64,000 nt of DNA, taken from a virus. Its lineage: Duplodnaviria > Caudoviricetes. The stretch is taken from IMG/VR virus record IMGVR_UViG_3300027782_000030, positions 1 through 64,000 of that record, one strand, 5' to 3'. Shown one piece after another: positions 1 through 64,000 of this stretch (its first letter is position 1; the number at the start of each line of letters is the position of its first letter). The translations under genes and the position numbers were made by a program. The notes under the pieces were generated by a model. It ran no database searches. It saw only the letters and a program-made list of their open reading frames with translations, and was not told the DNA's origin.

Positions 1-47
1 GCAACGGTGAATCTATTATTCTAGGAACTGATGCCTATGCTAATGTC

Positions 48-2069
48 ATGGTCAATGTTAATGGTAATGTGTATATACAAGCAGGTAATGCCGGTGGCAC
101 AAAGACTTGGAACTTTGACACAAGTGGTAACTTGGCATTACCAAATGGCGGTATCATCTATGAAACTAACATTCCAGGTGGAGTATTAACTGGCAATACT
201 ATTGTTCTAAAGCCACAGGGCGGAACCAATGCTGACCAACAGTTACTTGTTTATCCAACAGCAATTGGTGCTGACTTTAATCACTTACACTTGACTTCAG
301 GTAACTTATACAACACTGAATTGTTCTTGGGTAACGATGACTTCTATGTAAAATTAGCCAACACTGGTAACGTTATTATCAACAGCAATGATGACAATGG
401 TAATACTGCTATGTGGACATTTGACACAACCGGCAACGCAACATTCCCGGCAAACGGAACAACAGCTTTACATAATATCATAGGCAACGGTTTAGCATTG
501 TTTGGTCAAGTTCATATTGGTGGTAACTTAAATTATGCAGAAGATGCAAATCTAATAATAGTAGAAGATAAAAATAGTTTTGCAGATATTATAGCACAGA
601 ATAAAAATCCCGGTGGCAATGCATCTATGAATATAGTACTTGTCAATGATGATCCAGGTAATGTTTACATGGCTGTCGGAGTCAATTCAAGTAATTTTAC
701 TCCATTCTACAATACTCTATTTGAAATACCTAATGCTGGCTATGTTAGTCACAGTACTACCCAAATAATGGGACCGCAGAGCGCCGAATCTGGTGAATCT
801 AGAATGTTCTTTACCTACAGTAGTGGCTCTTACGCATTAGAACTTAATGATCACGGGGCTATTGGATGGGGTGCTAGTTATAATGGCAATCTAACACAAG
901 GTAATTTTGGTAATGTTGGACAAGTATTAACCAGCGCAGGTGAAAACAGTGCTCCTACTTGGAACAATACTGTTAGTGTAGTTGGCAACATCGCTGGTGG
1001 CAACATCTCAACTACCGGTCAAATAACCTCAACTCAAGCAGGTAATTTATCTACCGGTGGCGGACAGTTATATCTAAATGGCACCGGTAACAATAGAATT
1101 GACTTCAATACTAACGGAACAGGTGCACCGACATTCACTACAAGAAGTGCTGGTACTAAAGTTGTATTGTATCCAATCACCAGTGTAACCAACACAGATT
1201 ATGCACTGGGTGTTGACAGTGGGACATTGTGGTCAGGCATTCCAGCTGCTGATGCAGGTCTGTTCTTTAGATGGTATGCTGGTACAACAGAAGTAGCAAA
1301 CTTGAGTGGTACTGGTATATTAACAGTAACTGGTAATGCTAACGTAGGTAATGTAGGTGCTGCTCAGGGTATCTTTACGACAAGCGCTAACATTCCAATT
1401 ATACAAAATGGTAACTCTAATGTCACTATCACTGCAAATGCAAACATCTCAATGTTTGTTAACGGTAATGCTACCGCAAGAGCAATATTTACATCAACTG
1501 GTGCAAACATTACAGGTACACTAACTGCTACTGGCAATGTTACCGGTTTAAATCTAATATCAACTCAGGCTTCGGGTGATGAAGGCGGTGAAATTTCATT
1601 GGCAAAACCACCAAATGGGACTCTACCAGGTGGTATTACTATTGATGCGTATCAAAATACATTACGATTCTTTGAACAAGGTGGAACTGCAAGAGGCTTA
1701 TCAATAGATATTGCTAATACCCCGGCTGGTGGCGGCACTGCAATAGGTTATAGAGATATTCCTCAAGTGGCTGCAGGTAACGTTACATTGGCTGCAACCG
1801 ATGCAGGGAAACATTACTACTCAACATCAGCAGGTAACTTTACATTGACTATTCCAAATAATGCAACTACAGCATTTACAACAGGTACAGCAATCAGCAT
1901 TGTTGTTCAATCTGCTGGCAATGTCTTAGTAAATGCAGTAAGCGGTGTAACATTGTATATGGCAGGTAACTCAACAGCAGCAAATCGTGTTGTAAGTAAT
2001 TATGGTATGGCAACACTAATGAAGGTTGCAACTGATACTTGGATGATTAACGGTACTGGGGTAGCATAA
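48..2069 (+). CDS. Tail-fibre-like structural protein (5'-truncated by window)
   Basis: G/N/T-rich beta-repeats (GNV/ANV); C-terminal GYRDIPQ...MATLMKVATDTWMINGTGV fibre-type domain; frame is open back to base 3. Confidence 0.7.
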   Translation: MVNVNGNVYIQAGNAGGTKTWNFDTSGNLALPNGGIIYETNIPGGVLTGNTIVLKPQGGTNADQQLLVYPTAIGADFNHLHLTSGNLYNTELFLGNDDFYVKLANTGNVIINSNDDNGNTAMWTFDTTGNATFPANGTTALHNIIGNGLALFGQVHIGGNLNYAEDANLIIVEDKNSFADIIAQNKNPGGNASMNIVLVNDDPGNVYMAVGVNSSNFTPFYNTLFEIPNAGYVSHSTTQIMGPQSAESGESRMFFTYSSGSYALELNDHGAIGWGASYNGNLTQGNFGNVGQVLTSAGENSAPTWNNTVSVVGNIAGGNISTTGQITSTQAGNLSTGGGQLYLNGTGNNRIDFNTNGTGAPTFTTRSAGTKVVLYPITSVTNTDYALGVDSGTLWSGIPAADAGLFFRWYAGTTEVANLSGTGILTVTGNANVGNVGAAQGIFTTSANIPIIQNGNSNVTITANANISMFVNGNATARAIFTSTGANITGTLTATGNVTGLNLISTQASGDEGGEISLAKPPNGTLPGGITIDAYQNTLRFFEQGGTARGLSIDIANTPAGGGTAIGYRDIPQVAAGNVTLAATDAGKHYYSTSAGNFTLTIPNNATTAFTTGTAISIVVQSAGNVLVNAVSGVTLYMAGNSTAANRVVSNYGMATLMKVATDTWMINGTGVA

Positions 2070-2767
2070 TGAGTGGCATTATGCAAGCCACTATCGGAAG
2101 TTGGAAGTCTCTTTCTACTCCGCCGGTATTAGTTTATGATTTGGATGCGGCTAATTACTCTGCTGTTCCTGTAAATGGTTCTACCGTTGCTGGCACAGGT
2201 GCATATACTATTACTGTTGCTAATGCCAGTGGTAGTGTTGGTTGGTCGGCAACTAACGGTGGAATATTTACTAAATCCAATAATGTGGGAACAGACACTA
2301 TGTATGGTGGTCCAAACTGGGTTACTGGACAAAGTTATAGTGTGTTCATGGCATATCAGTTGACTGCAACATCAATAGGTAGATTGTTAAACACTCAAAA
2401 TGAGGCTAGCAAAGACTGGTTAATGGGTGCTTATAACGGAAATCCCAACACATTCTATCCTAATATCGCAGTGAATTTGCCCGGATCAGGCGCTGATCTT
2501 GTATGGCACTTTGGTTGGGGCACATGGAATACAACAACTAGCACAGGGCAACTGTATATTGCAACTAGTTCGCAACCTACCAATTATTCATATACAGCAA
2601 CTAATGGTGGTGGTGGTGGATTCAATCAATTAAGAATGTGGAGCCGTTCATCCGGCAGTGAAGTACAAACCGCTAATATAGGATTCATCAAAGTGTACAA
2701 CGGTGTATTAGATTTGGCTACTATCCAATCTCAATACGCAACTTACGCCTCAAGATTTGGATACTAA
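2069..2767 (+). CDS. LamG/concanavalin-A-like virion protein
   Basis: LVYDLDAANY start and IGFIKVYNGVL...IQSQY end typical of phage LamG-like domains; start overlaps the upstream stop. Confidence 0.6.
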   Translation: MSGIMQATIGSWKSLSTPPVLVYDLDAANYSAVPVNGSTVAGTGAYTITVANASGSVGWSATNGGIFTKSNNVGTDTMYGGPNWVTGQSYSVFMAYQLTATSIGRLLNTQNEASKDWLMGAYNGNPNTFYPNIAVNLPGSGADLVWHFGWGTWNTTTSTGQLYIATSSQPTNYSYTATNGGGGGFNQLRMWSRSSGSEVQTANIGFIKVYNGVLDLATIQSQYATYASRFGY

Positions 2768-2776
2768 AAACATAAT

Positions 2777-3628
2777 ATGATTAAACAAGATCCGCGTACA
2801 ATCATAGATAGTAATACAGACCATACATTTAATAAACCAATCCATAGTGTCTCTACTATTAAATTAGGTCCTAGGACACTTGCCGGTAAATTTAACCTGC
2901 AATGGACTCGTGATAAGATTGATACAAGAGACTATGTTTACAATGCGTCCAATGTAAGAGTTTCATCTACGGTAGATTTAAGGCGGTATTGTAGCCCAAT
3001 AGAAGATCAGGGCAATTTAGGCAGTTGTACAGGAAATGCTGTAGCAGGTGCGATTGAATTTCTTAACAAGAAAAATAATAACATGCTTGATGTAAGCAGG
3101 TTGTTTATTTACTACTATGTACGATTGATAGAAGGAACTGTTAATTATGATAGCGGTGCTTACATAAGAGATGCCATCAAAGCATGTTATCAATATGGCG
3201 CATCACTAGAAAGATTATGGCCATACAACATAAGTAAATTTAGGACAAAGCCATCAACTGCCGCAATCAGTGATGGGCTAAGAAGAAAAATAACTAGATA
3301 CGAACGCATTACCGATCAGTACACTGGATCAATTAACGCTCTATCTAATCAACATCCCATAATAATGGGCTTTGATGTATACAGCAGTTTTATCAGTACA
3401 GGTAGAACAGGAGTTATGCCTTACCCTAATACACGAACTGAAAGGTTGTTAGGTGGTCATGCTGTACTATTAGTAGGGTATGATATGAATAAAGAGGCAT
3501 TTATCGCTAGAAACAGTTGGGGCACTTCTTGGGGATTGAAGGGCTATTTTTATATGCCGTTCCAAGTGGTTCAGAACACTGCTATGAGTGATGACTTTTG
3601 GATAATAAAAACGGTTAACAACCCATAA
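2777..3628 (+). CDS. Papain-like C1A cysteine peptidase
   Basis: QGNLGSCTG (Cys), GGHAV (His), ARNSWG (Asn) motifs. Confidence 0.92.
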   Translation: MIKQDPRTIIDSNTDHTFNKPIHSVSTIKLGPRTLAGKFNLQWTRDKIDTRDYVYNASNVRVSSTVDLRRYCSPIEDQGNLGSCTGNAVAGAIEFLNKKNNNMLDVSRLFIYYYVRLIEGTVNYDSGAYIRDAIKACYQYGASLERLWPYNISKFRTKPSTAAISDGLRRKITRYERITDQYTGSINALSNQHPIIMGFDVYSSFISTGRTGVMPYPNTRTERLLGGHAVLLVGYDMNKEAFIARNSWGTSWGLKGYFYMPFQVVQNTAMSDDFWIIKTVNNP

Positions 3629-3652
3629 AAAAAGCCCCATAAGGGGCTTTTT
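3627..3652. terminator. Bidirectional intrinsic terminator
   Basis: AAAAAAAGCCCC-ATAA-GGGGCTTTTT between convergent genes. Confidence 0.85.
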
Positions 3653-3666
3653 GTTTTGCGAACAAG

Positions 3667-4050
3667 TTATGCGTCGGGTGAATTTACCTCTTCCAAAATT
3701 TGTTCAGGGGTTACGGTTGCTTTTTTAGCACGGGCTTTGATTGCTGCCAAACTAGGTTTAGCCTTTTCAGCCTTAACCTTTACTTCACCTTTCTTAGATT
3801 CCTTGCTCTTATCAGCAAGACAATCGGCGATAGTAGCCTGATCACTAGGGCTTTGAAACTCGGCATGCTGAGCCAAATAGTTCAGTGCCTCAATTTTAGT
3901 CATCTCACTGGGCAATTCAACGAAGTCACACCGACTTGCTCCGCCCTTAGTGAATTGTTTGATGCGACGAACCATGTCATCCGTAAAACGGACCTTGATT
4001 GAATCGCCATGAACAGTAATACCCGCAACCTTAAAAGTCTGATTAGACAT
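3667..4050 (-). CDS. Hypothetical protein
   Basis: 127-aa ORF, RBS-like AAGGAA, ends at the terminator. Confidence 0.7.
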   Translation of the reverse strand: MSNQTFKVAGITVHGDSIKVRFTDDMVRRIKQFTKGGASRCDFVELPSEMTKIEALNYLAQHAEFQSPSDQATIADCLADKSKESKKGEVKVKAEKAKPSLAAIKARAKKATVTPEQILEEVNSPDA

Positions 4051-4083
4051 TGTGATTCCTTTAAATAAAGTAGGATTTAAAAA

Positions 4084-4230
4084 TTAACACGGAGCAGCAG
4101 ATTCGGAAATCAACTGATTACCATACATTGCCCGCAACATTTGATATGCGTTATAAGGATTATCTGCTTGAACGGTAACACGCATAAAACCACCGACAAC
4201 AGTACGAACAAAAGCCCAGTAAGTATACAT
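4084..4230 (-). CDS. Small hypothetical protein (48 aa, MYTYWAFVRT...)
   Basis: Below ORF-track cutoff; GGAG RBS; downstream of a sigma70 promoter. Confidence 0.55.
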   Translation of the reverse strand: MYTYWAFVRTVVGGFMRVTVQADNPYNAYQMLRAMYGNQLISESAAPC

Positions 4231-4318
4231 ATCAGTTACTCCAAATTAGAAAAACAAACACAAAAACACTAGTCAAAATTAATGTTTCGATTGGGTAAAA
4301 CATCAACATCAGAAGTCT

Positions 4319-4347
4319 AGTATACACCCAATCCGATATTTTGTCAA
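4319..4347 (-). promoter_or_regulatory. sigma70-type promoter
   Basis: TTGACA-N17-TATACT with extended -10 TG. Confidence 0.8.
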
Positions 4348-4353
4348 GCATAA

Positions 4354-4506
4354 TCATTCCTCGTACCTGTTGTACTTTGGCTTACGCTTGTAGGAATCCT
4401 TACGCTTCACAGCCTTGGGCTTGAAGGGGGAATCCTCAGAGAAGAGGACAAAGTGTGCCCGAGTTTTGGCTCGGGGAACTTTGAACGAGATAGTTTCTTT
4501 ACGCAT
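4354..4506 (-). CDS. Small basic protein, ArfA-like (alternative ribosome-rescue factor)
   Basis: 50 aa from ATG 4506; LFSEDSPFKPKAVKRKDSYKRKPKY resembles the ArfA LF..R...K...SY.RK.KH core; the longer ORF-track start overlaps a promoter. Confidence 0.45.
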   Translation of the reverse strand: MRKETISFKVPRAKTRAHFVLFSEDSPFKPKAVKRKDSYKRKPKYNRYEE

Positions 4507-4540
4507 GATCTGTGTTGCTAGTTGCTGACTCAATATAATA

Positions 4541-4569
4541 ATTATATCACCACGGGTATTTATCGTCAA
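4541..4569 (-). promoter_or_regulatory. sigma70-type promoter
   Basis: TTGACG-N17-TATAAT. Confidence 0.75.
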
Positions 4570-4602
4570 CCTTTGGAGATGTGTTGTTTTAACGCAACAG
4601 TT

Positions 4603-6108
4603 TTATTTGAGAAGGTCTTTAGATAGAATCGGTCGATTTCCCGTGTAGATTTTAAACTTCAACGGTCCCTGATCCGAATTTGGCCCTTGGGTATTGGTTA
4701 CTGGAAATCTCACAATATCGGGAATCCCGTCCCCATTAATGTCATCATAGATATAAGACTCGCCTTGTATATAAAAACCAACATTAGGTACAATTGCGGG
4801 ATCAATTCGGTTAAATGTACCAGTTTTGTCGTTAATGTAAATTAACGGAGGCCCAAAGTAAGCAGTCATAAGAATGTCATCATACCCATCGCCATTTACA
4901 TCTTTACACTTTAAATCTGATATAGCAAGACTTTGTATTTCATTGTTTAGTTTGAACGAGGAATTCCTAGTAAGTTTTCCGTTAGTAACATTGTACGCTA
5001 CCAACCACGACTTGTTTTGCAAGTAATCCGCGTTTTCATAAATTGTTTGCCCGTGATACCCATCCTTAATTTCTGCTCCCCAAACCAAGTCCAATAGAAT
5101 TGAATCAGGATCGTCTTTTTTTAACTTCATTTCGCACATGTTTTCAAGTTGCGAAAATGGCAAATAATCCTTTCCATCAATTGTTGTCATTGAAGCGTAA
5201 TTCAATGTTCCAGTCCACGAACCAAAAAGCACCATTGAGGTTTTATTGGAAAGTTCATCTTTCTTTACCCAAGAGTTATTTTCTTTATAATATAAGGCCA
5301 TTCCTGAATTAGGATAAGGAAGCCCAGTTACCGCTATTTGAGAACCTTGGGTGCTAGATTTTCGTTTGAAAAAAGTAGTTCCCGCGCCCTCTACCCAATC
5401 ATAAAACCCCCTCAATGACCAAGAGGATAAATAGTGCCATACTTCTTGTACAAAGTTGTATCCAATTGGACTACTTATTACATCTATTCCGCCCAACTCA
5501 TTGTCTGCGGCAACCAAGCCATAGTTCCAAGCGGCTTGTCCTTGTTTTATAAAATTATATCCTCCACTACCATTGCTGGTGATGAAAATATTTTGAGCAT
5601 TAATATTTGTCGCGCCATTGTCGTTGGGTAACCTCCCGTCTTCCCTAGAGATTGAAAAAACAATGTCTGGGTATCCGTCTTTATTGAAGTCATTTACTAC
5701 TGATCTTGTTGCAATGCCCCCTAAGTCAACATAATCTACCCCAAACAAGGATCTAGTTCCATCAATAAAAGATCCATTCTTTTGTTGGAGAAAAACAATA
5801 AACTTGTTTGGAGTTGACCCGTCGTATGGCTTTCCGATTTCACTGTTACGCAGACAAAAGAATTGCAACGCAATATCTTTGTTGCCGTCTTTATTTAAAT
5901 CTACTAAAAGTGCTTGGGGAGATATATCAGTTAAATTCCCGCACAACGAATCATACAACGGACGCAAATCGGGCAGTTCAATGGGAGTACTAGAAAATAA
6001 TGGTAGATTTTCTACATTGTTTTTAACTGCTACTGAAGTCGGGGAATCAGTTGCACCACCGCCACACCCAGCAAGTGCAACCGACATTGCCGCTAAAATC
6101 TTTTTCAT
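4603..6108 (-). CDS. FG-GAP/VCBS-repeat lipoprotein
   Basis: Lipobox LAGC; four D.N.DG..DI repeats (DLNKDGNKDI, DFNKDGYPDI, DVNGDGYDDI, DINGDGIPDI). Confidence 0.8.
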   Translation of the reverse strand: MKKILAAMSVALAGCGGGATDSPTSVAVKNNVENLPLFSSTPIELPDLRPLYDSLCGNLTDISPQALLVDLNKDGNKDIALQFFCLRNSEIGKPYDGSTPNKFIVFLQQKNGSFIDGTRSLFGVDYVDLGGIATRSVVNDFNKDGYPDIVFSISREDGRLPNDNGATNINAQNIFITSNGSGGYNFIKQGQAAWNYGLVAADNELGGIDVISSPIGYNFVQEVWHYLSSWSLRGFYDWVEGAGTTFFKRKSSTQGSQIAVTGLPYPNSGMALYYKENNSWVKKDELSNKTSMVLFGSWTGTLNYASMTTIDGKDYLPFSQLENMCEMKLKKDDPDSILLDLVWGAEIKDGYHGQTIYENADYLQNKSWLVAYNVTNGKLTRNSSFKLNNEIQSLAISDLKCKDVNGDGYDDILMTAYFGPPLIYINDKTGTFNRIDPAIVPNVGFYIQGESYIYDDINGDGIPDIVRFPVTNTQGPNSDQGPLKFKIYTGNRPILSKDLLK

Positions 6109-6128
6109 GACGCATCCATAGTTATATC

Positions 6129-6148
6129 AATGCTATTATAATAGCATT
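6129..6148. promoter_or_regulatory. Perfect 20-bp palindrome over the probable -10 of the lipoprotein promoter
   Basis: AATGCTATTA|TAATAGCATT; TTGACA on the minus strand lies just upstream. Confidence 0.5.
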
Positions 6149-6163
6149 AGATACAATTTATTG

Positions 6164-6469
6164 TCAATCTTTGGTAATTGAAAAGGTAACTTTTTTTACA
6201 GATTTGATAGTAAAACTACGCCATGCTTGGGCTTCCAAATCGTAGACGGCTAGGGTATTTTCTGACTTTTTCCGTTCAGTTTTGCCCTCAGTTACAGGAG
6301 AAGGAGGAAGAATCTCGGGATCAAGAGTGCATTTCATCACCCGTTCGGATCCGTCTTTTTTGGTAAAGGTTACGGTTACTTCATTGGAATGCAATGCTCC
6401 CCTTAGCCAAGCAGTAAAGGTAGTCCAATCATTTTCGGCCCAATCTTCAGTTGGATTATACGGATTCAA
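6164..6469 (-). CDS. WYL_2/DUF2693-like Sm/SH3-fold phage protein
   Basis: VTFTKKDGSERVMKCTL and VYDLEAQAWRSF motifs. Confidence 0.7.
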   Translation of the reverse strand: MNPYNPTEDWAENDWTTFTAWLRGALHSNEVTVTFTKKDGSERVMKCTLDPEILPPSPVTEGKTERKKSENTLAVYDLEAQAWRSFTIKSVKKVTFSITKD

Positions 6470-6773
6470 TGTGTTCCTCTTTCATGGTAAAAAATTGTCC
6501 AATTTTCTGTTCTTCAGACCAACTCCTAGCATAGTCATTATCCTGATCGCATAATACCAATGCTTCTTCTTTGCTAATTACTCGGCTACTAACAATGTTC
6601 TCGCCAATGTGTTGTTGGCTGAACTCTTTTGCCGCTTCCATAGATACTGTATCTAATGCCCATTCTTTTTTGTCATGTCCATAGTTATCGATTCCAACAG
6701 GAACTTCAACCAAGTACCGAATGCGGAACATTGATACACACTCAACCAATACTAATTGCGTTTCTTCTGACAT
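6456..6773 (-). CDS. Hypothetical protein
   Basis: 105-aa ORF in a tightly packed operon. Confidence 0.6.
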   Translation of the reverse strand: MSEETQLVLVECVSMFRIRYLVEVPVGIDNYGHDKKEWALDTVSMEAAKEFSQQHIGENIVSSRVISKEEALVLCDQDNDYARSWSEEQKIGQFFTMKEEHIESV

Positions 6774-6781
6774 ATTATCCC

Positions 6782-7069
6782 TTATAAAAACATTCTAATT
6801 AAACCAACAGAATCAATGGAGACAAGCAAGAGGTAGTTAGCGAGCATACCAAATGAGCGACGAGAATAAGCACACCAGGCATAGATAGAACAACCAGTAA
6901 TCCAAGCAGGGTAAAGAACCACAAGTGGAGGGTTTGGTACTGTTCCAGCCATTGCAATAGCACACCCAATACTAAGAGCCCAAGCAACCAACTCCATAAT
7001 AAAGCGTATACGATCTGATCGGTAATCATCTATAATCCAGTGTACTGAATTATTTATAGCCTCGTTCAT
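6782..7069 (-). CDS. Small membrane protein
   Basis: Three hydrophobic segments; coupled to upstream ORF. Confidence 0.65.
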   Translation of the reverse strand: MNEAINNSVHWIIDDYRSDRIRFIMELVAWALSIGCAIAMAGTVPNPPLVVLYPAWITGCSIYAWCAYSRRSFGMLANYLLLVSIDSVGLIRMFL

Positions 7070-7563
7070 GATTCTTTGGCTATCGCCATCTCCAAAATTT
7101 GTTCAATCATTTTATTCAATGTGATATCACGCTTATGCGCTTCCATACACAATTGTAGCATAGTAGCATCATCTAAGTCAAGAGGCAATGTCACTCTGTG
7201 ATCAAAACTTAGCCCATTGAAGATAGCATGAGCCTTTTCAAGCCAATCATCTGCAACTTCTAAATCACACCAATTTGTATCATCCCAAGCATTATTAGGG
7301 TCAATTTTTTTATCGGCTGATTCAGCATAGTATGCGTCTTTATATTCAGGATTAAGCCAACGATATGGTGTTATCTTTTCGTCCTTGGCATTGACTGATG
7401 CTTCATATACCACTTGCGTTTTTGAATCAAATAACACACTAGCATGAGCATGGTCTGATTCATAATCCAAATACCTTGCGTTAGATCCGTAGCATTGCCA
7501 ATGATACTCACTACCACCGGTAATGCGGTTGTCTAATGCTTCGTTTATTTCACCTAGATACAT
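7066..7563 (-). CDS. Hypothetical protein
   Basis: 165-aa ORF in operon. Confidence 0.65.
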   Translation of the reverse strand: MYLGEINEALDNRITGGSEYHWQCYGSNARYLDYESDHAHASVLFDSKTQVVYEASVNAKDEKITPYRWLNPEYKDAYYAESADKKIDPNNAWDDTNWCDLEVADDWLEKAHAIFNGLSFDHRVTLPLDLDDATMLQLCMEAHKRDITLNKMIEQILEMAIAKES

Positions 7564-7565
7564 GA

Positions 7566-7700
7566 TTAATCTTTTCCTTTATGTTCGGGTTGTTCAACTT
7601 TAGTTTCAAATTTAGGTTCAATATATTTGTCCCATACCTTCTGTCCACTGTTCCATCCAAATACTGAGAAAAATCCAAATATTAGTGCGCTCCAAATCAT
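7566..7700 (-). CDS. Small hypothetical membrane protein (44 aa, MIWSALIFGFF...)
   Basis: Fills the gap in the operon; N-terminal hydrophobic helix. Confidence 0.45.
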   Translation of the reverse strand: MIWSALIFGFFSVFGWNSGQKVWDKYIEPKFETKVEQPEHKGKD

Positions 7701-7779
7701 TTAATATCCCCAAGAAAGTATACCACCAGTACCAGCCCAATAGTAATTATCACAACCAATTAATTGGACCGAATAAAAT

Positions 7780-8181
7780 TCATTCATGTTTTACCTCTTT
7801 AGCAATTTGTTTGTAACCTGCCCAACTAGGGTGAATTTTATCTGGTTGTAGGCGAGTGATTGGCACTACAGTATCACCGTATAAGGCAGCTATCACTTTG
7901 ACTATGCGTTGAATGTCTGGCTTGATTGCGGGCAATATCCAAAACACGCGGCCTGCTTGAACTTTTTCTCTCAAGCGTTCTAGTTCTTCTTGTGTTTTGA
8001 TGCCTTTATGATCATTGCTACCCAAACTGATGATCACCGTGTTGGCAGTGAGATCGTATTTTAAGTAGTCTCTATTCCATTGTGCAGTATTCCAACCGCC
8101 TTTGCTCAATGACTCGCATGGCGCTACATGATGATATACCCCTACTGCTATACTATCACCTAATACCAAACAGTCAATCAT
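7780..8181 (-). CDS. SGNH/GDSL hydrolase
   Basis: GDSI, SLGSND and DKIHP motifs; ATG 8181 overlaps the upstream stop. Confidence 0.8.
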   Translation of the reverse strand: MIDCLVLGDSIAVGVYHHVAPCESLSKGGWNTAQWNRDYLKYDLTANTVIISLGSNDHKGIKTQEELERLREKVQAGRVFWILPAIKPDIQRIVKVIAALYGDTVVPITRLQPDKIHPSWAGYKQIAKEVKHE

Positions 8182-8515
8182 GAGTAGTTCCAAATGTATT
8201 CAACGCTGGATTCAACTGTTTAATCAATTCTGTTTCACGGGCATGGGCTGGGCCCTTACCACGAATCGTTTCTAAGTGACCAAACACAAAAGCTTCAGGA
8301 CCATATTCACGCAGTGCGCGGCACAGGCCCCAAGTCTTGTTTTCTGTCATAGCCCGTTGTAGATGCTTCTGCATACGACGGGTAAGAGTGCGCCTTACAT
8401 TTCCGTTGTAGCACAGGGCAGTCAGACCAATGTACTGTTCTCCAGTCTTGGAATTCTGAATCATATAGATCAGGTGATTACGATCTGTTCGGCGCTTGCG
8501 TGTTGTTGTCATCAT
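8174..8515 (-). CDS. GIY-YIG endonuclease
   Basis: LIYMIQNSKTGEQYIGLT...R...H...E motif; start placed after the promoter. Confidence 0.8.
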   Translation of the reverse strand: MMTTTRKRRTDRNHLIYMIQNSKTGEQYIGLTALCYNGNVRRTLTRRMQKHLQRAMTENKTWGLCRALREYGPEAFVFGHLETIRGKGPAHARETELIKQLNPALNTFGTTHD

Positions 8516-8521
8516 GTATAT

Positions 8522-8550
8522 ATTATAGCAAACCGCCCATTTATTGTCAA
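8522..8550 (-). promoter_or_regulatory. sigma70-type promoter
   Basis: TTGACA-N17-TATAAT with TG extension. Confidence 0.85.
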
Positions 8551-8578
8551 GTGTTGTTTTATACAACACTTTCCCACT

Positions 8579-8779
8579 CTATTTGACTTTTTTCAGGTAC
8601 TCTCTGCCTATTAGGCCTTGTTCAATTTCTTGCAATGCGGTAATAGCAGTTAGATTAGTTGTTTCAACTTTAGGTTTATAACCACGCTTTAATTCTCTTT
8701 GTCTTACAGCCGCAATTAAAATTAAATCATAACAATTACCAATTGCTTTAATAGCTTTTTCAGAACTAATTCTAGGCAT
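8579..8779 (-). CDS. rpoZ: RNA polymerase omega subunit homologue
   Basis: MPRISSEKA..IGNCYDLILIAAVRQREL..G..P.V...TAITALQEIEQG matches the RpoZ pattern (IGNRFDLVL.AA.RARQL...ALREI..G). Confidence 0.8.
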   Translation of the reverse strand: MPRISSEKAIKAIGNCYDLILIAAVRQRELKRGYKPKVETTNLTAITALQEIEQGLIGREYLKKVK

Positions 8780-8795
8780 ATAATTTCCTTTTGCT

Positions 8796-9248
8796 TTATT
8801 TATTAAAAACTTTTTGTATTTTAATACCACATTTATTTAAAAAATATACCCCATCTTCAGATCGGTAATCTTCTCCGTAATAGACTTCAGATATACCTGC
8901 TTGATATATTCCTTTCGCACATTCTAAACACGGAGCATGAGTTACAAATAAAGATGCTTTATTACCTGATCCATTAGTTTTTGCTAATTTCATTAATGCA
9001 TTCATTTCAGCATGTAATACTTCAGGTCTAGTTTTTAGTGTACAAGTATTATCTAATTCTTCACAAGGTGAAACAGGTATTTCATCTTCGCAATTGTTAT
9101 CCCAGCCAGCAGGCGTACCGTTATAACCATAACTGATAACACAATCATCTTTTACGATAACTGCACCAACTTGTAGCCTACGGGCATAACTTAATTGGGC
9201 AACTCGGGTAGCCCAATCCATATATAGATTAATAAATTTTTGTTTCAT
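8796..9248 (-). CDS. dCMP deaminase
   Basis: GYNGTP, HAEMNAL and PCLEC zinc motifs. Confidence 0.92.
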   Translation of the reverse strand: MKQKFINLYMDWATRVAQLSYARRLQVGAVIVKDDCVISYGYNGTPAGWDNNCEDEIPVSPCEELDNTCTLKTRPEVLHAEMNALMKLAKTNGSGNKASLFVTHAPCLECAKGIYQAGISEVYYGEDYRSEDGVYFLNKCGIKIQKVFNK

Positions 9249-9256
9249 TTGATGTT

Positions 9257-9330
9257 TGGAGCGGGTAGCGAGAATCGAACTCGCAAATAATCCTTGGCAA
9301 GGATTCAGGTTACCTTTACATCATACCCGC
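9257..9330 (-). tRNA. trnG: tRNA-Gly(GCC)
   Basis: Cloverleaf; AATCC-TTGCCAA-GGATT anticodon arm; encoded CCA. Confidence 0.93.
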
Positions 9331-10358
9331 GCTTTCAATGTAGCATTTACTCTACGAACACTGTGACTAATACCACAGTACTGTGTACACTTTGACATAA
9401 CATTCCTTAAGTTGTCAGTACCATACCAAAATCTTTTCAAGTCACCGTATCTCTTTATTTTAAACCCAGGGAACTTATGTGAGAAGCATAAACGGGCAAT
9501 CCCATCCATATCTACCATAATATTTCTGTCGAAGGAATTACAAATCAATTTTTCAGTACCTCGACCATTCCAACCGATCACCGCATCGTTGTTTTTGTGA
9601 ACACTACGATGGTACATCTCAACTGTTTCAATCCATTCAGGATCTAAACTTAGGTTATATTTTTCATTACAATCATTTAATATTTTAAACAACCCTTCAT
9701 GATCTCTAATGACATTGTTGTCGTAAAACTTATCAGCCCGTTGTTTGCCATCTTTATCTATCAGTGTACCAAACATTGGCTGAAGCCAATTTAATTTTAA
9801 CTTATCTGCTTTTAGATCATTCAATACAAAGTCATAAAATTTATCTAAATCTCTGTAATTTTGTTCGCACATTATAGACATTGCGTATACAGGATTAGAT
9901 TTATTTAATTCTTTTCTTGCTTGAAGCAATAGACGAATAGCATTAACAGCCATATCAAATGATCCTACCATGCCTCTAGTTGAATCATGTACTTCAGGTA
10001 TATAACTGTTTAGTGATATAGTAATCTCAGTTGGACCTTCAACGATTAACTTTTTAGCCATTGACAAATCAGTAACCATTGTACCGTTCATCACTGATAA
10101 ACATCTTAGTCCTAATTGGCGACAATATCTAGTAATTGGCCAATATCTTTCAGGATTCATTAATGCTTCACCGCCACATATTACTACTGCACCATGTGGA
10201 TTTAATTCATGAAATTCCTGAATAATATTCCCGCGTTCTTCTATAGTGATATGAGTAGGTAATACAACTTCTTCCCTAGTCCAATACATGCAGGTTTTAC
10301 ATTTTAGATTACACTGTAAGTTAGTATCTAAGAATAGAAATTTTGGCGGGTGATTCAT
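9321..10358 (-). CDS. Radical SAM protein with C-terminal Cys cluster
   Basis: CNLKCKTC motif, GGEAL; stop codon lies within tRNA-Gly. Confidence 0.88.
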   Translation of the reverse strand: MNHPPKFLFLDTNLQCNLKCKTCMYWTREEVVLPTHITIEERGNIIQEFHELNPHGAVVICGGEALMNPERYWPITRYCRQLGLRCLSVMNGTMVTDLSMAKKLIVEGPTEITISLNSYIPEVHDSTRGMVGSFDMAVNAIRLLLQARKELNKSNPVYAMSIMCEQNYRDLDKFYDFVLNDLKADKLKLNWLQPMFGTLIDKDGKQRADKFYDNNVIRDHEGLFKILNDCNEKYNLSLDPEWIETVEMYHRSVHKNNDAVIGWNGRGTEKLICNSFDRNIMVDMDGIARLCFSHKFPGFKIKRYGDLKRFWYGTDNLRNVMSKCTQYCGISHSVRRVNATLKARV

Positions 10359-10366
10359 TAATCTAT

Positions 10367-11035
10367 TTATGCAGGTTTATGCCCACTACTGTCAGTACCT
10401 GTTAATATCCAAGACTTTTCATGTCCTATTTGTATTGTAGGATCTCCCCATATAGTATATCCTAATTGTTTTACTCTGTGACAAAATCCTGTATCTTCTG
10501 ATAAAAAGGTTTCTCTTTCACTATCAGAAAATACTAGAGGTTTGAACCACGGGAATGTCAATGATTCAAATACACCCTTTTGAACACCCATGAATCCCAT
10601 GCCAGTTGCTAATAATTCAATTCGCTCGCCATTAACATCGACCTCATTCCTAGGCATCCAATTCATTGTGTTTTTTTCTTTACCTTCAACTGCCTGTGCG
10701 TATATTTTATTATTGTGTTGAATATAAAATCCAGTTACAATTTTATGTTCGGGGTTACTAATTAGTTTTTCTAAATCCTTAGGTGTCCAAACGCTATCAC
10801 TATCAATCCAAACAATCCAATCGTATTTTACTTTTCCATTAAATGGCTTGAAATCTTTAGGAGGATATCCTGTTCCACCTAATAACCAATTACGGCAATT
10901 ATAAATTACAGGTGTATAAGTAGTGCTAACATTAAATGCTATACCTTCTTTGTTTAACCAATTAACCGTATTAGTCCAACATGTCACCCACGTTCTACTA
11001 AATGACATTCCAGGAAAACAAAATACTATATTCAT
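10367..11035 (-). CDS. GT-A-fold glycosyltransferase-like protein
   Basis: WIDSD (DxD), ATGMGF, SEDTGFC, GHEK motifs. Confidence 0.7.
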   Translation of the reverse strand: MNIVFCFPGMSFSRTWVTCWTNTVNWLNKEGIAFNVSTTYTPVIYNCRNWLLGGTGYPPKDFKPFNGKVKYDWIVWIDSDSVWTPKDLEKLISNPEHKIVTGFYIQHNNKIYAQAVEGKEKNTMNWMPRNEVDVNGERIELLATGMGFMGVQKGVFESLTFPWFKPLVFSDSERETFLSEDTGFCHRVKQLGYTIWGDPTIQIGHEKSWILTGTDSSGHKPA

Positions 11036-11049
11036 AATTATTATTAATT

Positions 11050-11123
11050 TGGTGCCTCGTGACAGAATCGAACTGCCGAAACCGCCGTGTAAAGACGGAG
11101 TTATACCATTTAACTAACGAGGC
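11050..11123 (-). tRNA. trnV: tRNA-Val(TAC)
   Basis: Cloverleaf; loop TT-TAC-AC; CCA. Confidence 0.92.
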
Positions 11124-11133
11124 TTTTTTACTT

Positions 11134-11262
11134 TTAACCTTGCCCTCTATATTTTTTAAAACTTCTTTTTTCTGTTTTATTTAGAGTGCTAGTCTTAACC
11201 TTTCCACCTTGACTAGTTCGTTTAACAACCGATTTTGTAGTACCCTCAGATGCCTTAGCCAT
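11134..11262 (-). CDS. Small very basic protein (42 aa, ...KRSFKKYRGQG)
   Basis: AAGGA RBS and a GTAAATA late-type motif upstream; below ORF-track cutoff. Confidence 0.6.
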   Translation of the reverse strand: MAKASEGTTKSVVKRTSQGGKVKTSTLNKTEKRSFKKYRGQG

Positions 11263-11321
11263 ATAATATCCTTTTTAAAAATGTACAGTATTTACTTAGA
11301 ATACAGATACAGAAAAAAATA

Positions 11322-11759
11322 TTAAGCTAGGTATTCGTAATTGACAGTTTCTTTATTGGCTCTGAATACCGAAGCCCCATTCTTTAAATGAAATCTACGG
11401 GCCATTTCAGTTGGTGGGCTTAATGTTACAAACCTACTAATATGGGGTTTATTGGATTTAATGTAGTCTACTGCGTTTAAAATTAAATCTCTTCCAGCAC
11501 CTGGCTTATAACTCCATATAGTATAGAATATAGCCATGTTAGGATTGCTACCAAGATTAAACAATTCACTTTCTGTTGTAGGTATTTGATCTTGATAACT
11601 AACACAAGTAATTGCTTTTACCGTATTATTTTCGTCTTTTAAAACAAATATGTCTCTATTATTTCCTATTCTAATTGAATGTGGTATATTAGGACGAACG
11701 GGGTCCTCAGCCAAACGGGTAAACAATTCATCTTGGTCTGATTTAATCAAGTATAACAT
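11322..11759 (-). CDS. GNAT-like hypothetical protein
   Basis: FYTIWSYKPGAG...VTLSP...RFHLKNGA; true start MLYLIK (ORF-track start overlaps tRNA-Leu). Confidence 0.55.
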   Translation of the reverse strand: MLYLIKSDQDELFTRLAEDPVRPNIPHSIRIGNNRDIFVLKDENNTVKAITCVSYQDQIPTTESELFNLGSNPNMAIFYTIWSYKPGAGRDLILNAVDYIKSNKPHISRFVTLSPPTEMARRFHLKNGASVFRANKETVNYEYLA

Positions 11760-11797
11760 ATTGCTATTTATTATATGTAGATATAAAAGATATATTT

Positions 11798-11881
11798 TGG
11801 TGCCCCAGGTCGGACTCGAACCGACACGCATTTCTGCACTGGCTTCTAAGACCAGCATGGCTACCGTTACATCACCGGGGC
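11798..11881 (-). tRNA. trnL: tRNA-Leu(TAG)
   Basis: Long variable arm; CT-TAG-AA loop; CCA. Confidence 0.92.
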
Positions 11882-11890
11882 TAATATAAT

Positions 11891-11964
11891 TGGAGCGGGT
11901 AGAGGGAATCGAACCCTCGTATGCAGCTTGGAAGGCTGCCGTTCTACCATTGAACTACACCCGC
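11891..11964 (-). tRNA. trnG: tRNA-Gly(TCC)
   Basis: GCAGC-CTTCCAA-GCTGC; CCA. Confidence 0.95.
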
Positions 11965-11969
11965 ACTGT

Positions 11970-12059
11970 TGGTGGAAGCGGTGAGATTCGAACTCACGGA
12001 CCCCTTTCAGGGCCTTTAGTTTTCAAGACTAACGCAATAGGCCTCTCTGCCACGCTTCC
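11970..12059 (-). tRNA. trnS: tRNA-Ser(TGA)
   Basis: TTAGT-CTTGAAA-ACTAA; long variable arm; CCA. Confidence 0.93.
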
Positions 12060-12065
12060 TATATA

Positions 12066-12316
12066 GGGTGCTCTGCGTCCCTCGGCGGTAGTTATAGTAC
12101 ATCAAGCATATAGACCTCAGAACAACAATTAGTTCTTACCACATACTATCACACATACTTCACCCGCTCACGACAGGGACCGTTCTCGCATTGCCAGCGC
12201 CGGTTAGGTTAGACCGCATGTCGCCATGTGAAGATATTACTCTTCAGAACCACCCGTACATATCACTGTACTTCATATCCTCTGGGTCAGAGTATCCGTT
12301 GATTAGACGGAACGTC
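12066..12316 (-). ncRNA. Putative ~250-nt multi-helix structured RNA, family unassigned
   Basis: ORF-free, GC-richer than flanks; nested and local helices (GGGTGGTTCTG/CAGAGCACCC, GTCCCT/AGGGAC, TCCGT/ACGGA, CTCTG/CAGAG, GTACA/TGTAC, GAAGA/TCTTC, AGAAC/GTTCT). Confidence 0.65.
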
Positions 12317-12317
12317 T

Positions 12318-12405
12318 TGGCGGAGCGTTAGGGAGTCGAACCCTATCAACGATTACTCGTTGTACAGATTAGCAATCTGCTGCCTTACCATCCGGCCCAC
12401 GCTCC
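12318..12405 (-). tRNA. trnS: tRNA-Ser(GCT)
   Basis: TT-GCT-AA loop; long variable arm; CCA. Confidence 0.93.
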
Positions 12406-12409
12406 ATAA

Positions 12410-12475
12410 TGGATGAAAGAAGTGCGGGGGAAGGAGCAGTTACTCATCATCCGTTGTTTATCCCACACTCTTTCA
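12410..12475 (-). ncRNA. Long-stem small RNA ending in NCCA
   Basis: TGAAAGA-GTGTGGG pairs with CCCGCAC-T-TCTTTCA, followed by TCCA. Confidence 0.45.
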
Positions 12476-12478
12476 ACT

Positions 12479-12555
12479 TGGTGCCTCCGGAGGGACTTGA
12501 ACCCCCAACCAACGGCTTATGAGGCCGCTGCTCTAACCGATTGAGCTACAAAGGC
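12479..12555 (-). tRNA. tRNA-Met or Ile2 (CAT)
   Basis: GCGGC-CTCATAA-GCCGT; G1-C72 pair so not initiator; Met vs lysidine-Ile not resolvable by eye. Confidence 0.88.
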
Positions 12556-12974
12556 AATTCTTTTTTGTAATACTTTGCTAAATTATTCTTAGACCAACGA
12601 CCATTTCCCCGATTTGCACCAGCGAAATTTTCTGTTTGACTATGACAATTGGGACAAAGCAATCGCAAATTCTTTGGTTCGTTATTGTCAGCATTGCCAT
12701 CTATATGATCTACCTGCAAAACAATCTCTTTGCCATTGTATTCTGAAATACTACAGCATTCACATTTATAACCTCGTAACTCTGAAAGAATCTTTCTAAT
12801 TCTAGGTCTATGTGATACTTTACCCTCCATAAATTCTTGCTTACTTTTTTCGTGTATTTGTTTGGACCTTAGTTCAAGTTGACACTTATTGTTGCAGTAC
12901 TTATGTGTATAAGTATAACCCTTAAAAGGGATAAGGCTATCGCAATTCAGACATTTAAAAATATTATTTTTCAT
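12546..12974 (-). CDS. HNH (homing) endonuclease
   Basis: CECC...VDHIDGNADNN...NLRLLCPNCHS; N-terminal C..C/YCNNKCQ zinc motif; stop inside tRNA(CAT). Confidence 0.9.
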   Translation of the reverse strand: MKNNIFKCLNCDSLIPFKGYTYTHKYCNNKCQLELRSKQIHEKSKQEFMEGKVSHRPRIRKILSELRGYKCECCSISEYNGKEIVLQVDHIDGNADNNEPKNLRLLCPNCHSQTENFAGANRGNGRWSKNNLAKYYKKELPL

Positions 12975-13012
12975 GGTTAAAGCACTCTCTACTACTTATT
13001 TATGCCTTAACC
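12975..13012 (-). promoter_or_regulatory. Late promoter inside a start-sequestering hairpin
   Basis: GGTTAAGGCA/TGCTTTAACC 10-bp stem ending at the HNH ATG; CATAAATA at 12997-13004. Confidence 0.65.
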
Positions 13013-13032
13013 GAAATAATCATTTGTATACT

Positions 13033-13118
13033 TGGTGCCCGGGGCCGGACTCGAACCGGCACGCCTTGTGAGCGAGAGATTTTAAGTCTCTTGTGTCTAC
13101 CTATTTCACCACCCGGGC
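13033..13118 (-). tRNA. trnL: tRNA-Leu(TAA)
   Basis: AGAGA-CTTAAAA-TCTCT; long variable arm; CCA. Confidence 0.95.
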
Positions 13119-13160
13119 GTTAATTTTTAAAGAACTTCTGATTTCTCAGTGTATGTATAC

Positions 13161-13189
13161 ATTGTACACGACACCTGAACATTTGTCAA
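13161..13189 (-). promoter_or_regulatory. sigma70-type promoter for a tRNA block
   Basis: TTGACA-N17-TACAAT with TG. Confidence 0.8.
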
Positions 13190-13777
13190 TTATTTTAAGA
13201 GGCTTTCTACCCGATCTACAACTAGATCCCAATGTTCAGTAAACCTGTGACCACCGTTCTCTAAGACGGTCGTTGTTGCGTAAGGAAAGCCTTCTAGCAT
13301 AGACTCATAGGGGATGACCTCATCATCTTTAGCGACAAACAAGCTTATCAAGCTAGGTTCATATATCCTACGAACATATTCTCGCATATCGTCTAGCTTA
13401 TCCAAGTGGGCTAGAGAAACCAAAAATTCTTCACCAGTATGATAGTTTTTATTGGGTCCCAACTTCTCCTTAAGAGTCTCACTGGGTGTAACACTAGGGT
13501 TGACTAACACAGCACAACTGTCATATAAGTGACCGAAATGATTTGCGTAGAATGCTCCTAGACTAGTGCCAACGAATACCAATTTTTCATCTGGTCCCCT
13601 AGTTTTCATAAAGTTATGCACAATATTGTGCATTAGCGAGAACACTTCATCGGGGTCAAAAGGAAGATCGGGAGCGATTACCTTATCGTCGCCGAACCGT
13701 TCCTTAAGCGCAGTGACCTTATCACTAGCACCTGAACTCGCAAAACCGTGTAAGTAAACTATCATGTTGATGTCCAA
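13190..13777 (-). CDS. YqiA/YcfP-family alpha/beta-hydrolase (esterase)
   Basis: YLHGFASS, GTSLG nucleophile elbow, GGHRF. Confidence 0.88.
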   Translation of the reverse strand: MDINMIVYLHGFASSGASDKVTALKERFGDDKVIAPDLPFDPDEVFSLMHNIVHNFMKTRGPDEKLVFVGTSLGAFYANHFGHLYDSCAVLVNPSVTPSETLKEKLGPNKNYHTGEEFLVSLAHLDKLDDMREYVRRIYEPSLISLFVAKDDEVIPYESMLEGFPYATTTVLENGGHRFTEHWDLVVDRVESLLK

Positions 13778-13796
13778 AAGTTTCTATCTGAACTAT

Positions 13797-13825
13797 AGTA
13801 TAGCAAACTATAAAATAATTGTCAA
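13797..13825 (-). promoter_or_regulatory. sigma70-type promoter
   Basis: TTGACA-N17-TATACT with TG. Confidence 0.8.
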
Positions 13826-14451
13826 ATTTTGGATGCGATATTATCAGGAAGATTCTTTAAATCAAAGCCTAAATTAGCTAATTTTTCTTTACCTTGTGGA
13901 CTTAATTTGACAAATCCAACTATTATCTTTTCATGCGGTTCACCCTGAATTAATCTAGTATAATGATATCCATCAGGGTTTAATTCTAATATCTTTTTAC
14001 CAGTTAAAAACTCAGCATATTTATTGTCAATTGGCTTTGCGCCTGCTTTAAGCATTATTTTTTCAGCAGGTCCGCTTACTTCTGCCCATGCTCTTTTTGT
14101 TTTAATGTCATCATTTTTGAGCATATTATAATCTTTTAATCCTTGTGTAGTGGCTTTATATTTACCTTCAGGATTAAGTTCTGTTTCAGTAGCACTAGCA
14201 ATCATTTTAAAATTATCCGTATTAGGTACTTGTTTATAAACACCTAATGCAGTTATGTGATCACCACGGCGAACTACTTTCCAATAACCAGGATCATTTG
14301 CTAATTCTTCAGGACTATTGGCACTTTTAAAGCCGCCAATCTTTTTGTAACTACGCTGAAGCATATCCCATATTTTATCCGCATACTTCATTTTTTCTTC
14401 AGGAGTATGTAGATTAAGAACCTTTTCAACTAATAATTGATGATAACGCAT
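13822..14451 (-). CDS. Hypothetical phage protein
   Basis: 209-aa ORF preceded by CATAAATA. Confidence 0.7.
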   Translation of the reverse strand: MRYHQLLVEKVLNLHTPEEKMKYADKIWDMLQRSYKKIGGFKSANSPEELANDPGYWKVVRRGDHITALGVYKQVPNTDNFKMIASATETELNPEGKYKATTQGLKDYNMLKNDDIKTKRAWAEVSGPAEKIMLKAGAKPIDNKYAEFLTGKKILELNPDGYHYTRLIQGEPHEKIIVGFVKLSPQGKEKLANLGFDLKNLPDNIASKI

Positions 14452-14455
14452 CTAG

Positions 14456-14498
14456 TATTTATGCAATGCGGCAATATCATATCTACAATGCATAAATA
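14456..14498. promoter_or_regulatory. Back-to-back T4-late-like promoters
   Basis: TATTTATGCA...TGCATAAATA 10-bp inverted repeat between divergent genes. Confidence 0.65.
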
Positions 14499-14505
14499 AC
14501 AATGT

Positions 14506-15396
14506 ATGAACAATATCTATTTAGTTTCGTTTCTTGGTGGAGGAGGTGGTGATTTTTTATGCTCTCAAATTTCTAAAGACTGTAATTTTTATCCATTAGA
14601 ATATACAATTAATTCTGTTACTAATACCTGTGATTTAACAAATCCATTTTTAAAATGGAATATTGACTTAAAAAATCATCTTAGATTTAAAGTATTAGAA
14701 ATTTCTGATGTTATCTTAGAAGAAATAGATTTATATTATAATGAAAAAAATTTAGTAGCACCTACTCATTTTTTTGGTAATCTTAGTGAAATTAAATTGC
14801 CTAGGCTTAAAGGAGTTCACCTATACACTAAACAATTTTTTCCCCTTTTCTATCTGTTGTTATGGATAAAAAGATGGGTTCTCATACAAGAGTTTGAAAA
14901 TAAAGAGATTTTTTTAAGAAAGGTAATAAGTGCTAGTAGTTTGCCCAATGATGCCTATGCTAAAATCTTTAGAGATAAAATAGCAGATAATATATTGGCA
15001 AATAGAAATTTTGTGTATGAGTTTGAACTAAGAGCCGCAACCAGATTATTTCGTAATGCTATAGATTGCGTTGAATGGTTTTATAGATATTATTGTTTTG
15101 TTTTTGCCTTTCCTAATCCTCACACCGTATCTAAAGATTGGATTCCATATAATATAGATAATCTCTACTTAGACCCAGTTAATAACTCAGAAGAATTTTG
15201 TCAACTGTTCAATATGGAAAAACCAATCGATCCTGAAATTATTGTATCATACTATTCTAAAAATTTACAGGTAATCGAAGAAATATTCGGCGAACCATAT
15301 GAAGTTTTTATTCTAGGTGACTGGTTATCAAAATTAAAAAAATGGATTGAACTTAAATGTCCAAATTCATATTCAGTCGATTTTAAAATTTTATAG
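14506..15396 (+). CDS. Hypothetical protein, paralogue 1 (GGGGGDFL N-terminus)
   Basis: 296 aa; tandem paralogue of the next ORF; Gly-rich loop suggests a P-loop/sulfotransferase-like fold (weak). Confidence 0.7.
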   Translation: MNNIYLVSFLGGGGGDFLCSQISKDCNFYPLEYTINSVTNTCDLTNPFLKWNIDLKNHLRFKVLEISDVILEEIDLYYNEKNLVAPTHFFGNLSEIKLPRLKGVHLYTKQFFPLFYLLLWIKRWVLIQEFENKEIFLRKVISASSLPNDAYAKIFRDKIADNILANRNFVYEFELRAATRLFRNAIDCVEWFYRYYCFVFAFPNPHTVSKDWIPYNIDNLYLDPVNNSEEFCQLFNMEKPIDPEIIVSYYSKNLQVIEEIFGEPYEVFILGDWLSKLKKWIELKCPNSYSVDFKIL

Positions 15397-15404
15397 GAAA
15401 ATCA

Positions 15405-16301
15405 ATGAACAATATCTATTTACTTGCATTTAATGGCGGATCAGGAGGAGATTTTTTATGCTCTCAAATCTCTAAAGATAGTGATTTTTATCCATTAGAA
15501 TATAAAATTAATCCTATTACCAATACCTATGATTTAGAAAATCCATTTGCAAAATGGAATTTAAATACAAAAAACCAATTCATGCAAGATTTACTAGTTA
15601 CTACCGACAATACATTAGAAAATATAGATTTACATTATAATGAAAAAAATTTAGTAGCACCTATTCATTTTTTTAGTTATTTTAATCAAGCGCATTTAGA
15701 TACAATATATAGATTACCTAGACTTAAGATAATTAGAGTATATAGTAATCAATTAACTCCCCTTTTTTATTTATTACTATGGATAAAAAGATGGGTTCTC
15801 ATACAAGAGTGTGAAAATAAAGAGATTTTTATTAGAGAACACATTTCAATATATACCTCTAAATTCCATATATCTACTAGAAATAAAATACTTGATAGCA
15901 TATTTGCAAATAGAAATTATTATTATGCATTTGAAATTTTAGCCATGTCAAATTTATTTAATAATTCCACGGATTTTGTTAAGAATTTTTTTTTAAAAAA
16001 ATATAATTATTATAATACCTTCGTTCAAAATAACACTGGTAAATGGATTCCATATAATATAGATAATCTCTACTTAGACCCAGTTAATAACTCAGAAGAA
16101 TTTTGTCAACTTTTAAATATGGAAAAACCAATCGATCCCGAAATTATTTCAAACTACTACTTTAGAAATTTACAGGTAATCGAAGAAACATTTGGCGAAC
16201 CATATGAAGTTTTTATTCTAGGTGATTGGTTATCAAAATTAACAGAATGGGTACAAATTCAGTGCCCAAATGCATATTCAGTCGATTTTAAAATTTTGTA
16301 A
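15405..16301 (+). CDS. Hypothetical protein, paralogue 2 (GGSGGDFL N-terminus)
   Basis: 298 aa; shares long identical tracts with 14506-15396. Confidence 0.7.
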   Translation: MNNIYLLAFNGGSGGDFLCSQISKDSDFYPLEYKINPITNTYDLENPFAKWNLNTKNQFMQDLLVTTDNTLENIDLHYNEKNLVAPIHFFSYFNQAHLDTIYRLPRLKIIRVYSNQLTPLFYLLLWIKRWVLIQECENKEIFIREHISIYTSKFHISTRNKILDSIFANRNYYYAFEILAMSNLFNNSTDFVKNFFLKKYNYYNTFVQNNTGKWIPYNIDNLYLDPVNNSEEFCQLLNMEKPIDPEIISNYYFRNLQVIEETFGEPYEVFILGDWLSKLTEWVQIQCPNAYSVDFKIL

Positions 16302-17234
16302 TATAGGAACCCATTGTTCTCTTAGTTGAGTCATACTATTTTTAAAACCAGCAGGTGTTAATTCTCTTTCTTCTATAAACATATAATTTTGATCAAAAAA
16401 CTTTTTGGCTTCAACAGATCGTATTGTACGAGAAAAGTTTTCCACATACCATTTAACTATATCCTGATCAATACCTTTGGGCAATATTATACCCCAAGCT
16501 GCATATACATTCATTCCCGGCACCCATCGATTCATCAATGGAGCATCAATTCCTGCTATAGGTTTTTCACCACATATGCCAATAAATTTAATTTTTCCAC
16601 TAGACAACAATGTAGCGGCTACCGCAGTAGGGACAATACCAAACTCAACATGACCTCCGGCAACGTCTTGTGCGGCTTGAGCAGGACCTTTATATCCCAC
16701 AGTCTTAACTAAATCACTGACTTTGACTTTGGTAGTCATATATTCAAATGCTAATTTATGAGCACCGCTACCAGCAGCAAAAGTAATAGGTTTGTCGGTA
16801 TTTTTAATTTTTTCTAATAATTCAGGCACACTATTAACAGTGCTACCACTATAAGCAATAATGGCTAATGGACTTTTGCCAATGGTAACTACATATTCAA
16901 AATCTTCTAAAGTATATTTTACAGCTGGTTTATTGAAGAATTCAGCAGTGACCCAAATTCCTTGATGACTAGGCACATATAAATGATAGCCATCTGCTGG
17001 CTTTTTGATGAATTCATTCATAGCCACCACACCATCTGCGCCTGGCTTGTTTTCAATAACGAAATTAATTTTAGGATTAGATTTTTCTAATATACTACCA
17101 ATACCACGAAACCCTATTTCATTACCCGATCCTGGTGCGAACCCTATCAGTACATTAATAGGTTTAGTTGGTTCCCAAGCTAAGGCCAACATTGATGATG
17201 TTGCTAATAGCAAACTAATAAATGCTTTTTTCAT
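16278..17234 (-). CDS. Bug/TctC tripartite tricarboxylate transporter substrate-binding protein
   Basis: Signal peptide; P.KPI...IGFAPG, ENKPGADG, YKG...AQDVAGGHV motifs. Confidence 0.88.
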   Translation of the reverse strand: MKKAFISLLLATSSMLALAWEPTKPINVLIGFAPGSGNEIGFRGIGSILEKSNPKINFVIENKPGADGVVAMNEFIKKPADGYHLYVPSHQGIWVTAEFFNKPAVKYTLEDFEYVVTIGKSPLAIIAYSGSTVNSVPELLEKIKNTDKPITFAAGSGAHKLAFEYMTTKVKVSDLVKTVGYKGPAQAAQDVAGGHVEFGIVPTAVAATLLSSGKIKFIGICGEKPIAGIDAPLMNRWVPGMNVYAAWGIILPKGIDQDIVKWYVENFSRTIRSVEAKKFFDQNYMFIEERELTPAGFKNSMTQLREQWVPILQNFKID

Positions 17235-17241
17235 ATTTTTC

Positions 17242-17499
17242 CTATTTGAAATAAAGATAAAGTAATCCGGGGATTATAATAAAAAATTGAGGAATAAAAT
17301 TAAGCATCAATGCTTTTTCTTTCCATTTATACCCAACATATATCCATCCACTAGCCCCTATCATTTGTACAATACTATTCCATGGGGTAATCCCTAAAAC
17401 ATGTAATACCATTGCACATAGTATTATTAAAGCACTAGCATATTTAATATAAAAAACATGGTCTTTCATTTTAATATAGTTACTAATATATCTGACCAT
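17242..17499 (-). CDS. Small membrane protein
   Basis: Three hydrophobic helices. Confidence 0.6.
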   Translation of the reverse strand: MVRYISNYIKMKDHVFYIKYASALIILCAMVLHVLGITPWNSIVQMIGASGWIYVGYKWKEKALMLNFIPQFFIIIPGLLYLYFK

Positions 17500-18056
17500 T
17501 TATTTTTTACCTCTATAGTTTGATTAAAGTTAGAGTCAATCCAACTTGATGTAAAGTAACTCCAAGTCAGATTATGCTTATAAGCAAATTCTAATATATG
17601 AGCATTTTGATTGCTTATTTCCCCTAACATATTGGTACTGTTTTTATACCATGTATAATCAGGATACTTAATGCTAAACCCACCTGCTTCATGCCACCAA
17701 GCATAACTAGTTATGTCCGGTCTATAAATTAACATTATCCAATCATCAGGAAAAAATGTTTTAACATCATCTAAGATGTATGCCCAATCATGGCTTTTGA
17801 TTAATCTTGTACCATCTAAATTAGACCATGCTTGATCTATGTATTCAGCATCAAGCATTGCATCGAACTCCATGTTTTGTCCGAAATACGCACCTTTATG
17901 CCCGGTGAAACCATTGTGATTATATTCTCTTTCAGGAGTGCGGTCACTTGTATTGAATCCATCTAGGCTTTCAATAGTCTGTGCTATGCCACTCCAGCGA
18001 CTTCCTGGTACTCCAGTAAAAAATATCCTTTTAGGAAGTTCTATGCCATTCTGCAT
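17466..18056 (-). CDS. Hypothetical protein, P-loop/sulfotransferase-like
   Basis: IFFTGVPGSRWSG, LIKSH, LIYRP motifs. Confidence 0.55.
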   Translation of the reverse strand: MQNGIELPKRIFFTGVPGSRWSGIAQTIESLDGFNTSDRTPEREYNHNGFTGHKGAYFGQNMEFDAMLDAEYIDQAWSNLDGTRLIKSHDWAYILDDVKTFFPDDWIMLIYRPDITSYAWWHEAGGFSIKYPDYTWYKNSTNMLGEISNQNAHILEFAYKHNLTWSYFTSSWIDSNFNQTIEVKNKWSDILVTILK

Positions 18057-18564
18057 ATAATCTAGGTCTTGTTAGATGTTCATCTATTTTTTCTACTGTT
18101 TGAACATAATTATGCTTTTTGGCAAATACATTTAATTTTTCAAAAGTCCAAGGAAAAAAAGGAACATTAAAACATTCCTTATTTTCATGATCATGCCGTC
18201 CTGGGTTTAATCTCCAATATATTCTTGATGTCGGAGCTAAACAATTTACTACTTTGTCAATTTGCCGTTCTATAATTTCGGTATTGCCAAAATTTATACT
18301 GCCCAAACAAGTGGCTACATCAAATAATCTAGTTGGTTGATAATCCTCTATTGTACATTTAAAATCAGCTTGATCAAATGCAGGATCTATGCCTATAACA
18401 TTTTTTACTAGAGATTTAAAAGGATTAGTGCCACATCCTACATCTAACAACCATTCATTATCATTAATGAAGGTTGAGATTCTTGCGGGGCTAGTTAATC
18501 CTCTTGAGTCACCTGATACCCAATGTTTAGAAAAATATTTATTTATTAACGTTTGATCATGCAT
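18031..18564 (-). CDS. Class I SAM-dependent methyltransferase
   Basis: LLDVGCG, VIGID. Confidence 0.78.
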   Translation of the reverse strand: MHDQTLINKYFSKHWVSGDSRGLTSPARISTFINDNEWLLDVGCGTNPFKSLVKNVIGIDPAFDQADFKCTIEDYQPTRLFDVATCLGSINFGNTEIIERQIDKVVNCLAPTSRIYWRLNPGRHDHENKECFNVPFFPWTFEKLNVFAKKHNYVQTVEKIDEHLTRPRLYAEWHRTS

Positions 18565-18626
18565 TTAATCATTTACCGCAATTAGAAAAATATTTATTAT
18601 CTTATCTATACACGGAAAATATTATT

Positions 18627-18704
18627 TGGAAGTGCGGGTGGGATTCGCACCCACGGCTTTACGGATTTGCAATCCGTTCCATTGGACTACTCTGGCACCG
18701 CACT
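18627..18704 (-). tRNA. trnC: tRNA-Cys(GCA) with atypical T-loop
   Basis: ACGGA-TTGCAAA-TCCGT; U discriminator; T-loop TGCGAAT. Confidence 0.85.
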
Positions 18705-18705
18705 A

Positions 18706-18761
18706 TAGATCAGGCTTCGCACCTGACTGGACATTTGCTAGCGCACTCAGTTTAATGTCTA
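18706..18761 (-). ncRNA. tRNA-like small element with T-arm mimic
   Basis: TCAGG-TGCGAAG-CCTGA hairpin, GACATT/AATGTC stem, TAGA/TCTA closure. Confidence 0.4.
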
Positions 18762-18772
18762 AATCATCAACT

Positions 18773-18846
18773 TGGCAGGGGTATAGGGACTTGAACCCCA
18801 ACGAACGGAATCAAAATCCGGTATGCTACCATTACATCATACCCCA
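18773..18846 (-). tRNA. trnQ: tRNA-Gln(TTG)
   Basis: TT-TTG-AT loop; CCA. Confidence 0.9.
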
Positions 18847-18853
18847 ATTGTCT

Positions 18854-18930
18854 TGGTGGGTCCACCCGGACTCGAACCGGGAACTCTCAGTTTAAAAGAC
18901 TGATACTCTGACCAATTGAGTTATGGACCC
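18854..18930 (-). tRNA. trnK: tRNA-Lys(TTT)
   Basis: TCAGT-CTTTTAA-ACTGA; CCA. Confidence 0.93.
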
Positions 18931-18944
18931 GAAAACTTAGCTCC

Positions 18945-19054
18945 CCATTATAGAAGCACACTCGCATCTGCCTTTGGAGCCGCGTGTTCTCCGCCCTTGA
19001 TTCTAGACTAGTACTAGGGGCGTGTGCTCATTTACACCAGTGCTTCTATAATGG
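18945..19054 (-). ncRNA. tRNA-trailer structured RNA, copy type A
   Basis: Perfect 15-bp closing stem CCATTATAGAAGCAC/GTGCTTCTATAATGG with internal hairpins. Confidence 0.55.
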
Positions 19055-19127
19055 CTCCCCGGGGTAGGATCGAACTACCGACACCCTGATTAACAGTCAG
19101 GTGCAACTACCGCTGTGCTACCGGGGA
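19052..19127 (-). tRNA. trnN: tRNA-Asn(GTT)
   Basis: CCTGA-CTGTTAA-TCAGG; CCA. Confidence 0.93.
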
Positions 19128-19133
19128 ATAAAC

Positions 19134-19340
19134 TTACAACTCTACACGCTCACGAAAATAAGAGTCCCAACCCTCTTCAGGAGGAGCTCCTATTACACGA
19201 GTTTCAACAAAAAATCGGTAATCTCCAAAAGTTACAGTGTATTCACGGGCGGCGTCAACTGCCTGTGAACGTGATTCATAGACACCAAGAACTTCTGTCC
19301 CTTCAGGACCTTCATCAGTGACTAGAACATATACTTGCAT
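19134..19340 (-). CDS. Small hypothetical protein
   Basis: 68 aa; AAGGA RBS; consensus promoter upstream. Confidence 0.65.
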   Translation of the reverse strand: MQVYVLVTDEGPEGTEVLGVYESRSQAVDAAREYTVTFGDYRFFVETRVIGAPPEEGWDSYFRERVEL

Positions 19341-19381
19341 GATCGTTCCTTTGCTGTTCGTTTTTTCTCACTACAGAAACT

Positions 19382-19410
19382 ATTATACATGCCTACCGAT
19401 TAATTGTCAA
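19382..19410 (-). promoter_or_regulatory. sigma70-type promoter
   Basis: TTGACA-N17-TATAAT with TG. Confidence 0.85.
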
Positions 19411-19448
19411 ACGCTTGTTGCTAGTTGTTTTTTAGCAACAATTAAATT

Positions 19449-19525
19449 TGGTGCCTCCACCTGGATTTGAACCAGGGACTTCCACCTTATCAAGATGGCA
19501 CTCTGACCAACTGAGTTATAGAGGC
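19449..19525 (-). tRNA. trnI: tRNA-Ile(GAT)
   Basis: TT-GAT-AA loop; CCA. Confidence 0.93.
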
Positions 19526-19529
19526 TATT

Positions 19530-19604
19530 TGGTACTCGGTACGGGAGTCGAACCCGTCTTTCCAACGTGAAAGGCTAGCGTCCTAACCAATAGACGAACC
19601 GAGC
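19530..19604 (-). tRNA. trnE: tRNA-Glu(TTC)
   Basis: CT-TTC-AC loop; CCA. Confidence 0.92.
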
Positions 19605-19628
19605 AATAGTTGAGGGATAAATATTGCT

Positions 19629-20327
19629 ATGTTTAATTATAACTCAATATACATTAATTATGCAAATATGAGCATACCCTGGTGTCCAATGGACACGGCA
19701 CAACTCTATATGAAAAATCGTATTAAAAATATCAAAATGTTAAAACAAAACGGTTGGATAAATAATACTTTTGATTATTCATTTAATTCTAAAGGATTTA
19801 GATGTAAAGAGTTCACATCTGATCCTACAATTATGTTTTTAGGCTGTAGTTATACCTGTGGTATTGGGTTACCTGTTGAAACTATTTGGCCTGAATTAGT
19901 AGCCAAATCATTAAAAATGAAATGTGCTAATTTGGGACAGGGCGCAGGATCGTGTGATACTGCATTTAGATTATGTTTGGGATATATTGATAAAATTAAA
20001 CCAAAAATTGTTATTTTTTTACAGCCACCAAATATTCGTTGGGAATTAGTTTCAAAAAATAATATAAATTTATTAGGTATATGGGCAGTAGATAAGATTA
20101 GTAATTATAAAAGTTATATACAAGACTATAGCATTGACGAAAATAATAACTATTTTAATAGTTATAAAAATATTCTAGCAGTTGAATCGTTGTGTGAAAA
20201 AAGGCAAATAAAATTTTTGCATTTTGATTCATATAATCATGGCAAATCTGATTTAGCAAGAGATTTAGTACATCCCGGAATTGAGGCTAACTTACAATTT
20301 TCTACCATGGTATTATCTAAATTATAA
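19629..20327 (+). CDS. Hypothetical protein, SGNH-like
   Basis: FLGCSYTCG...DLARDLVHPG; own ATAAATA motif; antisense to flanking tRNAs. Confidence 0.6.
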   Translation: MFNYNSIYINYANMSIPWCPMDTAQLYMKNRIKNIKMLKQNGWINNTFDYSFNSKGFRCKEFTSDPTIMFLGCSYTCGIGLPVETIWPELVAKSLKMKCANLGQGAGSCDTAFRLCLGYIDKIKPKIVIFLQPPNIRWELVSKNNINLLGIWAVDKISNYKSYIQDYSIDENNNYFNSYKNILAVESLCEKRQIKFLHFDSYNHGKSDLARDLVHPGIEANLQFSTMVLSKL

Positions 20328-20337
20328 GGTTAATTTT

Positions 20338-20415
20338 TGGTCGGGGATGCAGGATTCGAACCTGCGACCTTCTGCTCCCAAAGCAGACCGTCTAACCGGA
20401 CTGACGTAATCCCCG
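20338..20415 (-). tRNA. trnP: tRNA-Pro(TGG)
   Basis: TCTGC-TTTGGGA-GCAGA; CCA. Confidence 0.93.
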
Positions 20416-20527
20416 AATTCTATGGCTCCGGTGGATGGAATCGAACCACCACTAGCGGTTTTGGAGACCGCCGCACTGCCATTATACTACACCGGAATTG
20501 TTTGGTGGAGTGTACTGGGATCGAACC
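20416..20527. repeat. 112-bp direct repeat A, copy 1 (tRNA-Trp plus 3' end of tRNA-Tyr)
   Basis: Identical to 21814-21925. Confidence 0.9.
20423..20496 (-). tRNA. trnW: tRNA-Trp(CCA), copy 1
   Basis: GCGGT-CTCCAAA-ACCGC; CCA. Confidence 0.92.
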
Positions 20528-20577
20528 CGTCTTTCCAGCGTGAAAGGCTAGCGTCCTAACCAATAGACGAACCGAGC
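20503..20577 (-). pseudogene. Chimeric tRNA: 5' tRNA-Glu(TTC) fused in the T-loop to 3' tRNA-Tyr
   Basis: 5' strand GCTCGGT cannot pair with 3' ACACTCC; junction in shared TTCGA. Confidence 0.85.
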
Positions 20578-20602
20578 AATTTATGTGTTATTAAGGTTTT
20601 AT
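20565..20602. repeat. 38-bp direct repeat B, copy 1 (tRNA-Glu 5' end plus leader)
   Basis: Matches 21276-21313 with one mismatch. Confidence 0.85.
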
Positions 20603-20655
20603 GTAATAATGGCTATATACAAATTTATTTTTATCAATAGTACTAAATAGTTAGT

Positions 20656-21276
20656 ATGAACCTCTATTCTACAACTCTTAAATTTGATTTACCTCTTTTT
20701 AAAACTAACCTAACACCCGTAGAATTTTTAAAAAATCATCCACTATGGGAAGATAGTATTAAAAAAAATCCTAACTCAATGAGTCATATTAAGTTAGACT
20801 GGCAAACTAATTTAAGTGACCAACTAAATCAATTCTTTTTAGATCATGATCTAGAAATTCGATTGTGCGAGGTTCTTTATAAGCCACCCAATGCATTTAG
20901 TAAAATACATATTGACGGTAACGATCCCTCCAAAAACGATTTAACTAAAATAAATTGGGTTATAGGCGGTGAAGATAGTAAAATGGTTTGGTATGATATC
21001 AAAGATTCCTATTACGCTAAGCCTTTAAGTGATTCATTGGTTAAAACCTCGACTTCATACGCGGCATATGCTATTGTTTATATACCAGAAGATGTCAATG
21101 AAGTATATAGTGAAAATATTCGAGGTCCTTCATTAGTACAAGTTGGTATACCTCACAATGTCATCACCAACAGTCAAGCACGTTGGTGTATGAGTATAAT
21201 TTTTAGAGATCTTAAACTTGGACGACGACCTACAATGATGGAAGCTAGAGAGATATTCAAACAGTATCTACCTTAA
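20656..21276 (+). CDS. 2OG-Fe(II) oxygenase-like (DSBH) protein
   Basis: HID...PHNV...RWCMSIIF (HxD...H...R). Confidence 0.6.
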   Translation: MNLYSTTLKFDLPLFKTNLTPVEFLKNHPLWEDSIKKNPNSMSHIKLDWQTNLSDQLNQFFLDHDLEIRLCEVLYKPPNAFSKIHIDGNDPSKNDLTKINWVIGGEDSKMVWYDIKDSYYAKPLSDSLVKTSTSYAAYAIVYIPEDVNEVYSENIRGPSLVQVGIPHNVITNSQARWCMSIIFRDLKLGRRPTMMEAREIFKQYLP

Positions 21277-21313
21277 GACGAACCGAGCAATTTATGTGTT
21301 ATAAAGGTTTTAT
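21276..21313. repeat. 38-bp direct repeat B, copy 2
   Basis: Matches 20565-20602. Confidence 0.85.
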
Positions 21314-21798
21314 TTATTAAGTACTTCTTTGATGTAATTCCAATCTTCATATAAACTTAAAGAGAATATAAATCTTGTTTCTGATGTTGGATTATTCACA
21401 CTGTGAATTACCGTAGTGTTAATTACACTAGGAAAAAGCTCATTGTAGGCATGTTCACAAATTAAATTAAGGTTTTCCGTACGAAAACATACAGGACTTT
21501 TACTCCAAGTTCCAATCAATGGAAAATTAATTGATGCTTTTCTAACTACATCTTTATGTGGTATTAAAACTTTGTACGGACTCAACTCTGAAAAAAATGT
21601 TTTTCTTAACTCAATTTCAAAAAAAGGAAATTGTTTATACAAATCTTCAAATACAGTGTTAAAGTTTGGTCTCAAATATTTAGTAGTTTTAATTTCATTT
21701 ACCCAAGATTCCTTAGGATAACTTTGCATTATATCAATAAGTGCTTGCTTATCCCATTTAATATTTGGCAATTCAATATAGCAATCATCATCGTTCAT
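21310..21798 (-). CDS. 2OG-Fe(II) oxygenase-like protein
   Basis: PHKD...SINFPL...IHSVNN...RFIFSLS. Confidence 0.65.
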   Translation of the reverse strand: MNDDDCYIELPNIKWDKQALIDIMQSYPKESWVNEIKTTKYLRPNFNTVFEDLYKQFPFFEIELRKTFFSELSPYKVLIPHKDVVRKASINFPLIGTWSKSPVCFRTENLNLICEHAYNELFPSVINTTVIHSVNNPTSETRFIFSLSLYEDWNYIKEVLNK

Positions 21799-21813
21799 TT
21801 TACTCTCTTTTAA

Positions 21814-21925
21814 AATTCTATGGCTCCGGTGGATGGAATCGAACCACCACTAGCGGTTTTGGAGACCGCCGCACTGCCATTATACTACACCGGAATTGTT
21901 TGGTGGAGTGTACTGGGATCGAACC
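21814..21925. repeat. 112-bp direct repeat A, copy 2
   Basis: Identical to 20416-20527. Confidence 0.9.
21821..21894 (-). tRNA. trnW: tRNA-Trp(CCA), copy 2
   Basis: Identical to 20423-20496. Confidence 0.92.
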
Positions 21926-21986
21926 AGTCGTGCCATAAAGACGGCGGATTTACAGTCCACTGCATCACCATTGATGCTTCCACTCC
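21901..21986 (-). tRNA. trnY: tRNA-Tyr(GTA)
   Basis: CT-GTA-AA loop; long variable arm; CCA. Confidence 0.93.
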
Positions 21987-22053
21987 ATATTGAAACACAC
22001 TCTTCTCTTTATGGTCGCCGCCTAGGTTCGGCTCAGAATGTGCTTCAATATGG
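21985..22053 (-). ncRNA. tRNA-trailer structured RNA, copy type B
   Basis: 15-bp stem CCATATTGAAGCACA/TGTGTTTCAATATGG with one G-U pair that works only on the minus strand; related to 18945-19054. Confidence 0.5.
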
Positions 22054-22126
22054 CGCGACTGGAGAGATTCGAACTCCCGACAGACCGGGTAGAAGCCGGA
22101 TACTCTATCCACTGAGTTACAGTCGC
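22051..22126 (-). tRNA. trnR: tRNA-Arg(TCT)
   Basis: CT-TCT-AC loop; CCA. Confidence 0.9.
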
Positions 22127-22130
22127 AATA

Positions 22131-22206
22131 TGGCTCCTCGACCTGGGCTCGAACCAGGGACCAACGGATTAACAGTCCGGCACTCTACCAACTGAGCTAT
22201 CGAGGA
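22131..22206 (-). tRNA. trnN: tRNA-Asn(GTT), second divergent copy
   Basis: CT-GTT-AA loop; CCA; sequence differs from 19052-19127. Confidence 0.93.
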
Positions 22207-23015
22207 AAAAATTTTGTAAATGTGTTATTTAATAACGTTGTATTTAAACCTCTAAAACTTAAATATTCTATCAAGAAAGATAAACTATTATTATTTTCTT
22301 TAATACGCAAATTTCTATGTATTCCTAAAACAAAACTGTTTTCATATATCTTTTCTAAGACTTTTTCTGTAGGCAATGAAGTTCGGTAATTCATAAACAA
22401 CTTATTCATGCCGCTACTACATTGTAGTAATTCTGAATTAGGTAAAAACATATTATATAATGCAAACTCACTTGGCAATTCATCCTCAAAAAATAATGAC
22501 GTATAATCAGTACAAATTATAGAATTGACTATAGATGCATTCATCTTATAAGGAGTCATATATTCAATATGAAGTTTTGGAATTTCTTTATTATATTTTT
22601 TAGAAGCTTTTTCTAAAAAAACATCTACATCCATTCGTTTTTTATTACCTTTATAATAAATGAACAAAGATCCATTACCGTGAGGTACATTCCAATCAGT
22701 AAGAGTGAATGGCTTTATAAAAAAATTCCTAGTATCTAATATCAAATAATTTTCAGTATTAATTTTTTTAGCAATTTCTAATTTTAGAATTTGCTGTTGC
22801 CGCCAGCCACATTGTAATACTAAATCGTTTTGTATTAGTACTAATTTATGTCTAGTATAATACGGCGACAATGCAGATTGCCACTGATTTAATTCAATTT
22901 TAGTATCCTGAATTATAACAAAATGAGTTACATTGTCTACTACAAATTCCAAACTTGATGCTTGCAATAACATTGCATCAAAATCGGTACTAAAGGTAAC
23001 AGTAACAAAATTCAT
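22197..23015 (-). CDS. DUF6492-like nucleotide-diphospho-sugar transferase
   Basis: GWRQQQILKL...NYLILDTRNFFIKP; stop inside tRNA-Asn. Confidence 0.55.
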   Translation of the reverse strand: MNFVTVTFSTDFDAMLLQASSLEFVVDNVTHFVIIQDTKIELNQWQSALSPYYTRHKLVLIQNDLVLQCGWRQQQILKLEIAKKINTENYLILDTRNFFIKPFTLTDWNVPHGNGSLFIYYKGNKKRMDVDVFLEKASKKYNKEIPKLHIEYMTPYKMNASIVNSIICTDYTSLFFEDELPSEFALYNMFLPNSELLQCSSGMNKLFMNYRTSLPTEKVLEKIYENSFVLGIHRNLRIKENNNSLSFLIEYLSFRGLNTTLLNNTFTKFFPR

Positions 23016-23046
23016 ATTTAAATTACTGTCAGTAATGAGGAGCTAT

Positions 23047-23250
23047 CTATTTCATCAAAACCATTACTTTTTCAAAAGTTTCCTCAACTTCCCATGTACC
23101 GTGGGGAGGAGCAAACACAAAAGTAACTTCTTCTGATGTTCCATCTTCACGCAAGATAGTACTTCTATGTACCGTTGCAATCAAATCTTTTCTAATTGCG
23201 ACTTTTTTCCCTTTATGTGCGGGGTTAGCGTTGGTGAGTTTAATAAACAT
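23047..23250 (-). CDS. Small protein, FlbD-like
   Basis: MFIKLTN...DLIATV...V.ET.E.V pattern (weak). Confidence 0.5.
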   Translation of the reverse strand: MFIKLTNANPAHKGKKVAIRKDLIATVHRSTILREDGTSEEVTFVFAPPHGTWEVEETFEKVMVLMK

Positions 23251-23272
23251 TGTATTTTCTTTTAAAGTAAAT

Positions 23273-23348
23273 TGGTGCCCCCTGACGGATTCGAACCGCC
23301 GACCTACTGATTACAAATCAGTTGCGCTACCAGCTGTGCCAAGAGGGC
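23273..23348 (-). tRNA. trnT: tRNA-Thr(TGT)
   Basis: ACTGA-TTTGTAA-TCAGT; CCA. Confidence 0.95.
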
Positions 23349-23372
23349 GTGTTAATATTTAATTAGTATACA

Positions 23373-23933
23373 CTAACTCAATAAAATTCTACTATGTTTT
23401 GGTAATCCTGCTCTTAAATAATCCATCTGATCAGCCAAAATATTACGATTTTGTAATATCATATTTTCAAAATGATTTGGCACATATGGAACATATAGAA
23501 GTTCCATTCTTGCCTCTTTAAGAGTTTTACACCCTTTCATAGCGTTACAATCTCTACACGCCGTAACTACATTCATCCATACATTTTCCCCACCTTTGCT
23601 TTTGGGGATAATATGGTCTCTGCTTAGGCTGTTAACATTGGGAAAATAATCACCACAATATGCACAGATATGTCTATCTCTACCAAACAATGTTCTATTG
23701 CCTAGTGCTACTTTACTATGCTTAGTTGGATTAAATCCATGTCCTTTGATAGCAATAATTGATTGAGTTTCAATGTAACTTAGTTCGCCATTGCGTTGAA
23801 TTCCACCACGATATTTAGCCACAATTTCACCCATAGTCCATGCAACACTTTTGGTTGCATGGTAAAGAATTGCGTTATCATATGAAATCCACTGTCGGGG
23901 CGTTCCCGATATATCCAGTGCTAAAACTGACAT
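23373..23933 (-). CDS. HNH endonuclease (McrA-like)
   Basis: RDRHICAYCG...DHIIPKSKGG...NVVTACRDCN..KG. Confidence 0.9.
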   Translation of the reverse strand: MSVLALDISGTPRQWISYDNAILYHATKSVAWTMGEIVAKYRGGIQRNGELSYIETQSIIAIKGHGFNPTKHSKVALGNRTLFGRDRHICAYCGDYFPNVNSLSRDHIIPKSKGGENVWMNVVTACRDCNAMKGCKTLKEARMELLYVPYVPNHFENMILQNRNILADQMDYLRAGLPKHSRILLS

Positions 23934-23963
23934 TAAAAACTCCTTTTTACTAACTATTTACAT

Positions 23964-24030
23964 TATGGACAATTTGGTAGAAATATCTATATGATACGCA
24001 CCGCATTATACTAAATATATCTACACCATA
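23964..24030 (-). ncRNA. Interrupted hairpin in the tRNA-Arg trailer
   Basis: TATGG/CCATA and GTAGA/TCTAC nested stems. Confidence 0.3.
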
Positions 24031-24033
24031 CTA

Positions 24034-24110
24034 TGGTGCACCCTGAGAGATTCGAACTCCCGACCTTTGGTTTCGAAGACCAACACTCTAATCCACTGAG
24101 TTAAGGATGC
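24034..24110 (-). tRNA. trnR: tRNA-Arg(TCG)
   Basis: TTGGT-CTTCGAA-ACCAA; CCA. Confidence 0.92.
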
Positions 24111-24112
24111 AA

Positions 24113-24292
24113 TTATGCAAGTTTACTTTCTGGTATTTTTTTAAGAGAATCTTTGCGAACCAAACAATCTCTTTGAGTACCATATTTAAACACACGCAAA
24201 TATTCAATACCATCAATCAACCTAATGTCGTTAGGGTTCTTACATGAATATTTTTCTTTATTAACTAAATTTTCAAAATATGTTGTTTTCAT
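24113..24292 (-). CDS. Small hypothetical protein (59 aa, MKTTYFENL...)
   Basis: AAGGAG RBS; below ORF-track cutoff. Confidence 0.6.
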   Translation of the reverse strand: MKTTYFENLVNKEKYSCKNPNDIRLIDGIEYLRVFKYGTQRDCLVRKDSLKKIPESKLA

Positions 24293-24310
24293 GATTACTC
24301 CTTATAATGA

Positions 24311-24495
24311 ACACTCTGGGGCCTCGCCTTACCAGGGCAAGCCTATGTCCGTCCCAAAGTGTGTAGTAAAACATACTACAATGTAATATGCTTTACTACT
24401 CGGTATTTTTCAAGCCACATGAGACTATCCATCCACCGCGCCGCCCGTTTCTCCTATTTATAGTGCGGAGTAGGTCCTCGTTACCTTACACTGTC
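24311..24495 (-). ncRNA. Putative structured RNA or 5' leader directly after a sigma70 promoter
   Basis: 13-bp stem GTAGTAAAGCATA/TATGTTTTACTAC, 10-bp ACACTTTGGG/CCCAGAGTGT, GGCTTGCC/GGCGAGGCC, AGGT/ACCT; no ORF. Confidence 0.6.
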
Positions 24496-24500
24496 TTTCA

Positions 24501-24529
24501 ATTGTATCTCAATCTTCCTTTTCTGTCAA
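24501..24529 (-). promoter_or_regulatory. sigma70-type promoter at the head of the tRNA array
   Basis: TTGACA-N17-TACAAT. Confidence 0.8.
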
Positions 24530-24533
24530 CCAT

Positions 24534-24560
24534 AAAAAAACCTCGGAATATTCCGAGGTT
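24534..24560 (-). terminator. Intrinsic terminator (attenuator terminator)
   Basis: AACCTCGGAA-TA-TTCCGAGG followed by a T7 tract. Confidence 0.85.
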
Positions 24561-24584
24561 CTGATAATTTGTATGATTTACTTG

Positions 24585-24680
24585 TTATCCAAACCTCGGA
24601 GTAGCCCTTCTATTAGATAGAGGATAGGCTGTCTCCAACGACCATGATTTAATATAGGTTGATAAGAAACAAGTTTTCAT
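24585..24680 (-). CDS. Putative 31-aa attenuator leader peptide MKTCFLSTYIKSWSLETAYPLSNRRATPRFG
   Basis: Its last 16 nt are complementary (15/16) to the terminator 5' arm and flank; follows CATAAATA. Confidence 0.6.
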   Translation of the reverse strand: MKTCFLSTYIKSWSLETAYPLSNRRATPRFG

Positions 24681-24685
24681 AAAGC

Positions 24686-24693
24686 TATTTATG
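24686..24693 (-). promoter_or_regulatory. T4-late-like promoter
   Basis: CATAAATA 5 nt upstream of the leader ATG. Confidence 0.6.
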
Positions 24694-24715
24694 CCTCATA
24701 AATTATTTTAAATAA

Positions 24716-25318
24716 TTACCAACTAGCTAACACACAATACCTAGTGTATACTTCCAATGGCAATGTCCAAGCATCTTCTATTTTAAATCCACGAGCTACT
24801 AACTCTTGTATCAAAGGATCGGTACTAGTAACTGTATTAATATGTGTATCTATTTGAAAATCGGTGCTTTGTAGATAAACATATCCTGAATCAGACTTTT
24901 TAAAGTTTAGCCAATCATAGTTCATGTGTTCACATGACGTATTAACTATCAATGTCTCATTCTTAATATTATCTTCCCACGCATTACATTGAGTTACATC
25001 GGCGATGATTGATTTAAAGTCCCAATCATAGTTTAATTTTCTACTGAAATTAGCCCAAAAATGATCTAGTTCAATTCCTATAGCACTTTTGATAATATCA
25101 TGTTCATGTAACATATGGGGCAGCATACCATGCCACTGACCCATAAAGATACAATAATAATCAGTTAAATTAGATAGATGTTTAACTGCACCTATCTTGC
25201 TATGCAGTTGTGAATAAGTTAACCCATGTCTTAGATGCCTATGTGTGGCTTCATCAACATTTAAACCCCATTCACTAACTTGTATGAGTCGCCCAATTGA
25301 ATTGGCTAGTTTTTCCAT
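24716..25318 (-). CDS. Class I methyltransferase-like phage protein
   Basis: MGQWHG...GIELD...VNTSCEHM. Confidence 0.6.
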   Translation of the reverse strand: MEKLANSIGRLIQVSEWGLNVDEATHRHLRHGLTYSQLHSKIGAVKHLSNLTDYYCIFMGQWHGMLPHMLHEHDIIKSAIGIELDHFWANFSRKLNYDWDFKSIIADVTQCNAWEDNIKNETLIVNTSCEHMNYDWLNFKKSDSGYVYLQSTDFQIDTHINTVTSTDPLIQELVARGFKIEDAWTLPLEVYTRYCVLASW

Positions 25319-25364
25319 ATACTATATTTAATATATGAGTTAGGTTTAATAATATAAATATTGT

Positions 25365-26036
25365 ATGCCAAAAATAAATTATTTTTTAGATTCATACAAA
25401 TATTTTTGCCAATTAAACCAAGAGCCAATCACAGGTTCCGTATTAGACTATGGCTGTAACTATGGTAGATTTTTAGAAAGTAGCAGAAGTTTATTCCCTG
25501 AAAACATGTACACTGGCATAGATGTAGATTTACAAGCTTTACAAGCTGGGGAGATAATGTTTCCAAATGCAAAATTTATTCATTATGACAAACATAATTT
25601 TATGTACAATCCAACCGGGGCTAAAAGCTTTTGGCCCGAGATTAATGACCAATTTGACTGTATTATAAGCTATAGCGTTATAACGCATACCACAAAAGAA
25701 GACATGTTAGATGCTATTGCATGGCTCTATACTAAGTTGAAATCAGGTAAAAAAATGTTTATTACTTGGTTAGATCATGAAAATAAAATAGCTTTAGCTT
25801 ACTTTTATCAAAAACGTATGAAAGATTTTGGTAGTTGTGATAGGATTCAAACAGAAGATTACGTTTACCTCATTGACAATAAAACATCCAAAGTACCCAA
25901 TGATGGAATGTTTTTAGCTTTTTACAAAAAAGAATATTTGGCTAGCTTGTTGTCCGATTATAATTTTTCTTTAGAGCAATCACCTGATTTTACTAATAGA
26001 TGTTTTCAAGACTGTATAATTATAAAGAAAATATAA
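25365..26036 (+). CDS. Class I SAM-dependent methyltransferase
   Basis: VLDYGCNYG, YTGIDVD, YSVITHT. Confidence 0.82.
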   Translation: MPKINYFLDSYKYFCQLNQEPITGSVLDYGCNYGRFLESSRSLFPENMYTGIDVDLQALQAGEIMFPNAKFIHYDKHNFMYNPTGAKSFWPEINDQFDCIISYSVITHTTKEDMLDAIAWLYTKLKSGKKMFITWLDHENKIALAYFYQKRMKDFGSCDRIQTEDYVYLIDNKTSKVPNDGMFLAFYKKEYLASLLSDYNFSLEQSPDFTNRCFQDCIIIKKI

Positions 26037-26569
26037 TGAAATATTATTTTAAAGTTAATTTTTTAGAGACTAGGAAGTACACTGATTATTTTTTAAAATT
26101 AATTTCCTCGACAGTTTTTATTAATAACAGTGTTGCTTCGGTGTCATTTAATATCAATGATCCGATGATAAAAGAAATTTCTTCAACATTGAAAGAACTG
26201 CAATTACCTATGATTGGTCAATTTATATTTTTTAAACATCACCGTAATCAAGATATACACAAAGAAGATATCAGATGTAGTTTAAATTTGCCTTTAATAG
26301 GATATGAAAACTCATTGATGCATTTTTATCAAATTAATGCTTTACCTATAAAGAAAAAAAGTGCTTATTATTATAAAGAAACTGATGAAAAAACAATAAT
26401 AGAGACTTTACCAGGTACAAACGAATGGGTTTTGGTTGATTCTTCCGTACCACATTGCATTGTTAACAGCGATTTTAATAATCCTAGATGTACGATAGCC
26501 TTAAGATTTTTAGGAAACCCGACACTGGAAGAATTGAAATTTAAAATTAAACAATTACAGCAACATTAA
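26000..26569 (+). CDS. 2OG-Fe(II) oxygenase-like protein
   Basis: IHKED...SLNLPL...PHCIVN...RCTIALRF; likely start MKYYFK. Confidence 0.55.
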   Translation: MFSRLYNYKENIMKYYFKVNFLETRKYTDYFLKLISSTVFINNSVASVSFNINDPMIKEISSTLKELQLPMIGQFIFFKHHRNQDIHKEDIRCSLNLPLIGYENSLMHFYQINALPIKKKSAYYYKETDEKTIIETLPGTNEWVLVDSSVPHCIVNSDFNNPRCTIALRFLGNPTLEELKFKIKQLQQH

Positions 26570-28024
26570 TTTTTCATAATATTGATTTTTTAATATTACC
26601 GTTTTTTCATCTAATTTTTTACCAAATGATTCAAAAGTTAAAGTATCATCTTGTAGAAATTTAAATAAATCTTCCATAGTATATCCTAAATTAAGAATTC
26701 TTCCTACCCAAGTAGCAGCGCCAAATTTATTTTTCTTTTGAACTCTTGGGTCGTTTCTAATATCTTTTACTAAAGCAACTGCTTCTTGAAAAGTCATATC
26801 ATCATTTTCCCACGGACGATCCTTTTCTATTTTAAACCCGAATTTTTTAGGATCCCTATCTATTTTACTAGAATTTCTTCCATCTGGAGAGTCTCTAACA
26901 GTAAGAGGCAAAAATCCAAATACATCAAGAGGACAATCATCACTAACTAAGTAATCTACGCTAGCCAGTATACTTTCCCTACTTTCACCAGGAAGTCCGG
27001 CAATAAAAGTACTACTCGCAATAATATTATTTTTCCATAACTCATTACAATAACTTAAAGTTTCTTTAATTCTATTTGGGCCCAGTCCTTTACCTATTTT
27101 TTTACCTGCTTCTTCATTAAGTGTTTCTATGCCAAAGTGAAGACTTTTTGCACCGCTTTCCAAAAGCAATTCTCTCATCTCAGGAAACTTCCAAATTAAA
27201 TCTAATCTCGCATAACTAGTATATGTTAATTTAAATGGTAATTTAGTTAATACACTATGTATGAATTCCATTTTAGGGACACTTTCATTGATTAGTTCAT
27301 CAGTAAACATATAATGAGTAGTGCCATATAGTTCATAATTTCTAAGTAATTCTGATTTTAAAGTTTCTCCATTTTTTTGCCAATCACCTGCTTTTTTGCC
27401 GATCAGGTCAAATCTGCAAAATGCACAACTAAAAATGCATCCTCTGGCTATTTCTACAGGTAATGATTCCCCTTGAAAAATGATATCATGGGGTTCATAT
27501 ATGATTTGACTATGAGCAAATTGTTCTTGAGTATAAAAATAATCATTTCCATCGATATATGCACATTGATCTTTTTTCATTATTTTTATATCATCACCGT
27601 CTTTGAGATGTTTAATCAATTTAATTATAACATTATCAGCCTTGTTTAGTATTATGTAATCAGTTCCTTCCCAAAAACAATTATCGGTTAGTCTTGCTCC
27701 TCCTAAACAAATTTTAACTTTTGAGTTTTTAGATTTAGCATAATTGGCTATACTAGTAAATTCTTCATTAGGTCTTCCAAAATTCAAAACTTTTCCGTTG
27801 ATTCTTTTTTCCATCAAAGTAGCACCAAACCCCACTAACAAAGTATCTTTGGTTACAAATTTGTCAATGATTTTTTCTAACTGGCTATATTGATAAAAAC
27901 TAAAAAGATCGATAACTTGGCAGGTGTAACCATGTTTTCTTATTTCAGTAGCTACTTTATAAGTACCTGCATATTTTCCATATCCATATGTATCAGCAAC
28001 GTCAGTAAATAATATTATCTGCAT
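26555..28024 (-). CDS. B12-binding radical SAM protein (class B methyltransferase-like)
   Basis: N-terminal cobalamin-binding-like domain; EIARGCIFSCAFC, FTDE, FGIETL. Confidence 0.85.
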   Translation of the reverse strand: MQIILFTDVADTYGYGKYAGTYKVATEIRKHGYTCQVIDLFSFYQYSQLEKIIDKFVTKDTLLVGFGATLMEKRINGKVLNFGRPNEEFTSIANYAKSKNSKVKICLGGARLTDNCFWEGTDYIILNKADNVIIKLIKHLKDGDDIKIMKKDQCAYIDGNDYFYTQEQFAHSQIIYEPHDIIFQGESLPVEIARGCIFSCAFCRFDLIGKKAGDWQKNGETLKSELLRNYELYGTTHYMFTDELINESVPKMEFIHSVLTKLPFKLTYTSYARLDLIWKFPEMRELLLESGAKSLHFGIETLNEEAGKKIGKGLGPNRIKETLSYCNELWKNNIIASSTFIAGLPGESRESILASVDYLVSDDCPLDVFGFLPLTVRDSPDGRNSSKIDRDPKKFGFKIEKDRPWENDDMTFQEAVALVKDIRNDPRVQKKNKFGAATWVGRILNLGYTMEDLFKFLQDDTLTFESFGKKLDEKTVILKNQYYEKLMLL

Positions 28025-28049
28025 GTCATATTTCGATTGGTAAAAAGCC

Positions 28050-28071
28050 GTAGATAAATATACTTATCTAC
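28050..28071. promoter_or_regulatory. Palindromic divergent late-promoter element
   Basis: GTAGATAA-ATATAC-TTATCTAC; GATAAATA on +, GATAAGTA on -. Confidence 0.5.
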
Positions 28072-28093
28072 AGTAGCGGTATTAGATAATTAA

Positions 28094-28597
28094 ATGATAA
28101 AAATATTAGATCAAATTGAAGTAAGTAAAGTTTTAGAGGCATATTATGCTCTAGAAAACGGGATAGTTTGGACTGAATATGGTCAGAATAGTAGACAGAC
28201 AGGTCTTCAATATAAATTAGATGAGGATCCTTGGACAAGCGGTGTAGGTAAAAGTAAGGGACATGAGTTAGAGTATGATATAATTAATCCCTTTTTTAAA
28301 GACACAATATTTGAAAATATTATTGAAAAGTATTCTTTAAAAAGAGCTAGGTTCATGTGGCTTGGACCACATTCTTGTTATAGTATGCATAGGGATTATA
28401 CAATAAGGATTCATATTCCAATAATAACAAATCCAGACTGCTATTTTGTTTTTAAATTAGGGGAAGTTATTCATTTGCCAGTTGACAGTGTTTATCAAGT
28501 TACTACTACTCAACTTCATACTTTTATTAATTGTTCCAACAGCTATCGATTACATTTAATAGGAATACCAACATTTGCTAATATTAGGTCAAGTTAA
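28094..28597 (+). CDS. Aspartyl/asparaginyl beta-hydroxylase-like 2OG oxygenase
   Basis: RARFM...MHRD...RIHIPIITNP...LHTFIN...RLHLIG. Confidence 0.75.
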   Translation: MIKILDQIEVSKVLEAYYALENGIVWTEYGQNSRQTGLQYKLDEDPWTSGVGKSKGHELEYDIINPFFKDTIFENIIEKYSLKRARFMWLGPHSCYSMHRDYTIRIHIPIITNPDCYFVFKLGEVIHLPVDSVYQVTTTQLHTFINCSNSYRLHLIGIPTFANIRSS

Positions 28598-28602
28598 GTA
28601 AA

Positions 28603-29229
28603 ATGTTTACAATTAAAAGTATTTTTGATAATGATTATTATCTAACGCATAAATCTCAATTATTGAATTATTTTTATAATGTTTATCAGGAAAAGACCTA
28701 TCCTAGCCATATTAATATGTGGGATGAAAATTGGGAAAAAAAAAATTTCACTTTGCCTTACTTAATTTACAAAAGTGAAAGGTTTATAAATGGACATGGT
28801 GACATGCATATTATACTCGATGAGCAAGAAAATATTATTGCCAATGCAGGAGTCAACATATCTGATTTCGATCCTTATGTAGCTTTAGCCGGTGTTAGAT
28901 CTTGGGTAAATAAAAAGTATAGAACACAACTTTTAATAGCCAAATATATTTTACCTAAGCAATTGAGTTGGGCGAAAGAAAAAAATTTAAAAAGCATTGC
29001 CATATCGTTTAATGACTATAATAAAAATTTAGTAAAGTATATAACAAGATCAGGACTAGGTATTAAGAAAAGAAGAGGGCCACATAGTATGTTTTATAAT
29101 GGACATCATGAAGTTGAATTCCCAGTAACTATTAACTATGCTAAACAATGGGTTGTATATCATAAAATAGACGAGGATTATATCCCAAATTGGGAATCAA
29201 TAAAATATATAGAAAATGAAAATGAATAA
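28603..29229 (+). CDS. Hypothetical protein, GNAT-like
   Basis: IIANAGV...GVRSWVNKKYR pattern. Confidence 0.5.
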   Translation: MFTIKSIFDNDYYLTHKSQLLNYFYNVYQEKTYPSHINMWDENWEKKNFTLPYLIYKSERFINGHGDMHIILDEQENIIANAGVNISDFDPYVALAGVRSWVNKKYRTQLLIAKYILPKQLSWAKEKNLKSIAISFNDYNKNLVKYITRSGLGIKKRRGPHSMFYNGHHEVEFPVTINYAKQWVVYHKIDEDYIPNWESIKYIENENE

Positions 29230-29989
29230 ACTTATCTCTAATAATACACTAGTAACCCAACTTTTTTTAATTATAGCAATTATAGGAGGGATCTTTGGAA
29301 TCTATGTTTATGAAATTACCATAAACAACTTAATTTTAATTATCGTTGGGTATTTTTTATACAGTTGCTTAGGCATTGTAGTAACATTTCATAGGCAATT
29401 GACTCACCAAAGTTATAATACGTATCCTATACTAAATAACTTCTTTAGTTTTTTAGGTTGTATGGCTAATACTGGAAGCTCAATATCGTGGGTTGCCACA
29501 CATATCAAACACCATTTGCATTCTGATAGACCGGGCGATCCACATAGTCCATGGATTTCAAAATGGAGAATATTCCTTCTTGATTACCCCAGTGACAGTG
29601 AAATCAAATGGAGAATGCGTAATCTTATTAGGAATCCCTTTCATTTATTTTTACATAGATATTACAATCTTTTAATTATCTCGTATAGTTTGGTATTGTT
29701 TGTAGTAGGAGGCTGGGAATTAATGATATTTTTACATTGGATCCCAAGTATAATAGTAGCATTAATGAGCAATATTGTGAACTATGCAGGACATAAAGAT
29801 AATTGGTACGGGTCATATAGAAACTTTAATCTAAATGATCATAGTGCTAATAGTTGGATATTTGCTATACCGAGTTGGGGAGAAACTTGGCATAATAATC
29901 ATCATAGATATCCAAAGAAATATACCACTAGATATCGTTGGTATGAATTAGATATATCTGGTTTAATTATACAACTTATTAAAAAATGA
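29216..29989 (+). CDS. Delta-9-type fatty acid desaturase
   Basis: His boxes HRQLTH, HIKHH, HNNHH; transmembrane helices. Confidence 0.9.
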   Translation: MKMNKLISNNTLVTQLFLIIAIIGGIFGIYVYEITINNLILIIVGYFLYSCLGIVVTFHRQLTHQSYNTYPILNNFFSFLGCMANTGSSISWVATHIKHHLHSDRPGDPHSPWISKWRIFLLDYPSDSEIKWRMRNLIRNPFHLFLHRYYNLLIISYSLVLFVVGGWELMIFLHWIPSIIVALMSNIVNYAGHKDNWYGSYRNFNLNDHSANSWIFAIPSWGETWHNNHHRYPKKYTTRYRWYELDISGLIIQLIKK

Positions 29990-30027
29990 GGTAAAAAATG
30001 AATTATTCAATATTATCAAAAATAAAT

Positions 30028-30939
30028 TTATTTGATATTTAAATCGTTAAGAATTTTTTGATGTTGTTTTAAAATTTTTATGCTTTCAATTTTAGCAGCC
30101 TCACCAAATATGCCAATTGGGATAGACCCTTTACTTAGCATATCTCTTCTAGTCTCTGCTGAATTCATTTCAGTTTGAAAGTCATTGATAATTTTTTCTT
30201 TAACAGATAAAGGTAATGACTTATCAACAACTACCCCTAAAGTTAATTGCGTTGGAAATTTTTCTTTATACTCTTCGACCCAAGTATTAACCTTTACACC
30301 CGTAAAAGAAATATCGTGAGTAGAAATTATTAAATTTATTTTGTCATTATTGATGAAAGAGAGTATTGTAGGTAAATTTGCAAAATAGCAATCTACATGT
30401 CCTCCCAACAAATCAAGTGTTGGTTTATTTCCACCCGTAATATAGTTAACTATTTGATGATCTTTGTTTATTTTATTAAAAAATATTTTAGAAGTTATTT
30501 CTTCTACCCCGTTAACAGCGGTACTTGCAAAATTCAAATCCTTTTTATAATTTGATATATCACGAACATTTTTAAATCCCAAATCTGTCCTACATGCTAA
30601 TACAGCCGGACTTGATGCAATTAATCCAATTATCTCAAGGTCATCTACATTGTAAATTAAATTTTCCTTATATATAATTTTATTAGTAACAAATGTATTT
30701 TCCATGACAACGAATGACATAGATTTTTTTTCTTGCATTTCTCGTATACCAAGCTGACCGTTTGCCCCTGGTTTATTAGTAACTATATAATTTAATGATA
30801 ACTTATTTTTTATCAATGCTCTAGCTATAATATCAGTATTACCACCAACCGCATACCCAACAATTAGTTCTTGTTGACGATTAGCAAAGCTATTTGTTAT
30901 TAACCCAAAAATTAAAACTAATTTAATTAGAACTTTCAT
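30028..30939 (-). CDS. Bug/TctC-family substrate-binding protein
   Basis: Signal peptide; VGYAVGGNTDIIAR, NKPGANG, DLLGGHVD. Confidence 0.82.
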   Translation of the reverse strand: MKVLIKLVLIFGLITNSFANRQQELIVGYAVGGNTDIIARALIKNKLSLNYIVTNKPGANGQLGIREMQEKKSMSFVVMENTFVTNKIIYKENLIYNVDDLEIIGLIASSPAVLACRTDLGFKNVRDISNYKKDLNFASTAVNGVEEITSKIFFNKINKDHQIVNYITGGNKPTLDLLGGHVDCYFANLPTILSFINNDKINLIISTHDISFTGVKVNTWVEEYKEKFPTQLTLGVVVDKSLPLSVKEKIINDFQTEMNSAETRRDMLSKGSIPIGIFGEAAKIESIKILKQHQKILNDLNIK

Positions 30940-32077
30940 TTTTCATTTTTCCTACTCTGTAAATTTTTTTAAATGATACGAGGCCCTCAGGACCGTTGTC
31001 ATTTGTATACACATATTTACTAGCCATTTTAACCATAGAGTTTATTCCCTCTTTCCAAATTTGGTAGGCTCTAGATTCTGTATGGTTGATTAAAAACCAA
31101 TGGTCATACTCTCTATTCCAATCTAAGATTGGCTTATCAGCTTGAAACCAATTATTATTCCAAGTTGAATAAATTATATTTCTCAGCATTTTCTCATGAA
31201 TAAGATTATAAACTTTAGTACCAATTGGTACAGTCCAAATTTTTTGATGTACAGGATTTAACTCTAAGTATTTTTTAATAACATGTGCTTGTTTACATAT
31301 TATTTCAAATGCATTTGGGTTCCAGTAAAAATACTCTACTGTTGCATTATCATATCCTTGAAGGTAATTTTCTACCCCCGAATTAGTAGCTCTATCGGTA
31401 AAACCAACAACAAAATCATTAAATTTATTAATAGCAGATCTAGGTTTACATACACCTAATATTACACCAATTTTTTGATTTTTATCTAAAACTTTTCTTA
31501 CATCATCAATAGCAGCAATATCCCACCTGACCCCACTGACCGGGCTTAGTAATTCTCTCCGATTTTCAATCCATCCATCGTCATTGCTTTTTAAATAAGA
31601 ATCAAAGACATGGTCAGTTAAATCCGATACCGTAATTTTTATATCAGGATATAAATTGTGAATATCTTTCAGCCTAGGTATTGTTTGTAAAACATGCTCA
31701 GAATATAATGAATTGGATGAAGATTGATCGTTTTTATCTAAGTTTTTTACTGAAACTGTTCCTTTTTCAAAATGAATAACTAGCAGTTCATCAACCTTTA
31801 AATTTTGACGAAGGAAGCTAGTTAACAAATTATGTGAGTCTGCTCCACCACTATATAGAATTATAATATAATCATATTTTTCCCGCAATTCCCTGGCTCT
31901 TTTGTCATATAACTCATCAAGAGTTTGGTTAGGTTCTACTGTCCAATCAAATTTATCAAAAGCATTATCATAAAACGCCCATTCTACTTCTTGATTAGTT
32001 TCGGTAGCATGAATGCAAGCTAAAATTTTATTAGTAAATGTTTTAGATCCTACACGGTAGTAGCTGTTATTTTTCAT
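30923..32077 (-). CDS. PP-loop (N-type ATP pyrophosphatase / asparagine-synthase-like) protein
   Basis: LYSGGADSHN motif. Confidence 0.7.
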   Translation of the reverse strand: MKNNSYYRVGSKTFTNKILACIHATETNQEVEWAFYDNAFDKFDWTVEPNQTLDELYDKRARELREKYDYIIILYSGGADSHNLLTSFLRQNLKVDELLVIHFEKGTVSVKNLDKNDQSSSNSLYSEHVLQTIPRLKDIHNLYPDIKITVSDLTDHVFDSYLKSNDDGWIENRRELLSPVSGVRWDIAAIDDVRKVLDKNQKIGVILGVCKPRSAINKFNDFVVGFTDRATNSGVENYLQGYDNATVEYFYWNPNAFEIICKQAHVIKKYLELNPVHQKIWTVPIGTKVYNLIHEKMLRNIIYSTWNNNWFQADKPILDWNREYDHWFLINHTESRAYQIWKEGINSMVKMASKYVYTNDNGPEGLVSFKKIYRVGKMKNESSN

Positions 32078-32122
32078 ATTATGTATTTATTGAGTAAATA
32101 ATAGTAGTTTATATTTCATCGA

Positions 32123-33292
32123 ATGAATCCAAAAACCTGTATGTTTCCTTTCACTTCATTGAGTGTGTCGCCCCGAGGCGCAATCAGACCATGCTGCATG
32201 TATAATAGTCCTGATATGCCCACTTGGGAAAATATCAAAGACTTAACATCGGAAGTACCATGGCCTAGCAAATCTATTAAGATACTTCAAGAAAAAATGT
32301 TGAGTGATCGCATAGAAGAATTAACTCCATTGTGCAACTCTTGTTGGGAACCTGAAAATGCAGGACTTGATAGTCATAGATTAAGATACCAAAGATTATT
32401 AGCACTTCCAAATGAAGAGTTAATTAAAACCCCTAAACTAACATTTTTAGATTTACAGTTTGGATACTTATGTAATTTAAGTTGTATTATGTGCCATCCC
32501 GAAGAAAGTTCACAGGTTCAAAAAACAATTTTCAAATTAATAGACAATACTTCAAATACTAAACAAAAAAAAATTTACCAATCTAAGGTAAATTTATATG
32601 ACAACCATGATTGGACTGTAGATGAAAATTCGTATCAAAAAGTTTTGGAATTATGCCAGCCTGTCAAGAATATTAAAATATCAGGGGGAGAGCCATTTTT
32701 TAATCCAAAATTTAAACCTTTCTTAGAATTTTTATTATCAAAAAAAGTTCCAATTGAATACTTACATGTGACCACAAATTTAACTATATACGATAAAGAC
32801 ATTGTTGAACTGTTAAATAGGTTTACTAATGTTAGATTTAGATTCAGTTTAGAATCAATTGAGAAGGAAGATGATTTCCTCAGATGGCCTAGCAGATGGG
32901 AGGACAAACAAGAAAATTTACATGCATATTTAAATCAGTTACACACAAAAAACATTGTTTCTAGTACATGCATTCAAAGTCTAAATTTATTTTCTTTTTT
33001 CAAAACAACCAATTATTTGAAGAATCTAAATTATAATATAACCATTCAACACCAAATCGCTGAAAATTCGTTGGCTGGACTCTATTATTCTGATAAACAA
33101 TATATTCAATATTATTTAAAAAATAATGACACAAATTTTATTTCTAATTACTTAGAAAAAATAATGAATCATAATAATAATTCAGAATTTCAAGTGAATT
33201 ATTTTTTAGATATGGCTAAATTACAAAACAAAAGTATGCAAAATGAATTTCCAATTTGGTATGAATATCATAATAAATACATGTATGAATGA
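32123..33292 (+). CDS. Twitch/SPASM-type radical SAM protein
   Basis: N-terminal C..PF...PCC...CNSC; CNLSCIMC; SGGEPF. Confidence 0.88.
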   Translation: MNPKTCMFPFTSLSVSPRGAIRPCCMYNSPDMPTWENIKDLTSEVPWPSKSIKILQEKMLSDRIEELTPLCNSCWEPENAGLDSHRLRYQRLLALPNEELIKTPKLTFLDLQFGYLCNLSCIMCHPEESSQVQKTIFKLIDNTSNTKQKKIYQSKVNLYDNHDWTVDENSYQKVLELCQPVKNIKISGGEPFFNPKFKPFLEFLLSKKVPIEYLHVTTNLTIYDKDIVELLNRFTNVRFRFSLESIEKEDDFLRWPSRWEDKQENLHAYLNQLHTKNIVSSTCIQSLNLFSFFKTTNYLKNLNYNITIQHQIAENSLAGLYYSDKQYIQYYLKNNDTNFISNYLEKIMNHNNNSEFQVNYFLDMAKLQNKSMQNEFPIWYEYHNKYMYE

Positions 33293-34016
33293 TATTTATA
33301 GGCCCATAACAGGACGTTACGTCTTTAATTCAGAAATTTTAAAAAAAGAAATAGATGAATTAATAAAGAATCGTGCTGAAGAAAGAACATTACCTTTTAA
33401 AAACGGGAGAAGTATTTACGATCCAAATGGATTATTGTCTATTGCGTCCGAATCAGATTTAAATGACACTACAAGATATTATCTTAACGAAAATCAAGAA
33501 AGAGTACCTATTATAGGAAAATTTAAAACTTATCATGTTTTTAATTTAACCTATTTACCTGAGGAACCGGAATCGTTAATAGACATATATAAAAAAGACG
33601 ATCCAAAAAAAACAATTTTTTGGCACAAATATAAAAAACCTTTCACATGGCGAAATGAGCTATTATCAACTGAAATTAAAAAATCTGTGGAACAATTACC
33701 GCTTGAATACATTCAATGTGTAAGATTAATATACATGAGTCCACCTAGTATTGGTCAAATTCATGTTGACAGTCATTATACTTCTAATGTTAGATATTAT
33801 AAAGAAGGATTTGCTAGCATTAGTTTTAACATAGATCATGGTGAAGGGACGTTAAATTATCTAGATAGAAAAGGTGCTCAACATTCGGTTGACAATAATG
33901 TTAAAATTTTTCATTTTGATGACAGTGCGCCTCACGGAGTAACCCCAATTAAAAAAAATAGATATCAATTAAGAATATGGGGCAAATTAGCGATTCCTTA
34001 TGAGGATCTATTTTGA
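33243..34016 (+). CDS. 2OG-Fe(II) oxygenase-like protein
   Basis: IHVD...FDDSAPHGV...RYQLRIWG; likely start MNDIYRP at 33285. Confidence 0.6.
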   Translation: MNFQFGMNIIINTCMNDIYRPITGRYVFNSEILKKEIDELIKNRAEERTLPFKNGRSIYDPNGLLSIASESDLNDTTRYYLNENQERVPIIGKFKTYHVFNLTYLPEEPESLIDIYKKDDPKKTIFWHKYKKPFTWRNELLSTEIKKSVEQLPLEYIQCVRLIYMSPPSIGQIHVDSHYTSNVRYYKEGFASISFNIDHGEGTLNYLDRKGAQHSVDNNVKIFHFDDSAPHGVTPIKKNRYQLRIWGKLAIPYEDLF

Positions 34017-34510
34017 AATATTATTCCCCATTAAAAATTCAATCTAAAATTGTTAAAAATATATTAGATAAGGTTGAGATTTCTAAAGATTCTGATTGGA
34101 TATTTCATTCTACTCAAGATATTTTTTTATTATCAATAGACGATTTTAAATTAGATCCCAAAATAGTGGAAATTATTGAGGAATTTGGGGATAAAAAAAG
34201 AATTGGTGTATATAAATTAGCGCCTAATGTCTGTTATAATTGGCACTTCGATGGAAAACGAAAATCGTCAATAAATATGCTGCTAGACGGGTTTGATAGT
34301 CTTTGTATATTTGGAACTGACATTGGCGATAATAGATTGTCTAATTTAGATGTACTTACATATCATCCAAATACATATTACTTGATGAATGTAAAAGAAC
34401 TGCATACTGTTTTGAATTTTAATAACATGCGATATGTATTAAGTATCAGTTTGCCAAATTACGATTATGAAGACCTTTTAAAAATTTTTGAAATAAAAAA
34501 ATTATTGTAA
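34013..34510 (+). CDS. 2OG-Fe(II) oxygenase-like protein
   Basis: WHFD...SINMLL...LHTVLN...RYVLSIS. Confidence 0.7.
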   Translation: MKYYSPLKIQSKIVKNILDKVEISKDSDWIFHSTQDIFLLSIDDFKLDPKIVEIIEEFGDKKRIGVYKLAPNVCYNWHFDGKRKSSINMLLDGFDSLCIFGTDIGDNRLSNLDVLTYHPNTYYLMNVKELHTVLNFNNMRYVLSISLPNYDYEDLLKIFEIKKLL

Positions 34511-35221
34511 TTTTAATTCAAAATTTTTATTAATTTTATGAAGATATTCATAAAATTCATCATTTAATCTTGATTTATGCCTATTAGTAAATGTAATTAC
34601 TAATGCAATCCTTTTATCTGTTAAAAATTTAGCACCGTGAACAATGTCAGTTCTAAAGTAATACCAAGTTTTTGGTTTTAAAATTGTATTAGTTATTTCT
34701 TTCCACCCTCTTATATCTCGTATATTTTTCATTGTTTCATGTTTATATAACGAGCTATTTGGATCATGGTACCAACTAGTAACAATGTTTTCACCGCCCA
34801 AATCTATAAAATATATAAGTTCACCGGCTCTTCCCATATCAACATGTGGGGTTTGCCAACCAGTTTTTTCTGTGGATTTGGGCCATGTTGTTTGAAGATG
34901 AACCATCCAATCACCTATTGGATCTTCCACCCCGCCATATTTATATGGAAATTCAGAAAGTAAAGGAAAGGTTTTTTTAGCCCATTCAATCATAGGTTCT
35001 AATTCATTTGGATCTAGCTTATGATGTAAGAAATAAGCGATATTTGAAAATCTTCCATCATCAGTATCAACATATGCTCTTCTATTAGGATCATTTAATT
35101 GATCTAGTTCATTAGCTATTAATCGTTGCGGATCAGGTTTATAGTTTTTAGGAACAGGGGTCTCCAAATTTCTATCCCCTAAGTTCATATCCATATAGCA
35201 AAGAATTTTAGAATAGTCCAT
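34502..35221 (-). CDS. 2OG-Fe(II) oxygenase-like protein
   Basis: PHVD...YFIDLGG...FRTDIVHGA...RIALVI. Confidence 0.65.
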   Translation of the reverse strand: MDYSKILCYMDMNLGDRNLETPVPKNYKPDPQRLIANELDQLNDPNRRAYVDTDDGRFSNIAYFLHHKLDPNELEPMIEWAKKTFPLLSEFPYKYGGVEDPIGDWMVHLQTTWPKSTEKTGWQTPHVDMGRAGELIYFIDLGGENIVTSWYHDPNSSLYKHETMKNIRDIRGWKEITNTILKPKTWYYFRTDIVHGAKFLTDKRIALVITFTNRHKSRLNDEFYEYLHKINKNFELKLQ

Positions 35222-35228
35222 TTTGTCT

Positions 35229-35246
35229 CATAAATATCTATTTATA
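35229..35246. promoter_or_regulatory. Back-to-back late promoters
   Basis: CATAAATA (+) and TATAAATA (-) between divergent genes. Confidence 0.6.
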
Positions 35247-35260
35247 ATAAGAGAAGTTAA

Positions 35261-36205
35261 ATGTTTTTTACTGGCCATAATAATTGGTATCAATGGGGGT
35301 ATGACAATAAAAATTGGTTAGGAAGACGAGATTCGATAAATCAAACATTTAGTAGTAGATATGTTATTGATGAAATAAAATCAATGCCATTTGCAGAAGC
35401 TTTGGATTATAACTTAAAGACCTTTGTTAATGACTTTCCAAATGAAAAATATGCATTGTTATTGTCCGGAGGGTCAGAAAGTGAAACAGTGTTCCGAACC
35501 TTTATAAAAAATAAAGTTGACTTTACTCCATATATTTTTCGTTATGAAAACGACATAAACATTTACGATGTATCATACGCTATTACACTGTGTGAATCAC
35601 ATGAGAAAAAATATAGGTTAATTGATCTAAATTTAAAAAAATTTTTTGAACATGATGCCGAAAAAATAAGCGAATATGCTCAAATTGACAACCCCCGTTT
35701 GTTACCACAATTAAAGTTTTTAGATTATATTGATGAAATGCCAATTGGCTGTCACGGTGAACCGAGCTGGCATAGGCTTAATCATAGTTACGAAGAGCCT
35801 GGTATATGGGTTAATTCTGAATTTGAATTTGAAATGGGATGGGACAAATATATTCAACGCACCAATCGAACATCTATAATGTTATGGTTTAAATATACCC
35901 CCGAACTTGCATTAGCATATAACCAAACACCGTGGATTAATACGTTAATAAATGACGGATTTTATGGTAAGCTTGGGCCTAGAAGTACAAAAATTCAAGC
36001 ATATAAACAAGTTTACCCTGAAATGCTTTTTAGAAAAAAACAAACCGGATTTGAAAAAATTGAATTCGTTATTGACGAATTTGAAAAATTTTTATATCAA
36101 AAGTATAATGGATTTTTATACCGAGGAATAGTACAACGATCTAGAGAGGAAGTTTTTAAAATATTATTGAAAAATGTAAATACTTTTATGACGTTACTGC
36201 CGTAA
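35261..36205 (+). CDS. PP-loop / asparagine-synthase-like protein
   Basis: LLLSGGSESE motif. Confidence 0.6.
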   Translation: MFFTGHNNWYQWGYDNKNWLGRRDSINQTFSSRYVIDEIKSMPFAEALDYNLKTFVNDFPNEKYALLLSGGSESETVFRTFIKNKVDFTPYIFRYENDINIYDVSYAITLCESHEKKYRLIDLNLKKFFEHDAEKISEYAQIDNPRLLPQLKFLDYIDEMPIGCHGEPSWHRLNHSYEEPGIWVNSEFEFEMGWDKYIQRTNRTSIMLWFKYTPELALAYNQTPWINTLINDGFYGKLGPRSTKIQAYKQVYPEMLFRKKQTGFEKIEFVIDEFEKFLYQKYNGFLYRGIVQRSREEVFKILLKNVNTFMTLLP

Positions 36206-36512
36206 CTAATTGATGCGTAATATTATTTTCCAAACAATAAGCGTCTATTAAAGATTCAAATCTTGCCAAACCTAAAGGATCCGATTTAAAGTTTAGATAT
36301 TGCTCTTCACTTTGCCAAATATTATGCATAGTAAGAGTTAGATTATCTTCTGAATATTCAAACTGTGAGGTTAACCAAAACATAGTCTGTACATAATTAT
36401 TACTAAAGTTTATACAGTATTCAATTTCCTCCGGTGAAGAAAATGACCATTGTGGTATATAAAAATTTACTGAAGTGCTAGGTCTTACTTGAGTTCTTGT
36501 CACAGTGTACAT
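36186..36512 (-). CDS. Small hypothetical protein
   Basis: 108 aa; ATAAATA motif and GGGAG RBS upstream. Confidence 0.65.
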   Translation of the reverse strand: MYTVTRTQVRPSTSVNFYIPQWSFSSPEEIEYCINFSNNYVQTMFWLTSQFEYSEDNLTLTMHNIWQSEEQYLNFKSDPLGLARFESLIDAYCLENNITHQLVTAVTS

Positions 36513-36549
36513 ACTATTCTCCCATTATAATGTATTTATTATAATTAGA

Positions 36550-36578
36550 ATTAAACCTTTGGTTACCAAAGGTTTAAT
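36550..36578. terminator. Perfect 13-bp hairpin after rubredoxin
   Basis: ATTAAACCTTTGG-TTA-CCAAAGGTTTAAT. Confidence 0.55.
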
Positions 36579-36584
36579 AGTCCA

Positions 36585-36722
36585 TCACAGAAGTTCGTAG
36601 TCCTGTTTACCTACTCCACATTCAGGACAAGCAAAATCATCAGGTAAATCTTCCCAATGACCTTCTAGTTCTTCATTGTGGACATGACCACATACGATAC
36701 AAACGTGTTCTTGATTAGCCAT
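36585..36722 (-). CDS. Rubredoxin (45 aa)
   Basis: CIVCG...WEDLPDDFACPECG; overlaps the rubrerythrin stop; below ORF-track cutoff. Confidence 0.92.
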   Translation of the reverse strand: MANQEHVCIVCGHVHNEELEGHWEDLPDDFACPECGVGKQDYELL

Positions 36723-37173
36723 GAGTTAACTCCTCCAATTTTTGTAGATAGGCGGCCGCATGACGTTCTTCAACTCGCTTAAGAGCGGCAAAACGTTTTT
36801 CTGCCTTAGCTAAAATTTGTGCAAATTGTTCAGCATGCTCTCGGCTTTCTTCAATTTGTTCACCAAATTCTTTGACTGCATGACCATACATTTCATCGGA
36901 TGCTTGTCCTTGGAACGTTGGATACATTTCCATGTATTCGTAAGTTTCCCCTTCAATGGCTTTAGTTAAACATTCTACAGTATTGGGCTTGCCAATAAGT
37001 AATTCAAGATGCCCCCAAGCATGTTTGAGTTCTTGGTCCGCTGTATGCTCAAAATGTTGGGCAATATCTTCATGCCCTTCTTCACGAGCGATCCGAGCAA
37101 AATAGCGATATTTAATATGAGCCATTGATTCGCCTGCCAATGCGCTCTCTAAGTTCTTAAGTGTGTTTGACAT
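36715..37173 (-). CDS. rbr: Rubrerythrin (diiron domain)
   Basis: NLESALAGES.A..KY..FA..AREEG...E..HA; EGETYE...E.REH. Confidence 0.92.
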   Translation of the reverse strand: MSNTLKNLESALAGESMAHIKYRYFARIAREEGHEDIAQHFEHTADQELKHAWGHLELLIGKPNTVECLTKAIEGETYEYMEMYPTFQGQASDEMYGHAVKEFGEQIEESREHAEQFAQILAKAEKRFAALKRVEERHAAAYLQKLEELTHG

Positions 37174-37205
37174 AATGTCTCCTTTGTGTGTGATGTTATT
37201 TAGTC

Positions 37206-37229
37206 AAAAAGGGCCGTACGGCCCTTTTT
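37206..37229. terminator. Intrinsic terminator
   Basis: AAAAAGGGCC-GTAC-GGCCCTTTTT. Confidence 0.85.
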
Positions 37230-37245
37230 ATCATTTTAAATTAGT

Positions 37246-37827
37246 TTAAAATGAGTGAGTGTACGCTACGTTATAGCTGTGATTGAAACTGTCACCACGA
37301 ACTAGGTCATAACGAAGACCAACACTATCATGCTTAGTGATAGCATAACTAACACCTGCACGAGCAGTATGAGTTGTGTCAAGATTGCCGTTCGTGCCAA
37401 AACCATTGCGGAAACGATAACCAACTTTAGCGGTTAGCTTGTCAAACATGGTGTATGTAACACCTGGCTCAACACTATAGTAACCAAAATTAGCGCCATT
37501 AGTAAACTTCTCACCTGTAGCAACACGGGTGTAAACACCAACTGGGCCAACTGGCATAGAGCCAGTAACACCAATTTCAATACGGTCGCTAAGTGCTTTA
37601 GTACCAGCCTGTTGATAGGCAGTAAAGCCAATATCACCAGCAAACATTTTGCCAAATGATTCTTTAACGCTGAGTTGATAGTTGCTGCTGTCGCGGGCAC
37701 CACGATCACCCTTTTGGATTTGATCTTCAAGAGTAATGCTGGCTGCATTGGCTAGACCAGTAACAGCCATTAGTGCTGCGATTGCGAAAACTTTCTTCAT
37801 ATAGATATCTCCTTTAAAAAGTTTCAT
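37246..37827 (-). CDS. Outer-membrane beta-barrel protein
   Basis: Signal peptide, amphipathic strands, C-terminal Y.H.F BAM signal. Confidence 0.75.
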   Translation of the reverse strand: MKLFKGDIYMKKVFAIAALMAVTGLANAASITLEDQIQKGDRGARDSSNYQLSVKESFGKMFAGDIGFTAYQQAGTKALSDRIEIGVTGSMPVGPVGVYTRVATGEKFTNGANFGYYSVEPGVTYTMFDKLTAKVGYRFRNGFGTNGNLDTTHTARAGVSYAITKHDSVGLRYDLVRGDSFNHSYNVAYTHSF

Positions 37828-37829
37828 AC

Positions 37830-37858
37830 AGTATATATTTATTCTAAAGTGGTGTCAA
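37830..37858 (-). promoter_or_regulatory. sigma70-type promoter containing an ATAAATA motif
   Basis: TTGACA-N17-TATACT. Confidence 0.7.
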
Positions 37859-37907
37859 TATAATTTTTACCCATAAAAAATGTATAAATATTAAAAAAGG
37901 ACAATAT

Positions 37908-38534
37908 ATGAGTGAGATTGTAATACCTTCAATTCGTGAAACATTGCGTATACAACGTTGGGACGATCATAGATACTATCATCATAGCAGAATTAATCAA
38001 TTCTTACATTTGATTTCGGCTACCAGTTTCTTGGTAGCATATGTATATTTGTTCATTAATCCTGTTATCAGTTCTTACATCGCTTGGTTCATTGCTATGA
38101 CAACACGCCAAATTGGGCATTTCTTTTTTGAACCCGATGGTTACGATGAATATAATAAGGCCACTTTTGAATACAAAGAAAAAATCAAAGTAGGTTTCAA
38201 TCTCAAACGTAAACGAGTGTTACTAGCATGTTGGGCAGCAGTACCTATACTAGCTTACTTTGATGCCGAACTTTTTAACTTTATCATGCCCGATGCTAGC
38301 CCAGATACACTGTTTAATCGTATTGGGTGGGGTTGGTTATGGTTGGGTGTAGCAGGTGTAGTATTTAGAATGATTCAACTTACCGCAATCGATAGTCGCC
38401 GAACTGCTATTACTTGGTGTATTAAGATCATAACAGATCCATTCCATGACGTAATTATCTATCGTAACAGTTGGTTATATTTGTTGCGGGGCCAACTCAT
38501 TGACCCCGACTTAAGACAAGACTACGAAGATTAA
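37908..38534 (+). CDS. Mpo1/DUF962-like membrane protein
   Basis: HRYYH..RINQFLH...IGHFFFE; transmembrane helices. Confidence 0.65.
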   Translation: MSEIVIPSIRETLRIQRWDDHRYYHHSRINQFLHLISATSFLVAYVYLFINPVISSYIAWFIAMTTRQIGHFFFEPDGYDEYNKATFEYKEKIKVGFNLKRKRVLLACWAAVPILAYFDAELFNFIMPDASPDTLFNRIGWGWLWLGVAGVVFRMIQLTAIDSRRTAITWCIKIITDPFHDVIIYRNSWLYLLRGQLIDPDLRQDYED

Positions 38535-38538
38535 TTTT
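38517..38538. repeat. 22-bp direct repeat C, copy 1
   Basis: CAAGACTACGAAGATTAATTTT identical to 39148-39169. Confidence 0.9.
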
Positions 38539-38562
38539 CAAGACTTAGATATTAAATAACTG

Positions 38563-39135
38563 ATGTACTATTTAGAATTGCCTAATTTTCCAACAGATGT
38601 ACTGACCGAGCAGTATCAACGTCCAGGCTCGTATGATATTAAAGTTAATTATTGGAATGTTAAAATAGAATTTTTTAAAAAACAGATAATTGATTTTTTT
38701 GTAAGTCATAATCTAGAATTAAAAGATGGAGAAATATTTAAGAAAAGTCCCGGAATAATAGGTATTGTTCATACTGATGTTGTTTGGGATAGTTTTCAAT
38801 CTGCATGGACCCGTTGGCATTGTGCTGTTAATATTAACCTTGACAACACTAATTCATTGATGTATTGGTTTTCAACTACCGATACTGAAGTGTATCCCAT
38901 GCCAGGAGCAACTGGATTAAGAGGAATTCATTATGGCACTAAAAATAATAACAACTTTCATGACCGTGATGAATATACAGTCCTCGATAGTTTTTGCATT
39001 AATGGTCCAACGCTAGTAAGAACCAGTGTTCCTCACTTGGTTAAGAATTTAGATAATAAAGATCGATGGTGCCTTAGTCTAAGATTTAAGGGAAACCCAA
39101 CTTTTGAAGAATGTGCTAAGAAATTGCTCCTTTAA
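38563..39135 (+). CDS. 2OG-Fe(II) oxygenase-like protein
   Basis: VHTD...AVNINL...VPHLVKN...RWCLSLRF. Confidence 0.65.
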   Translation: MYYLELPNFPTDVLTEQYQRPGSYDIKVNYWNVKIEFFKKQIIDFFVSHNLELKDGEIFKKSPGIIGIVHTDVVWDSFQSAWTRWHCAVNINLDNTNSLMYWFSTTDTEVYPMPGATGLRGIHYGTKNNNNFHDRDEYTVLDSFCINGPTLVRTSVPHLVKNLDNKDRWCLSLRFKGNPTFEECAKKLLL

Positions 39136-39147
39136 AGTGATCTACAC

Positions 39148-39169
39148 CAAGACTACGAAGATTAATTTT
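39148..39169. repeat. 22-bp direct repeat C, copy 2
   Basis: Identical to 38517-38538. Confidence 0.9.
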
Positions 39170-39515
39170 TAGACATTGACCCAATTTTATTAGGCATATT
39201 CATTCTGTCTTCAATGACGGCAATATGCTGACGATTCTCAGCAATCATGTCACGATTCTTTTGAATCTCTTTCTCTAAGTCTTGTCTTAGTTTCTCTCTC
39301 GCTAACTCTGCACCTGAGTTGGTTGCTTGTTTGTTATCACTAGTAACCACTAGAGAAATCTTACCATTTAATATAGTAACATCGTGGCTGAGATTTTGTA
39401 GGGCACTCATTAGATAAACTACACATGAGAATAATAATGGTAATAGAGCAAAACTAATCTTTTCAATTAATTGGCTTTTGGCGTGTGCTTGGTCAACTTT
39501 TTCCTGCATATCCAT
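39162..39515 (-). CDS. Membrane-anchored coiled-coil protein
   Basis: One TM helix plus heptads. Confidence 0.65.
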   Translation of the reverse strand: MDMQEKVDQAHAKSQLIEKISFALLPLLFSCVVYLMSALQNLSHDVTILNGKISLVVTSDNKQATNSGAELAREKLRQDLEKEIQKNRDMIAENRQHIAVIEDRMNMPNKIGSMSKN

Positions 39516-39547
39516 AATCTCCTCTTTTAACTATTTATTATAATATA

Positions 39548-40168
39548 CTATTTACCAGCTAGTGGATTATCTATAGCTTTTTGAATCTTTTGGTCAACTT
39601 CTCTTTTTAGTACTTCTACTTCACGGTTTATTTCTCTACGGGCAGTAGTAAACTCTGAATTAATCTCTTTACGAGTTTGTTCCATATCTTTGCGTATGGT
39701 AGCAGCCTCACTACGGGCTCTTTCTAAATCTTCACGCACTGCTTTACGCATATCACGCATTTCTTGTTCAGTTTCACGCTGTGCTTGTTTAACGCTGCGT
39801 TCTACTTGTTCTGTAACACTTTCATTACGACGGATATCATTCTTTAAATCGTTTTTGATATCTCTAGTATAGTCACTAGTCTTGCCTGAATTTTCTTCCA
39901 TTACAGCCAATCGTTTATCAAAGCCCGACAGATCAGGAGCAGTGTATTCAGAAATCTTTTTCTTCATACTTTGATAGTCTTTATATACTTCAAAACAGCC
40001 ATATAAGCCACCCAATGTACTACTAACAATAGTAAATGCTACCATAAGTTTAGCAGGGGTAAATTCATAGCCACCAATACTAATTACAGTATCTTTGCTA
40101 GCATATTTTTTTACTGCGGCTTCGGCGTCATCAATCTTAGCGTCTACGCTTTTAATTTCTTCAGTCAT
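39548..40168 (-). CDS. Membrane-anchored coiled-coil protein
   Basis: One TM helix plus a long charged coiled coil. Confidence 0.7.
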   Translation of the reverse strand: MTEEIKSVDAKIDDAEAAVKKYASKDTVISIGGYEFTPAKLMVAFTIVSSTLGGLYGCFEVYKDYQSMKKKISEYTAPDLSGFDKRLAVMEENSGKTSDYTRDIKNDLKNDIRRNESVTEQVERSVKQAQRETEQEMRDMRKAVREDLERARSEAATIRKDMEQTRKEINSEFTTARREINREVEVLKREVDQKIQKAIDNPLAGK

Positions 40169-40169
40169 A

Positions 40170-42548
40170 TCATCTCCTATACTGTTGTTCTATCATCTGT
40201 TGATGCAGGCGGTCTGTTGATAACTGTCTTAACGCTCTAGCATTATCAACTGGTACTTGATTCTTATAGATTTCTTTTGGTTCATACATTTTCCCATCTT
40301 TGAGTACTAAATTAGTATAGTTACTGTAACCAACTGGAGTAGTAGCCATCTTATTAATATCTACATTACCTGCTAGTTCGTTTGCTGCGACATTAGTTTT
40401 TACTTTTTGATTTGACTCTGTAGTAGAATTTGTAGTTACAATCGGTTTTGTTTCAACTACTTCATTAAGTGGGTCTGTGCGATTAGTCACAAATCCTGCT
40501 GTACTGCTAACCTGTTCTACTTCCGCTTGTCTAGTAAAACTCACCTGCTGTGCTGTGGTCTGTTGCTGCTGTTCAACAGGTGCTGCTGCCATAGCATAAA
40601 ACAATGTGTTCTGAGGTTGTACATAGGCAAACGTCATAGAAGATTGTTGATCGGTTGAAGATTGTGAAAATACAGGTGTATTTGGTGTAGTAATTGTTGA
40701 AGTTACTGCGGTCGCCACTGTTGTATTAGCAGATTTGTTAGGTTGCGGGGGTAGACTACTTGTTACTGTAATTTGAACAGGTTGAGTTGATTGTACCCTG
40801 TTAAAATAAGTTTGAGCAGCAGATATCATGCTATATTGTGAATCATTAGCCGTTGATGTAGTAGGTGACACAGCAGCAACTACGGGTGTAGATACTCTCA
40901 ATGGGGCGGTTTGAACAGTTGTTGCCACTGTGACAGATTTATTTTCTGTATTAAGGGATGCTGCATTAATCATTGATGGACCTGATTGCGCTTGGCTAAC
41001 AGGCGCATTCGCAGTAGCAGTATTGGCTTGTCGTTGAGTCTGTACCGATAAGTTGGATAATGTTTGGCTCATTGTCACTGCGGCTGCGGCCACTGACACT
41101 GCCTGTTGTTGAACCTGATCCCCAGTTGCTGCTGCTTCTGTTATAGCCATTTGCACTGCGGAATTTTGTATTGTCTGCTCACGTTGTTGGTTCTTGGCAA
41201 TTGTGCTGAGTGCTGCTGCTACAGTTTTGGATTGAGGACTGCCTTTGGTCGTTGTGGTATTACTTGTTTGCTGTGGGGGCAATGATTGGACAACGTTAAC
41301 AGTGGTACTAGATACAGACGGTTCTATTGTTGGCGTAGATACTGTATTGCTAGCACTAAGTTTAGCAGCCATTGCTTGAGCAAAGCCACTACAGTCGGAA
41401 CTATACAATGGATTCTTAACGCAAGGATCTGGTGTATAGATTAAGCTCATTGAATAATTGCCAATTGAAGACCCTACACCAGATGCTCCTCCTGAAAGTC
41501 TAATATTGCCCAGTGAAGTTTGATTCATACTGCTTGATAGTAGAAGTTGTGAATTTACTGTTCCACTAGTACCTTCACTGTTGAAACTATGATTTCTTGA
41601 AATTAGTGTTTGATTATTACTGTTGGTCATTGAAGCACTAGCACTTACATATGCTGGAGTGTTCATCATCCAACTACATGACCCATCTTGATTCCAAGCA
41701 GTACATCCAAAGAACCCTTGCCCTACTGTATAATCAAATTTATAATTAAAGCCATGTACTGTAGCACCAAACCCAGCACTTTTTAATGCTGTGTTAATAG
41801 CAACTACTTGAGTCATTGAAGTAGATACAGCATCAGGATTTGGGGCAAGATTGCCGGTAGTTATTATGTTACCAAATCCCGAGCAAGTAGAACTGTAAGC
41901 AGGATTTAATTTACAAGGATCTACCGTGTATAGCAAATTGAAACTGTCAACATGAACTCTAGGGCCATAATAGCCTAGCCAAGTATTTTGATCCTTTCCA
42001 GTAAAACTAACTGTTAGGCTACTAGCTGAAGCAATATCATAGCGATTATTAAAAAATTGCGTACCCGAAAATGAAGTAAAGCTTGGCAAGTTTTGATTAT
42101 AGTTGTAGTTGAAACTTTCTATAATATTACCAGTAGCTCCCTTTAGCGATACATTACCGGTCAGTGTTCCCCTATTACCCTCGTAATTGTTGAGGTCATT
42201 ATTGATTTGCCATAGGTATCTGTATCCACTAAGTTGAACTCCTGCTCCAGCATTTGCCAATGCTTGATTAATAGCAACTGTTTGACTAACAGTGCGAGAA
42301 GCATAACTAAAGATGATGTTACCCGTGCCAGGATTATATGCTGGTGTAGGTCCACCACTGGTTCCACCTGCCTCACCAGTAACAGTATTGTTCCATGGTA
42401 GTCCCCCACCTAAATTCAGTATATTATTAGTACTGTTAAGTTGTAGTCCTGTAACTGGATCTAGATTTTGAGCATTAATGGAAGCCGAATAGCTTGAAAG
42501 CAACCATGCCCAACAAACTACCCAACCCAATTTTCTTAAGAGAATCAT
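40170..42548 (-). CDS. Secreted/anchored protein with two tandem beta domains and an S/T/Q/A-rich stalk
   Basis: N-terminal hydrophobic segment; two repeats ending DPC..NP.YSS.CSGF. Confidence 0.7.
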   Translation of the reverse strand: MILLRKLGWVVCWAWLLSSYSASINAQNLDPVTGLQLNSTNNILNLGGGLPWNNTVTGEAGGTSGGPTPAYNPGTGNIIFSYASRTVSQTVAINQALANAGAGVQLSGYRYLWQINNDLNNYEGNRGTLTGNVSLKGATGNIIESFNYNYNQNLPSFTSFSGTQFFNNRYDIASASSLTVSFTGKDQNTWLGYYGPRVHVDSFNLLYTVDPCKLNPAYSSTCSGFGNIITTGNLAPNPDAVSTSMTQVVAINTALKSAGFGATVHGFNYKFDYTVGQGFFGCTAWNQDGSCSWMMNTPAYVSASASMTNSNNQTLISRNHSFNSEGTSGTVNSQLLLSSSMNQTSLGNIRLSGGASGVGSSIGNYSMSLIYTPDPCVKNPLYSSDCSGFAQAMAAKLSASNTVSTPTIEPSVSSTTVNVVQSLPPQQTSNTTTTKGSPQSKTVAAALSTIAKNQQREQTIQNSAVQMAITEAAATGDQVQQQAVSVAAAAVTMSQTLSNLSVQTQRQANTATANAPVSQAQSGPSMINAASLNTENKSVTVATTVQTAPLRVSTPVVAAVSPTTSTANDSQYSMISAAQTYFNRVQSTQPVQITVTSSLPPQPNKSANTTVATAVTSTITTPNTPVFSQSSTDQQSSMTFAYVQPQNTLFYAMAAAPVEQQQQTTAQQVSFTRQAEVEQVSSTAGFVTNRTDPLNEVVETKPIVTTNSTTESNQKVKTNVAANELAGNVDINKMATTPVGYSNYTNLVLKDGKMYEPKEIYKNQVPVDNARALRQLSTDRLHQQMIEQQYRR

Positions 42549-44013
42549 CTTCTTTTACCTCTATTGCTACTGGCATTTTTTCAGGATTAGCCTCCCATGC
42601 TGCTCTTGCTGCTTCACCTATCTTACCTTCATACGGGCAAGGTGTGCCTGCGCTCCACATAGCATCAAACACACGGCGATCCTGACACATTGTGGCAACT
42701 GCTGCTACCTTCATACCCATATCGTAAAGTGTTTTGGCTAACTTTAGTCTTTCGCAATTAACATCTCTAATAGTAGAACCACTACTAACACCAAAGATTT
42801 GTGTTTGAACAGCACCACTTACACCAGTGGTACATAGGTCAGCATTACCACCACTCATCATTGTGGGGGCAATGGCTGTGGGAGGAGGTTGAATGACTCG
42901 TTGTGTAATTTCTGATGAGTTAATATTGCGGTTAGTCATGTCACCAGTTTGTACGTTTTGATTGACATTGTTGCTATTATTAACATTATTGCTAGTACTT
43001 GCACTTACACTAGTGTTGACATTATTGTTATTGTTAGTCATTGTACCAGTGTTAATGTTATTATTGGTATTGACATTACTATTTGTGCTGGTACTAGTAT
43101 TAATATTTCTATTGGTCATACTGCCACTAGTAATATTATTATTGGTGTTGACATTTGTGCTTGTGCTTGTGCTGGCATTGTTATTATTGTAAGTCATTGT
43201 GCCAGTGTTCACATTAATGTTTTTATTAGTACTTGTGCTAGTATTGACATTATTATTGTTATTAGTCATTGTACCATAGTTGAAATTGGTACTGGTATTA
43301 ATGTTTTTATTTGTGCTTGTACTGGTATTGATATTTTTATTAACGTTGTTGCTAGTACTGACATTATTATTATTGTATGTCATTGTACCAGTATTGACAT
43401 TGATGTTTTTATTGGTATTAGTGCTGGTACTTGTGCTGGTATTGTTATTATTATATGTCATCGTACCTGAATTAATATTATTATTGGTATTAACACTAGT
43501 ACTAGTACTAGTACTAGTACTAACATTGTTGTTATTATTAGTCATTGTACCACTATTGACATTATTGTTGTTGTATGTCATTGTACCACTATTAACATTG
43601 TTATTAGTATTAACACTGGTACTGACATTGTTATTATTGTTAGTCATTGTACCGGTGTTTACATTGTTATTGTTGTAGGTTACTGTTCCACTATTAACAT
43701 TATTATTGTTATTATTGTAGGTAACCGTACCACTGTTGACATTGTTATTGGTTACAGTGCCACTTTGAATATTATTATTTGTATTGACACTGGTATTGAG
43801 ATTAGTACTATTACTGTTTACTGTACTAGCACTGGTGCTGGTACTATTACTGGTGCTGGTATTATTGGTATTAACCGTACTGGTGCTATTACTTGTACTA
43901 TTGGTGTCTACTAATGTCTTAGAATCGTATCCACCTTGATTAATTAAGGTTTGAGCATTAACCGTAATTGCAGACAACAATATACTGGTATATACCAATA
44001 TTTTTTTAAGCAT
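42475..44013 (-). CDS. Secreted Asn/Thr-rich repeat protein with a Cys-containing C-terminal domain
   Basis: Signal peptide; many N(V/I)N(S/T)GT(M/V)T(Y/N)NNNN repeats; C-terminal hydrophobic tail. Confidence 0.75.
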   Translation of the reverse strand: MLKKILVYTSILLSAITVNAQTLINQGGYDSKTLVDTNSTSNSTSTVNTNNTSTSNSTSTSASTVNSNSTNLNTSVNTNNNIQSGTVTNNNVNSGTVTYNNNNNNVNSGTVTYNNNNVNTGTMTNNNNNVSTSVNTNNNVNSGTMTYNNNNVNSGTMTNNNNNVSTSTSTSTSVNTNNNINSGTMTYNNNNTSTSTSTNTNKNINVNTGTMTYNNNNVSTSNNVNKNINTSTSTNKNINTSTNFNYGTMTNNNNNVNTSTSTNKNINVNTGTMTYNNNNASTSTSTNVNTNNNITSGSMTNRNINTSTSTNSNVNTNNNINTGTMTNNNNNVNTSVSASTSNNVNNSNNVNQNVQTGDMTNRNINSSEITQRVIQPPPTAIAPTMMSGGNADLCTTGVSGAVQTQIFGVSSGSTIRDVNCERLKLAKTLYDMGMKVAAVATMCQDRRVFDAMWSAGTPCPYEGKIGEAARAAWEANPEKMPVAIEVKEDDSLKKIGLGSLLGMVAFKLFGFH

Positions 44014-44064
44014 AAACTTTTCCCCTATTGTTAGAGAAGTTACTTAATATTTACTCTATTATCA

Positions 44065-45072
44065 TTAACATTTATCTACTAAGTTATCTCTGAAGATGCG
44101 CCAACATTCTTCCCAACTCCAACGTAGGCTAGCTTCTTCTACACGAATACGATCCAATCTTAAACATTGATCTATGGCTGTTTTTAAATCTTCATCCATA
44201 TAGCCTGTAACACCTTGATCTATAACATCTTTAGGTCCAACAACTGGATATGCTGCTACTGGTGTACCACAGGCCATTGCTTCAATCATTACTATACCAA
44301 ATGTATCCCAACGACTGGGGAATACAAATACATCAGCATCGGCATAATATTTGGCTAGTTCTGCCCCACGCTTCACCCCAACGAATTCAACATCAGGGTA
44401 TTCACGCTCCATACGGCGCCGGCATGGGCCATCACCTACTACTATTTTGGTAGCACCGGGATATGCTAACCTACAAAACTCATCTAAATTCTTTTCTTTA
44501 CTAACACGCCCTACGCTTAACAATATGGGTTGTGACTGTTCTGTAGCTGTTCTAGTGCTACTACCAAATATGCTACGATCAACCCCGCGAGTCCAAGGTT
44601 TAATATCAGTTCTAAATCCACGATTGGCTAGATCATCCACCATGCTTTGTGTAGTAGTTAGTACACGACCGCTGTGTTTATGAAACCAGCGTAAATAGCG
44701 ATAACTCCAACTTGTTGGTATGCCCGCAATCTTTTCTAGTGCTTCGGGGAAACGAGTGTGATAACTGGTATTGTAACACCAACCCCAATAGTCCATCCAA
44801 CAACGAGCAGCGAAGCCTACTGGCCCTTCTGTAGCAATGTGTATGTAGTCAGGATTTACTTTTTCAATAATCCTGCCAATCCCCCAAGTCCAACTAAGTT
44901 TGATCTCATTATAACCAGGGCAGGGAATATTATGGAACTGCCTGGGGTCAAGATAAACAAAATCATACCCATCACGCTCAGCCAAAACTTCCAAGTTATG
45001 AAATGTTGTAACAACGCCATTGATTTGTGCAGGTTCATTGTCGGTTATGATTAATACTGTTTTCATTTTCAC
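44065..45072 (-). CDS. agt: GT4 glycosyltransferase, Agt-like (diacylglycerol glycosyltransferase)
   Basis: NGVV.T, HIATEGPVG, TSYHTRFPE, FPSRWDTFGIVMIEAMACGTPV; coupled downstream of plcP-like gene. Confidence 0.75.
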   Translation of the reverse strand: MKMKTVLIITDNEPAQINGVVTTFHNLEVLAERDGYDFVYLDPRQFHNIPCPGYNEIKLSWTWGIGRIIEKVNPDYIHIATEGPVGFAARCWMDYWGWCYNTSYHTRFPEALEKIAGIPTSWSYRYLRWFHKHSGRVLTTTQSMVDDLANRGFRTDIKPWTRGVDRSIFGSSTRTATEQSQPILLSVGRVSKEKNLDEFCRLAYPGATKIVVGDGPCRRRMEREYPDVEFVGVKRGAELAKYYADADVFVFPSRWDTFGIVMIEAMACGTPVAAYPVVGPKDVIDQGVTGYMDEDLKTAIDQCLRLDRIRVEEASLRWSWEECWRIFRDNLVDKC

Positions 45073-45835
45073 GCACCTCTGACCAAGTTATAATTTCCCA
45101 ACGACCATCCCAATGTTCAACTAGTGCGGTACAACTTTCACACCAGTCACCATCGTTCATGTAGATTACGCCGTTGATTTCTTTGATTTCAGCCTTATGT
45201 ATATGCCCACAGATCACACCATCGTAGCCCTTCTTTTTGCAATAACCGGCTAGATTTTGTTCAAATTGAAACATAAAGTCTACCGCTTTTTTGACCCGGT
45301 GCTTAAGGTACAAGCTAAGGCTCCAGTAGCCAAAACCCAAACGATGACGAATCCAATTGAGTTTAGTATTGATATTGAGTACGCAGTCATATGCTTTGTC
45401 TCCTAATATGCTGAGCCAAGGGGCCAGCCTAGTAATACCATCAAATAAATCACCATGAACTACAAGATACCTTTTTCCATCTATACCGGTGTGAATAGCC
45501 TGATTACAGATTTTAATACGACCAAAACTAACACCATATGGTATAAGTGGGCGTAAAAATTCATCATGATTGCCTGCTACATAAACTACCTGTGTTCCGT
45601 GTTTAGCATGTCCTAATACACGGCGAATGACATTGGTATGGCTTTGATGCCACTTTAATGTGTTTTGTTTCATTTTCCACGCATCTATTATGTCACCCAC
45701 TAGATACAGTGTTTCACATGTATTATGTTTAAGAAAGTTGTTTAGATAGTCTGCTTTACAGGCTTTGGTACCGAGATGTACATCACTGATAGAGATTGTA
45801 CGATAAGTTTTTTGCGCCATACTACTATTTAACAA
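45035..45835 (-). CDS. plcP: PlcP-like phospholipase C (LpxH-like metallophosphoesterase)
   Basis: SDVHLG, LVGDIID.W, GNHDEFLR, HGDLFD, YWSLS..LK..VKKAV, CGHIH, GDWCESCTALVE. Confidence 0.8.
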   Translation of the reverse strand: MLNSSMAQKTYRTISISDVHLGTKACKADYLNNFLKHNTCETLYLVGDIIDAWKMKQNTLKWHQSHTNVIRRVLGHAKHGTQVVYVAGNHDEFLRPLIPYGVSFGRIKICNQAIHTGIDGKRYLVVHGDLFDGITRLAPWLSILGDKAYDCVLNINTKLNWIRHRLGFGYWSLSLYLKHRVKKAVDFMFQFEQNLAGYCKKKGYDGVICGHIHKAEIKEINGVIYMNDGDWCESCTALVEHWDGRWEIITWSEVRENENSINHNRQ

Positions 45836-45860
45836 TAGTTATATTACAAACCTATTACAT
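45826..45860 (-). promoter_or_regulatory. Pho-box-like repeat plus TTAAATA
   Basis: ATGTAAT-AGGT-TTGTAAT-N10-TTAAATA. Confidence 0.7.
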
Positions 45861-45887
45861 ATAAAAGCAACAACATAAAGAAATTAA

Positions 45888-46499
45888 TTATGTATGGTAA
45901 GTTACTATTATTTCTTCTTTTTCAAAACTCGGGAATATGAATTCATTATTATGATGCATTCTTTTATTCTTTTCTAAATTTTCAAATCCAATTCCTAACA
46001 TTACTAATGGATTATCTTCTAAATTTAATATTTCTTTTATTACTTGATTATTAAAACAAGAACAAAATCCGGTGTAATACCCTAGAATATGGGATATCAT
46101 ATTTATATATCCAAGAGCGATTCCTATTGAAATATAAGCATCTCTTACATAAGAACTATCGGTAGATTCTCTAATCTGATCAGGATATCTTTTTTTATTA
46201 ATTATTGAATCGCTTGGCGATTTACGTTCAAACACTAATAATAGATTAGCTAAAACTTGAGGATTTGTATAAATGTGACCAAACCCTAAAGTGTTTTCAT
46301 GTATTTTTTCAATAATTTCCCTGTTCGTAATAGCATGAATTTTATAATGTGCAATATTTTGTTTACTTGGACATTGGGTAGCAGCCGTTATAATTACATC
46401 TAAATCTTCTTTTGAAATTTCTTTAGATAGATTCCAATTCCTCTGACAATGCTGGCTTCGATTAATAATATTCTTAAGTTCAGGTTGATCTAATATCAT
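45888..46499 (-). CDS. Nitroreductase-family protein
   Basis: RSQHCQRNW, ATQCPSKQN, GYYTGFC motifs. Confidence 0.75.
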   Translation of the reverse strand: MILDQPELKNIINRSQHCQRNWNLSKEISKEDLDVIITAATQCPSKQNIAHYKIHAITNREIIEKIHENTLGFGHIYTNPQVLANLLLVFERKSPSDSIINKKRYPDQIRESTDSSYVRDAYISIGIALGYINMISHILGYYTGFCSCFNNQVIKEILNLEDNPLVMLGIGFENLEKNKRMHHNNEFIFPSFEKEEIIVTYHT

Positions 46500-46538
46500 T
46501 TACTCATTCTCTTAATCCTAAGTATTTATTCTAACCAT

Positions 46539-46562
46539 AAAAAAAGAGCCTCACGGCCCTTT
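46539..46562 (-). terminator. Intrinsic terminator
   Basis: AAAGGGCC-GTGA-GGCTCTTTTTTT. Confidence 0.8.
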
Positions 46563-46645
46563 AGTGCTGGTTACGAGCTTCCAGCGATCCCTCTATCATG
46601 GGTCCGTTTTAAACAACCTTTTAATCCATATTCTTAATCTAAGTA

Positions 46646-47287
46646 TTACTTTCCCAATAAACTGTCGACCTTTGCTTCAACTGCATCTAACCGATGTTCA
46701 ATTTCATCTAGTGCAGGATCTGCTGGAGCGGAAACTGCTTCAAATATTTGTTGATGGACTTCAGAATTAACTGCTTCTCCTGTTGCTGTTGAAACAATAT
46801 GAGCTACCGCAGCGGCAATTTCTTCTGTACCTGCAGTTGGTGCAGGCATTTCAGCAACTGCTGCTGTAATAGCGGCTGTAATTGCTTCAGGGTCTGTGAC
46901 AACTTCAGGCTCTGCTGTAACAACTGCTAGTACCGCTGCTTTTACAATATCAGCAACTTCAGGGTTAACAATTGCATCTGCTTCGTGTTGAGCAGCTACT
47001 ACATCGCCAACAATGCCTGCGGCTTCTGCATGGTCAGCACTTGGTGAAAGTGCTAGTACATCTTCAACAGAAACTGGTGCTTCATCAGCTACGGAATAAA
47101 CAATGGCGTCAATATGGCTCTCAGTTTTTTCAGCGATCAAATGATCAACTTGAACTTCAACAACTGACAATCTGGTGTCTAGTTCTTCAATGCTTGTGGC
47201 ATAATCTGTGTTAACTTCTGTGCCAGTTAGTGTTGCTAACTTAGCTTCTACTGCTACTAATCTTGCGGCTAAATCTTGTAATCTCAT
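46646..47287 (-). CDS. Acidic Ala/Glu-rich protein with RL.(A/V)VE coiled-coil motifs
   Basis: AAGGAG RBS before MRLQDL; three related heptad motifs. Confidence 0.7.
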   Translation of the reverse strand: MRLQDLAARLVAVEAKLATLTGTEVNTDYATSIEELDTRLSVVEVQVDHLIAEKTESHIDAIVYSVADEAPVSVEDVLALSPSADHAEAAGIVGDVVAAQHEADAIVNPEVADIVKAAVLAVVTAEPEVVTDPEAITAAITAAVAEMPAPTAGTEEIAAAVAHIVSTATGEAVNSEVHQQIFEAVSAPADPALDEIEHRLDAVEAKVDSLLGK

Positions 47288-47333
47288 GGGTTGCTCCTTT
47301 AGGTTAGGTGAGTGAATCATGTCCACTCACCCT

Positions 47334-47368
47334 TATTTAACTGCTACTATATTAAAGTAATATTACAA
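47334..47368 (-). promoter_or_regulatory. Pho-box-like repeat plus TTAAATA
   Basis: TTGTAAT-ATTA-CTTTAAT-N10-TTAAATA. Confidence 0.6.
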
Positions 47369-47372
47369 AATA

Positions 47373-48947
47373 TCAGAAACTCAATAATAGTAGCTGTCCA
47401 CCTTCAACCAGTTCAGCAGCATTAGTACCAGTGGCTAGTTTATGATTTTGATCAACCAACAAGAAGTAACGCTTGCCATCTGTACGACCTAAGATACTAG
47501 TGATTTCAATGATACCGCTGGTTTCTTCGTCATTGGTCTCAGTTCCAACAACACCTGTGTAATAATCACCAAACAGCTTCTCATCATGTTGAGCAAGTAG
47601 TGTCAATGCCTTAGTAACAGGATTGTATTTCCAAATCTTACCATTGTGATTGTTACCACCAACATCCTCTTGTAGAATGATTGTGCCATCGCTAGCAACA
47701 GTCATGTTGTCAAACATCTGTGTTCCATGAATACGGCCGGCAACTGTAACAGTTTCAGTACCATCGAGCACCATTTCAAGGATGCCACCCGATTCAGGAC
47801 GGGTTAAATCAGTAAATGTCATGCTCCAAAGGCGTGTGCGACCAACTTGAGCAGTATTAGTAATACTGGTATTGATCTTGCCCCCGGTGTTGTCTTTAGC
47901 AGCATCTACTGTGTTGGTTGTTACAAAGTAGTAGCGGTTCTTGTTAACTGTATCCCAAGCACCATCTTCTGGACGCAAGAAACTTGTACCAGCAACACCA
48001 GTTACTGGGACATTAGGAACAAAACTAAATGTAGCAGTCTTATTGACCAGTCCTAGTCCAGCATCAACAGCGGTAGTTTCATTAGCAGCAACACCGCCAA
48101 CATTGACCACAGCACGATATAGCGTACCATTAGTTAGACCTGCTTTATCAACTTCAGTAGCACCAGTCTTGTTTTTAGTGCCAACATACATATAAACACC
48201 ATTGCTGCCACTGTCGCTATTGGCCATAACAATGGTCTTGTCACCGCTGTTGGGATGTGCGATTAGATTTTCCCAGCCTACACCAAATGTGGTAAATCCA
48301 CCAAAGTGTGGGAGAATGTATGCTTTGCCTTTGTCTGCTCCGCTGGCCACGATAGCAAGACCGCGTCCCATTGTAACAGTACCGTTAGCGGTTTCTTCAC
48401 CAGTCATAAACATTTTAACCGAAGAACCATTGCCTGTTGCTGAGTTGAAGAAAGCGCCGGCTGCTGGTAGATCGGCTGAACAGAAACGCTGAAATGCTAC
48501 AGCAGTTTGCTCGGCCCAAGCACCATTGACCTGTGCATAAACTTTTTTCATTAGGTCACTACCGCTCTTGACCTGTAGAGTAGTTTTATCAATAACCCAC
48601 TCACTAACAAAAGCACCAATACCACCATGAGCACGGGCAATACCAACAGTGTTGGCCAGTTCATGAGCCATTAGCACGGTGAATGTGTTGTCACCATTAT
48701 CATAAGCACCCAGTCCATCTGGAATACCCACCATGCGATAAGTGCCAACAGCGTCACCAACGGTTAAGATACTGGCAACTTTAACGCTGCTGTCAATTGG
48801 AACAATGTAGGGATCTACTGAACTGCTAACTGCTTTGCCTGATGTAAAACCAGTAACTTCTTTAGGTGCTGCTACAGTGGTGTCATCGCTACCACATGCT
48901 GTTAATAGAGCCGTTGCTACGGCTACTGCTAGAACGGTATATTTCAT
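47373..48947 (-). CDS. phoX: PhoX/DUF839-family alkaline phosphatase lipoprotein
   Basis: Lipobox LTAC; RFCS, GEE, RPEDG, DNMTV...QED motifs; directly after pstS. Confidence 0.72.
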   Translation of the reverse strand: MKYTVLAVAVATALLTACGSDDTTVAAPKEVTGFTSGKAVSSSVDPYIVPIDSSVKVASILTVGDAVGTYRMVGIPDGLGAYDNGDNTFTVLMAHELANTVGIARAHGGIGAFVSEWVIDKTTLQVKSGSDLMKKVYAQVNGAWAEQTAVAFQRFCSADLPAAGAFFNSATGNGSSVKMFMTGEETANGTVTMGRGLAIVASGADKGKAYILPHFGGFTTFGVGWENLIAHPNSGDKTIVMANSDSGSNGVYMYVGTKNKTGATEVDKAGLTNGTLYRAVVNVGGVAANETTAVDAGLGLVNKTATFSFVPNVPVTGVAGTSFLRPEDGAWDTVNKNRYYFVTTNTVDAAKDNTGGKINTSITNTAQVGRTRLWSMTFTDLTRPESGGILEMVLDGTETVTVAGRIHGTQMFDNMTVASDGTIILQEDVGGNNHNGKIWKYNPVTKALTLLAQHDEKLFGDYYTGVVGTETNDEETSGIIEITSILGRTDGKRYFLLVDQNHKLATGTNAAELVEGGQLLLLSF

Positions 48948-48972
48948 TTTAAAACTCCTTTTGTATGTTTGT

Positions 48973-49953
48973 TTATTTGACTAACTTTGCCCAATCGGCA
49001 CGAACTTGATCCTTAACCTTTTGGGGTAATGGAACATAATCTAGGTCTGTAGCGTCCTTGTCACCCTTTGTATAGACCCAATCAAAAAATTTGGTAACTT
49101 GTTTTGTTCGCTCTCCAGTAGGATATATGAGAATAAATGTAGCGGCAGTAATAGGCCATCCATCTAAATCATTGAGATTAACTGCCATGTTGGGCACTGA
49201 CCAGTCAGCAGTCTTGGCACTTTCAGCAAATGTTAAGTCATCTGGTTGAACTACAGCACCTTTGCGGTTCTTCATGGCCACATGAGTTAGTTTGCTCTGT
49301 TTAGCAAATGCGTACTCAACATAACCAATTGATCCTGCTAGTTGTTGAACGTTAGCAGCAACACCAGCATTACCTTTACCTGCTGAAAGACTTGTTGGCT
49401 TCCAAGTAACAGTTTTACCTGTACCAGTACCTGTTTTGAACTCAGGACTTACTTTACTCAAGTAATCAGTAAACACAGCAGTTGTACCTGATCCATCAGC
49501 ACGAACCACTACATTGATAGCAGCATCAGGAAGTGCTAGACCTGGGTTAAGTTTAACAATAGCAGCATCGTTCCACTTGCTGATTTTACCTTGATAAATG
49601 TCAGCTAGTGTCTTGCCATCAAGAATCATTTTACCTGGCTCAATACCTTTGATATTGATTACAGCAACAACTCCACCGATAACTGATGGGAATTGATATA
49701 GTCCAACTTCTTTTAATTTAGTATCTGGTGTAGGATCATCACTAGCACCAAAGTCTACGGTTTTAGCAATGATTTGAGCGACACCGCCACCACTTCCGAT
49801 TGGATTGTAGTTAACAGTAGTACCAGTTTCTTTGTTGTAGGCTGCTGCCCATTTTGAATAAATAGGAGCCGGGAAAGTTGCCCCGGCTCCAGTAATCTGT
49901 GCTTGTGCAGCAAATGCGGCTGCGGCTAATAGAATTCCAACAATTTTTTTCAT
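48973..49953 (-). CDS. pstS: Phosphate ABC transporter substrate-binding protein
   Basis: GAGATFPAPIY.KW, GSGGG, DFGASD, RADGSGTT, IGYVEY. Confidence 0.96.
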   Translation of the reverse strand: MKKIVGILLAAAAFAAQAQITGAGATFPAPIYSKWAAAYNKETGTTVNYNPIGSGGGVAQIIAKTVDFGASDDPTPDTKLKEVGLYQFPSVIGGVVAVINIKGIEPGKMILDGKTLADIYQGKISKWNDAAIVKLNPGLALPDAAINVVVRADGSGTTAVFTDYLSKVSPEFKTGTGTGKTVTWKPTSLSAGKGNAGVAANVQQLAGSIGYVEYAFAKQSKLTHVAMKNRKGAVVQPDDLTFAESAKTADWSVPNMAVNLNDLDGWPITAATFILIYPTGERTKQVTKFFDWVYTKGDKDATDLDYVPLPQKVKDQVRADWAKLVK

Positions 49954-49990
49954 CTAATTTCCTTTATAGTATTGTGCATTTGCACAATAC

Positions 49991-50025
49991 TATTTAAACA
50001 TATTAATGTTACAGGAATATTACAA
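49991..50025 (-). promoter_or_regulatory. Pho-box-like repeat plus TTAAATA
   Basis: TTGTAAT-ATTC-CTGTAAC-N10-TTAAATA, followed by a 13-bp hairpin (49966-49993). Confidence 0.75.
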
Positions 50026-50061
50026 GGCGCCCAAAATAGGTAATATTTTTAGAAAATTAAA

Positions 50062-50442
50062 TTAGACAGATTGTTTTGATTTATAATCTTCAATAGCCGA
50101 CTTGATTGCGTCTTCTGCTAAGATTGAGCAGTGGATTTTGACTGGCGGGAGGGCGAGTTCTTCTGCAATCTGTGTGTTTCTAATTGTTGCTGCCTCGTCG
50201 AGGGTTTTGCCTTTAACCCACTCTGTGACAAGACTTGAGCTAGCAATCGCTGACCCGCACCCATACGTTTTAAATCTAGCATCTTCTATTACTCCATTTT
50301 CATTTACTTTAATTTGAAGTTTCATCACATCACCGCATGCTGGGGCTCCGACTAGTCCAGTACCTATTGTATTGTCAATTTCAAATTTTCCAACATTGCG
50401 TGGGTTTTCATAATGCGATAATACTTGTGGTGAATAAGCCAT
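50062..50442 (-). CDS. iscU: Fe-S cluster scaffold
   Basis: HYENPRNVG, APACGDVMKL, GCGSAIAS, LPPVKIHCSILAEDA. Confidence 0.97.
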   Translation of the reverse strand: MAYSPQVLSHYENPRNVGKFEIDNTIGTGLVGAPACGDVMKLQIKVNENGVIEDARFKTYGCGSAIASSSLVTEWVKGKTLDEAATIRNTQIAEELALPPVKIHCSILAEDAIKSAIEDYKSKQSV

Positions 50443-50463
50443 TGAAGTTCTCCTTTGTTGTAT

Positions 50464-50991
50464 TTAGTCATTAGTGGGAGATTCAAAAACTAACCACCCC
50501 AATTTAAATAAGTCATCTTTAATTTCTTCCGTGATTACACTTTCACTAACATAGCCCTTCATACCATCTTCGTCACCATTACCGAGACCACTGCCCATAC
50601 CAGAACAATACCAATCCATGTAGTCACCTTGTTCTCTGATATCCGCTACGATGCCACCGGCATATCTCCAAGAACAACTCCATGTTTTTTCTTCAAGAAT
50701 CGGCCATACTTCATTTTTTATAAACTGATTATTACATAGTGCGGCATAAAGAGTCTGAGCATACCTATCATCTTTACATTTTTCTGCCATCCAATCGGAA
50801 GTCAACAAATCATATTCCATATTGTTTTCTTGCCATGCAGCACTGCGCTCATTAATCAATCGTTCACCTATCATCTTTTCCCAAAAATTTAAGTAGTCTT
50901 GGTTAGGTTCTTGATCCTTTTCTTTACATCTTTCTATGTAACTTTGACGCTGAAAGGTGTACTTATCAGGACTAGAACGAAGTTTAGACAT
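50464..50991 (-). CDS. Hypothetical phage protein
   Basis: 175-aa ORF in operon. Confidence 0.7.
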   Translation of the reverse strand: MSKLRSSPDKYTFQRQSYIERCKEKDQEPNQDYLNFWEKMIGERLINERSAAWQENNMEYDLLTSDWMAEKCKDDRYAQTLYAALCNNQFIKNEVWPILEEKTWSCSWRYAGGIVADIREQGDYMDWYCSGMGSGLGNGDEDGMKGYVSESVITEEIKDDLFKLGWLVFESPTND

Positions 50992-51306
50992 TTACTTAAA
51001 ATAGATAAGCACCAGTGCCATTGCTTGAAGCATAAATCCTACGCCAATAGTAGCGATATTAAGCAAGTCTTTAAGCAAAATTGCACGGAAAAATAACAAA
51101 CATAGTGCAGACCACAACATCAATACAACATCTACATTAGGGGCTTTGTCAGTTAACCCTGTCATCAGTGCTAACAAAGATGGCAGAGTAGCCGCATGAA
51201 GCGCAATATTTGCTAGCCAACCTAAAGTATCCGCAGAAATTTTGTGTAGTTTAGTGGTAAAAAATTCAATTAAAGATGTATAAAGGTCTACTAACTTAGT
51301 CATCAT
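50992..51306 (-). CDS. Membrane protein
   Basis: Three hydrophobic helices. Confidence 0.65.
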   Translation of the reverse strand: MMTKLVDLYTSLIEFFTTKLHKISADTLGWLANIALHAATLPSLLALMTGLTDKAPNVDVVLMLWSALCLLFFRAILLKDLLNIATIGVGFMLQAMALVLIYFK

Positions 51307-51851
51307 GCTTTGTCCTTGTAAAAAATATGATTGCCGATTTTGTTAATTTTTTGGTATGGCCAAGCTGGGTTTACATACACAGCATGATAATACAGTGCAT
51401 CGTGCAAACTGTCAAGTCTAAATCCTTCTAACAACACTTTTTTGGCTACCGCATAACTTTCTTTATATGCTTCGTCTGTGGGCTTATTTTTATTCTTGCC
51501 TATACAATACCAACTAAATTGGCATACTACCTTTTCCATGATGATGTTCTTTTGGTAAACTACAGCACATACATCTTTGGGAAATCTAGGATCATCTACA
51601 CGATTAAGGGTTACTTGAGCAACTGCTACTTTACCCTCAAACGACTCTTGCGCCGCTTCTTTATAAATATTCATAGCCAAACAATCTAGTGTTCTGTCTA
51701 CATTTTTTGCGGATACATATGACCGAGGTTTTTCTAAAGCCACTTCTTGAACAGAGCCAAACTTAAAAGCGGTTACTGCGTTAATAACTACTGCAAGTAA
51801 TAAAATACCAAAAATACTATTAATCATTCTGATTGAAAATGCCATTTTCAA
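51303..51851 (-). CDS. SleB-like cell wall hydrolase
   Basis: CLAMNIYKEA, AVAQVTLNRV, QFSW, YYHA, IGNHIFY. Confidence 0.9.
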   Translation of the reverse strand: MKMAFSIRMINSIFGILLLAVVINAVTAFKFGSVQEVALEKPRSYVSAKNVDRTLDCLAMNIYKEAAQESFEGKVAVAQVTLNRVDDPRFPKDVCAVVYQKNIIMEKVVCQFSWYCIGKNKNKPTDEAYKESYAVAKKVLLEGFRLDSLHDALYYHAVYVNPAWPYQKINKIGNHIFYKDKA

Positions 51852-51924
51852 CTCCTTTTAGTAAAAGTAACTCGTCGGATGAGTATATCATCCTTTCCAA
51901 TTCCACTCAATAGAAACGGGTTAC

Positions 51925-53676
51925 TTAATTTATCCAACAGTCACAATTGCACTTGATGACTTCTTCAATTGCATCTGCTACATTGTAAACTGATGGCGAC
52001 AAAACTGCTGCGGTCAGAGCCGCATTTAGATTTGGTGGAATAAGGTTGCTCACCGGTGATCCGGCTAAACTACCTGGGAACGCAGGTCCTCCTATATCTA
52101 ATGGAGTACCTTGTGAATTTGGACCTCCTGCTATAACAGCAATAGGTTCTAACCCAGCTGATCCAGCTTCTAAAATTGCAGAAACTAAACCTGATCTGGG
52201 GTTAACTGATGGTTTGGAAATACCACCTGCAATAGGACTAGTAGCCGATATGATAGGTTGAGCGGGCCCTGTTCCATTTTTAGCAGGTCCTAATAAATTT
52301 TTATTATTAGGATTATTTCGTGCTGTATTTAAAATTTGTTTAATAGGTGATATAGGCTGAGTTGTTGCTAACTTAAATTGAGTAGTATTAGGGTCATAAT
52401 ACCCAATTGGCTGAGCAACAGAATTGCTAGGTAAAGTAAAGGTAGTATTTGGGTTATCAAAGTCTCCGTTAATACCTGTAACTGTAATTCCCTCTATGCC
52501 TGTAGGTAGTGTGCCATTAGAAATCAAAATTTCTATTTCTTGTTGATCCAATTCACCTGGTATATTATTGTCTAACTCTATACCGATCTCTTGTAATCTA
52601 GCACCATTTCTTTCTTGTCGCATCATTGCTACGATGCTTTGACCACCAACTGTAGTTAAATCACTAATAGCCTCTAGCGTTTGAGCATACATATGAGGTA
52701 GAGTGCTTTTTGCAATAGTAGGTATTGAGTCAACAAATACATATAGAGAAGTTGGATACAAGTTTAGCCAAATATCTCTTGTAGGGCTAGGAACTGGAGC
52801 TATACCTGTGTACCTAGTTCTTTGTTCTATAGTAAGTTGCGTACCAAATGCATCATATATCGTGTTTAAATCTACACTGAGTATAGGATTAACTGTCCGT
52901 ATAACTGCTATCTCTGCATTAGCAGCATCAATATAGTATTGTACCGCTGTATTCATTCCTGGCCATCCTGCACTACCATAAGTAGTTGGAGGATTGGCTA
53001 CTGTTCCTGTAGGTACTATCACCGTAACTGGCCCTGCTGAAGTTAGCGCAACTGAAAGTATTCTACCATAAGTAGATAAATCATTAGGATCAGTGCCGAT
53101 AGTAGTACTACCCGTCCCGCCGTTACTTAAAGTAATGCTAGGCGCAGCAGCACCTTCTCTACCATACCCGCCACCTGAATCAGTTAATGTTATTCCTGTA
53201 ACAGTATAGTTTCCAAACCCATCATCAGTATATTGAACAGAAACAGTACCAACTTCCCATATAACTGCTAGATATAAATTTTGATATATGTTTACTAATG
53301 TAGTTGTTTGTAGCGACTGAATACTTGATTGAATGTCAGTCCAAGCATATGGTAAACCACTCATACAACCTAAAAAATCACTCATGGTATAGGTGCCATA
53401 TGGACCGCTCCCCAAAGCAATACGATCATATGCTGCTGAAGCTAAATTAGTACTAGTTGGCACATCTGTACCATTAACTTGATCTAATCCTTTAGTTGTT
53501 TCAATGTTAAAAACTACTTGAGAAAATTTCTCAAAGTCAACGTTGCGGATATTTCTAATCTGCTGCATAGTAGCAGAGAAGGCTCCTGCTGTAACCGCTA
53601 TTTCATCAGGTAGTATCCCTGATAAATATGAACCAAAGCCTTCTTTTGCTACTTGAAAATTTAATGTATCTGCCAT
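51925..53676 (-). CDS. Probable baseplate/tail structural protein
   Basis: 583 aa; operon downstream of PAAR. Confidence 0.55.
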   Translation of the reverse strand: MADTLNFQVAKEGFGSYLSGILPDEIAVTAGAFSATMQQIRNIRNVDFEKFSQVVFNIETTKGLDQVNGTDVPTSTNLASAAYDRIALGSGPYGTYTMSDFLGCMSGLPYAWTDIQSSIQSLQTTTLVNIYQNLYLAVIWEVGTVSVQYTDDGFGNYTVTGITLTDSGGGYGREGAAAPSITLSNGGTGSTTIGTDPNDLSTYGRILSVALTSAGPVTVIVPTGTVANPPTTYGSAGWPGMNTAVQYYIDAANAEIAVIRTVNPILSVDLNTIYDAFGTQLTIEQRTRYTGIAPVPSPTRDIWLNLYPTSLYVFVDSIPTIAKSTLPHMYAQTLEAISDLTTVGGQSIVAMMRQERNGARLQEIGIELDNNIPGELDQQEIEILISNGTLPTGIEGITVTGINGDFDNPNTTFTLPSNSVAQPIGYYDPNTTQFKLATTQPISPIKQILNTARNNPNNKNLLGPAKNGTGPAQPIISATSPIAGGISKPSVNPRSGLVSAILEAGSAGLEPIAVIAGGPNSQGTPLDIGGPAFPGSLAGSPVSNLIPPNLNAALTAAVLSPSVYNVADAIEEVIKCNCDCWIN

Positions 53677-53678
53677 AA

Positions 53679-55373
53679 TTAGTTTAGAACCTCATTAGTA
53701 CCTATCACCTGTTTGACATTATGAGATACTAACCCTTCTGTCAAATAAGTATGAGCATCTGCTACAGTAATCTTTACTACTTCCCCAAAAGAATGTGGTT
53801 TAGTATATTTTACTACTGCTAACTTATTATGGGATGTGATAATATCCCCTGGCATTAATCTTTCAATTTCTATCCAACCTTCTTCTGTTAACATCCTATG
53901 ATTGGCCGAACCTACAAATATAGTATCGTCAACTACTACTTGCCATCTATTAGCATTTTCAAATGATACTGCGGTTACGGGGTACTCACCCCATTCTTTA
54001 GTAGTTTCATGCTGAGTATAAACTAACATACCCTCTTTAACATCTTTGGCATGTATTGAAGTTTTGTCTGCCAACATAATATTGATCCACGGTGCAGGAC
54101 ATCCACCACCTCTATATCGTTCAAGAGGAACTGCGGTTGGGGCTACTTCAGGTGGAATCGGAGCAGGTGGTTCTACTATAGCAGGTGGGCCAGGTGGGAT
54201 AATTACACCTATTTGTTCAACTATTGCAGGTGCTTCTAGCCTAGAACTCACTGAAGTATTGTCAAATATAGGATAGTATGTTTTAGAATTAGTTGGTCCT
54301 GGATTAGCATTATAGATAGGCACAGTCAATGATTGATAACTGTTAGGAAACAATTTCTTAATGTTTAACAAATCAGCAAGAGACTCTAATCCTTGGGTTT
54401 TACAATTTAATGGTATTAATATGTCATCTAAATCTTGACCTATAATAATTAAAAATGCCCCGTATATCTGTTGCTCTTGTAATTTAGTAGGGGTTAACAA
54501 TCTTCCACTAGCAATATCATCAATATCTTGTGATGCCAATCCTGCTGACAATAGCGACAATGCTAATGACTGTGTTATTGTATTATACTTTTTAATAGTT
54601 TGTAGTAGTACTGAGGGTAAACCAAACTTTAGTATCTTTGATAAGTCTATTACCTTACCTGCGGTAATACAGTCTTGACCAAACGCTTGAGTTGCTAGAC
54701 TAACACCAGTTACATCAGCACTGATGAGGTCATTCATATTACTATAAGTGCCTTTAAGGAACTTGCTAGATCCTTGTATTGCATTGATTGTAGTATTAGA
54801 ATAATCTATAAAATTTTGAGCATTTAGAAAACTTGATACAAAATCTTTATACTCAGGCATGCCTGAACCTGCTACAATGCCATTCCAATTAAATTCATTC
54901 CAAGCTTGAAGAGCATATAATCTCAAAAATCCCCATTGGGTAACACTTTTGTTATTATTAGTAGTATCATAAGGAATCCAAGTTGCACTTTGTCCATCGC
55001 CAGTATCACCAGCTGTTGAATAACCAGTCGTTGCCTCTCCTTGCCATTGACCAGTAGGGTCACTAGTAGTGTATCCTGGGCTTTTTGCATTACCTAATGC
55101 AGGGATAATATCTTCACCTATAGCAATTAAATTGTCATAGGTCGAAGTTCCTGTAGGAGTTTTAGCAACATTGCCATTATACGCAGCATATATGGCATAG
55201 GTCAAAGGTTTTAAACATGTGTTGTTAACTAGACTACCCGGAGTGTAAGTAGTATTTGTCTTACTGGTTCCTATGTACCCTTGATTAGTAGGGTTAATAC
55301 ATAGCCCTATATTTTGTAATAAGGAACTATTTACATTTACACCTAATGGACTTTGTTTACCTGTAATACTCAT
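53679..55373 (-). CDS. Probable baseplate/tail protein with C-terminal Hint domain
   Basis: Follows PAAR; C-terminal C(1)...NHR...VSHN Hint signature at 53718-54101. Confidence 0.65.
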   Translation of the reverse strand: MSITGKQSPLGVNVNSSLLQNIGLCINPTNQGYIGTSKTNTTYTPGSLVNNTCLKPLTYAIYAAYNGNVAKTPTGTSTYDNLIAIGEDIIPALGNAKSPGYTTSDPTGQWQGEATTGYSTAGDTGDGQSATWIPYDTTNNNKSVTQWGFLRLYALQAWNEFNWNGIVAGSGMPEYKDFVSSFLNAQNFIDYSNTTINAIQGSSKFLKGTYSNMNDLISADVTGVSLATQAFGQDCITAGKVIDLSKILKFGLPSVLLQTIKKYNTITQSLALSLLSAGLASQDIDDIASGRLLTPTKLQEQQIYGAFLIIIGQDLDDILIPLNCKTQGLESLADLLNIKKLFPNSYQSLTVPIYNANPGPTNSKTYYPIFDNTSVSSRLEAPAIVEQIGVIIPPGPPAIVEPPAPIPPEVAPTAVPLERYRGGGCPAPWINIMLADKTSIHAKDVKEGMLVYTQHETTKEWGEYPVTAVSFENANRWQVVVDDTIFVGSANHRMLTEEGWIEIERLMPGDIITSHNKLAVVKYTKPHSFGEVVKITVADAHTYLTEGLVSHNVKQVIGTNEVLN

Positions 55374-55651
55374 GGGCAGTATACGTCCGGGCTACCATCT
55401 ACGATAGGATGACCGCATGTATTACCTGAACCAGTTCTTAATACAGGTTCTCCTTCAGCAAAAACAGTAGGACTACCTGATGTAGTTCTAGCAGCACTAT
55501 GCGGAGGATGGGGTTTTCCAAACGGAGCATGGGGAGTCATTACACTTACATGTAATCCCACAGGTATACCATTAGCGAATACCGTGCCGGCTCCCCGCAT
55601 AATTTTTCCACCTGCGGAATTTGCATCACCCTGTCTGCTCAATTGCGCCAT
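55370..55651 (-). CDS. PAAR spike-tip protein
   Basis: SRQGD, PHAP..PH, V.AEG.PV.R.G...CGH. Confidence 0.9.
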   Translation of the reverse strand: MAQLSRQGDANSAGGKIMRGAGTVFANGIPVGLHVSVMTPHAPFGKPHPPHSAARTTSGSPTVFAEGEPVLRTGSGNTCGHPIVDGSPDVYCP

Positions 55652-55652
55652 A

Positions 55653-55949
55653 TTATCCTAAGATTAATTTTTTATTAGGTACTGCTATTCCAGTTGTTGC
55701 TTGAGTATATTTTGCTTGTATACTCTCATCCGTTATTCCATAAATTGCAATACTATTAGTATTTAGCTTTATTTCACCCTCGGGATTTGCGGTAAACAGA
55801 CTAGGAACTAGTCCTAACCCCTGTGGTCCGGGTGCTACTGATACTGGATCAAAAATAGTAATAAAATCTGTTTCTACTTTAATTACTTTAGCGATCAATT
55901 CTTCTCCACTGTTTAATTTAAACGTGTAAATTTCATCTTTATTAAGCAT
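55653..55949 (-). CDS. Sm-like phage protein
   Basis: FKLNSGEELIAKV pattern. Confidence 0.6.
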   Translation of the reverse strand: MLNKDEIYTFKLNSGEELIAKVIKVETDFITIFDPVSVAPGPQGLGLVPSLFTANPEGEIKLNTNSIAIYGITDESIQAKYTQATTGIAVPNKKLILG

Positions 55950-55957
55950 TATATTCC

Positions 55958-56182
55958 TTAGGCTGCTAATTTTTGTTTGAGTTCTGGAAACCCACCCACA
56001 TACTCTTCACCGAGAAAAATTTGTGGCACTGATCGGGCAGTTGGTACTGCCTCTAATAATTCTTCTTTTGTCCAACCTTCACCAATTTTCTTTTCTTCAA
56101 ATTGAATTCCTTTGCTTGTTAGCAATGCTTTTGCTTGGTCACAATAAGAACAATTGTTTTTACTCCATACTGTAGCTTTCAT
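55958..56182 (-). CDS. grx: Glutaredoxin
   Basis: CSYC, SVPQIF, GGF. Confidence 0.93.
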   Translation of the reverse strand: MKATVWSKNNCSYCDQAKALLTSKGIQFEEKKIGEGWTKEELLEAVPTARSVPQIFLGEEYVGGFPELKQKLAA

Positions 56183-56196
56183 TTTCTTTCTCCTTT

Positions 56197-57300
56197 TTAT
56201 ACCTTAGGTAATTGGTCATAATCAAGTGATTCACTCATTACGCCCAATACATAGTTAGTTGATTCATTTTCCTGTAATGCTGTTTGTTTTTTACTTGTGT
56301 CACTGTGTTTATTAAACCAAGGGATCGGAGTAGTTTTTGGAACATTAGTATTGGTGTATTTGATTCCAATATCTTTTAATGCATGTAATGCGGTATAATC
56401 TACAAAATCTCGTAGAATGTTAGGATTAAGTCCAATTACAGGACCCATTTTAAACAAATAAGTAGCCCAATCTTTTTCTTCTCTAATAACATCCATATAC
56501 ATACTGTATACTTCTTGCTCACACTCTTGTTTTGCTTGAGCAAATCTAGGATCTTCTTTTACTACTTGATTAATCATCCAAGCAGTCCATTCTTTATGTA
56601 AAAGTTCATCCTGTAAAATTAGACTAATAATGTTACCATTGCCAATAAAGATTTTATTCTCGACCATAGCAAGACTAGTAGCAAAGCTAACCATAAAACG
56701 AAATGCTTCAAGCGCATAACTAGCATTAAGTGCTAGCCAAATAGCTCTTACATGTACCTTTTCACTGATTGCCTCGCCAAGTTCTTTATGGCAATTAATC
56801 ATATGCAATTGATCATAATAGTTACCCACACTGCTTGCCATGTCCACAATCTCTTTAGTGTCATGAATGGTGTTAAACACATCCTTTGGCACATTATAGA
56901 TATTACGAATGATATGACTATAACTGCGACTATGTATGTTAGTTTCAAAGAAGCTCCAATTATACATTAGTGCTTCTAGTTCAGGTAGACTAACAACAGG
57001 TGTAAAAACCTGTGCTGGCCCACGACCTTGAATACTATCAAGTGCGGTTTGTCTTAATAAGTTACTAGTAAAGATATGCTTAACTGCATCACTGGCATCT
57101 TTAAAATCATTAGCATCTTTAGATAGAGAAATTTCTTCGGGTACCCAAAAGAATCCCCTAGCTGTTTGTTCTATCTTTTGTAATTTATTATACTTGACTT
57201 CTTCAAAGCGTTGAATTGTAACAGGACCTTCAGGGTCTAGAAACATTTTACGATTTATATAGTCTGTTTTAGTGTTTAGGTTGTATTGGTGTTTTGACAT
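56197..57300 (-). CDS. nrdB: Class Ia ribonucleotide reductase beta subunit
   Basis: FFWVPEEI, DSIQGR, ETNIHSRSY, EAFRFMVSF, DELLH, QENES.NY. Confidence 0.96.
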   Translation of the reverse strand: MSKHQYNLNTKTDYINRKMFLDPEGPVTIQRFEEVKYNKLQKIEQTARGFFWVPEEISLSKDANDFKDASDAVKHIFTSNLLRQTALDSIQGRGPAQVFTPVVSLPELEALMYNWSFFETNIHSRSYSHIIRNIYNVPKDVFNTIHDTKEIVDMASSVGNYYDQLHMINCHKELGEAISEKVHVRAIWLALNASYALEAFRFMVSFATSLAMVENKIFIGNGNIISLILQDELLHKEWTAWMINQVVKEDPRFAQAKQECEQEVYSMYMDVIREEKDWATYLFKMGPVIGLNPNILRDFVDYTALHALKDIGIKYTNTNVPKTTPIPWFNKHSDTSKKQTALQENESTNYVLGVMSESLDYDQLPKV

Positions 57301-57311
57301 AGTTTTCTATT

Positions 57312-57797
57312 TTAGTTATAATTATCGTCTTTGTCAAGCTCTATCCACGTATAGTCGCCTAACCATTTCACCTTGCATATGTACTCATAATGACTTGGTG
57401 GTCCGCTACTCCAATCATCAGGTCCATTATGTGTCAATATTGTGCATTTATCTACATGATTAAATGCTAGCCAATATATCTGCCCATGATATATTTGAAA
57501 GTTATATTTAGCACTATGCACTGATTCGGTAATATCTAGTCTACGTTTAATACTGGCTGCTTGTTTCTGTAGTACATTAACCAAATCCATAATACGATTA
57601 TATTCTTGTTGGGCGTGCATTTTGGCTACATTGACCATAATGTCTTTTTGTTTTTCAACAGGAATCAAATCAAATTTAGGCCCACTAGATTCTGTAGGAT
57701 AAGGAGTAATATTTCTATTGAAAAATTCAACCAAGCCTGTACTTAATTCAGCATCATAGCTCTCTCTGCCTTGTGCTAAATTACTTCTAGCGGTCAT
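57312..57797 (-). CDS. DUF2452-like protein
   Basis: Coiled coil followed by AKYNFQ..HGQIYWL. Confidence 0.55.
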   Translation of the reverse strand: MTARSNLAQGRESYDAELSTGLVEFFNRNITPYPTESSGPKFDLIPVEKQKDIMVNVAKMHAQQEYNRIMDLVNVLQKQAASIKRRLDITESVHSAKYNFQIYHGQIYWLAFNHVDKCTILTHNGPDDWSSGPPSHYEYICKVKWLGDYTWIELDKDDNYN

Positions 57798-57809
57798 TGA
57801 TATGTCCTG

Positions 57810-58472
57810 TTATTCATTTTTTTCGTCAATAGTGTAAAACCAATCATCTCCGGCAATCCATTTGCGTGTGCCATCCACTGTGAAAATAGTCTGCGCGGCT
57901 TTGAAGTCTGGGAATTTTACTTTGCCTGAAATCAAACTTTGATCATACCACAAACATCGATTGTTAGGCTGACAAGCAAACTGACCGTTTTCTAGACGAA
58001 TAAAATTAAATGACTTATGTTCTTCAGCAACCTCAGTAAAGCCAGTATCAACATCCATTCCGTCAGCACAAAAGTCTACTGTAAATAAATATATTCCGTG
58101 ATGCCATGCACGATCTTTTCCTAAAAACTTAACACCTAGATTACGCAGACCTATTTTTTCAATAATAGTAAAGCGATATCCCATGCAATCCCAAAGCTGT
58201 AAAGTATCTATAGGTAAATTTCCCGTATAGTTTTCTTGCCATACATAAGCGTGGATAGGTAGTTTATCATATAGTGCTCCGTAATTAGGTAATAATGATT
58301 CAATACGAAACACTTGCCCTCGTAGGGCTTTGAGGCTAACCCATATTGCAGGTTCTAACTCACCGTGACCTTTTTCAAAGTTATAAAGAAATTCTCTTTT
58401 AACAAAACATTTGATTGGTGGCAACGATCCGATAATATAACTCATATTGTATGTTGTCCTTATAATTTGCAA
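57810..58472 (-). CDS. Conserved hypothetical phage protein
   Basis: 220-aa ORF in the nrd operon. Confidence 0.7.
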   Translation of the reverse strand: MQIIRTTYNMSYIIGSLPPIKCFVKREFLYNFEKGHGELEPAIWVSLKALRGQVFRIESLLPNYGALYDKLPIHAYVWQENYTGNLPIDTLQLWDCMGYRFTIIEKIGLRNLGVKFLGKDRAWHHGIYLFTVDFCADGMDVDTGFTEVAEEHKSFNFIRLENGQFACQPNNRCLWYDQSLISGKVKFPDFKAAQTIFTVDGTRKWIAGDDWFYTIDEKNE

Positions 58473-60778
58473 GCTTCACAGTCAGACTCATCATCAAAAT
58501 CGATAGGGACAAGAGGCGCTTCTTCGGTAACTGATTTACTTCCTGCTTTATTAATCAAACTATAATAAAAAGTTTTTAGGCCCCAAATATGAGCTTGCAT
58601 CAGATTTTTAGCTATAAGTGTTGTAGGAACTTTACGATCAGGGAAAAATGCCGGATTGTAGAAAGTGTTAGTACTAATGCTTTGGTCTATATAAGCAGCC
58701 AATACAGCGGCGGTTTTGATGTAACCATCACAGTCTCGCTGATCCCACATTAGTTGATATTTGTTTTTTAGTTTTTGATATTCAGGTACTACTTGAACGA
58801 AAGAACCAGCTTTGCTTTCTTTTACAGAGATTAAACTCATTGGCATCTCAATACCATTTGTAGAGTTAATAACTACTGAGGAAGATTCAACTGGTGCTAT
58901 AGCCATTAATGTAGCATTACGAACACCGTGTTTCATCATGTTTTCTCTGAGAGTTTCCCAATCAAGTTCAGGACTAAATTCTGCCAAATCGTTAACTGCT
59001 TCGGCTCGTAACTCCCACGGAAAGATACCTTGTCCATATCGTGTTCTAGCACTTTCTCTGCAAGGTCCACGTTCTTTGGCTAATTCTACAGTGGCTTCTG
59101 TTAGATAATATGCTTGATGCTCAACCCAAGTTTTAACATCTTGAAGTGCATCCTTTTCACCGTACTTGTAACCACGTTTGGCATGCCAGTAGGCCAAGTT
59201 AGTTACTCCAATGCCAAGTGGTTGAATTTCTTCATTACTTAGTTTAGATTGGATACTAAGGTAGTCCTGATAATCAAGGATATTGCACAGGCTGCGCTGG
59301 AGAATGCGACAAGCACGACGCATATCCTCAGGATTTCTGAACGCACCCCAGTTAATCGATCCCAAGGTACAAAGAGCGATACGGCCATCGCTGTCATCCA
59401 AACGCTTAAAAGGACGGGTAGGGAGTAGAATTTCACAGCAAAGATTACTTTGGTAAATTGTATGGTACTCGGGATCAAATGGACCCTGCTTCATAACATT
59501 GTCAATGAACACTAAGTAGATACGTCCTGTATCTGTGCGTTCTTTTAATATGCCACTCTTAAATACTTCTTCAGCACTGATAGTTTTTTTACGAAGACCA
59601 TCTTGGTGTTCGTATTTTACATAGAGTTTTTCAAAGAGTTCGGTGTTTTTGTAGAAGGCTTCGTAGAGGTCCGGTACTTGGTTTGGGTCGAAGAACGTAA
59701 TATTTTCTTTGTTCTTAAACCTACGCCAGAAGAATGCTGAGAGTACGACACCATAGTCCATATGTCTGACTCGGGTTTCTTCTGTTCCTTGATTATTTTT
59801 GAGCACAATAAGGTCATCAAATTGGTGATGCCAAATCGGATAGAACACAGTCGCAGAAGCATTTCTAATCCCTCCTTGTGAACAGGAACGTAAGTCCCCA
59901 AACCATTTCTTTAAGAACGGAATCATGCCAGTATGCATGATCTCGCCTCCCCTAATTGGACTACCCAATGGGCGTAGCCTACCAATCTCTAAACCTATGC
60001 CAGCACGTTTACTAGCATATTTAGCCATCATTTCTCCACTAGCAAATATGGAGTCAAGATCATCATCACTGCGTATGAGAACACAACTAGAAAACTGCTT
60101 TGTAGGAGTCCCAAGCCCAGCAAGAACAGGAGTAGCGAGAGTAAATAAACCGTCAGAGGCTGCATTGTAATATTCCTTAATATATTTTAATCTTGCTGAA
60201 AGTGGTTCTTCTTTATGAAATATTGTCGCGGCAGCGATCATATAACGAATTTGTGGCGTTTCATAAATTTCTTTTGAACTACGATTTCGTACCAAATACT
60301 TTTCAATTAACTGTTCAATAGCCGCATAACTATATTGTTCATCCCTTCCATGATCAATAAAGGCTTCCATTTTATTCCAATCATCTTCGCTATACCATTC
60401 TAATAATTCGGGGGTATATAAACCCACTTTTATATTTCGTACAACAACATCATAGAGTTTAGGAACAGTGTAGCTTCCATAAACATCTTTGCGTAGCATA
60501 CTTAGTCGCTGTTTACCTGCAACATACTGATAATTAGTATGACCTACATCAGGATTGGTCTCAACGTCAATCAAGTCAACAATAGCCCTTAATGTAATTT
60601 CATCAATTTCTTTAGTCGTTATGCCATCATAAAAATGTGGTTGCGCTTTGATTTCTATCATACTTTGGCTTACATCGGCAATTCCTGTACATATATTTGC
60701 TATCTGTGCCTGCCATTTTTCTATTGTAAGGGGCTCTTTTAAGCCTGAACGCTTAACGACATTTATTCTCATGTTCAA
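58460..60778 (-). CDS. nrdA: Class Ia ribonucleotide reductase alpha subunit
   Basis: ATP cone (VVKRSG), QFSSCVL, SNLCCEI, LCTLGS, KTFYY, C-terminal CEAC. Confidence 0.97.
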   Translation of the reverse strand: MNMRINVVKRSGLKEPLTIEKWQAQIANICTGIADVSQSMIEIKAQPHFYDGITTKEIDEITLRAIVDLIDVETNPDVGHTNYQYVAGKQRLSMLRKDVYGSYTVPKLYDVVVRNIKVGLYTPELLEWYSEDDWNKMEAFIDHGRDEQYSYAAIEQLIEKYLVRNRSSKEIYETPQIRYMIAAATIFHKEEPLSARLKYIKEYYNAASDGLFTLATPVLAGLGTPTKQFSSCVLIRSDDDLDSIFASGEMMAKYASKRAGIGLEIGRLRPLGSPIRGGEIMHTGMIPFLKKWFGDLRSCSQGGIRNASATVFYPIWHHQFDDLIVLKNNQGTEETRVRHMDYGVVLSAFFWRRFKNKENITFFDPNQVPDLYEAFYKNTELFEKLYVKYEHQDGLRKKTISAEEVFKSGILKERTDTGRIYLVFIDNVMKQGPFDPEYHTIYQSNLCCEILLPTRPFKRLDDSDGRIALCTLGSINWGAFRNPEDMRRACRILQRSLCNILDYQDYLSIQSKLSNEEIQPLGIGVTNLAYWHAKRGYKYGEKDALQDVKTWVEHQAYYLTEATVELAKERGPCRESARTRYGQGIFPWELRAEAVNDLAEFSPELDWETLRENMMKHGVRNATLMAIAPVESSSVVINSTNGIEMPMSLISVKESKAGSFVQVVPEYQKLKNKYQLMWDQRDCDGYIKTAAVLAAYIDQSISTNTFYNPAFFPDRKVPTTLIAKNLMQAHIWGLKTFYYSLINKAGSKSVTEEAPLVPIDFDDESDCEACKL

Positions 60779-61215
60779 CCTATTTTTTTAATTATTTTAG
60801 AAATATCTATTAATTTAGAAATTTTAAAATCTTGTAGACAACTATTTACTACCATATTGGGCCAGTAATTAAGTATATATTTTGCATCATCTACCAAAAC
60901 CAACACAACATCTTCATTATTGTAGTCTTTAGCGTGGGCAAAGTCAACACGATCCACACCCAATAGTAATAGAGTGTACACCATACCCAAACCACGAGCA
61001 ATAGTACAGTAGTTATTTTCTGCTAATAATTCCCATGGATTGGGCCAATCATTAATAAAATCAGTATGAAGGTAGTGATTCACTAGTGGTGCATGTTGCC
61101 ACCACCGATCAATTTCTACACAGGTAGTTTTTAACTCTGTATCTTCTAACGACTGTCGTAGACGATACCAACTCTTTAATCTAGTATCATATGCTGATTG
61201 AAATACATTGGACAT
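60775..61215 (-). CDS. Hypothetical protein
   Basis: 146-aa ORF coupled to nrdA. Confidence 0.65.
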   Translation of the reverse strand: MSNVFQSAYDTRLKSWYRLRQSLEDTELKTTCVEIDRWWQHAPLVNHYLHTDFINDWPNPWELLAENNYCTIARGLGMVYTLLLLGVDRVDFAHAKDYNNEDVVLVLVDDAKYILNYWPNMVVNSCLQDFKISKLIDISKIIKKIG

Positions 61216-61668
61216 TTATTTGAGTTCAACGCCAAATGACTCAAGTGCTTCTAATACTACATCATGAGTAACAAATGCTTCAGCGTTGAATTCACATTGT
61301 TCCCATAACCAAAATTGTTTTTCTCTTAGGTATTTTCTATCTTTAAGTAAATTAACATTTTCAGGGTGACCAAATATTACAGGATCGCTTTGGCCCCAAA
61401 GTACTATACCTGGTTTACCCTGATCCCAACAATAATGTTGGAAAAAACTATCAATACCCATCCAAGTCTTACATTCTTTAATCAATTCAGCGAGGTCTTC
61501 TAACGATAAATTTTGTCTAAAATCAGCCACTAGCGGTACTTCACCTTCTACCCCAACTTGAACGATATGCTCTTTGACTTGAGCAATTACTTCTTCCCAA
61601 TATGGATAATTTTTAGGATGTTGTTTTCCATTACGCATTGTCTTTGCGTAGGGTGATAAAATAATCAT
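61216..61668 (-). CDS. GT9 (heptosyltransferase)-like single domain
   Basis: KNYPYW, GIDSFFQH, PGIVLWG. Confidence 0.7.
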   Translation of the reverse strand: MIILSPYAKTMRNGKQHPKNYPYWEEVIAQVKEHIVQVGVEGEVPLVADFRQNLSLEDLAELIKECKTWMGIDSFFQHYCWDQGKPGIVLWGQSDPVIFGHPENVNLLKDRKYLREKQFWLWEQCEFNAEAFVTHDVVLEALESFGVELK

Positions 61669-62156
61669 TTAAATGCTTCCACAGTTAAAAATAAATGAGC
61701 AGGATAATGCTCTAGGTACTTGCTAGCAGCAGGTAATCTATTTACAGTATTAAACCCTGTCCACATTAGATGAGTACGGAGTTGGTCTTCGGTAAATAAA
61801 AACAAATGTTCCTGACCCTTTATCCATGGCATTGAGAAAAAATGTCCATATAAATGTACTCTATAGTCAGGTGATCCGTTAACGAAATCTCTACAACTTG
61901 CTAAGAAATCAGGTGTTTCTAAATATAATCTACCGTTTGGTTTTAAAACCCTATGCCATTCTTTAAGTACATCTTTACCCTTATGCCAATCAAAATGTTC
62001 AATTATATGAAACGCTTTTATTTCATCTACTGAATTATCTTCATATGGAATTGTACTTACATCAAATCTAGCATCAACTTTTCCATCATGGTATAAGTCT
62101 ACATTGGTATACCCATCTAGGTAATCATCTCCGCAGGCTAAATTTAATTTAATCAT
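61665..62156 (-). CDS. Class I methyltransferase (type 11-like)
   Basis: KLNLACG...TNVD, HIIEH, RVLKPNG. Confidence 0.85.
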   Translation of the reverse strand: MIKLNLACGDDYLDGYTNVDLYHDGKVDARFDVSTIPYEDNSVDEIKAFHIIEHFDWHKGKDVLKEWHRVLKPNGRLYLETPDFLASCRDFVNGSPDYRVHLYGHFFSMPWIKGQEHLFLFTEDQLRTHLMWTGFNTVNRLPAASKYLEHYPAHLFLTVEAFK

Positions 62157-63136
62157 GATTTATCCACATATAGTTTTCTAAATCCATCTTCTAAACTGCC
62201 CGTCCAATTCCATTGATCCATCTTCTGATATACATTGAAATGTTCAATTGCGCCAAATAACTGTTTAGCTTCGGCAATACTTCTACCAGGAACAATGTCA
62301 GGATAGCAAGTAAAAATGATAGGATTTTTAATATCAGGTAATACTTTCTTAAACACTATATGATCACCCATACCACAGTCTAATACAACTATAGTACTAT
62401 CTCCAAGATTCATTATGTTTTTAAATATCTGCTCATCATGCATGAACATTTCATAGTGACCATCTCTGATACCACCATCTTTGTTTTTTAAATGCCAAGT
62501 AACTGCATTTGGTACTATAAGATTTTTATAGCCCCGCTGTTTTAGTGCATAGGTAAATAGTGTTTCTTCTCTATGTGCTATTCTACTTAAGCCCAAATGA
62601 TAATCTGCTATTCCTGCTCTATATAAAAATGAACAATGTAAATGGTCTACTTCTTGTTTTTCTTTAATATAATACCACTGTAAATTGCCTTCATTATAAA
62701 TGTCTTCAATTTTACCAGTAGCCTGTATTTCTCCACCTAATGGAGGTGTTAATACACTACCACCTACTCCACCAACATCGTCGGCTATATGAGAGTATAA
62801 TACTTCTAAAGTATTGGCTTCGGCAACTGTATCGTCATCCATGCGCCAAACCCATTTATATCCCATTCTATTTGCTTTGTCATGATTAAAATGTTGACCT
62901 TTCTTTTCAGCAAATAACCATTCCCATTGAATGCCTTTTTGATCTAGCATTTGAAAAATGTATAGATAATGCTGATGTTCTCTTACATCAATAGGTTCTA
63001 CATTATCATCAAATACAATGAGTTTATCGGGCTTCATTGTTTGATTAACTACACTCATCATTGCTAATGGCAATGTAGTATCGTATCTACCTCTAGTAGA
63101 TATAGAACATAATATATTTTTACTCATCTTTTCCAA
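62153..63136 (-). CDS. GT2-family glycosyltransferase
   Basis: WRMDDD DxD motif, HLHCSFLYR, HREET. Confidence 0.75.
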   Translation of the reverse strand: MEKMSKNILCSISTRGRYDTTLPLAMMSVVNQTMKPDKLIVFDDNVEPIDVREHQHYLYIFQMLDQKGIQWEWLFAEKKGQHFNHDKANRMGYKWVWRMDDDTVAEANTLEVLYSHIADDVGGVGGSVLTPPLGGEIQATGKIEDIYNEGNLQWYYIKEKQEVDHLHCSFLYRAGIADYHLGLSRIAHREETLFTYALKQRGYKNLIVPNAVTWHLKNKDGGIRDGHYEMFMHDEQIFKNIMNLGDSTIVVLDCGMGDHIVFKKVLPDIKNPIIFTCYPDIVPGRSIAEAKQLFGAIEHFNVYQKMDQWNWTGSLEDGFRKLYVDKS

Positions 63137-63990
63137 CGTTGGTTACAATAAGGAAGTTCTTTCCAATTAAATTTATTACCCAAATGATCTACTTCATACC
63201 AATATATTTGATCCGATCTTACATTAGTAAATCCAAATTCTTTTAATTTGTTTTCTATTATTTCTTTACCTTTAAATGTAGGATGTAAATCAGTATGAAT
63301 TTCTAATACTATTTCGTTAATCCTATCCATTTCTTCTTGGGTAGCATTTAATAATACATCGTACTCAGCACCCTCACAATCAAGCTTTAATAATATGTTA
63401 TTACCTTCTATCATTTTTAAAATAGTAGTTAATGATAGGCTACGGACCATTTCACTATTTTCAGCAACATTATACATACTATTAGCACCAGCATTATCAT
63501 TATCGTTGCTAATCTGAAAATACTTTCCATGCTCTGCGGATACTACGTTTTTCAATGCTATAATAGAAGATAATCCTGATCGTTTTACATTAGATTGAAA
63601 AATATTAAAAGTTTTAGTGACAGGTTCTATTCCTATTACTTTTTTAGCTCCAAGTGATGCTGCTAATAATGAAAACGCTCCAATATTTGCACCTACATCA
63701 ATCACTGATCTACCTATCAATTCTTCTTTAGTAAGATTATATTGATTTGACTCAATGACTTCACGATGCATATTGGCATCTTGCTCTTTCAACCAACTTA
63801 AATCTATTTGTTCATCTTTATCCCAAATACATAGCATCAGATTTATATTATCAGGATCACCTCTTACTAAAGGTGCGTCTAATAATGCACCATCAGGCGC
63901 TATATATTTGAATTTAAAACTAGGAAAATACGATTCATCTAACATATGTAGTTTATGATGCGGACCCCATTTGCCCGGTGGCTCAAGCAT
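63124..63990 (-). CDS. FkbM-family methyltransferase (5'-truncated by window)
   Basis: IDVGANIG, IEP, LKLDCEGAE; frame is open to the window edge. Confidence 0.85.
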   Translation of the reverse strand: MLEPPGKWGPHHKLHMLDESYFPSFKFKYIAPDGALLDAPLVRGDPDNINLMLCIWDKDEQIDLSWLKEQDANMHREVIESNQYNLTKEELIGRSVIDVGANIGAFSLLAASLGAKKVIGIEPVTKTFNIFQSNVKRSGLSSIIALKNVVSAEHGKYFQISNDNDNAGANSMYNVAENSEMVRSLSLTTILKMIEGNNILLKLDCEGAEYDVLLNATQEEMDRINEIVLEIHTDLHPTFKGKEIIENKLKEFGFTNVRSDQIYWYEVDHLGNKFNWKELPYCNQRWKR

Positions 63991-64000
63991 AGGAACAGTT

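What the first reader, a model, noticed from the sequence alone, without database searches (positions are those of the whole stretch)
9321..22206. Three ORFs use tRNA positions 8-10 as their stop codon
Seen: the radical SAM gene (stop 9321-9323, TGA in tRNA-Gly), the HNH gene (12546-12548, TAG in tRNA-CAT) and the DUF6492-like gene (22197-22199, TAG in tRNA-Asn) each read 7 nt into a tRNA and end exactly at tRNA nt 8-10. Established: RNase P cuts at tRNA +1. Inference: tRNA maturation removes the stop codon and leaves a non-stop mRNA, so protein output competes with tRNA processing. It may also be the footprint of an insertion route targeting tRNA 5' ends. Caveat: U8-R9-R10 often spells a stop, so any read-in has about a one-in-three chance of landing in frame.
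Basis: partly seen in the sequence, partly recalled or inferred. Interest (0 to 1): 0.7.

Follow-up and report, generated by a model that had tools for sequence, protein, structure and literature searches.

The report
Phage genes borrowing tRNA stop codons
Three real genes in a giant lake phage's tRNA cluster have no stop codon of their own and end at the UAG/UGA formed by bases 8-10 of the next tRNA; this is a common side-effect of tight packing and of selfish nuclease genes landing between tRNAs, and I found no evidence that it is a control device.

Summary
ARAGORN and Rfam agree on the tRNA 5' ends. Three genes with Pfam support (radical SAM, HNH, DUF6492) stop exactly at tRNA nt 8-10.

The three junctions arose separately:
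- **HNH:** a clean 470-nt insertion into a 7-nt tRNA-Leu/tRNA-Met spacer that sister phages keep empty.
- **Radical SAM:** relatives carry their own stop plus a 19-nt spacer, or no tRNA at all.
- **DUF6492:** 72-76% relatives also stop at nt 8-10, but of tRNA-Ala. One 56% relative reads into that tRNA-Ala in another frame after a 1-nt indel.

I surveyed 1136 tRNAs on unrelated viral contigs.
- 53% spell a stop at nt 8-10.
- 33 long ORFs read into a tRNA, and 12 of them end at nt 8. That is about twice the random-frame expectation.
- Half of those 12 are homing-type nucleases.
- Frames are otherwise close to random.

GenBank already annotates similar overlaps (Felix O1 ORF44, T5-like HdH2), and this scan noted an HNH borrowing a tRNA stop on other DNA.

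Loss of the stop codon after RNase P cleavage follows from the geometry. It was not tested, and nothing shows selection for it. This is an ordinary new example of a known kind of genome compaction.

The parts
9321..10358 (-). Radical SAM gene (345 aa). Its stop, TGA 9323-9321, is tRNA-Gly nt 8-10, and the last residues (A)RV are encoded by the tRNA.
   Evidence: In 37 relatives the conserved core ends at NATLK/NATKK and the tails vary.
9257..9330 (-). tRNA-Gly(GCC), with A10 (TGA at nt 8-10). The dCMP deaminase start codon follows 8 nt after its CCA.
   Evidence: (57.9 bits). The ortholog in the L029 clade has TGG at nt 8-10 and sits 19 nt after the gene's own stop.
12546..12974 (-). HNH homing-type endonuclease gene (142 aa). 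Its stop, TAG 12548-12546, is tRNA-Met nt 8-10. The tail KELPL extends beyond the homolog's C-terminus ...YYK.
12557..13026 (-). HNH cassette of about 470 nt, inserted into the 7-nt tRNA-Leu/tRNA-Met spacer. It is absent from the sister contigs L012, L005 and L043, whose flanks are 98-100% identical.
12479..12555 (-). tRNA(CAT). The empty-site alleles have C at nt 5 where this copy has T, which turns C5-G68 into a G-U pair.
   Evidence: (70.7 bits).
13033..13118 (-). tRNA-Leu(TAA), 6 nt upstream of the insertion point. It is the recurrent neighbour of this HNH family in other phages.
13161..13189 (-). Sigma-70-like promoter match (TTGACA-17-TACAAT) just before tRNA-Leu(TAA). If it is used, the HNH gene lies inside a tRNA operon.
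   Evidence: This is a consensus match only, and such matches are not enriched over shuffled sequence.
22197..23015 (-). DUF6492-family gene (272 aa). Its stop, TAG 22199-22197, is tRNA-Asn nt 8-10. The tail FFPR extends beyond the homologous C-terminus.
22131..22206 (-). tRNA-Asn(GTT), which supplies the stop codon of the DUF6492 gene.
   Evidence: (65.1 bits).
8796..9248 (-). dCMP deaminase gene directly after tRNA-Gly. Excision of the tRNA would split the glycosyltransferase-radical SAM-deaminase transcript.
   Evidence: In relative L006 the deaminase follows the radical SAM gene directly with no tRNA between them.

Best explanation
The three stop-in-tRNA junctions are tolerated by-products of how this jumbo phage's tRNA array is built and rebuilt. 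Genes are packed against tRNA 5' ends. Spacers are lost, tRNAs are swapped, and homing endonuclease genes drop into spacers only a few nucleotides long. An ORF left without its own stop then runs into the tRNA. In the frame that reads nt 8-10 as a codon it is stopped at once, because U8-A/G9-G/A10 spells UAG, UAA or UGA in about half of all tRNAs. That adds only two tRNA-encoded residues. The other two frames give tails of a dozen or more junk residues, or read right through the tRNA, so they survive less often. What is shown: the geometry, the independent origin of each junction, and the frequency of the pattern across viral contigs. What is inferred: the genes and tRNAs are co-transcribed; RNase P cleavage at +1 yields an mRNA without a stop codon; and this costs little, because an mRNA cut off from a downstream tRNA is degraded within seconds anyway, as measured for E. 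coli secG-leuU.
For: 1. Independent origins.
- HNH is a clean 470-nt insertion with empty sites in three sister contigs. Its 70% homolog has its own TAA 13 nt before a tRNA-Met.
- The radical SAM overlap occurs only in relatives at 97% identity or more. The 78% clade has its own TGA, a 19-nt spacer and a tRNA-Gly with TGG at nt 8-10. Other relatives have no tRNA there.
- The DUF6492 gene abuts tRNA-Ala in 72-76% relatives with the stop at nt 8-10. A 1-nt indel puts the 56% relative into another frame with a 13-residue tail.
2. Relatives also show read-ins in other frames: stops at nt 13, 39, 43 and 52, one of them an epimerase gene with strong Pfam support.
3. Survey of 1136 viral tRNAs.
- 53% have a stop at nt 8-10.
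- 39 gene stops lie 3-10 nt upstream of a tRNA.
- 33 independent read-ins split 15:12:6 by frame.
- 12 end at nt 8, against 5.8 expected (p = 0.008).
- The median first stop is nt 8 in that frame, against nt 37 and nt 48 in the other two.
4. The tRNA-derived tails lie beyond the conserved C-termini in all three genes.
5. Public annotation already holds such overlaps: Felix O1 ORF44 with tRNA-Ile (TGA at nt 5-7) and HdH2 gp177 with tRNA-Thr.
6. In E. coli secG-leuU, one RNase P cut separates the mRNA from the tRNA, and the mRNA then decays in under 30 s (PMC2241853).
Against: The DUF6492 gene has depended on a tRNA-borne stop across relatives down to 56% identity, shown from DNA. The peptide ending of the 52% relative suggests the same, but no DNA was available for it. 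The dependence persisted through a change of partner tRNA from Ala to Asn, which is longer than a transient accident would suggest. The window has about six times more nt-8 junctions per gene-to-tRNA junction than the survey average. The nt-8 endpoint is about twice as frequent as random frames predict; this fits selection for short tails but does not exclude selection for the arrangement itself. No transcript or protein data were obtained.
Confidence: 0.75

Rival explanations
1. Processing-coupled expression control. Placing the stop inside the tRNA is selected because RNase P cleavage turns the message into a non-stop mRNA. Ribosomes then stall, the product is tagged by tmRNA and destroyed, and output of the upstream gene is capped or tied to tRNA maturation. 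For a homing nuclease, which is potentially toxic, this would be useful.
For: The geometry guarantees that the RNase P product lacks the stop. No terminator-like site lies at the three gene-tRNA junctions or inside the three genes. The DUF6492 gene keeps a tRNA-borne stop across deep divergence and a change of partner tRNA. Half of the surveyed nt-8 read-in genes are nucleases. Bacterial precedent for regulation through a processed non-stop mRNA exists in arfA (PMC3989581, PMC10107115, from the search).
Against: Close homologs of the HNH and radical SAM genes work with their own stops and spacers. Frames of read-ins are near random. Nucleases are about as common among genes that stop 3-10 nt before a tRNA (6-7 of 20) as among those that stop at nt 8 (6 of 12; Fisher p = 0.47). 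No ArfB, Pth or tmRNA gene was found in the 200-kb record. secG mRNA is already destroyed after RNase P cleavage even with its stop intact, so the stop position adds little.
Confidence: 0.12
2. All three junctions are footprints of mobile cassettes that target tRNA flanks. On this view the radical SAM and DUF6492 genes were also delivered next to tRNAs by homing or co-conversion.
For: The HNH case is proven as an insertion. The DUF6492 gene lies between different tRNA pairs in different phages, and an HNH_5 gene recurs nearby. The array shows other cassette gains, such as the duplicated tRNA-Trp bracketing two genes. One third to one half of genes abutting viral tRNA 5' ends are homing-type nucleases.
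Against: The order radical SAM then tRNA-Gly(GCC) is shared with the 78% clade, where a spacer and the gene's own stop are present, so this junction looks like spacer loss. No empty-site allele of the radical SAM or DUF6492 genes was seen among sister contigs. Neither gene encodes a nuclease.
Confidence: 0.1
3. Artefact: tRNA 5' ends or ORFs are mis-called, or the tRNAs are dead copies, so nothing is really shared.
For: tRNA-Gly(GCC) has an unusual A10 and one mismatch in its D stem. The CAT tRNA has two G-U pairs in its acceptor stem.
Against: Two independent programs give identical 5' ends with scores far above threshold. All acceptor stems pair. All three ORFs have Pfam domains and full-length homologs. 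Three tRNAs in the window share TGATGTAA, so A10 is a habit of this phage.
Confidence: 0.03

Closest known systems
Felix O1 ORF44 (HNH endonuclease, NP_944863) overlapping tRNA-Ile, and T5-like phage HdH2 gp177 (HNH) overlapping tRNA-Thr
   Same: A free-standing HNH gene inside a phage tRNA array whose annotated CDS ends inside or on the first bases of the next tRNA (TGA at nt 5-7; TAG ending on nt 1). HdH2 gp177 is a homolog of the window's HNH (39% identity).
   Different: The endpoint is not nt 8-10, and these are isolated single cases. The window has three junctions, two of which involve genes that are not nucleases.
T4 SegB, a free-standing GIY-YIG homing endonuclease in the T4 tRNA cluster (PMC2330249)
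   Same: A selfish nuclease gene lodged among phage tRNA genes, absent from close relatives, and recognising a conserved tRNA-gene sequence. The window's HNH shows the same presence/absence pattern.
   Different: A different nuclease fold (HNH versus GIY-YIG). Cleavage specificity was not tested here. That paper does not describe a stop codon borrowed from a tRNA.
E. coli secG-leuU co-transcript (PMC2241853)
   Same: A protein gene directly upstream of a tRNA on one transcript. A single RNase P cut at tRNA +1 releases the mRNA, which then decays in under 30 s.
   Different: secG keeps its own stop 14 nt before the tRNA. In the window the spacer is effectively -10, so the released mRNA would lack a stop.
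arfA non-stop mRNA regulation (PMC3989581, PMC10107115)
   Same: Endonucleolytic processing removes the stop codon, so the product becomes subject to trans-translation.
   Different: The arfA arrangement is conserved and demonstrated by experiment. RNase III and a hairpin do the cutting, not RNase P and a tRNA. Here nothing shows selection or tagging.
Mitochondrial tRNA punctuation with incomplete stop codons (own knowledge: Ojala et al. 1981; non-stop mRNAs in human mitochondria, PMC9674279)
   Same: mRNAs flanked by tRNAs, with their ends defined by tRNA excision.
   Different: In mitochondria, polyadenylation completes U or UA to UAA. Here the RNase P products end in ...GC...TT and ...TT, and added A residues would give GCA or TTA, not a stop (read directly).

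Membership tests
Free-standing HNH homing endonuclease gene of phage tRNA arrays | HNH (His-Me finger) catalytic motif is intact | tested here: met
   Pfam HNH_3 6e-06 and HNH 2.2e-04, both above the curated cut-offs. The motif DHIDGN...N...CPNCH is present.
Free-standing HNH homing endonuclease gene of phage tRNA arrays | Presence/absence polymorphism with a clean empty site in close relatives | tested here: met
   A 470-nt insertion. L012, L005 and L043 have only the 7-nt spacer, and the flanks are 98-100% identical.
Free-standing HNH homing endonuclease gene of phage tRNA arrays | Family members recur beside tRNA genes in unrelated phages | tested here: met
   14 of 14 members examined lie within 130 nt of a tRNA. 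Six have tRNA-Leu(UAA) as a neighbour and five overlap the downstream tRNA.
Free-standing HNH homing endonuclease gene of phage tRNA arrays | Site-specific cleavage of the empty allele, and homing in mixed infection | not testable with these tools
   Needs purified enzyme or co-infection experiments.
Programmed non-stop mRNA regulation (arfA type) | The processing site lies upstream of the only in-frame stop | tested here: met
   tRNA +1 lies 7 nt before the stop in all three genes. That RNase P cuts there is established knowledge and was not shown for this phage.
Programmed non-stop mRNA regulation (arfA type) | The arrangement is conserved among homologs | tested here: not met
   Radical SAM and HNH homologs have their own stops and spacers. 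Only the DUF6492 subfamily keeps a tRNA-borne stop, and distant DUF6492 homologs do not.
Programmed non-stop mRNA regulation (arfA type) | The product is tagged or repressed by trans-translation | not testable with these tools
   No usable RNA or protein data. The one metatranscriptome run held only low-depth contigs of a relative.
Mitochondrial-type tRNA punctuation with completed stop codons | Polyadenylation of the cleaved mRNA creates a stop codon | tested here: not met
   The cleaved ends would be ...AAA GC...GAA TT and ...TTT TT. Adding A residues gives GCA or TTA, which are sense codons.
Gene-tRNA overlap by genome compaction | Neighbouring junctions are also tightly packed, and read-ins occur in several frames in relatives | tested here: met
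   Window spacings are 24, -10, 6, 71, -10, 198 and -10 nt, and the next gene starts 8 nt after tRNA-Gly. Relatives have stops at nt 13, 39, 43 and 52. In the survey 39 gene stops lie at -10 to -3.

The most novel reading that the evidence does not exclude
Protein genes embedded in phage tRNA operons are expressed from tRNA-punctuated transcripts. On these, RNase P cleavage deliberately produces non-stop mRNAs, so tRNA maturation throttles the upstream protein through ribosome stalling and trans-translation. Nucleases and the long-persisting DUF6492-tRNA junction would be the clearest cases. This would be a phage counterpart of mitochondrial tRNA punctuation and of arfA-type control, acting at about 1% of phage tRNA genes.
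Probability: 0.12. Interest if true: 0.65.

Novelty: new member of a known kind. Interest (0 to 1): 0.33.

Why it matters
For annotation: gene callers and curators often forbid or trim CDS-tRNA overlaps. In my sample about 1 viral tRNA in 90 supplies the stop codon of the upstream gene at nt 8-10, and about 1 in 35 is entered by an upstream ORF. Such overlaps should be expected, not 'corrected'.

For biology: the survey gives a simple rule. U8-R9-R10 acts as a built-in backstop terminator. A third to a half of the genes pressed against tRNA 5' ends are homing-type nucleases.

The window's HNH family appears tied to tRNA-Leu(UAA). That makes it a testable candidate for a tRNA-gene-specific homing enzyme like T4 SegB.

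The regulatory reading, if it were ever shown, would link tRNA processing to ribosome rescue during infection. The present evidence does not favour it.

Tried and rejected
- **RNA evidence.** One lake metatranscriptome run held 10% of the sampled words. When laid on 8500-24500 it gave only short, low-depth contigs of a 90-97% relative. None bridged a junction and none showed ends. It gives no information either way.
- **Close relatives of the DUF6492 gene.** The single-protein scan of viral contigs found none, and five relatives' records had none. The alignment scan of viral contigs gave only 27-46% homologs, almost all outside tRNA arrays and all with their own stops. The metagenome scan gave two loci. 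Protein search plus contig look-ups were what worked.
- **Megablast against GenBank phages.** It matched only tRNA pieces, so there is no cultured close relative.
- **A10 in tRNA-Gly as an adaptation creating the stop.** Rejected, because three tRNAs in the window share TGATGTAA.
- **Completion of a stop by polyadenylation.** Rejected from the sequence.
- **Phage-encoded ribosome rescue.** No RF-1/ArfB-type or Pth domain and no tmRNA were found in the 200-kb record, which is only about 58% complete.
- **T4-type late promoter word TATAAATA.** It is not enriched, and no copy lies between 9257 and 24110. Sigma-70-like and terminator-like matches are no more frequent than in shuffled sequence.
- **Literature.** Seven full-text searches found no paper that counts or explains stop codons inside phage tRNAs. 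Absence from that library is not proof that none exists.


Full report
**What the window is.** The window is the first 64 kb of a 200,570-bp IMG/VR viral contig, estimated about 58% complete, with 36% G+C. It is a T4-like jumbo phage from lake metagenomes, with no cultured close relative. All 21 of its tRNA genes lie on the minus strand between 9257 and 24110, interleaved with protein genes.

**The observation.** ARAGORN and Rfam give identical 5' ends for the three tRNAs: 9330, 12555 and 22206, at 57.9, 70.7 and 65.1 bits. The sequences read GCGGGTA-TGA, GCCTTTG-TAG and TCCTCGA-TAG. The ORFs 9321-10358 (345 aa), 12546-12974 (142 aa) and 22197-23015 (272 aa) end on those triplets, which are tRNA nt 8-10. 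They carry Radical_SAM, HNH and DUF6492 domains and have full-length homologs.

The window has seven junctions where a gene is followed by a tRNA on the same strand. Their spacings are 24, -10, 6, 71, -10, 198 and -10 nt. The next gene begins 8 nt after tRNA-Gly. The region is therefore packed very tightly throughout.

**History of the HNH junction.** Sister contigs L012, L005 and L043 have tRNA-Leu(TAA), a 7-nt spacer and then the CAT tRNA. The window carries a 470-nt insertion (13026-12557) inside that spacer, and the flanks are 98-100% identical. The inserted ORF has no stop of its own and ends ...YYKKELPL*. A 70% homolog in another jumbo-phage contig ends ...YYK* with its own TAA, 13 nt before a tRNA-Met. 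Sister contig L043 has a 40%-identical HNH inserted elsewhere, between tRNA-Gln and tRNA-Asp. The G of its TAG is tRNA-Asp nt 1.

I examined 14 members of this HNH family from very different phages: T5-like, T4-like, cyanophage, crAss-like, Herelleviridae, jumbo phages and a Streptomyces phage.
- All 14 lie within 130 nt of a tRNA gene.
- Five lie just after a tRNA-Leu(UAA), and one lies just before one.
- Five overlap the downstream tRNA, with stops beginning at -2, -2, nt 7, nt 8 and nt 13.

This junction is therefore a homing-type insertion into a spacer too short to hold a stop codon. The recurrent neighbour is tRNA-Leu(UAA), not the tRNA that is read into.

**History of the radical SAM junction.** Thirty-seven related loci were recovered.
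- Only the three at 97-99% identity share the overlap.
- The conserved protein ends at NATLK/NATKK, and the tails after that differ in every lineage.
- An 88% relative has the deaminase gene directly after the radical SAM gene, with no tRNA between them.
- The 78% clade has the gene's own TGA, a 19-nt spacer, and a tRNA-Gly(GCC) whose nt 8-10 read TGG.

In the window only two nucleotides separate the last conserved codon from tRNA +1. This looks like recent spacer loss. A10, which makes the TGA, occurs in three tRNAs of this phage, so it need not be an adaptation.

**History of the DUF6492 junction.** Homologs at 72-76% identity end ...KYLGV*. Their DNA shows TTG GGG GTG TAG, which means they also stop at nt 8-10, but of tRNA-Ala(TGC).
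- A 56% homolog abuts the same tRNA-Ala with one extra nucleotide. It reads in another frame and gains a 13-residue tail.
- A 52% homolog ends ...SLGL*, which fits TTG GGG CTA TAG of a tRNA-Ala. No DNA was available to check this.
- In the window lineage the partner is tRNA-Asn, preceded by an 11-nt leader, and the tail is FFPR.
- Homologs at 27-46% identity lie almost all outside tRNA arrays and have their own stops.

So this gene has relied on a tRNA-borne stop for a long time and through a change of partner. This is the one observation that speaks for more than a transient accident. Such a state can also persist neutrally, because the last two codons are frozen by the acceptor stem.

**Other read-ins in the clade.** Relatives have long ORFs stopping at tRNA nt 13, 39, 43 and 52. 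One is an epimerase gene with strong Pfam support. In relative L372, the homolog of the window's gene at 11322-11762 stops at nt 8-10 of tRNA-Val, whereas the window has a 198-nt spacer there.

**Survey against a random-frame null.** Three T-arm patterns, chosen to be blind to the 5' end, pulled 292 loci (2.5 Mb) from IMG/VR with 1136 distinct tRNAs.
- 599 tRNAs (53%) have a stop at nt 8-10: TAG 523, TAA 40, TGA 36.
- 173 same-strand ORFs of at least 100 aa end between -200 and the tRNA 3' end. Of these, 39 stop 3-10 nt upstream.
- Counting ORFs that run right through the tRNA, there are 33 independent read-ins. Their frames split 15:12:6.
- Twelve stop exactly at nt 8, against 5.8 expected from one-third times 0.53 (p = 0.008).
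- The median first stop is nt 8 in that frame but nt 37 and nt 48 in the other two. In those frames 35% and 45% of tRNAs hold no stop at all.
- ORFs on the opposite strand entering from the 3' side show no comparable peak.

Read-ins are therefore common, at about 1 tRNA in 35. Nt 8 is the most frequent endpoint, at about 1 tRNA in 90. The roughly two-fold excess fits selection for short tails. Per junction, the window has about six times the survey rate (p about 0.01), but it was singled out for this feature.

**What kinds of genes read in.**
- Of the 12 nt-8 genes in the survey, six are nucleases: HNH, SegE-type GIY-YIG, endonuclease VII, endonuclease I-like (two) and SNase.
- Of the 18 other read-ins, three are HNH or His-Me nucleases.
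- Of the first 20 genes that stop 3-10 nt upstream of a tRNA, six or seven are such nucleases.

The differences among these classes are not significant. All are far above the small share of such genes that I would expect in an ordinary phage genome, which is my own knowledge and was not measured here. Homing-type genes are thus a major source of genes pressed against tRNA 5' ends, whether or not they overlap.

**How it most likely works.** Shown: the stop codons lie 7 nt inside the tRNAs, and the extra residues lie beyond the conserved protein ends. Inferred: each gene and its tRNA are co-transcribed. No terminator-like site lies at a junction or inside the three genes. A sigma-70-like site at 13189-13161 would put the HNH gene inside a tRNA operon, but such matches are no more frequent than in shuffled sequence.

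RNase P cuts at tRNA +1, which is established knowledge. The released upstream RNA would therefore lack a stop codon. In E. coli secG-leuU, one RNase P cut frees secG mRNA with 14 nt after its stop. The co-transcript and the freed mRNA each have half-lives under 30 s (PMC2241853). A gene upstream of a tRNA is therefore already translated mainly before processing, and losing the stop as well should add little cost. That would explain why the arrangement is tolerated. Polyadenylation could not restore a stop here.

**Comparison with what is known.** GenBank already annotates HNH CDSs overlapping tRNAs: Felix O1 ORF44 with tRNA-Ile, 7 nt, TGA at nt 5-7; and HdH2 gp177 with tRNA-Thr, 1 nt. T4 SegB is the studied example of a homing nuclease living among tRNA genes and recognising them (PMC2330249). 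Earlier notes of this scan, on other DNA, reported an HNH in a Felix O1-type phage that 'borrows its stop codon from the next tRNA', and a gene running 51 nt into a tRNA after a deletion. I re-checked the Felix O1 case myself. My paper searches found no systematic count or explanation of the nt 8-10 endpoint.

**Verdict.** That inference remains possible (about 0.12) and can be tested in culturable phages.

Noticed in passing
window 21904-21986 (-) and 20512-20572 (-): Rfam gives two extra weak tRNA-like hits (34.3 and 29.8 bits), each just 5' of one of the two tRNA-Trp copies. ARAGORN does not call them. They may be degenerate or chimeric tRNAs.
   Followed up: no
window 20423-21894: The two tRNA-Trp(CCA) copies have the same first 16 nt, the same length and the same Rfam score. 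They bracket genes 21798-21310 (-) and 20656-21276 (+). Sister contig L043 has Arg-Trp-Pro-Ile contiguous without these genes, so this is a cassette gain with duplication of the tRNA.
   Followed up: partly
L043:11851-12556 versus window 18627-18846: The sister phage has an HNH gene plus tRNA-Asp after tRNA-Gln, where the window has tRNA-Cys. A nuclease and its adjoining tRNA appear to have been swapped in as a unit.
   Followed up: partly
window 9246-9323: If the radical SAM TGA were read through, the frame stays open across the whole tRNA-Gly. It is in frame with the dCMP deaminase ATG at 9248 (75 nt, 25 codons). This is probably coincidence.
   Followed up: no
window 11322-11858 (-): The longest ORF starts inside tRNA-Leu(TAG), and the real start is probably the ATG at 11762. 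Its 149-aa homolog in L372 (weak MCD-like Pfam hit) ends at TAG nt 8-10 of tRNA-Val.
   Followed up: partly
L074:2851-3222 (-), an unrelated viral contig: A 124-aa gene with an RF-1 domain (ArfB/ICT1-like peptidyl-tRNA hydrolase, 7e-16) ends just 1 nt before a tRNA-Pro in a phage tRNA array. A phage-borne ribosome-rescue factor beside tRNAs may deserve its own look.
   Followed up: no
window 23373-23933 (-); L343:805-1083; contig of P0013: An HNH_5-type gene recurs near DUF6492 homologs in three diverged phages. In the other two it is a shorter form of 91-92 aa.
   Followed up: no
window 14506-15396 (+) and 15405-16301 (+): Two tandem paralogous genes (296 and 298 aa, with near-identical N- and C-termini) lie on the opposite strand inside the tRNA region. 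They were not scanned against Pfam.
   Followed up: no
L375 (Enterococcus phage iF6, MT909815.1:40421-42201) and L340 (Synechococcus phage DSL-LC03): In iF6 the HNH ORF is not annotated, and the tRNAs are listed on the strand opposite to the one ARAGORN finds. The ORF reads 12 nt into tRNA-Thr. In DSL-LC03 the four tRNAs around the HNH gene are not annotated, and the CDS ends at tRNA-Thr nt 7-9.
   Followed up: partly

What the first reader, a model, noticed from the sequence alone, without database searches (positions are those of the whole stretch)
12066..12316. Ornate ~250-nt structured RNA between two tRNA-Ser genes
Seen on the minus strand: an ORF-free, GC-richer stretch with about nine helices, including a closing GGGTGGTTCTG/CAGAGCACCC stem, a nested GTCCCT/AGGGAC stem, an anticodon-arm-like TCCGT-CTAATCA-ACGGA hairpin and a possible ATAGTA/TACTAT alternative pairing. 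Established: phage tRNA clusters host stable non-tRNA RNAs (T4 species 1/2; GOLLD RNA near tRNAs). I cannot assign a family.
Basis: partly seen in the sequence, partly recalled or inferred. Interest (0 to 1): 0.65.

Follow-up and report, generated by a model that had tools for sequence, protein, structure and literature searches.

The report
Knotted phage RNA among tRNA genes
This stretch is the gene for a tightly folded, multiply knotted RNA that many uncultured T4-like phages keep between their tRNA genes; I found it in no catalogue I could search, and its loop-to-loop contacts resemble those of phage RNAs that assemble into cages, but its job is untested.

Summary
The feature is real. Window 12069-12316 (minus strand) is an expanded member of a ~200-nt RNA family: 202 loci, 168 distinct sequences, with no Rfam match and none in cultured phages or sampled bacteria. 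Its helices covary strongly (96% of cells paired, 34 of 47 pairs compensated).

The 'closing stem' and the 'alternative pairing' are not conserved. The 'anticodon arm' loop instead kisses the loop of the third hairpin. Three crossing pairings and two lone tertiary contacts covary on shared tree branches.

The RNA starts within 5 nt of a tRNA 3' end in 58 of 107 copies, behind 11 tRNA types, and has no conserved protein neighbour. The best reading is a stable RNA cut from the tRNA operon that folds without protein and may oligomerise through its kissing loops, like manA, ROOL and GOLLD (function about 0.4). One GGU/ACC contact parallels manA's cage-building kiss, but it is not a manA member. 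The 3' arm echoes the ribosomal L1 stalk in layout only.

This scan has noted the family before in about 28 other genomes.

The parts
12069..12316 (-). Whole RNA gene; 248-nt expanded member of a ~200-nt family
   Evidence: Family covariance model scores 150.5 bits, E 6.7e-50, full length; single copy in the 200-kb record
12295..12311 (-). P1 hairpin (5 bp). Loop L1 (12300-12306) kisses L3 through 12300-12303; not an anticodon arm
   Evidence: 5 of 5 pairs compensated; L1/L3 complementarity of 4 bp or more in 30 of 41 loop combinations versus 16.0 +/- 2.4 shuffled, 0 of 2000
12280..12294 (-). P2 hairpin flanked by UA/GA; loop L2 (12284-12288) pairs with linker 12252-12255 (pseudoknot 1)
   Evidence: All 7 linker changes fall on branches where L2 changes, 0.33 expected
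12272..12279 (-). A-rich joiner J2/3; may pair 2 bp with the 5' leader (12313-12314) and lie in the P2 minor groove
   Evidence: Leader/joiner co-variants; the groove role is inference
12256..12271 (-). P3 hairpin (5 bp); loop L3 (12261-12266) is the kissing partner of L1
   Evidence: 29 shared changes versus 12.6 expected; controls 11 versus 8.7 and 16 versus 15.1
12249..12255 (-). Linker GGGUGGU: first four bases pair with L2, last three with L4 (pseudoknot 2)
   Evidence: A subtype changes linker, L2 and L4 together; few independent events for pseudoknot 2 (3 of 3 shared)
12217..12248 (-). Optional insertion of two small hairpins
   Evidence: An insertion at this site in 13 of 107 copies; folds
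12200..12217 (-). P4 hairpin with loop L4 (12205-12212) holding AACC
   Evidence: 4 of 5 pairs compensated; tertiary covariation between base 12256 and base 12210, 7 shared changes versus 0.86
12183..12199 (-). P5 (3 bp) with T-loop-like loop and joiner J5/6; lone pair 12190-12183
   Evidence: Lone pair U-A 93, C-G 11, G-C 1 of 107; 9 shared changes versus 0.63
12077..12181 (-). 3' arm: P6 (12174-12180 with 12077-12084), bulged T-loop-like motif 12168-12172, P7 (12164-12167 with 12085-12088), asymmetric loop, P8, k-turn (about 12149-12153 with 12102-12105), variable distal stem
   Evidence: P6, P7 and P8 covary; P7 paired in 98 of 98; k-turn-like pattern in 73 of 107, U.U at 3b/3n in 64 of 73
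12069..12072 (-). Near-invariant 3' tail AGCA; possibly a 2-bp GC/GC contact with the P5 loop
   Evidence: AGCA in 103 of 107, GC in all; the contact is inference, with no covariation
12318..12405 (-). Upstream tRNA-Ser(GCT); its CCA ends 1-2 nt before the RNA
11970..12059 (-). Downstream tRNA-Ser(TGA); RNase P cleavage at its 5' end would release the RNA's 3' end
   Evidence: processing is inferred from general knowledge
13161..13189 (-). Sigma-70-like promoter (11 of 12) ahead of the tRNA-Leu / HNH / tRNA-Met / tRNA-Ser / RNA / tRNA-Ser / tRNA-Gly / tRNA-Leu run
   Evidence: consensus match only (10 sites found versus 8.5 by chance), no terminator-like site in 11000-14000

Best explanation
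The stretch is a single-copy, free-standing non-coding RNA gene of large T4-like phages. SHOWN: a conserved fold of eight core helices, three crossing pairings (L1-L3 kiss, L2-linker, linker-L4), two lone tertiary contacts, and variation confined to peripheral arms. INFERRED: it is co-transcribed with the tRNA operon and released by ordinary tRNA processing (a cut just 3' of the upstream tRNA's CCA; RNase P at the next tRNA). INFERRED, weaker: it folds without a dedicated protein, and one or more of its loop-loop contacts form between copies, building a defined oligomer or cage as manA, ROOL and GOLLD do. That particle would act in trans during infection as a nuclease-resistant scaffold or sink for host or phage factors around translation. 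Existence as a structured RNA is about 0.93; the oligomeric-scaffold mechanism is about 0.4.
For: Covariation. Placement: within 5 nt of an upstream tRNA in 58 of 107 copies, behind 11 tRNA types, with all 1344 tRNAs in those loci on the same strand, so it is a movable module and not the partner of one tRNA. No protein family lies near it in more than 19 of 107 loci; no L7Ae gene in five carriers. manA sits between two tRNAs in S-CREM1 and has a GGUGGU loop, a variable hairpin, then a UAACC loop, the same order as linker / optional insertion / L4 here. The L5-L7' kiss of manA is intermolecular and builds pentamers and cages (10.64898/2026.07.01.735769; assigning L5 and L7 to those loops is my helix count on the Rfam structure). 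In ROOL, a kiss first read as tertiary from covariation proved quaternary (PMC12286853).
Against: Covariation cannot tell intramolecular from intermolecular pairing, and both pseudoknots have loop lengths that fit ordinary H-type knots in one molecule. There is no sequence or model match to manA, so the shared module may be convergent. No discrete or abundant transcript was shown (one search is uninformative). The invariant core around P5 and the tail could equally be a binding or catalytic site. Homologues were gathered with conserved patterns, which inflates apparent invariance.
Confidence: 0.4

Rival explanations
1. A monomeric RNA whose 3' arm works like the ribosomal L1 stalk: two T-loops interlock into a platform that stacks on the tRNA elbow, or the arm soaks up ribosomal protein uL1, making it a tRNA chaperone or translation decoy.
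For: Same order of parts as 23S H76-H78 (helix, bulged T-loop with an optional extra base, short helix, asymmetric loop ending in UA, helix, k-turn), seen against real 23S sequences. G2 and A5 of the first T-loop are conserved in all 107. P7 is GUGG/CCAC in 11 copies. The RNA lives among tRNAs.
Against: The defining AG..A / UG..A signature (PMC3664808) is not met: the first loop usually starts with a pyrimidine and the second has A in place of G. The H77-like register has a mismatch in 11 of 98 copies while the P7 register pairs in 98 of 98. Neither the profile nor the covariance model hits the L1 stalk in four rRNA loci. About ten homologues replace this loop, and the window copy has deleted part of it.
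Confidence: 0.2
2. A new ribozyme class, for example self-cleaving at its 5' end to trim the upstream tRNA as theta ribozymes do, or acting on another RNA through the invariant P5 / J5/6 / tail core.
For: Start within 5 nt of a tRNA 3' end in 58 of 107, a share like the 58% reported for theta ribozymes (PMC10879173). Multiple pseudoknots, fixed helix lengths, many invariant unpaired purines, no protein partner.
Against: Not the HDV nested double pseudoknot topology; no ribozyme family match in Rfam. The spacer between CCA and the leader varies, 32 of 107 copies lie more than 30 nt from the nearest upstream tRNA, and 9 loci hold no tRNA. One copy per genome could trim only one of 20-30 tRNAs in cis.
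Confidence: 0.12
3. A monomeric structured RNA that binds a small molecule or a host protein other than uL1 (for example through the k-turn or the invariant core) and acts as a trans sponge or sensor.
For: Box C/D-type k-turn in 73 of 107 with U.U at 3b/3n; OLE RNA binds a protein through a k-turn (title cited); riboswitch-like density of tertiary contacts.
Against: The k-turn is missing in about a third of copies. No L7Ae gene in the five carriers tested. No consistent downstream gene for cis control.
Confidence: 0.18
4. A remote homologue of manA.
For: Shared habitat (T4-like phages, between tRNAs), similar length, and the GGUGGU / variable hairpin / UAACC module.
Against: RF01745 finds nothing to E 10 in six carrier genomes; the family's HMM and covariance model miss a true manA; manA has an end-closing helix and GGUGGU as a hairpin loop, and this RNA has neither.
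Confidence: 0.06
5. A tRNA or anticodon mimic, or an RNA that pairs with the tRNA CCA end through UGGU as T-boxes do.
For: A 5-bp stem with a 7-nt loop in this copy; the linker matches the start of the T-box consensus (own knowledge).
Against: L1 varies in length and sequence and covaries with L3; the UGGU bases change together with L4 in a natural subtype, which an external CCA could not follow. No CCA end, and no tRNA call by ARAGORN or Rfam.
Confidence: 0.03
6. A chance-structured spacer.
For: Folding z-score only -0.99.
Against: 168 distinct homologous sequences with compensatory change throughout, while the neighbours change.
Confidence: 0.01

Closest known systems
manA RNA (RF01745; cryo-EM in 10.64898/2026.07.01.735769)
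   Same: About 200 nt, T4-like phages, can sit between tRNA genes, several kissing loops, GGUGGU then a variable hairpin then a UAACC loop.
   Different: No model match in either direction; no end-closing helix; GGUGGU is a linker in two pseudoknots; separate 3' arm with T-loop-like bulge and k-turn; oligomerisation not shown here.
GOLLD (RF02032) and ROOL RNAs (PMC12286853)
   Same: Ornate multi-pseudoknot phage RNAs near tRNA islands, no known protein partner, function unknown. A GOLLD lies about 3.5 kb from one homologue (L013).
   Different: Three to four times longer, unrelated sequence and secondary structure; no Rfam match.
23S rRNA L1 stalk H76-H78 and the double T-loop module (PMC3664808)
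   Same: Order of helices, bulged T-loop with an extra base, UA before the short helix, k-turn.
   Different: Signature AG..A / UG..A not met, helix register differs, no profile hit, loop dispensable in some members.
Theta ribozymes (PMC10879173)
   Same: Begins at the 3' end of phage tRNAs of many types; pseudoknotted.
   Different: Not HDV topology, much longer, spacer variable, cleavage untested.
T4 stable RNAs species 1 and 2 (own knowledge)
   Same: Non-tRNA RNAs inside a T4-like tRNA operon, released by tRNA processing.
   Different: No blastn match in 50,697 cultured phage records; no CCA end.

Membership tests
Any Rfam 15 family | Covariance model score at gathering threshold | tested here: not met
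   No hit over 12066-12316 at gathering or to E 10; none for 12 homologous loci; only tRNA-driven tmRNA fragments for a compact copy
manA (RF01745) | Model match | tested here: not met
   reverse search against S-CREM1 manA empty
manA (RF01745) | GGU/ACC loop-loop contact with a variable hairpin between the partners | tested here: met
   Covarying linker-L4 contact with optional insertion against the manA consensus; few independent changes
manA (RF01745) | End-closing helix and GGUGGU presented as a hairpin loop | tested here: not met
   No conserved closing helix; the linker is single-stranded in the nested fold
manA / ROOL / GOLLD | Protein-free homo-oligomer | not testable with these tools
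   Needs mass photometry or cryo-EM
L1 stalk / double T-loop | T-loop 1 of type AG..A in the bulge | tested here: inconclusive
   G2 and A5 are kept in 107 of 107 with an optional extra base, but position 1 is mostly C
L1 stalk / double T-loop | T-loop 2 of type UG..A | tested here: not met
   The loop reads UAYAA in most copies and is absent in about ten
L1 stalk / double T-loop | H77 register and profile similarity to 23S rRNA | tested here: not met
L1 stalk / double T-loop | Binding of the tRNA elbow or uL1 | not testable with these tools
   Needs a binding assay
Theta / HDV-like ribozyme | Nested double pseudoknot P1-P1.1-P2-P3 with the J4/2 catalytic C | tested here: not met
   Covarying topology differs; no Rfam HDV-type hit
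Theta / HDV-like ribozyme | 5' end within 5 nt of a tRNA 3' end | tested here: met
   58 of 107
Theta / HDV-like ribozyme | Self-cleavage | not testable with these tools
   Needs an in vitro assay
T-box leader | UGGN bulge free to pair with tRNA NCCA; specifier stem; downstream amino-acid gene | tested here: not met
   UGGU bases covary with L4; no Rfam T-box hit; no such gene context
SRP RNA helix 8 | Symmetric CAGG/AGCA loop with GNRA cap | tested here: not met
   The strand opposite AGCA is A-N-A-R with a variable second base; no Rfam SRP hit
RNase P RNA | P4 and conserved regions I-V; RF00010 match | tested here: not met
Candidate viral structured RNAs of PMC10690425 | Presence in that catalogue of over 10,000 candidates | not testable with these tools
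   No supplement held

The most novel reading that the evidence does not exclude
Probability: 0.1. Interest if true: 0.92.

Novelty: new member of a known kind. Interest (0 to 1): 0.62.

Why it matters
Ornate RNAs in phage tRNA islands (GOLLD, ROOL, manA) are an open problem: they fold into large assemblies and nobody knows why. This adds an unrelated family that is short, abundant in environmental T4-like phages and easy to transcribe. It comes with a covariation-derived map of three crossing pairings and with natural swap variants that serve as ready-made compensatory mutants. If it oligomerises through the GGU/ACC kiss, cage building would look like a repeatedly evolved property of tRNA-island RNAs. 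If it cleaves or binds tRNA, it is a new functional class.

Tried and rejected
Rfam at gathering and E-value thresholds on the window, on 12 homologous loci and on one compact copy: nothing. manA by model in six genomes, and the reverse search: nothing.

blastn against cultured phages and plasmids: only chance 19-30-nt matches. A pattern scan of 185,579 GTDB genomes gave four hits; none scored as a homologue (best E 0.007 for a fragment in L254). The family model found nothing in 151 sampled genomes of one phylum. This means not found in those searched, not absent.

L1-stalk homology: the by-eye likeness was strong, but the register test and the profile searches failed.

L7Ae and RNase P genes in five carriers: none.

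Expression: contigs from lake metatranscriptomes cover parts of the RNA at depth about 3-4, but neighbouring coding stretches are covered at similar depth and contigs cannot show ends or level, so this is no evidence either way.

Two degenerate scans were mostly noise. A literature search for family sequence words gave 0 papers. The 23S search in four MAGs was empty.

Full report
OBSERVATION. The flagged stretch lies on the minus strand between tRNA-Ser(GCT) at 12318-12405 and tRNA-Ser(TGA) at 11970-12059. It is 48.6% GC in a 35.8% GC window and has no minus-strand ORF of 40 aa or more. The window is the first 64 kb of a 200,570-base virus record estimated at 58% complete. It carries a T4-type major capsid gene, as do four other carriers tested. 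No Rfam family matches, even to E 10.

FAMILY. A 20-base exact pattern found 32 IMG/VR loci. Carriers include contigs of 320-525 kb. No homologue turned up in 50,697 cultured phage records, in plasmids, in a pattern scan of GTDB, or in 151 sampled bacterial genomes. A covariance model built from 70 compact members, without the window copy, scores the window at 150.5 bits over 12069-12316 and finds one copy in the record. The core is about 200 nt. This copy adds two small hairpins after the linker (an insertion site used in 13 of 107 copies) and a longer distal arm.

STRUCTURE, SHOWN. On the 70-sequence alignment, 47 proposed pairs are 96.3% paired, 34 have two-sided changes, and no shuffle or slid register comes close. 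Because relatives inflate such counts, I also counted changes on a tree built largely without the tested columns. L2 against the first four linker bases: 7 shared branches, 0.33 expected. The last three linker bases against L4: 3 against 0.09. The lone pair between the last base of the P5 loop and J5/6: 9 against 0.63. The base before the linker against an L4 base: 7 against 0.86. P7: 6 against 0.23. Whole loops L1 against L3: 29 against 12.6. Three control pairs sat at or near expectation. L1 and L3 are complementary over 4 bp or more in 30 of 41 distinct combinations, against 16.0 +/- 2.4 when partners are shuffled. Pseudoknot 2 rests on the fewest events, and its register in the swapped subtype is not unique.

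The order of parts is: leader, P1, P2, A-rich joiner, P3, linker, optional hairpins, P4, P5 with a T-loop-like loop, then a long arm (P6, bulged T-loop-like motif, P7, asymmetric loop, P8, usually a k-turn, variable stem), and a near-invariant AGCA tail. Core helix lengths are nearly fixed, which points to a defined three-dimensional fold (inference). The GC in the P5 loop and the GC in the tail are both invariant and could form a 2-bp contact. Six homologues carry one and the same GC-centred loop at both L1 and L3, which would allow a contact of that kind; this is inference without covariation.

The closing stem is complete in only 6 of 107 copies, and its strands have other, covarying partners. 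The proposed alternative pairing is complete in 7 of the 83 copies where the register could be set. The anticodon-like loop is the L1 half of the L1-L3 kiss. The GTCCCT/AGGGAC stem (P6) and the first hairpin (P1) are right.

CONTEXT. In 58 of 107 non-redundant copies the RNA starts within 5 nt of an upstream tRNA, of 11 different types. All 1344 tRNAs in those loci lie on the same strand, and 9 loci hold none. No protein family lies nearby in more than 19 loci. In the window an 11/12 sigma-70-like promoter at 13161-13189 precedes the tRNA run, and no terminator-like site lies between; this is a consensus match only. From general knowledge of tRNA operon processing, the RNA would be released by the cuts that mature its neighbours, as for the T4 stable RNAs. 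Lake metatranscriptome contigs touch the region but cannot show a discrete RNA.

HOW IT MOST LIKELY WORKS. The closest functional parallels are the ornate RNAs of phage tRNA islands. ROOL and GOLLD form protein-free cages, and a ROOL kiss first read as tertiary proved to be between molecules (PMC12286853). manA, of the same size as this RNA, builds pentamers and cages of up to 60 copies through L5-L7' and other kisses (10.64898/2026.07.01.735769). A real manA sits between two tRNAs in S-CREM1. Its consensus has a GGUGGU loop, a variable hairpin, then a UAACC loop; by my helix count these are L5, P6 and L7, the same order as linker, optional insertion and L4 here. I therefore favour a processed, protein-free RNA that oligomerises through some of its loop contacts and acts in trans as a scaffold or sink (0.4). 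The fold is shown; processing, oligomerisation and any target are inferred.

Membership is a separate question. It is not manA by model in either direction, and it lacks manA's closing helix.

RIVALS. The 3' arm has the layout of the ribosomal L1 stalk, which docks the tRNA elbow through two interlocked T-loops (PMC3664808; real 23S sequences). The defining AG..A / UG..A signature is only half met, the H77-like register loses to P7, profiles do not hit 23S, and the loop is altered in this copy and replaced in about ten others; 0.2. A ligand- or protein-binding monomer (k-turn in 73 of 107 copies; no L7Ae gene in five carriers) gets 0.18. A new ribozyme is suggested by the tRNA-adjacent start, as for theta ribozymes (PMC10879173), and by the invariant core, but the topology is not HDV-like and the spacer varies; 0.12. 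T-box-like CCA pairing, anticodon mimicry, SRP helix 8 and RNase P were tested and not met.

NOVELTY. No paper in the held library contains the family's sequence words. The catalogue of viral candidate RNAs in PMC10690425 could not be checked, so an unnamed prior prediction is possible. Earlier notes of this scan report look-alikes in 53 windows of 28 genomes; these are not independent support. What I established here, by my own tests, is the L1-L3 kiss, the tree-tested tertiary contacts, the manA parallel and the failed L1-stalk test. Verdict: a new family within a known kind (ornate phage tRNA-island RNAs of unknown function); interest 0.62.

Noticed in passing
window 12412-12478 (-): A separate long hairpin (about -23.5 kcal/mol) between tRNA-Met and tRNA-Ser(GCT), with no Rfam hit at gathering; possibly another small RNA module.
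   Followed up: partly
window 21987-22050 (-): A long hairpin whose ends match an element that directly follows the RNA in several homologous loci (for example L002, L015, L026); probably a second uncatalogued module of these tRNA operons.
   Followed up: partly
window 12546-12974 (-): An HNH endonuclease gene inside the tRNA run; its ORF ends 10 nt inside tRNA-Met (12479-12555).
   Followed up: partly
L015:1406-1468 (+), L028:12948-13010 (+), L128:1165-1228 (-): A truncated second copy of the RNA's 5' part (P1 and half of P2), followed by an ORF whose start looks like a GIY-YIG nuclease, 500-600 nt upstream of a complete copy; fits a homing endonuclease insertion with duplication.
   Followed up: no
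L350, L353, L354, L355, L375, L377, L384, L394 and others: A subtype keeps the 5' domain, P5, P6, the bulged motif and P7 but replaces the distal 3' arm with a larger branched domain holding recurrent CUGA and GAUG words (k-turn-like, apparently reversed).
   Followed up: partly
window 8579-8830 (-) and 16278-17234 (-): The phage carries an RNA polymerase omega-like gene (PF01192) and a TctC-family receptor gene (PF03401). By own knowledge TctC/Bug genes are typical of Betaproteobacteria, a weak host hint.
   Followed up: partly
window 21904-21986 and 20512-20572 (-): Two weak tRNA-like Rfam hits (34.3 and 29.8 bits) that ARAGORN does not call; possibly degenerate tRNAs.
   Followed up: no
L013:311-775 (-); L004, L005, L020, L023: A GOLLD RNA lies about 3.5 kb from a family member in L013, and permuted tmRNA genes lie in four other loci, so these RNAs co-occur.
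   Followed up: no
L510 (S-CREM1 10215-10429): manA, usually described as a cis-regulatory 5' UTR element, sits flush between tRNA-Leu and tRNA-Asn, which fits a processed trans RNA better.
   Followed up: partly

What the first reader, a model, noticed from the sequence alone, without database searches (positions are those of the whole stretch)
24534..24693. Leader-peptide attenuator that could switch on the tRNA array when translation fails
Seen (minus strand): CATAAATA, a 31-codon ORF, then a terminator. The last 16 nt of the ORF (TCCGAGGTTTGGATAA, 24600-24585) pair at 15/16 positions with TTATCAGAACCTCGGA (24567-24552), which includes the terminator 5' arm, so the two helices are mutually exclusive. 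Established: ribosome-mediated attenuation. Unlike amino-acid operon leaders, this peptide has no single-residue run: it samples 16 amino acids, including TTA, CTA, TCA, ACA, AGA, GGA, TGG and TGT codons read by tRNAs in the array. Inference: a ribosome reaching the stop masks the antiterminator so late transcription ends, while stalling (tRNA shortage or host tRNA cleavage) permits read-through into the tRNA genes. This would be a general translation-stress sensor for phage tRNA supply.
Basis: partly seen in the sequence, partly recalled or inferred. Interest (0 to 1): 0.8.

Follow-up and report, generated by a model that had tools for sequence, protein, structure and literature searches.

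The report
Leader mini-gene switch before phage tRNAs
At the head of a giant lake phage's tRNA gene array sits a conserved 31-codon mini-gene whose end can pair with a transcription stop signal; this probably lets late transcription run on towards the tRNA genes only when ribosomes lag, but expression was not tested and the array has its own promoters.

Summary
On the minus strand, GGCATAAATAG lies 5 nt before the ATG of a 31-codon ORF (24680-24585). Its last 16 nt (A) pair with the 5' arm (B) of a strong intrinsic terminator (B:C). No shuffle in 2000 gave pairing this strong.

I found the cassette in 12 sequences of about 5 lineages, always at the head of a tRNA array, although the upstream gene differs. 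The ORF stays open in all 12 (31-35 codons, indels in threes). Yet its body is the fastest-evolving part (dN/dS about 0.3-1.0). That pattern suits a leader peptide.

ATAAATA marks late genes here (portal, baseplate). In 16 genes of 75 codons or more it sits 4-6 nt before the ATG, so the mini-ORF has a real leaderless gene start.

Caveats:
- Covariation is clear for the terminator and only suggestive for A:B, which is weakened in one lineage.
- A conserved sigma-70 promoter follows the terminator, and further near-consensus matches lie inside the array. The switch could gate only the late input.
- The codon-sampling argument fails: 63% of leader codons are readable by phage tRNAs against 60% genome-wide.
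- No RNA data could be obtained.

Best reading: a ribosome-dependent attenuator, a new variant of a known kind. Unchecked notes from this scan describe similar cassettes in other giant phages. I found no publication.

The parts
24685..24695 (-). Late-type promoter motif GGCATAAATAG, 5 nt upstream of the leader ATG
   Evidence: Invariant core in all 12 relatives; the upstream sequence differs between lineages, so the conserved cassette begins here. ATAAATA lies within 60 nt upstream of 36 of 186 genes on the same strand, against 12 in the opposite-strand control, and precedes portal, baseplate, terminase and virion genes.
24585..24680 (-). Leader mini-ORF, 31 codons plus TAA (MKTCFLSTYIKSWSLETAYPLSNRRATPRFG)
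   Evidence: Open in 12 of 12 sequences with lengths of 96-108 nt, all multiples of 3; the other two frames carry 1-5 stops. dN/dS is 0.3-1.0. It has the same ATAAATA-N4-6-ATG layout as 16 ORFs of 75 codons or more in this contig.
24585..24600 (-). Arm A: 5' strand of the antiterminator, formed by the last 13 nt of coding sequence plus the stop codon
   Evidence: The core CCGAGG is kept, or changed only C to U (still pairing as G-U), in all lineages, although those changes alter the amino acid.
24578..24588 (-). Invariant box ATAACAAGTAA (stop codons in frames 0 and +1; start of the antiterminator loop)
   Evidence: Invariant in 12 of 12 sequences. Its function is unknown.
24552..24567 (-). 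Arm B: shared strand, the 3' strand of the antiterminator and the 5' arm of the terminator
24534..24562 (-). Intrinsic terminator: 11-bp stem, AUAU loop, U7 tract
   Evidence: 99% of cells are paired across the 12 sequences, and one pair changes AU to CG (3 sequences) and AU to UA (1 sequence).
24501..24529 (-). Sigma-70-type promoter TTGACA-17-TACAAT, 8 nt after the terminator
   Evidence: Matches 11 of 12 positions. The hexamers are conserved while the 17-nt spacer varies among lineages.
24300..24495 (-). Conserved structured RNA (about 190 nt) between that promoter and the next ORF; context, not part of the switch itself
   Evidence: 54 predicted pairs, a few of them compensatory. No Rfam family matches.
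24113..24292 (-). 59-aa ORF with AGGAG ribosome-binding site, the first gene downstream
   Evidence: homologues at 58-100% identity in 23 IMG/VR loci. In every distant locus inspected except two (L024, L025) it lies next to tRNA-like sequence, without the cassette.
24034..24110 (-). tRNA-Arg(TCG), first of 21 tRNA genes on this strand

Best explanation
This is a ribosome-dependent transcription attenuator built on a leaderless late mini-gene. A late-type promoter (GGCATAAATAG) starts an RNA at or within a few bases of the ATG of a 31-codon ORF. The last 16 nt of the ORF, stop codon included (A), can pair with the 5' arm (B) of a strong intrinsic terminator (B:C). A is made before C, so A:B forms first unless something covers A. 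A ribosome that has reached the last codons or the stop covers A but not B, which starts 17 nt after the stop. B then pairs with C and the late transcript ends at about 24534-24538. If the ribosome started late or is decoding slowly, A:B holds B and the polymerase runs on. It then passes through the sigma-70 promoter, the structured RNA and the 59-aa ORF into the tRNA genes. The cassette therefore sets how much late-promoter transcription is added to an array that also has its own sigma-70 promoters. Shown: the sequence anatomy, its conservation, the maintained reading frame, the alternative helices and the link between the motif and late genes. Inferred: the transcription start, translation of the ORF, termination, the direction of the switch, and any link to tRNA supply.
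For: (1) The alternative pairing exceeds chance: 0 of 2000 shuffles reached it, and it is the only one of 7 terminators with such a partner. (2) In the MFE of the nascent RNA, before C is made, the B core pairs with the A core in all 7 representative sequences. The spacing from stop to B core is fixed at 25-27 nt. (3) L007 has two doubly compensated A:B pairs and a perfect 16/16 helix. Two independent C to U changes in the A core keep pairing while changing the amino acid. (4) The terminator shows covariation. (5) The ORF is open in 12 of 12 sequences and three or more indel events are all multiples of 3. P(open) is about 0.2 per divergent lineage under random substitution. The ORF body differs at 27-38% of sites against 0-31% in the flanking elements, and dN/dS is 0.3-1.0. 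The adjacent 59-aa protein is 93-100% identical in the same lineages. (6) ATAAATA-N4-6-ATG occurs 22 times against 7.8 expected. Sixteen of these open ORFs of 75-697 codons, among them the portal and a virion protein. A 6-nt insertion in one clade lies after the ATG and so keeps the motif-to-ATG spacing. (7) Wherever enough downstream sequence is held, tRNA genes follow on the same strand, while the upstream neighbour differs.
Against: A:B covariation is not significant against shuffles (212/500 and 274/500; only the percentage of cells paired is marginal, 9/500). Nine of the 15 pairs never vary. In the L012/L042/L041 clade the middle of A:B is broken. Only a 7-8 bp core remains, or a shifted 12-bp register, at about -7 kcal/mol. 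At equilibrium the terminator wins in 5 of 7 sequences even without a ribosome, so antitermination would have to be kinetic. No conserved anti-antiterminator (region 1) was found, so untranslated RNA would read through by default. There is no Shine-Dalgarno sequence. The leader has no regulatory codon run and no enrichment for codons read by phage tRNAs. A conserved sigma-70 promoter directly follows the terminator and further near-consensus promoter matches lie inside the array, so the downstream genes do not depend on read-through. No transcript or ribosome data could be obtained.
Confidence: 0.5

Rival explanations
1. An ordinary small late gene followed by an insulating terminator. The late promoter and the leaderless ATG make a 31-35 aa micropeptide with its own function. 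The terminator only keeps late transcription from running over the sigma-70 promoter of the tRNA array. The A:B complementarity shapes the 3' end of the finished mRNA (stability, or hiding the stop region) and does not regulate read-through.
For: The start architecture is the same as that of real late genes. K, C, W, L and R are invariant in the peptide. Terminator followed by promoter is a common insulating layout. At equilibrium the terminator wins in most lineages. A:B is weakened in one clade without loss of the cassette.
Against: The peptide evolves far faster than its neighbour: about 40% identity against 93-100% in the same lineages, with dN/dS up to 1.0. A segment inside the coding sequence that pairs with the terminator 5' arm at -20 kcal/mol is not expected for a plain gene, and it is kept through compensatory and wobble-compatible changes that alter the amino acid.
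Confidence: 0.27
2. A non-coding element. It could be a small late RNA of about 160 nt, or a set of three copies of a DNA site (TCCGAGG twice direct, once inverted) bound by a phage protein next to the sigma-70 promoter. The open frame would then be incidental.
For: Three copies of the 7-9 nt core lie within 65 bp, just upstream of the -35 hexamer. In L007 all three copies changed at the same position (T/A/T to A/T/A), as co-evolving binding sites would. No Shine-Dalgarno sequence precedes the ATG.
Against: Frame 0 is open in 12 of 12 sequences with indels in threes, while the other frames are closed. A:B complementarity extends 7 nt beyond the repeated core and covaries there (G-C to A-U). 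B:C followed by U7 is a canonical RNA terminator. In the L012 clade the three copies no longer change together.
Confidence: 0.1
3. A discriminator between transcript origins. Transcripts reading in from the upstream gene carry the mini-ORF internally, without a ribosome-binding site. They are not translated, form A:B and pass. Transcripts from the late promoter are leaderless, are translated and terminate.
For: No terminator lies between the upstream 200-aa gene and the cassette, a gap of 35 nt. Default read-through without a ribosome follows from the lack of a conserved region 1.
Against: In L012 the cassette follows about 150 nt of non-coding DNA. In L011 it overlaps the stop of a different gene. 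Read-in transcription is therefore not a constant feature. This reading is purely inferential.
Confidence: 0.08

Closest known systems
Leader-peptide transcription attenuators of enterobacterial amino-acid operons (trpL, hisL, pheL, leuL, thrL, ilv leaders)
   Same: A short ORF lies upstream of an intrinsic terminator. The antiterminator and the terminator share one strand. The stop codon is placed so that a terminating ribosome covers the antiterminator's 5' strand, like region 2 of trp. The antiterminator must act kinetically because the terminator is at least as stable.
   Different: There is no run of codons for one amino acid and no conserved region 1 or pause hairpin, so untranslated RNA should read through rather than super-attenuate. 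The start is probably leaderless, from a phage late promoter. What lies downstream is a tRNA array with promoters of its own, not a biosynthetic operon. The Rfam His_leader model scores 19.6 bits against a threshold of 49.
Leader-ORF attenuators that respond to general ribosome slowing (antibiotic-responsive leaders of erm, vmlR, msr and bmrCD genes; the tet(M) leader of Tn916); cited from my own knowledge, not checked here
   Same: A short ORF without a single-residue run. The position or speed of the ribosome on the leader, not one amino acid, chooses between terminator and antiterminator.
   Different: Those leaders have Shine-Dalgarno sites and often specific arrest peptides, and they control resistance genes in bacteria. 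This one is in a phage, is driven by a late promoter and precedes tRNA genes.
T4-type late promoters (TATAAATA at -10, no -35 element); from my own knowledge
   Same: An ATAAATA core without a -35 element. It is strand-biased upstream of genes and sits in front of portal, baseplate, terminase, tail-fibre and virion genes.
   Different: The first base is not T here (G/C-ATAAATA). In 16 genes the motif lies only 4-6 nt from the ATG, which implies leaderless mRNAs. I did not look for a gp55-like late sigma factor.
Leader-ORF plus terminator cassettes in front of tRNA arrays of other giant phages, noted earlier in this scan (unchecked AI notes)
   Same: A mini-ORF, then a terminator/antiterminator, then a tRNA array in large uncultured phages.
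   Different: Those notes report leaders spelled in the codons of the tRNAs that follow. That match is absent here. I tested none of those loci.

Membership tests
Leader-peptide (ribosome-mediated) transcription attenuator | Short ORF directly upstream of an intrinsic terminator | tested here: met
   A 31-codon ORF ends 22 nt before an 11-bp stem with a U7 tract.
Leader-peptide (ribosome-mediated) transcription attenuator | Antiterminator helix that excludes the terminator by sharing a strand | tested here: met
   A:B is -20.7 kcal/mol and B:C is -15.9. A:B is present in the nascent-RNA MFE of 7 of 7 representatives. No shuffle in 2000 reached the observed pairing.
Leader-peptide (ribosome-mediated) transcription attenuator | Both helices supported by covariation | tested here: inconclusive
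   Terminator: yes. A:B: 2 compensated pairs and 2 wobble-compatible changes, but not above shuffles, and the helix is weakened in one clade.
Leader-peptide (ribosome-mediated) transcription attenuator | ORF end placed so that a ribosome at the last codons or stop masks the antiterminator strand | tested here: met
   The stop codon forms the last 3 nt of arm A. B starts 17 nt after the stop. This geometry is kept in all lineages.
Leader-peptide (ribosome-mediated) transcription attenuator | Leader ORF is translated | not testable with these tools
   Indirect evidence only: the frame is kept in 12 of 12 sequences, indels come in threes, and the start layout matches real genes.
Amino-acid operon leaders (trpL/hisL type) | Cluster of codons for the sensed amino acid | tested here: not met
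   No residue run; 16 amino-acid types in 31 residues.
Amino-acid operon leaders (trpL/hisL type) | Region 1:2 pause or anti-antiterminator hairpin | tested here: not met
   The UUGGAG/CUCCGA pairing seen in the window is not kept in L007 or L012.
Amino-acid operon leaders (trpL/hisL type) | Downstream genes depend on read-through (no promoter in between) | tested here: not met
   A conserved TTGACA-17-TACAAT lies 8 nt after the terminator. Further near-consensus promoter matches lie inside the array.
Codon-matched tRNA-array leaders (earlier notes of this scan) | Leader codons or amino acids enriched for those served by the phage tRNAs | tested here: not met
   Codons: 63% in the leader against 60% genome-wide. 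Amino acids: 81% against 77%, P=0.39.
T4-type late promoter | ATAAATA core, strand-specific, upstream of late (virion) genes | tested here: met
   36 genes on the same strand against 12 in the control; found before portal, baseplate wedge, terminase, virion protein and tail fibre genes.
T4-type late promoter | Phage late sigma factor (gp55-like) present | not tested
   The contig is 58% complete. I had no family accession at hand.

The most novel reading that the evidence does not exclude
A codon-agnostic sensor of translation speed. A leaderless mini-ORF is fired from a late promoter, and its ribosome must keep pace with RNA polymerase for the transcript to terminate. When translation in the infected cell slows for any reason, late transcription runs on into the tRNA array. 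That would close a feedback loop between translation capacity and phage tRNA supply. It would be one member of an unpublished class of leader-ORF attenuators in front of the tRNA arrays of giant phages.
Probability: 0.35. Interest if true: 0.8.

Novelty: new variant of a known kind. Interest (0 to 1): 0.6.

Why it matters
Phage tRNA arrays are usually treated as constitutive codon-usage helpers or as spares against host anticodon nucleases. How their expression is controlled is largely unknown. A translated leader wired to a terminator at the head of an array would show that a phage measures translation and adjusts transcription towards its tRNA genes. It would extend trp-type attenuation to RNA genes, to a phage late promoter and to a leaderless mRNA. 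The cassette is about 165 nt long and self-contained. It has natural variants with stronger and weaker antiterminators (L007 and L012), so reporter tests are straightforward. The common ATAAATA-N4-6-ATG gene starts also point to widespread leaderless late mRNAs in this phage group, which matters for gene calling.

Tried and rejected
**Searches that found nothing**
- GenBank phage searches found no relative: near DNA, distant DNA, and tblastn with the upstream 200-aa protein.
- An exact terminator pattern, and the 200-aa protein as a query, found nothing in IMG/VR.
- Rfam gave no match above any family threshold. The best hits over the cassette were MicX at 22 bits and His_leader at 19.6 bits, all far below threshold.
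- The ESM Atlas gave no lead for the 59-aa protein. Pfam and PHROGs found nothing for the leader peptide, the 59-aa ORF or the 200-aa gene.
- Literature searches found no report of a leader-peptide attenuator before phage tRNA genes.

**Leads that did not hold**
- Distant homologues of the 200-aa gene (41-48% identity; L005, L006) lack the cassette downstream. It does not travel with that gene.
- L044 matched the degenerate pattern by chance.
- The only other short ORF behind ATAAATA-N4-6-ATG (50 codons, at 114745) is an ordinary small gene overlapping the next one.
- The 8-mers ATAAATAG and TATAAATA are not enriched in the window as plain counts. The promoter case rests on position and strand relative to genes.

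- Codon and amino-acid matching to the phage tRNAs showed no enrichment.
- A trp-like region 1 is not conserved.
- Equilibrium switching by a ribosome mask is seen only in the window, L003 and L007.

Full report
**1. What is there**

On the minus strand the 200-aa gene ends at 24716. After 20 nt comes GGCATAAATAG (24695-24685), and 5 nt later the ATG of a 31-codon ORF (24680-24585). The ORF's last 16 nt, TAA included, form arm A at 24600-24585.

Seventeen nt after the stop lies arm B (24567-24552). B pairs with A through 14 Watson-Crick pairs, one G-U and one mismatch. B is also the 5' arm of an 11-bp hairpin with an AUAU loop and seven U, at 24562-24534.
- Folded alone, A:B is -20.7 kcal/mol (z -5.7) and the terminator is -15.9.
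- With the upstream 82 nt shuffled 2000 times, the best A/B duplex never reached the observed -20.3 kcal/mol (mean -8.7, sd 2.2).
- Of the seven strict terminator hairpins in the 200-kb contig, only this one has a strong upstream alternative partner.

**2. Setting**

The window is the first 64 kb of a 200,570-bp IMG/VR contig, estimated 58% complete, with 36% G+C. Its portal protein is closest (51-55% identity) to those of Agrobacterium phage Atu_ph07, Sinorhizobium phage Phosso and Pseudomonas phage PA5oct, which are giant myoviruses. A near-identical cassette lies on a 335-kb metagenome contig (L009).

All 21 tRNA genes are on the minus strand, downstream of the cassette, between 24110 and 9257. 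Four things lie between the terminator and the first tRNA:
- a near-consensus sigma-70 promoter (TTGACA-17-TACAAT, 24529-24501);
- a structured RNA of about 190 nt;
- a 59-aa ORF with an AGGAG ribosome-binding site (24292-24113);
- then, 2 nt later, tRNA-Arg.

**3. Relatives**

GenBank phages gave nothing. I reached further copies through homologues of the upstream protein, one metagenome pattern scan and IMG/VR pattern and protein scans. The result is 12 sequences in about five lineages (alignment A5):
- window, L008, L009
- L003, L004, L010
- L007
- L012, L042, L041
- L011, L043

Wherever enough downstream sequence is held, the sigma-70 promoter, the structured RNA, the 59-aa ORF and tRNA genes follow the cassette on the same strand.

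Upstream, the neighbour differs. It is the 200-aa gene in the window lineage, a gene ending in a rubredoxin-like motif whose stop overlaps the motif in L011, and about 150 nt of non-coding DNA in L012. Conservation begins exactly at GG(C/G)ATAAATAG. Distant homologues of the 200-aa gene lack the cassette.

More distant homologues of the 59-aa ORF (58-81% identity) lack the cassette, and nearly all of those inspected lie next to tRNA-like sequence. The cassette therefore belongs to one clade and travels with the head of its tRNA array.

**4. Is the ORF real?**

- The ATG is invariant and the stop lies in an invariant box, ATAACAAGTAA.
- ORF lengths are 96, 99, 105 and 108 nt, always a multiple of three, through at least three indel events.
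- Frame 0 has no internal stop in any of the 12 sequences, while the other frames carry 1-5 stops.
- The ORF body is nevertheless the fastest-evolving part of the cassette. In the four divergent lineages, 22-31 of 81 sites differ from the window, against 0-5 of about 16 in each flanking element.
- Random substitution at that density keeps the frame open only about 20% of the time per lineage.
- dN/dS is 0.3-1.0. The adjacent 59-aa protein is 93-100% identical in the same lineages.

A frame that is kept while its peptide drifts is what a leader ORF should show. K, C, W, L and R are invariant, so some constraint on the peptide cannot be excluded.

**5. The start**

- It lies within 60 nt upstream of 36 of 186 crude genes on the coding strand, against 12 on the opposite strand.
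- It precedes the portal, baseplate wedge, large terminase, virion protein and tail-fibre genes. It therefore behaves as a late promoter of the T4 kind (family knowledge).
- In 16 of the 36 motif-bearing genes the motif ends only 4-8 nt before the ATG.
- ATAAATA-N4-6-ATG occurs 22 times against 7.8 expected, and 16 of these ATGs open ORFs of 75-697 codons.
- If transcription starts about 6 nt after the motif, as at T4 late promoters (my own knowledge), these mRNAs are leaderless.

The mini-ORF has exactly this layout. In the clade with two extra codons, the insertion lies after the ATG, so the motif-to-ATG spacing is preserved. This answers the lack of a Shine-Dalgarno sequence. It also makes transcription and translation of the mini-ORF plausible, though neither is shown.

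**6. The helices**

The terminator is paired in 99% of cells. One pair changes AU to CG in three sequences and AU to UA in one.

For A:B the picture is mixed:

| Measure | Result |
|---|---|
| Cells paired | 89% |
| Pairs that never vary | 9 of 15 |
| Pairs with double changes | 2 (L007 becomes a perfect 16/16 helix) |
| One-sided C to U changes in the A core | 2, independent; both keep G-U pairing and change the amino acid |
| Covariation measures vs shuffles | not above shuffles |

In the L012/L042/L041 clade three central pairs are lost. Only the 7-8 bp core remains, or in L012 a shifted 12-bp register reaching into the terminator loop.

In the MFE of the nascent RNA, before C is made, the B core pairs with the A core in all seven representatives. 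The distance from stop to B core is fixed at 25-27 nt.

At equilibrium over the whole transcript, a ribosome mask at the stop always gives the terminator. Without a mask, or with a ribosome at the Trp codon, the antiterminator wins only in L003 and L007, and partly in the window. Elsewhere it could act only kinetically, as the trp antiterminator does (my own knowledge). No conserved region-1 partner for A was found.

**7. How it most likely works**

I read the cassette as a three-segment attenuator on the late-promoter transcript.
- A ribosome at the end of the ORF covers A, so B:C forms and the transcript ends.
- A lagging or absent ribosome leaves A free to capture B first, so the polymerase reads on towards the tRNA genes.

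First, the codon-sampling argument has no force. Sixty-three per cent of the leader codons are readable by the phage tRNAs, against 60% genome-wide. Sixteen amino-acid types in 31 residues, and 81% coverage by amino acid, are both ordinary (P=0.31 and 0.39).

Second, the array does not depend on read-through. The sigma-70 promoter right after the terminator keeps its hexamers while its spacer varies. Further 11-12/12 matches sit at 19410, 15951, 13825 and 13189 on the same strand, and another (12/12) at 8550, just beyond the last tRNA. The cassette can gate only the late input.

The physiological signal is unknown. Translation, termination and the direction of the switch are inferred.

**8. 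Rivals**

- A plain micropeptide gene with an insulating terminator fits the promoter and the terminator-promoter layout. It does not explain the maintained complementarity inside the coding sequence or the fast-drifting peptide.
- A non-coding RNA, or a triple protein-binding site, fits the three TCCGAGG copies. It does not fit the maintained frame or the pairing beyond the repeated core.
- A device that lets read-in transcripts pass but stops leaderless late transcripts is possible and untested.

**9. Known and new**

Rfam has no match. The searchable literature has no leader-peptide attenuator ahead of phage tRNA genes.

Notes from this scan describe similar cassettes in other giant phages. 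They are unchecked AI notes and I did not test them. Their codon-matching feature is absent here.

I class the finding as a new variant of a known kind, ribosome-mediated attenuation.

Noticed in passing
whole contig G000, e.g. window 10358(-), 14451(-), 19629(+), 25365(+), 32077(-); contig 73331(-) portal, 164571(+) virion protein: Sixteen ORFs of 75-697 codons start 4-6 nt after an ATAAATA motif (22 occurrences against 7.8 expected). This implies that many late mRNAs of this phage are leaderless.
   Followed up: partly
window 24300-24495 (-): A structured RNA of about 190 nt lies between the sigma-70 promoter and the 59-aa ORF. It is almost invariant across lineages, has 54 predicted pairs (a few compensatory) and an outer 10-bp stem kept even where the interior is replaced (L011). 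No Rfam family matches.
   Followed up: partly
window 24113-24292 (-); loci L018-L040: The 59-aa ORF (MKTTYFENLV...) has homologues in 23 IMG/VR loci. Most distant homologues inspected lie next to tRNA-like sequence. This suggests a small protein of unknown function that travels with phage tRNA arrays. There are no Pfam, PHROG or Atlas leads.
   Followed up: partly
window 19410-19382, 15951-15922, 13825-13797, 13189-13161, 8550-8522 (all -): Further 11-12/12 sigma-70 consensus matches lie on the tRNA strand, four inside the array and one (8550) just beyond its last tRNA. Total promoter-like matches are no more frequent than in shuffles.
   Followed up: no
window 24578-24588 (-): The box ATAACAAGTAA is invariant in all 12 sequences although most of it lies in the antiterminator loop. 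It provides stop codons in frames 0 and +1. The reason for its conservation is unknown.
   Followed up: no
whole contig G000: Only 7 strict intrinsic-terminator hairpins (perfect stem of 7 or more pairs, T5 or longer) occur in 200 kb. Such terminators are rare in this phage, and the one at the head of the tRNA array stands out.
   Followed up: no
window 23373-23933 (-): An HNH endonuclease gene lies between tRNA-Arg and tRNA-Thr. A homologous HNH gene sits at the same place in L003.
   Followed up: no
L003 7213-7755 (+): In relative L003 a nucleoside phosphorylase-like gene (PNP_UDP_1) replaces tRNA-Arg between the 59-aa ORF and the HNH gene. The first position of the array therefore varies among close relatives.
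   Followed up: no
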